The notes under the pieces: generated by a model
The model's input: the letters and a program-made list of their open reading frames with translations, nothing else
Told to the model about the DNA's origin: nothing
The model's database searches: none
Shown: positions 1 to 20,000 of the stretch, piece after piece
Layout: the number at the start of each line of letters is the position of its first letter
Numbering within the stretch: position 1 is the first letter of the stretch
Made by a program: the position numbers and the translations under genes
Sequence record: DRR723986_643
Reading direction: 5' to 3' (one strand)
DNA: 20,000 bases

Positions 1-192
1 TTTCTCGGGCTGCCCTGGGAAGACGCCTGTCTCGACTTCCACAAGCAAAAGGCCGCAGTCACCACGGCCAGCGTCGTCCAGGTTAGACAGCCCGCGCACA
101 CCCGCTCAGTCGGCAGGTGGCGGCGCTACCAGGATCAGCTGTCGGTGATGCAGCAAACCCTGGAGCAGGAGGGTGTCCCGCTTGCGTACTGA
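1..192 (+). CDS. Sulfotransferase family protein (probably TPR + sulfotransferase), C-terminal fragment, 5' truncated by window edge
   Basis: Not in ORF track. Frame 1 reads FLGLPWEDACLDFHKQKAAVTTASVVQVRQPAHTRSVGRWRRYQDQLSVMQQTLEQEGVPLAY*, TGA at 190-192. The GLxWExACLxFH...TAS..QVRQP....SVGRW..Y pattern is the typical C-terminus of bacterial Sulfotransfer_3 proteins. Confidence 0.85.
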   Translation, partial: FLGLPWEDACLDFHKQKAAVTTASVVQVRQPAHTRSVGRWRRYQDQLSVMQQTLEQEGVPLAY

Positions 193-219
193 CGCAGTCA
201 GGATTAACAGAGGCAACGG

Positions 220-235
220 CGGCATACGTCTTGCA
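220..235 (+). promoter_or_regulatory. Putative sigma54 (-24/-12) promoter upstream of the TonB-dependent receptor
   Basis: CGGCATACGTCTTGCA: GG at 221-222, exactly 10 nt, GC at 233-234, close to the consensus TGGCAC-N5-TTGCA. Intergenic and correctly oriented, about 115 nt upstream of the ATG. Confidence 0.6.
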
Positions 236-349
236 AGAAAATACGGTGGACCAGCGCTGCGAGCCGATTGCGGCACCGGTGCTTTCACGCTAGTCTCACC
301 ATACTAAGGCCGCGATTTGACGGCCAAACAGCCCAAACCCGGAGGGGAT

Positions 350-2833
350 ATGAACGACAACAACTGCCCACAAGCCAGAATATCCGGCCATACCGCATCC
401 ATCAGCAAGGCACGCACCACCGCCTCCACGCGCACAAGATTAGCGCAGGCCGTCTCGGTCGCGCTCCTTACTGGTGCAACGGCCGTACCAAGCTATGCAC
501 AGCAGCTCGAGGAAGTGATTGTCACCGCAACCAAGCGGGCTGAGTCGGTCATGGATGTACCTATCGCCATTACCGCCATGTCAGGCGAATCGATCCGCGC
601 GATCAACCTCAACGATATCAAGGACCTGATTGCCTTCACCCCGGGAATCAGCGGCAACAGTAAGGACAGCTTCCTCGATTTCGTCAGCGTTCGCGGTATC
701 CGCACGATTGATTTCGGCAACGGCGGCGATCCGTCCGTCAGCCTGTACAAGAACGGCCTGTACCAGGGGCGTAACGGCTCTGCCGTCTCCAGTCTCTACG
801 ACGTTGAACGGGCCGAGGTCCTGCGTGGACCGCAGGGCTTCCTGTTCGGCCGCAACTCGGTGAGTGGTGCGATGAACATCATCACCAACAAGCCGAATGT
901 CTCCGAGACCGAAGGCTACGCCGAACTGGATGTTGGTGAGCGCAACGTGCTGGTGTTCGAGGGTGGGGTCAATTTCCCGATCACCGATAACCTGGCGGTC
1001 CGGGTGGCGGGCTTCCACACGGAAGAAGACGGCTATGTCGAGAACAGCTTCGGCGGACCTGACCTGATTAACCATGAAAACCAGGCCCTGCGGATCACCA
1101 CGCGCTACGAATCGGACCGCATCACCGCTGACCTGCTGCTGGAATATGAAGATCGGGACCAGTTCGGCTCTGTCTATCGCGCGACCGGCAAGGGCGAGGC
1201 GTTCACTGACGCACAGACCCGGATCAACGGCGGCGTGCCCATCGAACTCTCCCGGGATGGTCGCACGGTCAACAATGACAATTCCCTGCAGCCCACCGAC
1301 CAGTCGGAAATTTTCTCCGTCGGCCTGCTGATGGATATTGACCTGGGCTTTGCAACCCTGACCTCGCTGACCGGGTACAAGGATCACGACTACCAGTACG
1401 TTGAAGACTACGACGCACTGCCGACCATCACCTTCAACTACGGACAGGACCAGAGCGGCGACTATTTCGAGCAGGAACTGCGACTCACCTCCAACGGTGA
1501 TGGGCCGCTGGACTGGTACGCCGGTGCCTCCTACTACAAGGAAGACATCGACACCGTGTTCCTGGGCCAGCAGGAGGAAGACGTTTACTGCCTCGGCTAC
1601 TGGTTCAATACCTGCCAGGACATGTTCGACTACTACAACTACCTGGATTCCTACTACGGCAATACCTATTACTGCGATTACTACCTCGATTACTACTTCG
1701 GCAGCTGTGACTGGACCGCGTCGCCCACCGGCCTGATTAATGACCGCAACCGGATTAAGGGCAAGTATGAGGGCTACTCCACCTACGTGGACCTGAAGTA
1801 CGCCTTCACCGAGAGTTTCGATATCGGTGTGGGTCTGCGTTACACCTATGACGAGAAAGAGTTCTCCCAGGAGGTCCTGGCAGATCCGGGTGGCTCGCTG
1901 CTGAACTTCAAGGTACAGACCGGCTTCTCCACCCCTGAAGGGGCGCTGGAAGACAAGCAGGACTGGGATGAAATCACCTGGCGAGTGGTGGCCAACTGGC
2001 GTCCGGATGATGACTCGCTGATCTTCGGCAGCATCGCCACCGGCTACAAGCCCGGCGGCTTCGGCAGCTTCAATATCGAAGGCCCCGGCGCTGAGGCGTG
2101 TCCCTTTGGATTGTGCGTTGGCGTCCCCGGCTCGGAACTGCCCGGGGACTTTGGCCCGGAAACGGTGACCTCGTTTGAGGTTGGCTACAAGGGAACCCTG
2201 ATGGATGGCAGGACCCAGGTCGCAACCACGGCATTCTACTACCAGTACGAGGACCTGCAGGCGATCTTCGGTGAAGGCCCGCGGACCATTGTCGACAACG
2301 TCGGCGAAGTCGATGGTTGGGGCATTGAGGCCGAGCTGAATACGGCCCTGACCGACAACTTCACCTTGCGCCTCGGCGCGTCGTGGTTCGATTCGGAAGC
2401 GAATGACGTGCAGGCGTTCTGCGGTGCCGGTGAAGTGATTACCGGTTCAGCCGATGCCTGTGAAGGCAACTCGATTCCCTGGGCCCCGGAATACACCGCG
2501 TTTGCCGTGCTCAATGCCAACTTCCCGATCGGCGACAACGGCGGCGAGGCCTTCGGTACGCTGTCCTGGACCTGGGAAGACGACTACCGCGGCGACTGGC
2601 CGGATCCGAGCGTGATCTACCAGCGCATCGAAGCGGTCAACCAGACGGACTTCATTATCGGTTACCGCCAGGAGTCGTGGCACGTCAGCGCCTACGTTGA
2701 GAACGTGTTTGATGACGTGTGGTACGACGGCGCCTACTCCGATGACCCGACCCCGGGTACCATCTTCGTCCAGCACACCTTCGGCCCGGCCCGTCCGCGG
2801 ACGGCCGGGGTTAGACTCGGCTACGAGTTCTGA
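350..2833 (+). CDS. TonB-dependent outer-membrane receptor
   Basis: ATG at 350 follows GGAGGGG (341-347), preferred over the TTG at 317. Long signal peptide ending ..PSYA, TonB box LEEVIVTA, plug motifs (SVRGI; VERAEVLRGPQGFLFGRNSVSGAMNIIT), barrel motifs (TGYKPGGF, PETVTSFEVGYKG) and C-terminal RTAGVRLGYEF ending in Phe. Confidence 0.96.
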   Translation: MNDNNCPQARISGHTASISKARTTASTRTRLAQAVSVALLTGATAVPSYAQQLEEVIVTATKRAESVMDVPIAITAMSGESIRAINLNDIKDLIAFTPGISGNSKDSFLDFVSVRGIRTIDFGNGGDPSVSLYKNGLYQGRNGSAVSSLYDVERAEVLRGPQGFLFGRNSVSGAMNIITNKPNVSETEGYAELDVGERNVLVFEGGVNFPITDNLAVRVAGFHTEEDGYVENSFGGPDLINHENQALRITTRYESDRITADLLLEYEDRDQFGSVYRATGKGEAFTDAQTRINGGVPIELSRDGRTVNNDNSLQPTDQSEIFSVGLLMDIDLGFATLTSLTGYKDHDYQYVEDYDALPTITFNYGQDQSGDYFEQELRLTSNGDGPLDWYAGASYYKEDIDTVFLGQQEEDVYCLGYWFNTCQDMFDYYNYLDSYYGNTYYCDYYLDYYFGSCDWTASPTGLINDRNRIKGKYEGYSTYVDLKYAFTESFDIGVGLRYTYDEKEFSQEVLADPGGSLLNFKVQTGFSTPEGALEDKQDWDEITWRVVANWRPDDDSLIFGSIATGYKPGGFGSFNIEGPGAEACPFGLCVGVPGSELPGDFGPETVTSFEVGYKGTLMDGRTQVATTAFYYQYEDLQAIFGEGPRTIVDNVGEVDGWGIEAELNTALTDNFTLRLGASWFDSEANDVQAFCGAGEVITGSADACEGNSIPWAPEYTAFAVLNANFPIGDNGGEAFGTLSWTWEDDYRGDWPDPSVIYQRIEAVNQTDFIIGYRQESWHVSAYVENVFDDVWYDGAYSDDPTPGTIFVQHTFGPARPRTAGVRLGYEF

Positions 2834-2841
2834 TGACCACT

Positions 2842-2897
2842 CCCTGCCGTCCCGGCAGGGCATCGACGCCCTCCCCTCCGGGGGCGGGCGTATTGTT
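2842..2897 (+). terminator. Tandem GC-rich hairpins between receptor and spdH-like gene (partial terminator or mRNA-stabilising element)
   Basis: CCCTGCCG-tcc-CGGCAGGG (2842-2860), then ACGCCC-t-CCCC-tccg-GGGG-c-GGGCGT (2866-2891) followed by ATTGTT, a weak U-tract. Confidence 0.55.
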
Positions 2898-2906
2898 TGG
2901 TGACAC

Positions 2907-4772
2907 ATGAAACATAGGATTTCCCGCCGCGACTTCGTCAGCGGCATAGCCCTCGGTGCGGCAGGACTCCATCTATCGCCCCTGGAGGCGGTGGCACAAG
3001 GTTTGCTGCCGGCATCGAGCATTGGCCCGGATTATTACCCACCGGCACTGACCGGAATTCGAGGCAGTCACGCCGGTTCCTTCGAAGTCGCCCATGCGGT
3101 AGCGCGCGAAGGCAGGTCCTTTCCGCTACCCAAGCAGGTGAGCGAACAGGTTTACGACCTGGTCGTCGTGGGCGCCGGCATCTCCGGCCTGTCCGCGGCC
3201 AAGTTCTTCCGTGACCGTCACGACAGTGACAGCCGGATCCTGGTACTGGACAACCACGACGATTTCGGCGGCCATGCGCGCCGCAACGAACTGGATGTCG
3301 ACGGGCAGACCCTGCTCGGTTATGGCGGCAGCCAGACCATCGACAATCCCTCCGCTTACTCGCCGGTAGCGAAACAGCTGCTGCGGGACGTTGCGATCGA
3401 CACCGATCGCTTTTATGACTACTTCGACCAGACTTTCTTCAGCCGACGCAATATGACGGCGGGCCTGTACTTCGACCCGGCAAGCTATGGCCGGCACCAG
3501 ATCGTCGCCAACCCGATTGAGGCGGATGGGCTGACGCCGGAGCAGCTGGAAGCCGCAGTACGGGCCATGCCCATACCACCGGAAGACCAGACGGCCTTCC
3601 TCACCCTGCTGGCAGGGGGCGTGGATTACCTGGCAGGTAAAAGCCTGGCGGAGAAGGAAGCCCTGCTGCGCAATATCAGCTATCTCGACTACCTTGAGCA
3701 GTACGCCGGCGTTCCCGCGTCAGTGCGTGAGATCCTGCGCGATTCCTTCCTGCCGATGATTGGTGTGGGCTGGGAAGCAGCTTCCGCCTGGGAGGCGCTG
3801 GAATACCAGTTCCCCGGCACGGCAGATCTGGGGGGTGGCGTGCACCACGAACGTTCTGAACCCTACATCCATCACTTCCCCGACGGCAATGCCGGCGTCG
3901 CGCGATCCCTGGTCCGCGATCTGATTCCGGAGGCCATGCCAGGCAAGAGCATGGAAGACCTGGTTACCACCCGGGCCAACTACGCGGCGCTGGACCGCGA
4001 GGGATCGCCAGTCAGGGTGCGCCTCAACAGCACCGTGGTGCAGGTACGCAACAGCGTCGACGGCAGCGGGGTTGACGTCACCTACGTCAACAAGGGCAAT
4101 GCCTACCGGGTGCGCGCCAGGCACGTGGTGATGGCCTGCTACAACGGGATCATCCCGCATATCTGCCCGGAGGTACCCGAGGCACAGGCGTCAGCGATCC
4201 GCTACGCCACCAAGATACCCTTCGTGATCGGCAGCTTTGCCATCCGTAACTGGCAGGCCTTTGCCGACGCGGGCTATTACATGCTGTACACCCCGGGCGA
4301 CGTGCTGTTCAAGCGTATGCGGCTGGACTTCCCGGTAAGCATGGGCGACTACCAGTTTGCGCAGAAGCCCGACCAGCCGATCGTGATTTCCGCCTGGCAC
4401 TCGCCGACCGCCCGTGGCCTGCCGAACATGCAGCAGTACAAGGCGGGTCGCGCAAAGCTGCTGCAGATGAGCTACACGGATTTTGAGCAGGACATTTTCT
4501 CCCACATGGACGGCATGCTGGGCCCGCACGGATTTGACGCGGAGCGGGACATCGCGGCCATCACCCTGAACCGCTGGCCCCACGGCTATGCCTACGAGTT
4601 CGAGGGGATCGGGGTGCCCGCAGAATATGACCGCTATAACGGCCCGCACATCGCGGGGCGAGCGCAAATCGGCCGCATATCCATCGCTAACTCGGATTCC
4701 GAGGCCTATGCTTATGTCGACGGCGCGATCGATGCAGCCTCCCGCGCGGTGAATGAGCAGCTCGCGATTTAG
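2907..4772 (+). CDS. spdH: Spermidine dehydrogenase SpdH-like FAD/haem-b amine oxidoreductase, Tat-exported
   Basis: Twin-Arg signal ISRRDFVSG; YYPPALTGIRGSHAGSFEVAH; Rossmann motif YDLVVVGAGISGL; NHDDFGGHARRNE; EPYIHHFPDGNA; LNRWPHGYAY; IANSD. All are collinear with P. aeruginosa SpdH as recalled, including the two His residues described as haem ligands (EVAH, RWPHGY). Exact substrate uncertain. Confidence 0.82.
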   Translation: MKHRISRRDFVSGIALGAAGLHLSPLEAVAQGLLPASSIGPDYYPPALTGIRGSHAGSFEVAHAVAREGRSFPLPKQVSEQVYDLVVVGAGISGLSAAKFFRDRHDSDSRILVLDNHDDFGGHARRNELDVDGQTLLGYGGSQTIDNPSAYSPVAKQLLRDVAIDTDRFYDYFDQTFFSRRNMTAGLYFDPASYGRHQIVANPIEADGLTPEQLEAAVRAMPIPPEDQTAFLTLLAGGVDYLAGKSLAEKEALLRNISYLDYLEQYAGVPASVREILRDSFLPMIGVGWEAASAWEALEYQFPGTADLGGGVHHERSEPYIHHFPDGNAGVARSLVRDLIPEAMPGKSMEDLVTTRANYAALDREGSPVRVRLNSTVVQVRNSVDGSGVDVTYVNKGNAYRVRARHVVMACYNGIIPHICPEVPEAQASAIRYATKIPFVIGSFAIRNWQAFADAGYYMLYTPGDVLFKRMRLDFPVSMGDYQFAQKPDQPIVISAWHSPTARGLPNMQQYKAGRAKLLQMSYTDFEQDIFSHMDGMLGPHGFDAERDIAAITLNRWPHGYAYEFEGIGVPAEYDRYNGPHIAGRAQIGRISIANSDSEAYAYVDGAIDAASRAVNEQLAI

Positions 4773-4831
4773 CGAATTTGCCGGCGGGCAGAACTATCAG
4801 AAGCAGTCTTCACGTTTAAAGAGGAAAGACT

Positions 4832-5275
4832 ATGAACAAAATCATCAGCACAGTATGCGCACTGGTACTGGCAGGCAACGCACTGGCGGCAGACCAGGCA
4901 ACCGTCGTGCCAGTGAAGATCACCCCCGATGATATGGCAGGGGCAATCTTCGAGCGCGAGGACATGACCGAAACCACGCACGAGGACGGCCACGTCACCC
5001 TGGATGTGACCAGCCTGCTGTCCAGCGACAAGAAGTTCGCCTCAGGCATGTACAAGTCTGGGAAAACGCGCGCCGAAATCAACGAACCCTATGGCGTTGA
5101 CGAGTTCATGTACTTCCTTTCCGGCAGCGTTACCCTGACCTCCAGCGACGGCACGGTGCAGACAATCAATGCGGGTGAAGCGGTCACCATTCCCAGGGAG
5201 TGGACCGGCATCTGGGATACCGACGGCTACACCAAGATCTGGGTGATTTACTCGGCAGACGGCTCAGGGCTCTAA
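4832..5275 (+). CDS. Secreted cupin-domain protein (DUF861/Cupin_3, EutQ-like)
   Basis: SD GAGGA upstream; Sec signal MNKIISTVCALVLAGNALA; cupin core DEFMYFLSGSVTLTSSDG..INAGEAVTIPREWTGIW. Confidence 0.8.
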   Translation: MNKIISTVCALVLAGNALAADQATVVPVKITPDDMAGAIFEREDMTETTHEDGHVTLDVTSLLSSDKKFASGMYKSGKTRAEINEPYGVDEFMYFLSGSVTLTSSDGTVQTINAGEAVTIPREWTGIWDTDGYTKIWVIYSADGSGL

Positions 5276-5294
5276 ACAGCGTCACCTGCCAGCC

Positions 5295-6890
5295 ATGAAC
5301 GCCAAGCGCTTCGACGCCATTGTCCTTGGTGCCGGCCACAACGGCCTGACTACGGCCAATTACCTCGCCATGGGCGGCATGAACGTCTGCGTACTGGAGC
5401 AGCGCGAGGTGGTCGGCGGCGCGGCGGTCAGCGAAGAATTCCACCCCGGGTATCGCAACTCGCTGGCCTCCTACGTGGTCAGCCTGCTGCGTCAGGAAGT
5501 AGTCAGGGACCTGGAGCTTGAGCGTTATGGCTACGAGCCCATCCTGCTGGAGAACACGCTTTACCTCGACTCGCGGGGTGACTACCTGCTGCTGAACGGC
5601 AACGAGGCGCACGACCGGGCACAGTTCGCGCGCTTCTCGGCCACCGACTATGACGCGATGCACGCCTTCGAGGACAGCGTCGACAAGGTCGGCAGCATTC
5701 TCGCCCAGCAGTGGCTGCGCGAGCCTCCGAAGCTGCACGGCGGCGGCCTCAGCGACCTGCTCGACAGTGTAAAGCTGGGCCTGGACGTCTATCGCCTGGA
5801 CGAGGACAGCCGCTGGCGCCTGCTGCAGTTTTTCCTCGGCGCCCCGCAAAGCATCATCGATCGCTGGTTCGAAAGCGATAAGGTCAAGGCCATGGTTGCC
5901 GCGCATATCATGCCCGCCAACTACACACCCCTGAGCCAACCCGGGGCCAGTCTCGCCATGCTCCATCACGCGGTGGGCGAGGTCGGCGGGCGCAAGGGGG
6001 CCTGGGGCCTGGTACGCGGTGGCATGGGCACCATTACCCAGGCCATGGCGAGCTCCGCCCGGGACAAGGGCGTCACCATCCGCACCGGCGTACCTGTGGA
6101 ACGCATCCTGGTGGAGAACGGCGCGGTCACCGGCGTACAACTGGCAGGTGGCGAAACCCTGGCATGCCCGCTGGTTGCGGCCAATACCGACCCGAAGCGG
6201 ACTTTTCTCACCTTGCTCGGGGAACAACACCTGCCGGCCGACTTCGTGCGCGACATCCGCGCCTTCCGCCAGGAGTCGGCGTCACTGAGGATGAACCTTG
6301 CGCTCAGCGCGCTGCCGGAATTCGCCGCGCTGCCGGGAGCGAGCATCGGCCCGCAGCACCGGGCCAGTATCAGCCTGATCGAAAGCATGCAGCACGTGGA
6401 CCAGGCTTACTGCTCCGCCAAGCTGGGCATTCCCGCGGACCCGCCGATCGTCGAAGCCATCATTCCCAGCGCCAGCGACGACAGCCTGACCGACACCCCG
6501 GGCACCCATGTCATGAGCCTGCTGTGTAAGTACATGCCCTATGACCTCGCCAACGGCGAGCACTGGGACACCAGGAAGCCGGCGGTAGTCGAGGCGGTGC
6601 TGGATCATGTAGGCAAGTTCATTCCCAACCTCGGGGACATCCTGGTCCACGCGCAATGCCTGTCGCCCCTGGATATCGAGCGCCTGTTCGGTATGACCCG
6701 GGGCGATATCTGTCACGGGCGTATGGAACCCGACCAGCTGTACAGCGCCCGCCCCCACCCGCAGGCTGCCCAGTACGCGACACCGGTAAAAGGCCTGTAC
6801 CTTTGCGGCTCAGGCACCCATCCGGGCGGTGGCGTCACCGGCGCACCCGGGCACAATGCCGCACGCCGAATCCTGAAAGACCAGCGCTGA
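5295..6890 (+). CDS. COG1233 (phytoene dehydrogenase-like / PYROXD2-like) FAD-dependent oxidoreductase, paralogue 1
   Basis: DAIVLGAGHNGL; GGAAVSEEFHPGYRNS..SYVVSLL; GGMGTITQAMA; C-terminal GDICHG and GLYLCGSGTHPGGGVTGAPGHNAA. Confidence 0.88.
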   Translation: MNAKRFDAIVLGAGHNGLTTANYLAMGGMNVCVLEQREVVGGAAVSEEFHPGYRNSLASYVVSLLRQEVVRDLELERYGYEPILLENTLYLDSRGDYLLLNGNEAHDRAQFARFSATDYDAMHAFEDSVDKVGSILAQQWLREPPKLHGGGLSDLLDSVKLGLDVYRLDEDSRWRLLQFFLGAPQSIIDRWFESDKVKAMVAAHIMPANYTPLSQPGASLAMLHHAVGEVGGRKGAWGLVRGGMGTITQAMASSARDKGVTIRTGVPVERILVENGAVTGVQLAGGETLACPLVAANTDPKRTFLTLLGEQHLPADFVRDIRAFRQESASLRMNLALSALPEFAALPGASIGPQHRASISLIESMQHVDQAYCSAKLGIPADPPIVEAIIPSASDDSLTDTPGTHVMSLLCKYMPYDLANGEHWDTRKPAVVEAVLDHVGKFIPNLGDILVHAQCLSPLDIERLFGMTRGDICHGRMEPDQLYSARPHPQAAQYATPVKGLYLCGSGTHPGGGVTGAPGHNAARRILKDQR

Positions 6891-6897
6891 GCGAAGG

Positions 6898-8628
6898 TCA
6901 GCTCGCCAGCGGACCGTAGCGGCGGCGGATAAGATAAAAACTGAACAGCCCCAGCGGCACGAAGAGCACGGCGGGACCAAAGGCGAACAGCGCCTCGGCA
7001 CCTGACCAGTTGATCGATCCGTCAGCCAGCAGCTGCCCCGCACCCGCCTGGTAAGGCTTCACGTACCACTGCAGCAGCACAAAGGGCATAGCCAGCCCAT
7101 ACAGAACCAACAGCAGCGGTGCCACCAGGGTCGTGCGGGTCATGGCGGGATCACGGTCCTCGGACGGCGCCCGGTGCAGACGCATGCGGTACACCGCCTC
7201 AACGCGACTTACCCGACCGGCACGCGATACCAGCACGATCGCCAGCAGGCTCGCCAGGGTGCCGAGCACCGCCGGGTCAAGGTAGCTGGGCAGCGAGATC
7301 CAGCCCAGATAGACCAGCGCCGCCGGTACAACATTGCCAAGGAAGCCGCAGACGATTCCCCAGTAAGCGCCAGCGGCCGTAATACGCCGGCTCCAGATAC
7401 TCATGAAACCCACCGGCCCCCAGGAGGAGGCGAACACCGTGCCGATAAACAACATGATCCAGAACACGTTCGGCGGCACCCAGTAGCAGGCGACCAGCAC
7501 AACGAGGGCGACGAACAGGACCGCGCTGCGGGTCTTGCCGAGGGTAAGGTGACCGGGCCGCGGCGTGACGTCGTTGCTCACGCTGAATCCCACCAGGGAC
7601 AGGAAGGTGGAAGCCGAGGACAGCGCCGCAGCCATGATACCGGCCAGCAGCAGGGCGCCGAGCAACTCGGGCACACTGTTCTTCGCCGCCCAGATAATCA
7701 CTGTTTCCGAGGGGCTGATGCCAGGATTGAGGAGGTTGATCAGGCCGCCGGCACCATAAATGAGGATCTGCATCGCGATAACCGCAAAGCAGGCGTAGAT
7801 CGCCGAGCGAATCACCACGTGCTCATTGCGCGCCATCAGGTGGCGGCTGGCCTGCCAGGGGCTGACTGCGTAGACCACCGCCCAGCTGATATCAATCACC
7901 ACGAACCAGATCAGGAAATCCACGGCAGTGGGCCAGTCGGTGCCGGGGCCGATGATGCCGTGCCAGGACGTGATATCCGGCTTCACCTCGGAGCGGGTGA
8001 GCGCTTCGACGGATGACGCCACACCGCCGAGATCCTGAACCAGGAAGATAACGAATGCCAGCGTGGCCAGACCGAACAGCAGGAACATCATGGTGTCGGT
8101 GATGATCACGCCCCGTGAGCCGGCATACATCGTAAACAAGGTATAGCTCAGCCAGGCGGCGAGCAGTGATTGCTCATAATCCAGAGCGGTGAGATCGGCC
8201 AGCAGTATGGCCGCGCCCTGGGTGACAACCAGCAGGTAGCCGCCCAGGCCGAGAATGATGGTGAGTCCCGCCGCCTGCTGCACCCGACGACTATTGAAGC
8301 GCTGGCCGAGGAAATCCGCGACCGTCGGCGCGCGACTGCGGCGCAGATAGGTGCCGAACAGCAGGGCACCGTAGACGTAACCGGTAACCGCAATACCCGG
8401 CAGGATGATATAGGCGCCCAACTGACCATCGTAAGTAAACGCGGCCTCACCGAGGAAGATCGAGGTACTGAACACACTGGCCACCAGTGTGCCCACGATC
8501 AGGAAGGTCGGCGCCCGCCTCCCGGCCACGAAGTAATCATCCAGCTGCTTGACCTGGCGCCCGCTGTAACTGCCCACGAAGACAAACAGGGCAACGCTGA
8601 CAATGATCGTGGCGGTGTACAGGTCGAT
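6898..8628 (-). CDS. Sodium:solute symporter (SSS/PutP family); probable non-canonical ATC start at 8628
   Basis: DDYFVAGRR, YTMYAG-like TMYAGSRGVIITD, AGIMAAALSSASTFL, WSRRITAAGA, many hydrophobic helices. The track's GTG at 8577 would cut TM1; the frame stays open upstream as IDLYTATIIVSVALFVFVGSY, with AGGAGG (8642-8637) 8 nt before ATC (8628-8626). Confidence 0.88.
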   Translation of the reverse strand: MDLYTATIIVSVALFVFVGSYSGRQVKQLDDYFVAGRRAPTFLIVGTLVASVFSTSIFLGEAAFTYDGQLGAYIILPGIAVTGYVYGALLFGTYLRRSRAPTVADFLGQRFNSRRVQQAAGLTIILGLGGYLLVVTQGAAILLADLTALDYEQSLLAAWLSYTLFTMYAGSRGVIITDTMMFLLFGLATLAFVIFLVQDLGGVASSVEALTRSEVKPDITSWHGIIGPGTDWPTAVDFLIWFVVIDISWAVVYAVSPWQASRHLMARNEHVVIRSAIYACFAVIAMQILIYGAGGLINLLNPGISPSETVIIWAAKNSVPELLGALLLAGIMAAALSSASTFLSLVGFSVSNDVTPRPGHLTLGKTRSAVLFVALVVLVACYWVPPNVFWIMLFIGTVFASSWGPVGFMSIWSRRITAAGAYWGIVCGFLGNVVPAALVYLGWISLPSYLDPAVLGTLASLLAIVLVSRAGRVSRVEAVYRMRLHRAPSEDRDPAMTRTTLVAPLLLVLYGLAMPFVLLQWYVKPYQAGAGQLLADGSINWSGAEALFAFGPAVLFVPLGLFSFYLIRRRYGPLAS

Positions 8629-8664
8629 GCTCGTAGCCTCCTGCGCCGGCGGCAGCCGGACTCG

Positions 8665-10245
8665 CTAGCGGTCGCGCAGAATCGCGCGTGCCGCGTTATG
8701 CCCCGGCAAGCCGCTCACCCCGCCTCCCGGGTGAGCCCCGGAACCACAGAGATACACACCCTCAACCGGCATCCGGTAATTTGCGTGCCCCGGGATCGGC
8801 CGCAGCGAATAGAACTGGTCGAGGTGCAGGGCGCCGTGGAAGATATCGCCGCCCACCATGCCCAGGTCGCGCTCGATATCCAGCGGCGTCTTGATCTGGC
8901 GCCCGACCACCGAGGCCCGGAAGTTGGGTGCGTACTGGTCGATGGTGTCGATCACCAGGTCGGCAACTTCCTCGCGCACAGCGTCCCAGTCCTGCCCCTC
9001 GGGCAGATGGCGCTGGAAATGCTGGCAGAACAGGCTTGCCACATGGCCACCCGGAGGTGCCAGGGAGTCGTCCTGGGTACTGGGGACCTGCATCGAGATT
9101 ACCGGCCGGCGGGACCAGCCCTGCTGCCGCGCATCATAGTAGGCATCCTGGATGTAACCCAGGGAGGGGCTGACCTCGATTGCGCCCAGGAAGTGCTCGT
9201 CGCCACGGCCGGCCATGCTCGAAAAGCGCGGCAGCTCCGACAGGGCGACATTCATTCGGAAGGTGGCAGAGTGACTGCGGTAATGGGCTATCCGGCGCTG
9301 GTCCGGCTCGTCCATCAGGCCCGGATCGAGCAATTTCTGCAGCAGGGTCTGCGGGTGCACATTGGCAGCGATAAAACGCGTGCTGAGTTCGCGGCCATCG
9401 GCGGTGCGAACGCCACAGGCAGTGCCGTCCCGAGTAAGGATTTCGCTGACCGGGGTACCGGTTTCGATACGCGCTCCCTTGCTGCGCGCGAAGGACGCCA
9501 TCGACTCACTGATCGCACCCATGCCGCCCCGCGCAATACCCCAGGCACCCGCGCGACCTTTCACCTCGCCAAAGGCATGGTGCAACAGCACGTAGGCGGT
9601 GCCGGCATGGTAGGGCTCGGCAAAATTCCCAATGACGCCCTCCAGACCCAGCACGCCCTTGAACGCCTCACCCTCAAACCAGCTATCGAGGTAATCACCG
9701 AGCGAACGGGTCATCAGCTCGGCGAGGATGATCTGATGCTGTTTGTCGAGCTTGCGGAACACATTGCCCGCCTTGAGTAAGGTCACAGCGTCACGCCAGC
9801 CACCGCCAAGGTTGGGCGGGGCCTGCACCGCCAGTTCGCGCAAGGCCATAGCGACGGTGGCAATACCGGCATCGAACTCATCTACCCGCTCGGCATCGCG
9901 GCGGGAAAAGCGCGCGATCTCAGCCCGCGCCTGGGCGCCGTCGCGGGTCAGCAGCAAATGATCGTTTTCCAGCAGGCTGAGGGTCCCCGCCGGGCGCTCC
10001 AGGATTTCCAGGCCGTGTCGCTCCAGCTCCAGGTCGCGGATTACCCCGGGGTGCAGCAGGCTGACGGAATAGGAATACACCGAATTACGGAAGCCCGGGT
10101 GAAACTCCTCGGTCACGGCGGCGCCACCCACCACGTCCCGGGCCTCCAGTACCGTGACCCGCAGGCCGGCCTTCGCCAGGTAGCCTGCACAGGCCAGGCC
10201 ATTGTGGCCGGCACCGATGACAATAACGTCTGTATCCGTCGCCAC
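8665..10245 (-). CDS. COG1233 (PYROXD2-like) FAD-dependent oxidoreductase, paralogue 2
   Basis: GTG start after GGGGATAGGA; DVIVIGAGHNGL; GGAAVTEEFHPGFRNS; TAYVLLHH; GGMGAIS; GDIFHG; YLCGSGAHPGGGVSGLPGHNAA. Confidence 0.88.
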   Translation of the reverse strand: MATDTDVIVIGAGHNGLACAGYLAKAGLRVTVLEARDVVGGAAVTEEFHPGFRNSVYSYSVSLLHPGVIRDLELERHGLEILERPAGTLSLLENDHLLLTRDGAQARAEIARFSRRDAERVDEFDAGIATVAMALRELAVQAPPNLGGGWRDAVTLLKAGNVFRKLDKQHQIILAELMTRSLGDYLDSWFEGEAFKGVLGLEGVIGNFAEPYHAGTAYVLLHHAFGEVKGRAGAWGIARGGMGAISESMASFARSKGARIETGTPVSEILTRDGTACGVRTADGRELSTRFIAANVHPQTLLQKLLDPGLMDEPDQRRIAHYRSHSATFRMNVALSELPRFSSMAGRGDEHFLGAIEVSPSLGYIQDAYYDARQQGWSRRPVISMQVPSTQDDSLAPPGGHVASLFCQHFQRHLPEGQDWDAVREEVADLVIDTIDQYAPNFRASVVGRQIKTPLDIERDLGMVGGDIFHGALHLDQFYSLRPIPGHANYRMPVEGVYLCGSGAHPGGGVSGLPGHNAARAILRDR

Positions 10246-10271
10246 TTCCTATCCCCGCCTGTGCTGCATTG

Positions 10272-11492
10272 TTAATTGCCCTGGATTTCCGGCGGCGGCG
10301 TCGCCCGCGCTCTTGCCGGGGCCCAGAAGGGCTGGTCCCTGACCGTGCAAAGCGCCACCTTGCGATAGTAGCGAAGTTCCTTCCGGTAGTAGATCTCGGC
10401 CCAGATAGCACCAGACAGGGCGGCGGTTTCGACCATCGCCAGCGCGATATTGGCTTTCACCGCCGGTGACCACATGGCGGATGTGATGTAGCCGATCTCC
10501 TTGCTGCAGGACTTGCTGCTATAAAGAATCGCGTCATCTGCCGGCTTGTTGCCCTCGATGTCCAGCTTCACCAGGGTAAATCGCGGCCCCCGCTCACGTT
10601 CCTCGAGCAATGCCCTGCGGCCGTTGAAGTGGGGCTTGCTGAAATCCACCAGCCAGCCCAGGTTCAACTCGTAGGGCGTCTGGTCATGCTGGAAGTGGAT
10701 TGTTTTCAGCGCCTCCGAGAATTCCATATCGGGCATGATGAACCCCGCTTCCATGCGCGCCATATTGGTCGCCGCCTCGCCGTAGGGGTGAATGCCGTGG
10801 TGCTCACCCGCTGCATACAGGGCGTCCCACAAGGCCAGTGCCTGCGCGGGCTCAATCCACAGTTCGTAACCCAGATCGCCGGTGAAACCGGTGCGGGACA
10901 CCATCAGCTGCTCTCCATTGAACGGGAAATGCATAACGCCAAAGGGTTTCAGGTTCTCGATACCCTCCAGGCCCATGGCCTTGAGGGTGGCGCAGGAGGT
11001 CGGGCCCTGCAGCGACAGGGCGGCAATCCGGTCGCTCATATCGACCACAGTGAGATCGTCAAAGCCGCAAGCGCTCTTGCGCAGCCAGGCCAGGCAGGGG
11101 CTGCCACAGGTGAGCATGAACCGGTCCTCGCCGAGGCGGAAAATCGTCCCGTCGTCGACCATACGACCCTCATCGGTACACCAGCACACGTAGGTCACCC
11201 GGTCGATCGCCAGTTTGCCCAGGTCGCGGGTGACCATGCGATCAAGCATCGCCAGGGCGTCGGGGCCACTCACATAGTATTTCTGCATGGGGCAGATATC
11301 GTAGGTCCCGCAGGTATTACGAATGCAGAAGTACTCGTAGCCGGCGTCGTAGTAGTAGTCGGCGAACTTGTAGCCGTTCCAGGACGACCAGGCATCACGC
11401 AGGTTCAGCGGCGCCTGTCGCGGGTGAAAATGCGACAGCCGCAAACGCTCACCGGCAAAGGGATCATCCTGCCGTGCGCCATCACTCGTCAT
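10272..11492 (-). CDS. GcvT/DmdA-family folate-dependent aminomethyltransferase
   Basis: ATG at 11492 with GGAGGA (11506-11501) 8 nt upstream, overlapping the previous stop. Motifs GRMVDDGTIFRL, LSLQGPTS, SRTGFTGDLGYEL, ARMEAG, IGYITSAMWSP..NIALA. No gcvH/gcvP in the window, so probably not the glycine-cleavage T protein. Confidence 0.88.
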   Translation of the reverse strand: MTSDGARQDDPFAGERLRLSHFHPRQAPLNLRDAWSSWNGYKFADYYYDAGYEYFCIRNTCGTYDICPMQKYYVSGPDALAMLDRMVTRDLGKLAIDRVTYVCWCTDEGRMVDDGTIFRLGEDRFMLTCGSPCLAWLRKSACGFDDLTVVDMSDRIAALSLQGPTSCATLKAMGLEGIENLKPFGVMHFPFNGEQLMVSRTGFTGDLGYELWIEPAQALALWDALYAAGEHHGIHPYGEAATNMARMEAGFIMPDMEFSEALKTIHFQHDQTPYELNLGWLVDFSKPHFNGRRALLEERERGPRFTLVKLDIEGNKPADDAILYSSKSCSKEIGYITSAMWSPAVKANIALAMVETAALSGAIWAEIYYRKELRYYRKVALCTVRDQPFWAPARARATPPPEIQGN

Positions 11493-13101
11493 AGCAATCA
11501 TCCTCCGGCACGGTGTTGGGCCGCTTCAGGTCGAGCAGGATTTCCCGGGCCGCATTCGCACCGCAGGCAGAGGAAACGCCACCGCCGGGGTGGGTCGACG
11601 AACCGCACATATACAGGTTCTTGACCGGCATACGGTACTGCCCGTAACCCGGGAAGGGGCGGTTGAACAGCAACTGGTCGATGGTCAGTTCGCCCTGGAA
11701 GATGTTGCCTTCGGTGAGCCCGATCTCGTTTTCAATCTCGTGCGGCGTGCGCACCTCCATGTGGACGATAAGGTCCTTGAAGCCAGGGCTGTGACGCTCG
11801 ATCTTGTCGATCACTGTCTGCCCGAACTGGTCCCGCTTCTCCGGCGTCCACGGACCATCCGCCAGCTCCGGCGGACAGTACTGGATAAAGTTGGACATCC
11901 AGTGCTTGCCGACCGGCGCCACCGTGGGATCCCAGGCCGAGGGAATGATCGACTCGATGAACGGATCCTCCGACCAGCGCCCGCGTTTCCAGCAGTCGTA
12001 GGCACGCTCCATGGTCTCCAGGGAGCCGACGAAGGTCTGTCCGCCACGGTTGATATAGCGGTTGTCCGGCAGACTGCTGAATGTCGGCAGGCCCGAGAGC
12101 GCAATATTGACCTTGCCGGAAGAGCCGCGGATCTTGAAATTGCTGGCCCGCTCATAAATGCCGGGGGGCACATCCGCCTTGTCCATGACCCGGGTGAAGG
12201 TGCGCCGCGCGTCGAGGTTGGATACCACGATCCGGGCCTGGATCTCATCGCCGTTCTCCAACGCCACCCCGACCGCCTGGCCGTTCCTCACCAGAATCTG
12301 CCGCACTCCCGACCCGGTACGTAGCTCGCCGCCCGCGGCCTGCAGAGCGCCGGCGAGCGCCTTGGAGATCGCGCCCATGCCACCCCGGGCCAGACCCCAG
12401 GCGCCGACATTGCCGTCGACATCGCCCATCACGTGGTGCAACAGGATGTAGGCGGAGCCGGGCGAGTACACCCCCAGGGCGGTGCCGATAATGCCCGGAC
12501 TGGCCATGGCCGCCTTGATCAGGTCGTTCTCGAAATAATCATCGAGGAAGTCGGCGGCGCTCATGGTGAAAAAGCGCACGTACTCGTAGAGTTCGCGTTC
12601 GCCCAGGGACCAGAACTCACGGGCGAGAAACAGCAGTTCACGAATATCCCGCGGCCTGAAAGAGCTGGGGTCCGGCGGGGTACGCAACAGGGTCTTGCGA
12701 ATCAGCTGCGCGTAACGACCGAGGTCGGCCTGAAAGCGGGCCATGGCATCCGCGTCATGCGGCGAGTGGCGCTTCAGTTCGAGGTAGCTGGCGGCCTCGG
12801 TCGGATAGTCGATCAGGGTCTTGCCATCGTGGCCGAAGGCCACTGTTCCAAGATAGGGGACCAGCAACAGACCATGCCTGGCCAGGTCGAGATCGCGGTG
12901 AATGGCCTGGCGCATCATGCTGCACACGTAGGAGCAGCTGGAATAAAACCAGCCTTCCTGCAGCTCGCGGGTCACCGCCGCACCACCGATATAGTCGTTC
13001 TTCTCCACCACCAGGACGTCGAGACCCGCCCTGGCCAGGTAGGCAGCATTGGTCAGGCCATTGTGGCCTGCACCGACGACAATGGCGTCATAGCGCTTCA
13101 C
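11482..13101 (-). CDS. COG1233 FAD-dependent oxidoreductase, paralogue 3
   Basis: Likely GTG start at 13101 (VKRYDAIVVGAGHNGL) in a GTGA 4-nt overlap with the upstream stop; SAYILLHH; GGMGAIS; GNIFQGE; YMCGSSTHPGGGVS. Confidence 0.88.
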   Translation of the reverse strand: MKRYDAIVVGAGHNGLTNAAYLARAGLDVLVVEKNDYIGGAAVTRELQEGWFYSSCSYVCSMMRQAIHRDLDLARHGLLLVPYLGTVAFGHDGKTLIDYPTEAASYLELKRHSPHDADAMARFQADLGRYAQLIRKTLLRTPPDPSSFRPRDIRELLFLAREFWSLGERELYEYVRFFTMSAADFLDDYFENDLIKAAMASPGIIGTALGVYSPGSAYILLHHVMGDVDGNVGAWGLARGGMGAISKALAGALQAAGGELRTGSGVRQILVRNGQAVGVALENGDEIQARIVVSNLDARRTFTRVMDKADVPPGIYERASNFKIRGSSGKVNIALSGLPTFSSLPDNRYINRGGQTFVGSLETMERAYDCWKRGRWSEDPFIESIIPSAWDPTVAPVGKHWMSNFIQYCPPELADGPWTPEKRDQFGQTVIDKIERHSPGFKDLIVHMEVRTPHEIENEIGLTEGNIFQGELTIDQLLFNRPFPGYGQYRMPVKNLYMCGSSTHPGGGVSSACGANAAREILLDLKRPNTVPEDDCYDE

Positions 13102-14639
13102 TTGAGGATCTCCCGCGCGGCATTGTGCCCGGGGCCTCCCATCAGGCCACCACCGGGGTGGCAACCCGCGCCACAAAGATACAGACCAGGAATCGGCGTG
13201 CTGTACTGCGCCGCTTCGTAGGTGGGGCGCATCATCAGCAGCTGGTCGACGGCAAACTCCGTGTGATGCCAGTGACCACCGGTCACATGGTGCGTCGCCT
13301 CCAGGTCAGCGGGCGTCAGCAGCTCGGCCTGCAGCACCAGGTCGCCCAGGCCAGGCGAATACTCTTCCAGGGTGGCCATGACCCGCTCGGTCAGCCGGGC
13401 GCGGGCCTCCTCGGTCCAGCCGCCCTTCAACCGGGCCGGTACATACATGATGTGGGCAGACAGCACATGCTGTCCCGGTGGCGCCAGTGACGGGTCGTGC
13501 AGGCTGGGAATCAGCAGCTCCAGCACCGGGTTCTCGGAGCACTGCCCGTACTTGGCGTCGTCAAAGGCAAACTCTATGGCATCGGGCTCGGGTGCAATGA
13601 TCATCCGGCCGTCGGCTCGCTCCAGTCCGGGAAAGCGGGGCAGGTCCCGCAGGGCCAGGTGCAGCTTGGCCACATAACCTTCGCAGCGCAGGCGCTGGAT
13701 GCGGTTGGTAAATTCGATTTCCAGGTGACGCGCGCCTACCAGTTGCAGGAAGGTCCGCTGCGGGTCGGCGGAAGACACCACCCGCTGCGCCTGAATCCGC
13801 TCGCCGTCAGCCAGCTCAACCCCGGTCGCCCGCAAACCCTGCTCGTCGCCAGCAACAAGGATTCGCGACACGGGGGTAGAAAAACGCAGCTCCGCACCGG
13901 CCGCGGTCGCCGCGGCCTGCAGGGCACCGACCAGGCCCTCGATGCCGCCGGCGGGCACGCTGTGCAGGCCGCGATGTTCTCCCAGCATCCGGTACAACAG
14001 CGCGAACACCGGGCTGTTGGGCGAGCGCGGCGCCAGCTTCGACCCGATGAGCCCGTCCCAGCTGAGCGCAGCCTGCAGACGCTTGTTATCGAAGTTTTCA
14101 TCCATGAGGTCGCGCATCGGCAAGGTGGCTACCCGCAGGAATTCAAGCATGTCCGCCTTGCCCAGCATCCGCAGCCTCAGACCCAGCTTGCCGAAAGTAA
14201 GCAGTTCGCCGGCGCTGTTATTGCCAATGCGCGGCATGGTCCTGGTCCAGAAGGGCTGCAGGGCGCGAGCAAACTTTTTCAGCGACTCGCGATAGCGCGG
14301 GTATGTAGCTGCGTCCTCATCGCCAACCCCGGTAACCCGGGAGTCCTCAATCACGATGTGCTCACCGGCGGGGTCGAGGGCCACAGTGGCCAGCGCCGGC
14401 CCTGGCTGGTAACCGTGGGCGGCCAGCTTCAATTCAGCTGCGACCTGCGGTGAGAACTGGTTGACGCTGTGGGCGACCGACGCCCGAAAGCCGGGATGGA
14501 ATTCCCGGGTCGACGCCAGGCCACCGGCCATGGCTGCGGCCTCCAGCACCAGCACCCGCTGTCCCTGTCCGGCAAGGTAGGCGGCACAGATGAGCCCGTT
14601 GTGGCCGGCGCCGATAACAATCGTGTCGTAGCTGTTCAT
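13098..14639 (-). CDS. COG1233 FAD-dependent oxidoreductase, paralogue 4 (divergent)
   Basis: ATG at 14639 (MNSYDTIVIGAGHNGL); GGLASTREFHPGF; GGHWHHTE; GLYLCGAGCHPGGGLMGGPGHNAA. The start is inferred from alignment to the other paralogues; the SD is weak. Confidence 0.85.
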   Translation of the reverse strand: MNSYDTIVIGAGHNGLICAAYLAGQGQRVLVLEAAAMAGGLASTREFHPGFRASVAHSVNQFSPQVAAELKLAAHGYQPGPALATVALDPAGEHIVIEDSRVTGVGDEDAATYPRYRESLKKFARALQPFWTRTMPRIGNNSAGELLTFGKLGLRLRMLGKADMLEFLRVATLPMRDLMDENFDNKRLQAALSWDGLIGSKLAPRSPNSPVFALLYRMLGEHRGLHSVPAGGIEGLVGALQAAATAAGAELRFSTPVSRILVAGDEQGLRATGVELADGERIQAQRVVSSADPQRTFLQLVGARHLEIEFTNRIQRLRCEGYVAKLHLALRDLPRFPGLERADGRMIIAPEPDAIEFAFDDAKYGQCSENPVLELLIPSLHDPSLAPPGQHVLSAHIMYVPARLKGGWTEEARARLTERVMATLEEYSPGLGDLVLQAELLTPADLEATHHVTGGHWHHTEFAVDQLLMMRPTYEAAQYSTPIPGLYLCGAGCHPGGGLMGGPGHNAAREILK

Positions 14640-14732
14640 TGAGGGGCGCACCGGCCTGACCTTGATACCGCACAGGCTAACGGCGCCCGCCTCCGGGAAC
14701 AAGCGCCGCCGAGGGACGGACTATTTTCCCGC

Positions 14733-16775
14733 TCAGGCAACGGCCGCCACGTCGACTGTACAGTCGTAGTAACAGGCGCCACCGGCGAGATCGGCCTTGT
14801 GTCCGGGGATCAGTGCGTTGATGGTCTGCCCGGTCGGGCTCTCGGCGATCCACGCTCCCTTGGGAACGAACAGGGTGCCGGTCCTGACCCGGTCAGATAT
14901 CTGCAGTGGCAGATGCACTTCTCCCAGATCGTTGAACAAGCTCACCTGCACGCCCTGCTCCAGCCCGAGGGAGTCGGCGTCCGCAGGATGCATTTCACAG
15001 ACCAGGTCCTTGTCGTGTCGCGCTACGCCACCCAGGGTCGAGTTGATGCGCCGCTCGGAGGCGGGGCTGACCACGACAAAACGGCGTGCGGACCGGAGCT
15101 CGCGAAACCCCGGCAGACCCTGGCCGCACTCGGCCTCAAGCGCCGCGCTGTACAGCTCGATCCTGCCGCTGGGCGTGGCCGGCGGCAGGCCGCGAAGCAG
15201 CCCAGGCGGCGAAACTGCCGACATATCCAGTGCGCTGTCCGTCGGCAGCTCACTGGGACGCAGGCCACCGAGAGCCGGTGCATCCGGCTCAATGGCCTGG
15301 TCCATCAGCGCTGCATCGGAGTCACGAAAGCAGGCTTCCTCAAAACCAAACCGAGCCGCCAGCCTGCGGAACAGTTCGGTATTGGGCAAGGCCTCACCTA
15401 CCGGCGCCAGCACGGGGGCGGATCGCTGCAGGTAATGATGGCCGTAGGCTTTGTACAGATCACCGTATTCCAGGTGACTTGCCGCCGGCAGGATGACGTC
15501 GGCACAGGCCATGGAATCCGTCATGCTGAGATCCGATCCGACCACGAACAGCGACTCATCCAACAGCGCGGCGCGCATCCCGCGCTGGCGTGGGTGTACC
15601 GCAACCGGGTTGTGGTTATAGATGAAGACGGCTTTCACCGGGATCGCGTCACCCGGGTCCCCGATATGGTCCGGCAGATCGAGGACATTGAACTCGCGCA
15701 GTCCCGGCGGAGCCAGGTCAGGGCGACTGAGGGCTTCCGAGGCCACCGGGAAATACCCGGAGACATCGCAGACCCCGGCGCCGGGCTCGCCAAAATTCCC
15801 GGTGAGCGCCGGCAGCGCGAACAAGGCGCGCAGGCCAGAGCCACCATTGCGATTGCGTTCCGGTGCGACACCCACGGAAATCGCCGCGGGGCTGAGTTCC
15901 CGCCAGTAGCGCGCGAACTGGTAGATATCCTCCACCGCCAGCCCACAGAGTGCGGCCGCTCGCTCCGGCGGGTACTGCGCTGCCCGGTCGAGGAATTCGC
16001 GCGCGCCCAGCACATGCTCTGCGATGAAGCTGTCGTCCAACCCGCCCTCCTGCTCCAGCAGGGCCGCCACCGAATACGCCAGCACCACGTCGGTGCCCGG
16101 CATGACCGGCAGGTGCAGGTCAGCAGTTTCGGCAATGCGGGTGCGCTTGGGGTCGACCACCACCAGGCGGGCACCCCGCTTGCGGGCATCGCGCAGCAGG
16201 GTAGTCAGGTGCAGGTTGCAGGCGGTGATATTGTTACCCCAGACCACAATCAATCGCGAATGCGCGAGCTCGGCATAAGAGATGCCACCAACCTCACCGA
16301 ACACGCTGTCCCAGGCCGCGCTCGATGCCCCGGTGCACAGGGGCGTGGAGTCCACCTTGCTGGCACCGAGACGGTTGAAGAAGCGCTGGTCCATGGACCC
16401 GCCCGCCAGCAGCCCCATCGGACCGCCATAGGTCAGAGGCGCGATCGCCTCGCTGCCATATTCCCCAATGATCTGCTGAAAGCGCTCGTACACAGTATCC
16501 AGGGCCTGCTCCCAGGATACCGGGCGAAAAGCCATCGCGCCCTTGGGCCCGTCGCGCAGCAACGGGGTCAGCAGTCGCTGGGGGCCGTGGACCAGTTCCG
16601 GCAGGCCCTCGGCCACCTTGGCGCAGATCTTGCCGCGGGTGAAGGGGTTCGCATGACTGCCGCGGACGCGGTCTACCTTGCCATCGACGACATCGATCGA
16701 CAGGCTGCAGGTGTCCGCACAATCGAGGGGACACACGCTGGGCAGGCTGGTGGCGACGGGCTCGGCGGATGACAT
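14733..16775 (-). CDS. Molybdopterin (bis-MGD) oxidoreductase, DMSO-reductase superfamily, cytoplasmic, substrate unknown
   Basis: N-terminal 4Fe-4S motif CPLDCADTC..NPFTRGKICAK; RLLTPL; SWEQALD; IVVWGNN; VVVDPKRT; PGTD; ADVILPAA; C-terminal MHPADA...FNDLG molybdopterin-dinucleotide domain. No Tat signal. SD AGGGAG 8 nt upstream. Confidence 0.9.
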   Translation of the reverse strand: MSSAEPVATSLPSVCPLDCADTCSLSIDVVDGKVDRVRGSHANPFTRGKICAKVAEGLPELVHGPQRLLTPLLRDGPKGAMAFRPVSWEQALDTVYERFQQIIGEYGSEAIAPLTYGGPMGLLAGGSMDQRFFNRLGASKVDSTPLCTGASSAAWDSVFGEVGGISYAELAHSRLIVVWGNNITACNLHLTTLLRDARKRGARLVVVDPKRTRIAETADLHLPVMPGTDVVLAYSVAALLEQEGGLDDSFIAEHVLGAREFLDRAAQYPPERAAALCGLAVEDIYQFARYWRELSPAAISVGVAPERNRNGGSGLRALFALPALTGNFGEPGAGVCDVSGYFPVASEALSRPDLAPPGLREFNVLDLPDHIGDPGDAIPVKAVFIYNHNPVAVHPRQRGMRAALLDESLFVVGSDLSMTDSMACADVILPAASHLEYGDLYKAYGHHYLQRSAPVLAPVGEALPNTELFRRLAARFGFEEACFRDSDAALMDQAIEPDAPALGGLRPSELPTDSALDMSAVSPPGLLRGLPPATPSGRIELYSAALEAECGQGLPGFRELRSARRFVVVSPASERRINSTLGGVARHDKDLVCEMHPADADSLGLEQGVQVSLFNDLGEVHLPLQISDRVRTGTLFVPKGAWIAESPTGQTINALIPGHKADLAGGACYYDCTVDVAAVA

Positions 16776-16824
16776 GGCACGGACTCCCTGTTGTCGAGCT
16801 TACTACTATAGCCCAGGACGGGGT

Positions 16825-17748
16825 TCAGCCGCTGGCGCGCATGTGCAGAAACTGCAGCGCCAACGACGCCCCGGCAAGCGCGGTGATATCCGCATGATCG
16901 TAAGCGGGGGACACCTCAACCACATCGAAGCCAACAATATTGAGGTGCGACAAGCCCTCGAGGATGCGCAGGGCCCGCGAGGTGGACAAACCGCCTACCA
17001 CCGGCGTGCCGGTGCCGGGCGCAAAGGCCGGATCCAGGCAATCGATATCAAAGGTCAGGTAAGCCGGGCGTTCGCCGACCCGGCTGCAAATGGCCTCCAC
17101 TATCGCTGCCACCGAGGATTCATTGGCCTGATGGGCGTCGATAACCTGGAAGGCGTGGTTGGCACGGTCGTAGTCCGTGCGAATGCCAATCTGGATCGAG
17201 TGCGCCGGATCGATAAGCCCCTCCCTCGGCGCCCGGTGGAACATGCAGCCGTGGCTGTACTTTTCTTCCTCATCGTAGGTGTCGGTGTGCGCATCGAAGT
17301 GAATCAGCGCCAGCTCGCCATGAGTCTGTGCAGTGCCGCGCAGCAGCGGCAGGGTAACGAAGTGATCGCCCCCCAGCGCCACCAGGGTCTTGCCCGCCCC
17401 GGTGATCCGGGCTGCGTGGGCCTCAACCCGGGCGAGCATGTCCTCTGAATCGCCAAACAGGAACTGCACATCGCCATAGTCCGCCACCCGCAGCCTGTCG
17501 GCGAGGGCGAAATCCCAGGGCCAGCGCTTGTCTTCCCAACGCAGGTTAGCGCTGGCCTGGCGTATACCGGTGGGACCGCTGCGGGTGCCCGCGCGCCCGC
17601 TGGTGCCCAGGTCATAGGGTACGCCCATCACGAAGGCGTCCAGCTCCGGATCATCGACATCGCGACTCAGGGGCAGGCCCATAAAACCAAAGACGTTGGC
17701 ATACATCGAGTATTCGCTGCCCGGAAAATCGCTCTCGGAATCCCTCAC
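16825..17748 (-). CDS. speB: Agmatinase (ureohydrolase family)
   Basis: GVPYDLGTSGRAGTRSGPTGIRQAS; GGDHFVT; HFDAHTD; TFDIDCLDPAFAPGTGTP; DVVEVSPAYD..ITAL. These give the full Mn-binding set and closely resemble E. coli SpeB. Confidence 0.88.
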   Translation of the reverse strand: MRDSESDFPGSEYSMYANVFGFMGLPLSRDVDDPELDAFVMGVPYDLGTSGRAGTRSGPTGIRQASANLRWEDKRWPWDFALADRLRVADYGDVQFLFGDSEDMLARVEAHAARITGAGKTLVALGGDHFVTLPLLRGTAQTHGELALIHFDAHTDTYDEEEKYSHGCMFHRAPREGLIDPAHSIQIGIRTDYDRANHAFQVIDAHQANESSVAAIVEAICSRVGERPAYLTFDIDCLDPAFAPGTGTPVVGGLSTSRALRILEGLSHLNIVGFDVVEVSPAYDHADITALAGASLALQFLHMRASG

Positions 17749-17784
17749 CTCTTACTCCCTGCTTATCAGTCACACCCTGCCCGG

Positions 17785-19134
17785 CTAAAGGCAGGCGTCG
17801 TATTCCAACGGCGTTACCTGGCGATCAAATTCGTCCATTTCCTGCTGCTTGAGCAGCACGAAAACCCGCTGGAACTCTTCGCCAAAACGTTCCCGGATGA
17901 AGTCAGAGGATTCGAACCGGGCCAGGGCATCCGGCCAGTACCGCGGCAGACTGGCGGGCACTTGCTCATAGGCATTGCCTTCAAGCGGTTCGGGGGCCTC
18001 CAGCTTGCGTTCTATCCCCTCGAGGATGCCCGCCAGCAGGGCAGCTATCACCAGGTGAGGCTGGGCGTCCGCGCCGCCCACCCGGTGCTCGATGCGGGTA
18101 GCGGCCGGCGCATCCGCCGGCACGCGCAGGGCAACCGTTCGATTTTCATAGCCCCAGGTCGGCGCCATCGGCGCATGGGTGCCGCGCTGGAAGCGCCGGT
18201 AGGAATTCTGGTTCGGTGCGAACAACAGCATCGCATCGGCCATCGTCGACAGGCAGCCGGCGATTGCCTGGCGCAGCAGCGGCGTGCCCTGCCCCGTGCC
18301 ATCGTCGAACGCATTATTGCCGTCGGCATCCAGCAGGCTGCAATGCAGGTGCATGCCGCTGCCCGCCAGTTCGCCGAAAGGTTTGGCCATGAACGTGGCA
18401 ATCAGGTCGTGACGCCTGGCGACGCCCCTGATTGCGCGCTGCAGCATAAACGCCTGGTCAGCCGCCACCAGCGCATCAGGACTGTGGTAGAGATTGATCT
18501 CGTACTGGGAGGGCGCGCTCTCCTTGATCAGGGTATCGATCGGCAACTGCTGGGCATCACAGGCGTCGCGGATTTCGTGCATCAGATCCGCCATCCCGCT
18601 CATGGTATCGATGCAATAGGTCTGCCCGGTCTGCAGCGCGCCGCCGATCCGGTCGGTCTGGGTATGGGTCGGTCGGCCCAGGGTATCGCGCTCGTCGTGC
18701 AGCAGGAAAAACTCCATTTCGCTGGCTACCACCGGCGTCAGCCCAAGGGCTGCCAGCCGGTCAATCTGGCGCTGCAGGATGCCCCGCGGATCGAGCCCGG
18801 AGGCACTGCCGTCCACCTCACTCAGGGATATCATGATCTGGCCAGTCGGCCGCGTGGCCCAGGGCACCGGGGCGAGGGTGCGGATGTCGGCCTGGCACAG
18901 ACCGTCACCGTCGCCGGAATCAAATACCCAGGCTTCCACATCCCGGCCCCAGACATCAAAGGCCTGGGCGCTGAGGGGCAGCTTCAGCCCCCCCGCCACG
19001 ACCTTCTCTATCTTGTCGCGGGTAACCCACTTCCCCCGCAAGCCGCCGGCTATATCCGGCAGGATCACGTCGAACACTTCAATATCAGGATGTGCCTCAA
19101 GAAATGCCTGTAACCGGGTCGCGCTGTTTTCCAT
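17785..19134 (-). CDS. puuA: Glutamine-synthetase-like gamma-glutamyl-polyamine (putrescine) ligase, PuuA/PauA/SpuI family
   Basis: DIAGGLRGKW; ASEMEFFL; ESAPSQYEINL; FMAKPF..LAGSGMHLH; NSYRRF; APTWGYENRT..LRVP; RIEHR. It lacks the GYEAP flap of true GlnA and sits in a polyamine gene context. Confidence 0.82.
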   Translation of the reverse strand: MENSATRLQAFLEAHPDIEVFDVILPDIAGGLRGKWVTRDKIEKVVAGGLKLPLSAQAFDVWGRDVEAWVFDSGDGDGLCQADIRTLAPVPWATRPTGQIMISLSEVDGSASGLDPRGILQRQIDRLAALGLTPVVASEMEFFLLHDERDTLGRPTHTQTDRIGGALQTGQTYCIDTMSGMADLMHEIRDACDAQQLPIDTLIKESAPSQYEINLYHSPDALVAADQAFMLQRAIRGVARRHDLIATFMAKPFGELAGSGMHLHCSLLDADGNNAFDDGTGQGTPLLRQAIAGCLSTMADAMLLFAPNQNSYRRFQRGTHAPMAPTWGYENRTVALRVPADAPAATRIEHRVGGADAQPHLVIAALLAGILEGIERKLEAPEPLEGNAYEQVPASLPRYWPDALARFESSDFIRERFGEEFQRVFVLLKQQEMDEFDRQVTPLEYDACL

Positions 19135-19239
19135 CGTGTCTTATCCGTTTTCCATCCGCTTGCGTGAGAACAAACCACCACCTTTGGGGTAATTCTTCCG
19201 CTACGGGGCTATGACACACTATTTAACTATCTCGCCACC

Positions 19240-19254
19240 TGTTCGGCTATAACA
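19240..19254. promoter_or_regulatory. Candidate operator TGTT-N7-AACA in the divergent puuA/spuC intergenic region
   Basis: TGTTCGGCTATAACA is an inverted repeat that overlaps a -10-like TATAAC (19248-19253) and loosely resembles PuuR/PauR-type sites ending in AACA. Confidence 0.35.
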
Positions 19255-19304
19255 CCTGAGGGTAGACCCGCAGCCCCGGTCGCGCCCCTCACGAGGACAT
19301 CCCA

Positions 19305-20000
19305 ATGAACATGCAAGTTGAAACCAAGAAGCTGCGCAAGCTCGACCAGTCGCACCACCTGCATCCTTTTACCGACTTTCACGACTATGCCGAGCACGGC
19401 GGTCGTATCGTCAACAAGGCCGAGCATATCTATATCTACGATTCGGACGGCCACAAAATGCTCGACGGCATGTCCGGCCTGTGGTGCTGCAATCTGGGCT
19501 ATAGCCAGAAAGCGATCGTCGAGGCGGTTTACCAGCAGATGCAGGAACTGCCTTACTACAACAACTTTTTCCGCTGCTCCAACCAGCCGGCGGTGGAACT
19601 CGCCAAGGCCCTGGTGGATGTGACCCCGGCCAGCTTCAATCACGTGTTTTTCACCAATTCCGGCTCCGAAGCAAACGACACCAACATCCGCCTGGTTCAC
19701 CGTTACTACGACCTGCTCGGGAAACCTGACAAAAAACTGTTCATCAGCCGCAAGAACGCCTACCACGGCAGCACCATCGCCGCGGGTTCGCTGGGTGGAA
19801 TGAATGGCATGCACAAACAGGTTCGCGGCCTGGACTACGTGCACCATATCAACCAGCCGCACTGGTTTGAGCTGGGCGGCGACCAGGACCCGGACGCATT
19901 CGGCCTGCAGGTAGCCCGTGAGCTCGAGGCCAAGATCGATGAACTGGGTGAGGAGAACGTGGCGGCATTCATCGCCGAGCCGGTGCAGGGCGCCGGTGGC
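19305..20000 (+). CDS. spuC: Class III PLP aminotransferase, putrescine/polyamine:pyruvate aminotransferase SpuC-like, 3' truncated
   Basis: Not in ORF track because it runs off the window. SD GAGGA then MNMQVETKKLRKLDQSHHLHPFTD..LDGMSGLWCCNLGY..QELPYYNNFF..FFTNSGSEANDT..ISRKNAYHGST..VAAFIAEPVQGAGG. Confidence 0.88.
   Translation, partial: MNMQVETKKLRKLDQSHHLHPFTDFHDYAEHGGRIVNKAEHIYIYDSDGHKMLDGMSGLWCCNLGYSQKAIVEAVYQQMQELPYYNNFFRCSNQPAVELAKALVDVTPASFNHVFFTNSGSEANDTNIRLVHRYYDLLGKPDKKLFISRKNAYHGSTIAAGSLGGMNGMHKQVRGLDYVHHINQPHWFELGGDQDPDAFGLQVARELEAKIDELGEENVAAFIAEPVQGAGG

Follow-up and report, generated by a model that had tools for sequence, protein, structure and literature searches.

A receptor/SpdH cassette joined to a flavoprotein/folate gene trio: a candidate amine-catabolism island of planktonic marine Halieaceae

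RESULTS

Gene content and layout of the island

ORF, Pfam, and NCBIfam searches of the frames of a 20,000-nt stretch of DNA (sequence record DRR723986_643, here called the window) lead us to propose, with moderate confidence, that planktonic marine Halieaceae carry a composite amine-catabolism island, with a TonB-dependent receptor and an SpdH-type dehydrogenase as its front end and a flavoprotein/folate demethylating system as its back end. The host of the window is a planktonic marine Halieaceae bacterium, and the window was found in marine plankton metagenomes. Every gene class named in the original prediction is present: the receptor, SpdH, an SSS symporter, four flavoproteins (F1 to F4), a GcvT-like protein, a Mo enzyme, and polyamine genes. 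They form two convergent rows, with gaps of at most 87 bases or overlaps between genes; the minus-strand row runs from a GS-like ligase through agmatinase, the Mo enzyme, F4, F3, the GcvT-like protein, and F2 to the SSS symporter. Independent metagenome contigs span the GcvT/F2 and F1/SSS junctions, so the gene order did not arise by chimeric assembly. Between GcvT and F2, the closest relatives carry a regulator, a second GS-like gene, a DAO gene, and a membrane protein gene, all absent from the window.

The receptor and SpdH form a cassette kept within Halieaceae

The cluster had been placed from position 350 onward, the first ATG of the receptor frame (317..2833, plus strand; Pfam Plug, 57.4 bits; TonB_dep_Rec_b-barrel, 104.2 bits). 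That boundary needs revision: bases 1..186 (plus strand) already belong to a TPR-sulfotransferase gene (3' end, final 61 codons) that precedes the receptor in relatives too, with 80 to 82% tblastx identity to the ends of the genes upstream of the receptor in genomes G004 and G005. Downstream of the receptor on the same strand are genes for an SpdH-type FAD/heme polyamine dehydrogenase (2907..4772) and a small EutQ-like cupin (4832..5275; Pfam Cupin_3, 36.8 bits), whose PDB relatives are uncharacterized proteins only. The dehydrogenase matches Pseudomonas aeruginosa SpdH (7d9j; phmmer E value, 1.6e-147), aligning over residues 5 to 617 of 621, and an N-terminal SRRDF motif is common to both. 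Sulfotransferase, receptor, and SpdH genes occur in this order in six sources, the window and G001 to G005, and the sulfotransferase adjoins the receptor in all five of these genomes. The cupin follows SpdH in five of the six (the exception is G005), and in three of them (the window, G003, and G004) F1 and the cassette are encoded on one strand.

The receptor has no close solved relative, its PDB matches running through the plug domain only. These matches are siderophore or pesticin receptors, and the best NCBIfam match is a siderophore-receptor subfamily, in line with an alternative in which the receptor imports a polyamine-based siderophore whose backbone is dismantled or recycled by SpdH and the flavoproteins. 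We consider this very improbable. The receptor scores 137.3 against a subfamily cut-off of 223.5; siderophore biosynthesis, ferric reductase, periplasmic binding protein, and iron-ABC genes are absent from the window and the conserved neighborhood; and the folate and one-carbon genes would be left unexplained.

Protein locations were read by eye from the N termini of the translations. SpdH, with its twin-arginine N terminus, is probably exported; the N terminus of the cupin is signal-peptide-like, and the flavoproteins have neither kind. The predicted locations agree with the order of events first proposed, in which SpdH acts in the periplasm ahead of demethylation by the flavoproteins.

Receptor, SpdH, and F3 genes were surveyed in 151 Halieaceae genomes, which hold up to seven SpdH copies each. 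A receptor orthologue lies 22 to 267 bases from 28 of the 42 close SpdH copies (at least 51% identity), so the predicted pairing of receptor and SpdH is strongly kept within the family. Of eight distant SpdH paralogues, none adjoins a receptor. Outside Halieaceae it does not hold, the partner of SpdH there being the cupin: among 13 order-level SpdH loci, the cupin adjoins SpdH in 8 and the receptor is found in only 3, all three Halieaceae genomes. At two loci (L045 and L071), receptor orthologues with 65 to 66% identity stand directly beside the flavoprotein/folate genes described next.

F4, F3, and the GcvT-like protein are an invariant trio

The core of the minus-strand row is an invariant trio: F4 (13098..14702; likely start near ORF residue 22; Pfam Amino_oxidase, 74.6 bits), F3 (11482..13104; 539 to 540 amino acids; orthologues named PYROXD2 in UniProt), and a stand-alone GcvT-like tetrahydrofolate-binding protein of 409 amino acids (10272..11501; PF01571, 195.9 bits). 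We surveyed 80 related loci and counted neighbors over 66 sources. All loci long enough to include F3 have it upstream of GcvT (71 of 71), and all those long enough to include F4 have it immediately before F3 (69 of 69). The most conserved member is F3, with at least 84% identity in all 120 protein clusters among the matches listed. A paralogous second trio is close by in 14 of the 80 loci. It also occurs on plasmids of soil and rhizosphere Alphaproteobacteria, beside genes for a PotD-like ABC transporter, an aminotransferase, a Rieske oxygenase, and a deacetylase-family protein; the trio is common in sediment lineages (Woeseiaceae) as well. Our literature search found no publications on the trio. 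The SSS-family sodium:solute symporter that ends the row (6898..8577, minus strand; Pfam SSF, 94 bits) scores under every NCBIfam equivalog cut-off and has orthologues in 17 of the 66 sources.

The remaining flavoproteins, F1 (5295..6890, plus strand; Pfam Amino_oxidase, DAO, and NAD_binding_8) and F2 (8665..10245, minus strand; Pfam and NCBIfam matches as for F1), are CrtI/PYROXD2-like. All four are CrtI/COG1233-type paralogues with 32 to 43% mutual identity; F1 and F2, 43% identical, each form their own clade (support, 100). Automatic annotation as phytoene dehydrogenases would make them carotenoid desaturases or ketolases, in keeping with CrtO as the best NCBIfam model and CrtD and CrtI as the nearest solved folds. 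That assignment is almost certainly wrong, being contradicted by NCBIfam membership tests: scores fall far under the cut-offs for CrtO (231 to 276 bits, F1 at 231, versus 1000) and the CrtI family (94 to 125 versus 238.1). Moreover, the window and the 66 neighborhoods hold no other carotenoid gene, and the flavoproteins are invariably linked to the folate-binding protein. In the predicted model of F3 (pLDDT, 78.9), CrtD/CrtI are closely followed by putrescine and monoamine oxidases (flavin amine oxidases); the modeled fold appears compatible with amine oxidation and C-C desaturation alike and cannot tell them apart.

The GcvT-like protein scores under the NCBIfam cut-offs of GcvT, DmdA, and Tdm. 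Among solved structures, it best matches the THF domain of trimethylamine N-oxide (TMAO) demethylase (9q5a; E value, 1e-47).

Mo enzyme and amine genes of the same row

Directly upstream of F4, as in 14 of the 80 loci, is a cytoplasmic Mo-bisMGD oxidoreductase (14733..16775, minus strand; Pfam Molybdopterin, Molydop_binding, and Molybdop_Fe4S4) with an N-terminal 4Fe-4S motif. In alignment with FdhH, a Cys stands at the site of the Mo ligand, but Thr and Ser occupy the positions of His141 and Arg333. Across the 66 sources, 15 carry the Mo-bisMGD enzyme, 24 a MOSC-domain protein, 27 neither, and none both; both kinds of enzyme include N-oxide reductases.

The row begins with a PuuA/PauA-like GS-like ligase (17785..19134; Pfam Gln-synt_C, 336.3 bits), which is under the NCBIfam cut-offs (GGputSyn, 214 versus 650; type III GS, 216.9 versus 469.6), and the agmatinase-family ureohydrolase SpeB (16825..17748; NF002564, 422 bits with a cut-off of 302; TIGR01230, 273.1 bits with a cut-off of 174.3). 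Divergent from the ligase is the 5' part of a class III aminotransferase gene of the SpuC/beta-alanine-pyruvate type (19305..20000, plus strand, cut by the window end; Pfam Aminotran_3, 122.7 bits; NF005682, 363 bits over 232 residues). A minus-strand ORF at 19227-20000 has no Pfam family match and was taken as a shadow of the aminotransferase gene.

The two halves are recurrently linked yet separable

Amine and one-carbon genes recur beside the trio; its neighbors in the 66 sources include an AraC-type regulator (42), a DAO-family oxidase (37), a GS-like protein (21), SpdH (13), PurU (11), GFA (11), and FTHFS (2). The one-carbon genes PurU, GFA, and FTHFS near the trio support demethylation. 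At one locus (L013), a beta-alanine aminotransferase above its cut-off is joined by a malonate-semialdehyde-type dehydrogenase, and the clusters of these two proteins occur in six and five sources, respectively. In 21 of the 66 sources, no recognized amine gene stands beside the trio.

In 14 of the 80 loci, from at least five lineages, SpdH and GcvT genes are no more than 10 kb apart, where about 1 to 3 such loci would be expected by chance. The expectation that other genomes, too, carry the flavoprotein and GcvT genes together with polyamine genes thus survived the comparison that could have overturned it. By lineage, SpdH is near the trio in 5 of 32 Halieaceae, 2 of 7 Woeseiaceae, 2 of 3 Porticoccaceae, 2 of 10 unassigned Cellvibrionales, 1 of 4 alphaproteobacterial, and 2 of 16 other loci; it is near none of the 8 Lysobacterales trio loci. 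The F3 family and SpdH occur together in 61 of the 151 Halieaceae genomes; 16 have F3 only, 20 SpdH only, and 54 neither, an odds ratio of 10.3 with no correction for genome size, completeness, or relatedness. A distance of 1.3 Mb separates the trio from the receptor-SpdH cassette in Congregibacter (G001). The receptor-fed SpdH front end and the putative folate-linked demethylase back end are therefore real and recurrently linked, yet separable. The proposal of a single TonB-fed system stands as far as the recurrent SpdH/trio and receptor/SpdH linkages go; it is weakened by the distance between the halves in Congregibacter.

That distance, together with the single-half Halieaceae genomes, also favors a serious rival, which we rate as possible though clearly less probable than a composite island: two independent systems that merely share a nitrogen-scavenging island, with no joint pathway. 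The receptor-SpdH-cupin cassette, agmatinase, GS-like ligase, and aminotransferase would scavenge dilute ordinary polyamines and agmatine, and the trio and Mo enzyme would degrade trimethylamine, dimethylamine, perhaps TMAO reduced by the Mo enzyme, or betaine-derived amines. The kinship of the GcvT-like protein with the TMAO demethylase THF domain suits small methylamines, as do the mutual exclusion of Mo-bisMGD and MOSC-domain proteins and the GbcA-like Rieske oxygenases and AraC-type regulator found between two trios in five loci. A Tdm-length DUF1989 frame is absent from the 151 Halieaceae genomes, so a noncanonical demethylation route would fill a gap. In addition, levels of trimethylamine in urine and of dimethylamine in plasma are reported to be associated with the human PYROXD2 locus (PMC3169529). 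Against two separate systems, several lineages have genes for SpdH, a receptor orthologue, or F1 intermingled with those of the trio, and in the window the agmatinase, GS-like ligase, Mo enzyme, trio, F2, and symporter make up one closely spaced row. Aminotransferases, beta-alanine catabolic genes, and PotD-like transporters near trios suggest substrates with primary amino groups and carbon chains, and the loci, inspected without a search by gene name, showed no known small-methylamine uptake genes.

DISCUSSION

In the composite island that we favor, a polyamine-type cation would cross the outer membrane through the TonB-dependent receptor, a role suggested by gene linkage, and would be cut in the periplasm by the SpdH-type dehydrogenase, probably Tat-exported, assisted by its conserved partner, the putatively secreted small cupin. 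SpdH converts spermidine to 1,3-diaminopropane and 4-aminobutanal (PMC8437039), and electrons in the SpdH family are reported to pass from FAD to heme b (PMC12564564). The cleavage fragments would enter the cell through the SSS symporter. There F4, F3, and the GcvT-like protein may act as one unit, F4/F3 oxidizing an N-methyl or N-alkyl C-N bond and the GcvT-like protein trapping the one-carbon product on tetrahydrofolate. We infer this mechanism by analogy with dimethylglycine/sarcosine dehydrogenases, heterotetrameric sarcosine oxidase, and the THF domain of TMAO demethylase, to which formaldehyde is reported to be channeled (PMC13619132). F1 and F2 probably oxidize further C-N bonds in these fragments, the Mo enzyme with its Cys ligand would provide one redox step, and agmatinase, the GS-like ligase, and the aminotransferase would pass the resulting primary amines to gamma-glutamylation or transamination.

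The window SpdH is a full-length homologue of P. aeruginosa SpdH (7d9f-7d9j), sharing its twin-arginine N terminus and FAD-binding motif, but it comes from a multicopy family, and its gene partners are a TonB-dependent receptor, a TPR-sulfotransferase, and a secreted cupin. Like dimethylglycine/sarcosine dehydrogenase, dimethylglycine oxidase, and SoxABDG, the trio would combine flavin oxidases with a GcvT-fold tetrahydrofolate site of the kind that captures the one-carbon product, and the GcvT-like protein matches domains of 1pj5, 2gag, and 4p9s. Unlike in those folate-linked demethylases, its flavoproteins are two CrtI/PYROXD2-type paralogues rather than DAO-type, and its three parts are separate genes without delta or gamma subunits. 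The solved structure nearest to the GcvT-like protein is the C-terminal THF-binding domain of Tdm (9q59/9q5a), but the window protein lacks the DUF1989 catalytic domain.

With the Puu/Pau/Spu pathways of Escherichia coli and P. aeruginosa the window shares a GS-like ligase, a class III aminotransferase, and agmatinase, to which its relatives add a PuuB-like DAO oxidase, a C26 amidotransferase, and aldehyde dehydrogenases. However, the GS-like proteins here fall under the PuuA model cut-off, uptake would use a TonB receptor and SSS/MFS carriers instead of PotABCD/SpuDEFGH/PuuP, and those pathways have no counterpart of the flavoprotein trio and Mo enzyme. TonB-dependent loci for carbohydrates and vitamin B12 likewise encode a receptor together with degradative enzymes of the periplasm and a carrier of the inner membrane, but here the enzyme partner is a polyamine dehydrogenase; to our knowledge, no outer membrane TonB receptor for polyamines has been described. 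F3 orthologues share a UniProt name with human PYROXD2, an orphan mitochondrial flavoprotein for which we know of no GcvT-like partner. The association of the human locus with trimethylamine and dimethylamine would fit an action on methylated amines.

A more specific and, in our judgment, improbable version has the island harvesting diatom long-chain N-methylated polyamines, with the receptor importing these bulky polycations, SpdH paralogues cutting them into N-methyl-aminopropyl pieces, and the trio demethylating these to beta-alanine or diaminopropane units. It would call for a receptor that admits solutes porins cannot pass, an exported dehydrogenase acting on polyamines, and a folate-linked demethylase, just the parts found, and beta-alanine aminotransferase and malonate-semialdehyde-type dehydrogenase in some relatives, multicopy SpdH in Halieaceae, and the planktonic occurrence of the window are consistent with it. 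Halieaceae are also reported to be transcriptionally prominent in phytoplankton blooms (PMC9478159). Yet no result of our analysis bears on substrate size or origin, our literature search found no paper on bacterial long-chain polyamine breakdown, and diatom silica amines are unlikely in the sediments, soils, and rhizospheres where Woeseiaceae and alphaproteobacterial plasmids carry the trio.

We know of no natural N-methylated polyamine established as a bacterial growth substrate. For the composite island, polyamine-type compounds bearing N-methyl groups are nevertheless the most likely substrates, and the joining of a receptor and an exported SpdH-type enzyme to the flavoprotein/folate trio probably serves the uptake and demethylation of polyamine-like nitrogen compounds.

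Organization of the island

ORF calling combined with Pfam and NCBIfam searches resolved the 20-kb window into 13 genes and the 3' end of another. The plus strand carries the last 61 codons of a TPR-sulfotransferase gene (1-186), a TonB-dependent receptor gene (317/350-2833), a full-length SpdH homologue (2907-4772), a small cupin (4832-5275), and F1 (5295-6890), the first of four paralogous CrtI/COG1233 (PYROXD2-like) flavoproteins that we designate F1 to F4. A convergent row on the minus strand, running from 19134 down to 6898 with gaps of at most 87 bases or overlaps, encodes a GS-like ligase, an agmatinase, a cytoplasmic Mo-bisMGD enzyme (14733-16775), F4, F3, a stand-alone GcvT-like tetrahydrofolate-binding protein, F2, and an SSS symporter. 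A class-III aminotransferase gene, transcribed divergently from the GS-like gene, is truncated at the end of the window. Metagenome contigs span both the GcvT/F2 and the F1/SSS junctions, and the gene inventory of the original prediction is therefore confirmed.

The stretch occurs in marine plankton metagenomes, and the closest relatives of its GcvT-like protein (84 to 85% identical) belong to the OM60/NOR5 group of the Halieaceae. Compared with these relatives, the window lacks a 5.4-kb segment separating GcvT from F2 (window 10245-10272 versus L003:11218-16617, a related locus), which encodes a membrane protein, an AraC regulator, a second GS-like gene, and a DAO oxidase. The shortened junction was spanned by contigs from two runs. 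No RNA family reached threshold in the window, a promoter scan returned one site against 4.6 expected, terminator-like sites were at chance level, and the intergenic regions, when compared, had no common motif of at least 9 bases of regulatory appearance. The receptor-SpdH intergenic region (2834-2906) contains a G+C-rich inverted repeat, which may act as a partial terminator and so fix how much receptor transcript is made relative to the genes downstream.

Among the remaining enzymes, the agmatinase exceeded its model cutoffs (NF002564, 422 versus 302; TIGR01230, 273.1 versus 174.3). The GS-like ligase contains a GS catalytic domain (336.3 bits) and fell below the cutoff for the gamma-glutamylputrescine synthetase PuuA (NF045547, 214 versus 650). 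The Mo enzyme likewise scored below the formate dehydrogenase model TIGR01591 (234.4 versus 666.25), and in alignment with structure 1aa6 it has Cys at Sec140, Thr at His141, and Ser at Arg333. Enzymes of the FdhF/FdhH type presumably use Cys or Sec as the Mo ligand, followed by His, together with a conserved Arg. Because the window enzyme lacks this active-site His and Arg, we do not regard it as a formate dehydrogenase.

Genes for two flavoproteins and a GcvT-like protein form a conserved trio

A scan at one genome per species yielded 80 loci with a GcvT-like gene 67 to 85% identical to that of the window, distributed among Halieaceae, Woeseiaceae, Lysobacterales, Porticoccaceae/SAR92, unassigned Cellvibrionales, and a few Alphaproteobacteria. 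Wherever a locus left room for it (71 of 71), F3 was the gene immediately upstream of the GcvT-like gene, and F4 lay upstream of F3 at all 69 loci with room. F3 is the most conserved part of this trio, with at least 84% identity in all 120 protein clusters among the matches listed. A gene of the F3 family was present in 77 of 151 Halieaceae genomes, the window's own F3 type in 52 of them; of 400 evenly sampled Gammaproteobacteria, only one besides the centre genome had the orthologue. F1 to F4 are mutually 32 to 43% identical and formed four well-supported clades in a quick tree. At locus L024, labeled Cryomorphaceae (Bacteroidota), the F3 sequence groups inside Halieaceae/Cellvibrionales in the tree, and the contig is probably misbinned.

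At 14 of the 80 loci, a second trio, paralogous to the first and arranged F3'-F4'-GcvT' (identities of about 60, 44, and 47%), is found close by. It is also found on plasmids or chromids of Rhizobium, Shinella, Ensifer, Fuscovulum, and Parasedimentitalea, where its neighbors are a TetR regulator, a PotD-like ABC transporter, an aminotransferase, and a Rieske oxygenase and, in one case, deacetylase-family and GNAT genes as well. Of 284 longer homologues, two were fused F4'-GcvT' gene calls, each of them a singleton with 85 to 110 unaligned linker residues and possibly a frameshift artifact. A literature search for COG1233/phytoene dehydrogenase together with aminomethyltransferase found no account of such a unit.

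The trio as a putative split folate-linked demethylase

The GcvT-like protein scored below the models for GcvT proper (TIGR00528, 149.8 versus 235.85; NF001567, 202.9 versus 300), Pfam and NCBIfam searches detected no glycine-cleavage H or P protein in the window, and the NCBIfam model for DmdA was also failed. Among solved structures, the tetrahydrofolate domain of the TMAO demethylase Tdm is closest to the GcvT-like protein, followed by true T-proteins and by the folate domains of oxidases and dehydrogenases that act on sarcosine and dimethylglycine. Assignment as Tdm itself was rejected (NF053776, 247.2 versus 1100, with matches to profile positions 386-760 only): the window protein, at 409 amino acids, consists of GCV_T domains only, whereas Tdm carries a fused DUF1989 catalytic domain. 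In TMAO demethylase, formaldehyde is reported to reach the tetrahydrofolate domain through a tunnel (PMC13619132). With DMGDH, SARDH, DMGO, and SoxABDG, the window protein shares the GcvT-fold module (PF01571, 195.9 bits; PF08669, 34.2 bits; structures 1pj5, 2gag, and 4p9s). In those demethylases, however, the folate module is fused to or complexed with a DAO-type flavoprotein, while in the window the adjoining flavoproteins are separate and of the CrtI/amine-oxidase type.

The flavoproteins fell far short of the models for CrtO (231 to 276 bits, cutoff 1000) and the CrtI family TIGR02734 (94 to 125 bits versus 238.1), and no carotenoid genes were found among the neighbors in the window or in annotated trio neighborhoods; a carotenoid role for them is poorly supported. 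A structural model of F3 (pLDDT 78.9) was nearest CrtD/CrtI, with putrescine oxidase, monoamine oxidases, and nicotine oxidoreductase close behind; the fold search did not separate amine oxidation from carotenoid-type desaturation. Two F3 orthologues bear the UniProt name PYROXD2, and a Protein Atlas search with an F3 orthologue returned only generic phytoene-desaturase or PYROXD2-named clusters. In humans, the PYROXD2 locus has a reported association with trimethylamine in urine and dimethylamine in plasma (PMC3169529). The most economical reading, as we infer it, is that the trio would be a split folate-linked oxidative N-demethylase or dealkylase.

Genes that accompany the trio

For a census of neighbors, ORFs were clustered from 66 sources, comprising the window and the 65 loci of at least 9 kb; 15 shorter loci were excluded. 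The most frequent companions were an AraC regulator with a SnoaL-like domain (42 of 66 sources), a multipass membrane protein without a family (40), and a DAO-type oxidase (37), followed by a MOSC protein (24), a second GS-like ligase (21), F1/F2-type flavoproteins (21), the SSS symporter (17), the Mo-bisMGD enzyme (15), and SpdH (13). PurU, GFA, and an MFS carrier were each present in 11, and PurU or GFA in 22. Less common were clusters of a beta-alanine-type aminotransferase (6) and a malonate-semialdehyde-type dehydrogenase (5), whose representatives at locus L013 exceed model cutoffs, a GbcA-like Rieske oxygenase (5), FTHFS (2), and a C26 amidotransferase (2). At least one recognized amine gene was found in 45 of the 66 sources, and none in 21.

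The frequent membrane protein, of about 293 amino acids with several hydrophobic helices judged by eye, adjoins the GcvT-like gene in its 40 sources, is not in the window, and had no Pfam or NCBIfam match (e.g., L009:4674-5555 and L003:11218-12075, both minus strand). At L004 (6376-11772) and L053, the trio is followed downstream by an 1,800-amino-acid protein in which acyl-CoA synthetase, enoyl-CoA hydratase, and reductase domains are fused, accompanied by an Fe-alcohol dehydrogenase. The fusion is similar to propionyl-CoA synthase, a likeness that points to a three-carbon acid product.

The Mo-bisMGD enzyme and the MOSC protein, present in 15 and 24 sources, respectively, were never found together (0 of 66). 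This exclusion may represent substitution, or clade structure only; the alternation could indicate that a molybdenum-dependent step, possibly N-O reduction, is conserved. These observations bear on the main alternative account, in which the trio and its Mo or MOSC partner act on small methylated amines or N-oxides and are merely colocated with the receptor and SpdH genes. Speaking for it are the Tdm-like folate domain, the association of PYROXD2 with trimethylamine and dimethylamine, the Rieske/betaine-type contexts, and the finding that none of the 151 Halieaceae genomes has a gene of Tdm length. DUF1989 occurred in 30 of these genomes, only as short tandem-paired frames of 145 to 395 amino acids, a layout that we take to be that of urea-carboxylase-associated proteins and not of TMAO demethylase. 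We consider the account of small methylated amines or N-oxides somewhat unlikely.

Receptor, SpdH, and cupin form a putative front end

Residues 5 to 617 of the 621 in the window SpdH align with residues 3 to 618 of the 620 in Pseudomonas aeruginosa SpdH (7d9j; E = 1.6e-147). The alignment places the twin-arginine motif SRRDF at the N terminus of both enzymes, and Pfam assigns residues 87 to 161 to NAD_binding_8, an FAD dinucleotide-binding motif. By eye, the cupin and the receptor have signal-peptide-like N termini and the flavoproteins do not. The receptor combines a Plug domain (PF07715, 57.4 bits) with a 22-strand barrel domain (PF00593, 104.2 bits). It fell below the cutoff of the siderophore-receptor subfamily TIGR01783 (137.3 versus 223.5 bits), and a siderophore role for the island is poorly supported. 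Sequence matches of the receptor, symporter, and cupin to solved structures gave no lead to function.

The window and five genomes from different genera (G001 to G005) share the order sulfotransferase-receptor-SpdH. The cupin follows SpdH in the window and in G001 to G004 and is missing from that position in G005; F1 lies on the same strand as the receptor-SpdH cassette in the window, G003, and G004. SpdH is multicopy in Halieaceae, reaching a maximum of seven copies per genome (seven each in G002 and G534, four in G001, a Congregibacter), and pairing with the receptor is confined to the subfamily whose identity to the window copy is about 50% or more. Across the 151 Halieaceae genomes, 28 of 42 SpdH matches at least 51% identical lie 22 to 267 bases from a receptor orthologue, counted with the best 55 receptor matches, and one further match has a receptor orthologue within 8 kb. 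Beside distant SpdH paralogues (37 to 42% identity), the receptor was found at none of eight loci.

In an order-level sample of 301 genomes, 13 carried a close SpdH. The receptor was its neighbor at 3 of these 13 loci, all in Halieaceae genomes, and the cupin immediately adjoined it at 8 (L096 to L102 and L106), mostly from genomes outside the Halieaceae sample. The link to the receptor is therefore mainly a trait of Halieaceae, and the pairing of SpdH with the cupin is the older one. This small secreted protein looks like an SpdH partner not previously described. A literature search on spermidine dehydrogenase and TonB gave nothing judged relevant to the pairing.

In the window and in G001 to G005, the sulfotransferase gene directly flanks the receptor, on the opposite side from SpdH. 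Related sulfotransferases are also found next to other receptors, accompanied by Asp/Asn-hydroxylase-like genes and a gene for a 313-amino-acid protein without family assignment (L083 to L086 and L092). A second membrane protein, of about 292 amino acids and without family assignment (e.g., L041:18899-19777, plus strand), lies beside or near SpdH in 6 of its 12 loci (L046, L064, L079, L076, L038, and L041) and could be the electron acceptor of the SpdH heme-flavoprotein.

The two halves are linked in part

At 14 of the 80 loci, the GcvT-like gene has an SpdH homologue no more than 10 kb away, against a crude chance expectation of 1 to 3. By lineage, these make up 5 of 32 loci in Halieaceae, 2 of 7 in Woeseiaceae, 2 of 3 in Porticoccaceae, 2 of 10 in unassigned Cellvibrionales, 1 of 4 in Alphaproteobacteria, 0 of 8 in Lysobacterales, and 2 of 16 in others. 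Receptor orthologues (65 to 66% identity) stand directly beside the trio at one Woeseia locus and one other gammaproteobacterial locus. Among the 151 Halieaceae genomes, the F3 family and SpdH occur together in 61, F3 alone in 16, SpdH alone in 20, and neither in 54, giving an odds ratio of 10.3 that is uncorrected for relatedness, genome size, and completeness. SpdH is present in 47 of the 52 genomes with the window's F3 type; on the same contig and within 25 kb of that F3, SpdH was found in 17 of 51 genomes and the receptor in 11 of 51, counts that are lower bounds, many genomes being fragmented. The expectation that these genes would keep a common neighborhood thus held for SpdH near the trio and for receptor-SpdH pairs, but in Congregibacter (G001) cassette and trio lie 1.3 Mb apart.

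Taken as a whole, the proposal of TonB-fed breakdown of large or N-methylated polyamines is supported in part: SpdH and the receptor are linked within an amine island, but there is evidence against one fixed pathway. Our main reading is of a single amine-catabolic island, in which receptor, SpdH, and cupin would serve as the front end for uptake and cleavage and the flavoprotein/GcvT trio would act on the imported fragments as a folate-linked demethylase. If the trio demethylates such fragments, the substrates would therefore be polyamine-type compounds with N-methyl groups. We judge the chances of this reading to be about even.

Diatom long-chain polyamines as the substrate would fit the parts, and a literature search on their breakdown by bacteria gave no paper that, judged by title and abstract, described a catabolic system; we hold this identification to be very improbable. 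Scarcely less improbable is the broader proposal that Halieaceae and other bloom-associated marine bacteria have a dedicated locus, in which the receptor and exported SpdH paralogues harvest large N-methylated polyamines (for example, from diatom biosilica) and the trio, as a three-protein enzyme not known before, passes the methyl groups to tetrahydrofolate. Were it true, it would be the first TonB-dependent uptake route for polycations and would give the reaction of the orphan human enzyme PYROXD2.

Implications

Polyamines and methylated amines rank among the major sources of labile nitrogen in the ocean. To our knowledge, the known bacterial routes (Pot/Spu/Puu and Tmm/Tdm/Dmm) include none of the central parts found here. 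The trio is widespread in marine Gammaproteobacteria and is also carried on alphaproteobacterial plasmids. Several carriers are cultured (Luminiphilus syltensis NOR5-1B, Congregibacter variabilis IMCC43200, and Parahalioglobus pacificus KCTC 23430), so ordinary tests suffice. If the main reading, a single amine-catabolic island, is true, polyamine-type cations would be added to the cargo classes of TonB-dependent receptors, folate-linked N-demethylases would gain a new make-up, and the orphan, disease-linked human PYROXD2 would have a directly testable reaction.

Follow-up and report, generated by a model that had tools for sequence, protein, structure and literature searches.

The turnover of methylated amines, among them glycine betaine, sarcosine and TMAO, depends centrally on folate-coupled oxidative demethylases, which thereby shape marine nitrogen and C1 fluxes. 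In dimethylglycine and sarcosine dehydrogenases (DMGDH, SARDH) and dimethylglycine oxidase (DMGO), a flavin oxidises an N-methyl group and the carbon passes to tetrahydrofolate (THF) on a GcvT-fold module; the C1 unit is likewise captured on THF in the heterotetrameric sarcosine oxidase and the TMAO demethylase. DMGDH, SARDH and DMGO have a DAO-fold flavin domain fused to the GcvT module within one chain; an earlier note on the DNA studied here had pointed to this type of fusion, and PDB matches bear it out for the DMGDH and DMGO chains, which have a C-terminal GcvT domain. Sarcosine oxidase (SoxBDAG) is a multi-subunit system whose catalytic flavoprotein, SoxB, is a different polypeptide from the one that bears the folate-binding GcvT module; the module is part of SoxA, where it sits behind a second dinucleotide-binding domain, and purU is a typical neighbour of the operon. 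In the TMAO demethylase Tdm, a DUF1989 metal domain is fused to GcvT. To our knowledge, every folate-coupled oxidative demethylase described so far relies either on a flavin domain of the DAO fold or on a metal centre.

Two further proteins come into consideration by virtue of their flavoprotein family. Human PYROXD2 is an orphan COG1233-type flavoprotein that shares a broad family name with the flavoproteins described below; we know of no GcvT partner for it, and it is a single gene. Its link to methylated amines, to which the earlier note had appealed, is corroborated by the finding that its locus is an mQTL for urinary trimethylamine and plasma dimethylamine (PMC3169529). That two COG1233 proteins can jointly oxidise a methyl group has a precedent in limonene dehydrogenase CtmAB of Castellaniella defragrans: CtmA and CtmB are described as adjacent COG1233 paralogues, 27% identical and annotated as alpha and beta subunits, both of which are required to oxidise the methyl group (PMC4109377).

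The stretch of DNA analysed here (the window; 20,000 nucleotides) carries a run of three genes encoding two COG1233 flavoproteins, which we refer to as alpha and beta, and a stand-alone GcvT-family protein. This trio lies among the following features:

17785..19134, minus strand: glutamine-synthetase-like ligase of the gamma-glutamyl-amine synthetase type (Gln-synt_C 336 bits; GGputSyn 214 bits, below its cut-off)
16825..17748, minus strand: agmatinase (NF002564, 422 bits, above the cut-off of 302)
14733..16775, minus strand: cytoplasmic molybdopterin oxidoreductase of the bis-MGD type, the gene immediately upstream of the trio (Pfam Molybdopterin, Molydop_binding, Molybdop_Fe4S4)
13098..14639, minus strand: alpha candidate (paralogue 4 of the earlier note; P0003, 513 aa), from ATG at 14639 to TGA at 13100-13098
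13098..13101, minus strand: GTGA start/stop overlap of alpha and beta, read directly from the sequence
11482..13101, minus strand: beta candidate (paralogue 3; P0002, 539 aa), from GTG at 13101-13099 to TGA at 11484-11482
11482..11492, minus strand: 11-nt overlap of beta and GcvT, read directly from the sequence
10272..11492, minus strand: stand-alone GcvT-family folate-binding protein (P0001, 406 aa), from ATG at 11492-11490 to TAA at 10274-10272
8665..10245, minus strand: stand-alone COG1233 paralogue 2 of a separate clade, starting 26 nt past the GcvT stop
6898..8577, minus strand: sodium:solute symporter (Pfam SSF), the final gene of the co-directional cluster
2907..4772, plus strand: homologue of spermidine dehydrogenase (SpdH) whose N-terminus resembles a twin-arginine leader (...SRRDFV...; PDB 7d9f, 7d9j)

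When compared with the described systems, the trio differs from DMGDH, SARDH and DMGO in that it consists of two CrtI-fold proteins and a separate GcvT gene, and it thus falls outside this group, although its GcvT aligns with the C-terminal domains of DMGO and DMGDH (1pj5, 1.3e-23; 4p9s, 1.1e-20). Nor does it belong to SoxBDAG, since the soxA model gives 144 bits where 1164 are required, and the flavoprotein folds differ; SoxB, SoxD and SoxG were all absent from the window. Tdm is the nearest characterised relative of the trio GcvT, but the trio lacks DUF1989, and the partner releasing the C1 unit would be the flavoprotein pair instead. Like CtmAB, the trio possesses two adjacent, divergent COG1233 paralogues (34% identical here), both of which are conserved. 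CtmAB, by contrast, acts on an allylic hydrocarbon methyl group, works with a ferredoxin and a ferredoxin reductase, and has no folate protein.

Both overlaps within the trio, from which the earlier note had started, are present in the minus-strand sequence. Shine-Dalgarno-like sequences precede the beta GTG at 13101 (GGGAGA) and the GcvT ATG at 11492 (GGAGGA) by 8 nt each; an alternative in-frame GcvT start (ATG at 11501) would extend the overlap with beta to 20 nt. A scan of the window revealed no sigma-70-like promoter, terminator-like sites occurred in it at chance level (8 versus 7.7 expected), and it contains no Rfam family and no tRNA. A weak terminator-like hairpin is found at 6902-6886, by the end of the symporter gene. 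Part of the stretch is found in 11 marine metagenome DNA runs, with no RNA run among those listed.

For a comparative analysis, 80 loci were gathered via GcvT, nine of which had less than 700 nt of upstream DNA and were not judged. In each of the remaining 71 loci, a beta orthologue lies directly upstream of GcvT; alpha is also present in 69 of them, and the other two end at a contig boundary. The order alpha-beta-GcvT is retained in 71 of the 71 loci with enough upstream DNA, which makes the trio a firmer observation than the earlier note had claimed. At the alpha/beta junction, the 4-nt overlap (ATGA or GTGA) recurs in 58 of 69 loci and a spacer of 1-7 nt is found in 11, while beta and GcvT are separated by -20 to +54 nt (an overlap in 24 of 71 loci, a gap of 0-54 nt in 47), all with start codons chosen by a heuristic; beta and GcvT are thus not strictly coupled among the relatives. 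Carriers belong to the Halieaceae, Porticoccaceae, Woeseiaceae, Lysobacterales and some Alphaproteobacteria. The trio is duplicated whole, as a unit: a second copy is present in at least 17 of the 80 loci, and a complete genome (G001) contains a third one with overlaps of 8 nt and 4 nt, giving up to three copies per genome; in some paralogous trios the gene order is swapped.

An arrangement of this kind is far beyond chance. That it reflects descent alone, three unrelated genes having been held together with no functional meaning, strikes us as extremely improbable. Many of the 80 loci stem from related marine Gammaproteobacteria and some of the synteny will consequently have been inherited, but the flanking genes vary freely while the trio stays intact, the same order is found in records labelled as Alphaproteobacteria (L028, L053, L055, L068), and duplication of the unit with swapped order is difficult to reconcile with inertia. 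The pairwise distances of the three genes also correlate (r 0.76-0.77), although this mirror-tree comparison had no control and adds little, as shared descent predicts the same.

The family assignments made in the earlier note for the three proteins hold by Pfam matches. GcvT belongs to its superfamily by a wide margin (GCV_T, PF01571, 195.9 bits versus a gathering threshold of 25.6; GCV_T_C, PF08669, 34.2 versus 25.9), and it scores 149.8 bits with the gcvT equivalog TIGR00528, below the cut-off of 235.85 for the glycine-cleavage T protein proper. A separate, higher-scoring housekeeping GCV_T gene is found elsewhere in five of five carrier genomes, and neither the window nor the recurrent neighbour families include an H- or P-protein. 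Judged by these matches, the trio GcvT is an extra, accessory paralogue and not the glycine-cleavage T protein. Its best NCBIfam match is the TMAO demethylase model NF053776 (247 bits), over profile positions 386-760 only, which correspond to the C-terminal half; with the cut-off at 1100 bits and no N-terminal DUF1989, it is not a full Tdm. The nearest PDB chain is likewise a Tdm (9q5a, 1e-47), the Tdm profile match (6e-55) takes in the linker preceding the GCV_T domain, and in a GcvT tree the trio proteins group with DUF1989-fused Tdm-like proteins, apart from the DMGDH-/SoxA-like group. The residues D113, D114 and G115 do not vary across 35 orthologues, and D114 is the same throughout 81 rows, Tdm-, SoxA- and DMGDH-like proteins among them; this DDG stretch aligns with ...VDDGT... 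of Tdm, and we take its conserved Asp to be the THF-activating residue.

Alpha and beta each match Pfam Amino_oxidase, NAD_binding_8 and DAO, and their PF01593 (Amino_oxidase) scores of 74.6 and 60.9 bits, against a threshold of 19.8, place them in the flavin amine-oxidoreductase/CrtI superfamily. An N-terminal GxGxxG...E dinucleotide motif is kept in both orthologue sets; in alpha, GxGxxG, E33, a C-terminal HPGGG stretch and a clade-specific GGHWHH are kept in 35 orthologues. Beta is the most conserved gene of the trio (orthologue identity 78-90%). A tree of 187 COG1233 proteins divides most deeply into an alpha and a beta clade (support 100). The alpha clade comprises 58 proteins that are first in their trio and 15 that lie next to GcvT, and the beta clade comprises 69 next to GcvT and nine that are first; by these clade memberships, each trio has one alpha-type and one beta-type protein, those with swapped order included. 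Twenty-four stand-alone COG1233 paralogues form a separate clade and never adjoin a GcvT gene. At E <= 1e-30, 2074 clusters (50% identity) match beta; its Atlas neighbours include bacterial clusters automatically named 'Pyridine nucleotide-disulfide oxidoreductase domain-containing protein', a name that is a lead only.

We inspected the fold of beta in an AF2 model with a pLDDT of 94.6; an earlier model built from close orthologues only reached a pLDDT of 56 and was set aside. Carotenoid desaturases are the closest structures (4rep, Z 34.3, rmsd 2.9 over 472 aligned residues; then 3ka7, Z 28.9) and amine oxidases take second place (putrescine oxidase, Z 25.1; MAO, Z about 24), all matches falling between Z 23 and 34, so that the fold gives no preference for C-N over C-C chemistry. 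The C-terminal tail of beta (...NTVPEDDCYDE) is nearly invariant among orthologues and modelled with low confidence in the monomer, a behaviour as might be expected of a docking motif. Among the matches, a Rosetta-stone search yielded no credible natural flavoprotein-GcvT fusion. Three apparent fusions of this type (P0124, P0126, P0164) and two beta-alpha fusions (P0329, P0330) have frameshift-type junk at the junction and were discarded as artefacts; P0328 is a clean tandem, but a singleton of another subtype.

The resemblance to carotenoid enzymes raises the question of whether the pair might, in the manner of CtmAB or of carotenoid dehydrogenases, act on something other than an amine, for example an allylic methyl group, an isoprenoid or a lipid. 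Its link to amine genes would then be incidental. We regard this reading as quite improbable. The nearest structures and NCBIfam models are indeed those of carotenoid enzymes, and CtmAB shows that such pairs can hydroxylate hydrocarbon methyl groups. Every carotenoid model nevertheless stays far under its cut-off: crtI_fam (TIGR02734) gives 123.3 bits for alpha and 114.4 bits for beta, against a cut-off of 238.1, and the CrtO (231-260 bits), CrtD and CrtISO equivalogs fall well short. Moreover, the window and the recurrent neighbours contain no carotenoid, terpene, ferredoxin or ferredoxin-reductase genes, and an invariably linked folate protein would be left without a role.

The genes that do surround the trio point to amines. 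The SpdH homologue of the window matches 7d9f/7d9j at 1.6e-147 over residues 5-617 of 621, that is, over its full length. Of the 80 loci, 41 have a PuuB-like DAO gene, 24 an SpdH-like gene, 20 a GS-like gene and five a GbcA-like Rieske oxygenase; PuuA-, PuuB- and PuuD-like genes occur among the neighbours, and one trio of G001 lies within a Pot/Puu-like island. Judged from such family matches, the trio travels inside putative polyamine-breakdown gene islands of many marine bacteria. Genes that could process a C1 unit are present in 22 of the 80 loci: PurU above its cut-off (415 bits) in seven and GFA (formaldehyde-activating enzyme) in 16. The SSF gene is found in 14 of the 80 loci. The molybdopterin oxidoreductase, whose best NCBIfam match is Fdh-alpha (234 bits, below the cut-off), occupies the same position in eight, with PurU upstream in two of the loci (L013, L014). 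A conserved neighbour family (U288) had no Pfam, NCBIfam or PDB match and only unnamed clusters in the Atlas. No partner for flavin re-oxidation is evident: the window has no ETF or ferredoxin gene, and ferredoxin/reductase domains are missing from its 13 proteins and from the 23 recurrent neighbour families. SoxB is present in two of five carrier genomes; the trio thus occurs with and without sarcosine oxidase, and this distribution speaks neither for nor against dimethylglycine or sarcosine as a substrate.

These neighbours also bear on a reading in which the three proteins serve a shared pathway but are not one enzyme. The alpha-beta pair would then dehydrogenate the C-N or C-C skeleton of a polyamine-derived intermediate, much as polyamine oxidases or desaturases do, and GcvT would work separately, either by scavenging formaldehyde from another enzyme (e.g., the GbcA-like Rieske oxygenase) or by methyl transfer to THF of the DmdA/LigM type. 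The loose beta/GcvT spacing, as opposed to the almost always overlapped alpha/beta junction, is consistent with such a division of labour, and so are the Rieske genes beside some trios, the MOSC gene that lies directly downstream of GcvT in many loci (present in 32 of 80), the fold nearest to desaturases and the weak matches of the DmdA and LigM models to GcvT (132 and 61 bits). Yet in none of the 71 testable loci does GcvT stand without the pair, the three genes are duplicated together, Rieske and MOSC genes are missing from the window and from most loci, and the DmdA, DesA and LigM scores lie well below those of Tdm and GcvT. On balance, we view this possibility as rather unlikely.

What we observed is how the three genes are arranged and how well this is conserved, that each trio pairs an alpha with a beta, to which family and fold each protein belongs, and which genes lie around them. 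Given these observations, we consider it somewhat probable that the trio is a single system, namely a candidate heteromeric, folate-coupled flavin N-demethylase for methylated (poly)amines. In this proposal, the pair of FAD-binding CrtI/COG1233-fold proteins would dehydrogenate an N-methyl (N-CH3) group. The amine that carries it would most likely be a methylated polyamine or an intermediate derived from polyamines, possibly gamma-glutamylated; methylation of the substrate is needed because polyamines without methyl groups yield no C1 unit. The stand-alone GcvT would bind THF and capture the iminium or formaldehyde carbon as 5,10-methylene-THF, following the logic of the known folate-coupled enzymes (DMGDH, SARDH, sarcosine oxidase and Tdm), the C1 unit would then be oxidised via formyl-THF (PurU) to formate, and GFA may deal with formaldehyde that escapes. 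We infer a physical complex, C-N chemistry, folate coupling, the methylated substrate and the existence of an electron acceptor on this basis. The earlier note had proposed a split demethylase, in which a phytoene-desaturase-fold pair, next to a GcvT protein, takes the place of the DAO domain. Comparative evidence backs this architecture: the gene content is invariant across families and two classes, the unit is duplicated, each trio has one alpha and one beta, GcvT is nearest to the formaldehyde-capturing domain of the TMAO demethylase, and PurU, GFA and polyamine genes lie nearby. The word 'split' is imprecise, since the flavoprotein is of a different fold in two different subunits and not a divided DAO domain. 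A literature search of listings and abstracts, subscription journals lying outside its coverage, returned no description of a COG1233-GcvT unit and none of how bacteria degrade methylated long-chain polyamines.

The shells of diatoms and of other algae that form silica contain N-methyl-propyleneimine chains. As a speculation that we hold to be unlikely as a whole, the trios might form the N-demethylating core of a bacterial pathway for such methylated long-chain polyamines: the large cation would enter through a TonB-dependent receptor and be cleaved in the periplasm by an SpdH-type dehydrogenase, several paralogous alpha-beta-GcvT enzymes would take off methyl groups of different degree, yielding methylene-THF, and the fragments would be left to Puu/Pau-like enzymes. 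If true, this scheme would connect the Halieaceae and SAR92 of algal blooms with a pool rich in nitrogen and C1 units for which no route of breakdown has been described, and orphan PYROXD2-type flavoproteins would gain a first chemistry. Cultured, harmless carriers of the trio exist (Congregibacter variabilis IMCC43200, strain NOR5-3, Halioglobus japonicus and Oceanicoccus sagamiensis), so the proposed demethylase is open to direct testing. Should the proposed demethylase itself prove correct, a CrtI-fold alpha-beta flavoprotein with a free GcvT would represent a third solution to folate-coupled demethylation, present in abundant coastal bloom-associated bacteria, and a chemistry that can be tested would be at hand for the large orphan branch of COG1233 represented by the 2074 clusters matching beta, which may include the human PYROXD2 type.

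We read the junctions of the trio, that is, of the two flavoprotein genes of the CrtI-fold family COG1233 (alpha, paralogue 4, P0003; beta, paralogue 3, P0002) and the GcvT-family gene (P0001), directly from the window sequence and assigned the products with Pfam and NCBIfam.

13098-14639, minus strand: alpha, COG1233 flavoprotein, 513 aa; ATG at 14639 to TGA at 13100-13098
11482-13101, minus strand: beta, COG1233 flavoprotein, 539 aa; GTG start at GTGA 13098-13101, TGA at 11484-11482
10272-11492, minus strand: GcvT-family protein, 406 aa; ATG at 11492 to TAA at 10274-10272

Both overlaps are as the earlier note had them: the GTGA at 13098-13101 joins the alpha stop codon to the beta start codon, and beta and GcvT share 11 nt when the GcvT ATG at 11492 is used (an in-frame ATG at 11501 is an alternative start). 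A GGGAGA motif lies 8 nt before the beta GTG and a GGAGGA motif 8 nt before the GcvT ATG. The trio is part of a co-directional minus-strand run of nine ORFs with inter-ORF gaps of no more than 93 nt, in the order unassigned ORF, glutamine synthetase (GS)-like ligase, agmatinase, molybdopterin oxidoreductase, alpha, beta, GcvT, a further COG1233 paralogue and a sodium:solute symporter; the opposite strand carries a TonB-dependent receptor, a 621-aa amine oxidoreductase, a cupin and the fourth COG1233 paralogue.

To follow the trio in other genomes, we scanned the GcvT protein against one genome per species; the best 80 of 143 confirmed relatives (68-85% identity) were taken as loci, and the 13 proteins of the window were mapped onto them, nine loci with less than 700 nt upstream of GcvT being left unjudged. 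The carriers belong to the Halieaceae, Porticoccaceae/SAR92, Woeseiaceae and Lysobacterales, together with several records labelled as Alphaproteobacteria. A beta orthologue stands immediately upstream of GcvT in all 71 judgeable loci and alpha is also present in 69 of them, the remaining two ending at a contig edge. The genes flanking the trio differ widely among the 80 loci, and the trio is thus a conserved unit. Its alpha/beta junction is a 4-nt ATGA/GTGA overlap in 58 of 69 loci and a spacer of 1-7 nt in the other 11. Beta and GcvT are joined less tightly, with an overlap in 24 of 71 loci and gaps of 0-54 nt in the rest (start codons were chosen heuristically); this spacing is not strictly coupled, which counts against reading the three products as one enzyme. 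Relative to the window proteins, beta is the most conserved (78-90% identity) and alpha the least (55-77%), with GcvT in between (70-85%). On a large scale the distribution is patchy: of 300 genomes sampled evenly from the class, four have a close beta homologue (E <= 1e-150).

A maximum-likelihood tree of 187 of the 191 COG1233 cluster members from the 80 loci and the window (those of at least 480 aa) parts into two deep clades with a support of 100. The alpha clade (78 rows) contains 58 first genes of the main trio and 15 GcvT-adjacent genes of a paralogous trio, while the beta-side clade (109 rows) contains 69 GcvT-adjacent genes of the main trio and nine first genes of the paralogous one. 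Hence, each trio consists of one alpha, one beta and one GcvT gene, with the two flavoprotein genes in either order. With 34% identity to each other, alpha and beta share the GxGxxG...E dinucleotide motif and a C-terminal HPGGG stretch, and each clade has an invariant loop of its own (GGHWHH in alpha, TEGNIFQGE in beta). A second trio is present in at least 17 of the 80 loci, and a complete Porticoccaceae genome (G001) contains a third one with 8-nt and 4-nt overlaps, whose flavoproteins share 61% identity with beta and 44% with alpha. The beta-side clade also holds two groups of stand-alone paralogues (24 rows), GcvT never being adjacent to them, which include the other two COG1233 genes of the window:

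8665-10245, minus strand: COG1233 paralogue 2, in its own clade on the beta side of the tree
5295-6890, plus strand: COG1233 paralogue 1, likewise in its own clade on the beta side

Neither is ever found beside an alpha-type gene, and both turn up repeatedly in Halieaceae loci, where DAO, cupin and SSF genes adjoin them. Apparent flavoprotein-GcvT and double-flavoprotein (beta-alpha) fusions in public collections (P0124, P0126, P0164, P0329, P0330) were rejected as frameshift or gene-calling artefacts, since a frameshifted Arg/Ala-rich stretch bridges two neighbouring genes in them; Rosetta-stone support is therefore absent.

We also rejected the possibility that the GcvT protein is the T protein of the glycine cleavage system: it scores 149.8 bits against an equivalog cut-off of 235.85, all five carrier genomes have a higher-scoring GCV_T gene elsewhere, and genes for the H and P proteins are both missing nearby. 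Its best matches are to the folate half of the TMAO demethylase Tdm, a DUF1989-GcvT protein (NCBIfam, 247 bits; PDB 9q5a, 1e-47; profile match, 6e-55). In an 81-row tree built without canonical T proteins and with some long branches, the GcvT proteins of the two trio types fall together in a single clade (SH-aLRT 99), which sits with DUF1989-fused Tdm-like proteins and away from SoxA- and DMGDH-like ones. The DDG stretch is retained, and D114 is invariant in all 81 rows.

An AlphaFold2 model of beta, built from a deep alignment of 148 rows, had a pLDDT of 94.6 and a pTM of 0.94. Among solved structures it comes closest to desaturases of the carotenoid type and to orphan homologues, with 4rep first (Z 34.3, rmsd 2.9, 472 aligned residues), then 3ka7 (Z 28.9), 3nrn (Z 27.1) and plant PDS (Z 26.2), followed by renalase (Z 25.8), putrescine oxidase (Z 25.1) and the monoamine oxidases (Z about 24). 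These neighbours place beta in the CrtI/amine-oxidase superfamily. That desaturases are the nearest structures to the model argues against a demethylase, and the predicted fold does not by itself decide between C-C and C-N chemistry. The carotenoid equivalog models all score far under their cut-offs. At E <= 1e-30, 2074 clusters at 50% identity match beta, a large wider family that is mostly orphan.

11482-11535, minus strand: acidic C-terminal tail of beta (...KRPNTVPEDDCYDE), in 35 orthologues

This tail (...DLKRPNTVPEDDCYDE) is nearly invariant in the 35 rows, yet it is modelled with low confidence in the monomer, a combination that suggests a docking motif. Its codons also contain the Shine-Dalgarno motif of GcvT; the tail is still conserved where the two genes do not overlap.

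The surroundings of the trio in the window include the following genes:

317-2833, plus strand: TonB-dependent receptor, directly before the spermidine dehydrogenase (SpdH) homologue
2907-4772, plus strand: SpdH homologue, 621 aa, with a twin-arginine-like leader (PDB 7d9f and 7d9j, 1.6e-147, whole length)
14733-16775, minus strand: molybdopterin oxidoreductase, cytoplasmic, leaderless, its Fe4S4 domain N-terminal; the gene separates agmatinase from the trio
19227-19862, minus strand: ORF upstream of the GS-like gene, no Pfam or NCBIfam match

The SpdH homologue, the agmatinase (422 bits, over its cut-off) and the GS-like ligase make the window a polyamine-catabolism neighbourhood, and the pairing of receptor and SpdH homologue would fit a large polyamine being taken up and then cleaved in the periplasm. 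The ORF at 19227-19862 occupies the same position in L001-L003 and L018 (48-54% identity). The molybdopterin enzyme, whose best match is the formate dehydrogenase alpha subunit (234 bits, under the cut-off), is found in the same position in eight of the 80 loci; other lineages have, instead, a small MOSC protein behind GcvT (32/80).

Our own ORF calls and clustering over the 80 loci gave as further neighbours a 288-aa protein (48 loci), an AraC regulator with a SnoaL-like domain (43), a PuuB/pipecolate-oxidase-like DAO protein (41), an SpdH-like protein (24), an Asp/Asn-hydroxylase-like protein (21), the GS-like ligase (20), a glutathione-dependent formaldehyde-activating enzyme (GFA; 16), a sodium:solute symporter (14), an omega-aminotransferase (AptA model above cut-off; 10), the formyl-THF deformylase PurU (above cut-off; 7) and a GbcA-like Rieske oxygenase (5). 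Of the 80 loci, 22 carry GFA or PurU and 54 carry at least one amine-catabolic gene. The commonest neighbour, the ~288-aa protein (L057:5862-6728 and 47 other loci; absent from the window), is encoded either immediately upstream in the same orientation or downstream in the opposite one, and has no Pfam, NCBIfam or PDB match. Before the third trio of G001 come genes for a BetI-type TetR regulator, an acyl-CoA dehydrogenase and a Pot-like ABC system; behind it lie those for an ADP-forming acyl-CoA synthetase, a GS-like ligase, a Rieske oxygenase and a DAO protein, together with a class-I glutamine amidotransferase, a class-III aminotransferase, an arginase-family protein and a CN-hydrolase. A side module of TPR-sulfotransferases, TonB-dependent receptors, a ~313-aa protein and a small Asp/Asn-hydroxylase-like protein recurs beside trio islands (L081:3774-15373 in G001; Halioglobus loci L010, L011, L015, L020, L023 and L025).

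The observation of the earlier note stands and is now considerably firmer. The note had proposed a split THF-dependent oxidative N-demethylase, and this interpretation is supported in part: the data show how the trio is laid out and conserved, that it combines alpha with beta, and which fold, families and surroundings go with it, while the complex, C-N oxidation, folate coupling, substrate and electron acceptor are what we infer. In the simplest account that gives all three proteins a role, alpha and beta would pair up as a flavoprotein heterodimer and dehydrogenate an N-methyl group, and GcvT, holding THF, would turn the iminium or formaldehyde carbon into 5,10-methylene-THF. Formate could then be freed by FolD/PurU-type steps and may be oxidised by the upstream molybdopterin enzyme, in view of its best match and of the PurU gene before it in L013 and L014; leaked formaldehyde would be dealt with by GFA. 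No redox partner for the trio is evident, and we found no RNA sequencing runs containing the window stretch. We judge a general mechanism of this kind, oxidative demethylation coupled to folate and carried out with a heteromeric flavoprotein of the CrtI fold, to be slightly favoured. The polyamine context points to N-methylated polyamines, or to gamma-glutamyl derivatives of these, as substrates, a tentative assignment that we think rather doubtful, and the presence of several paralogous trios in one island hints at a set of related substrates or at differing degrees of methylation.

The proposed enzyme would work on the principle known from DMGDH, SARDH and DMGO, from heterotetrameric sarcosine oxidase and from Tdm, but the trio lacks the set of features that defines each of these families. 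LSD1, a demethylase with an amine-oxidase fold, reportedly binds THF. For the alpha-beta pair, limonene dehydrogenase offers a precedent: it is made up of the adjacent COG1233 paralogues CtmA and CtmB (27% identity), both of which are required for oxidation of a methyl group, and CtmAB works with a ferredoxin system and no folate protein (PMC4109377). The link of PYROXD2 to methylated amines drawn in the earlier note finds backing in PMC3169529, where trimethylamine and dimethylamine are the metabolites for which the locus is an mQTL. A PYROXD2-type automatic name is borne by some of the Atlas neighbours of beta, and the relation to the trio is a lead only. The literature searched, with subscription journals outside its scope, yielded no description of a COG1233-GcvT unit. 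Folate-coupled oxidative demethylation as such is known; what would be new is the use of a CrtI-fold heteromeric flavoprotein in this candidate demethylase, whose genes are widespread in coastal marine Gammaproteobacteria and embedded there in polyamine catabolism.
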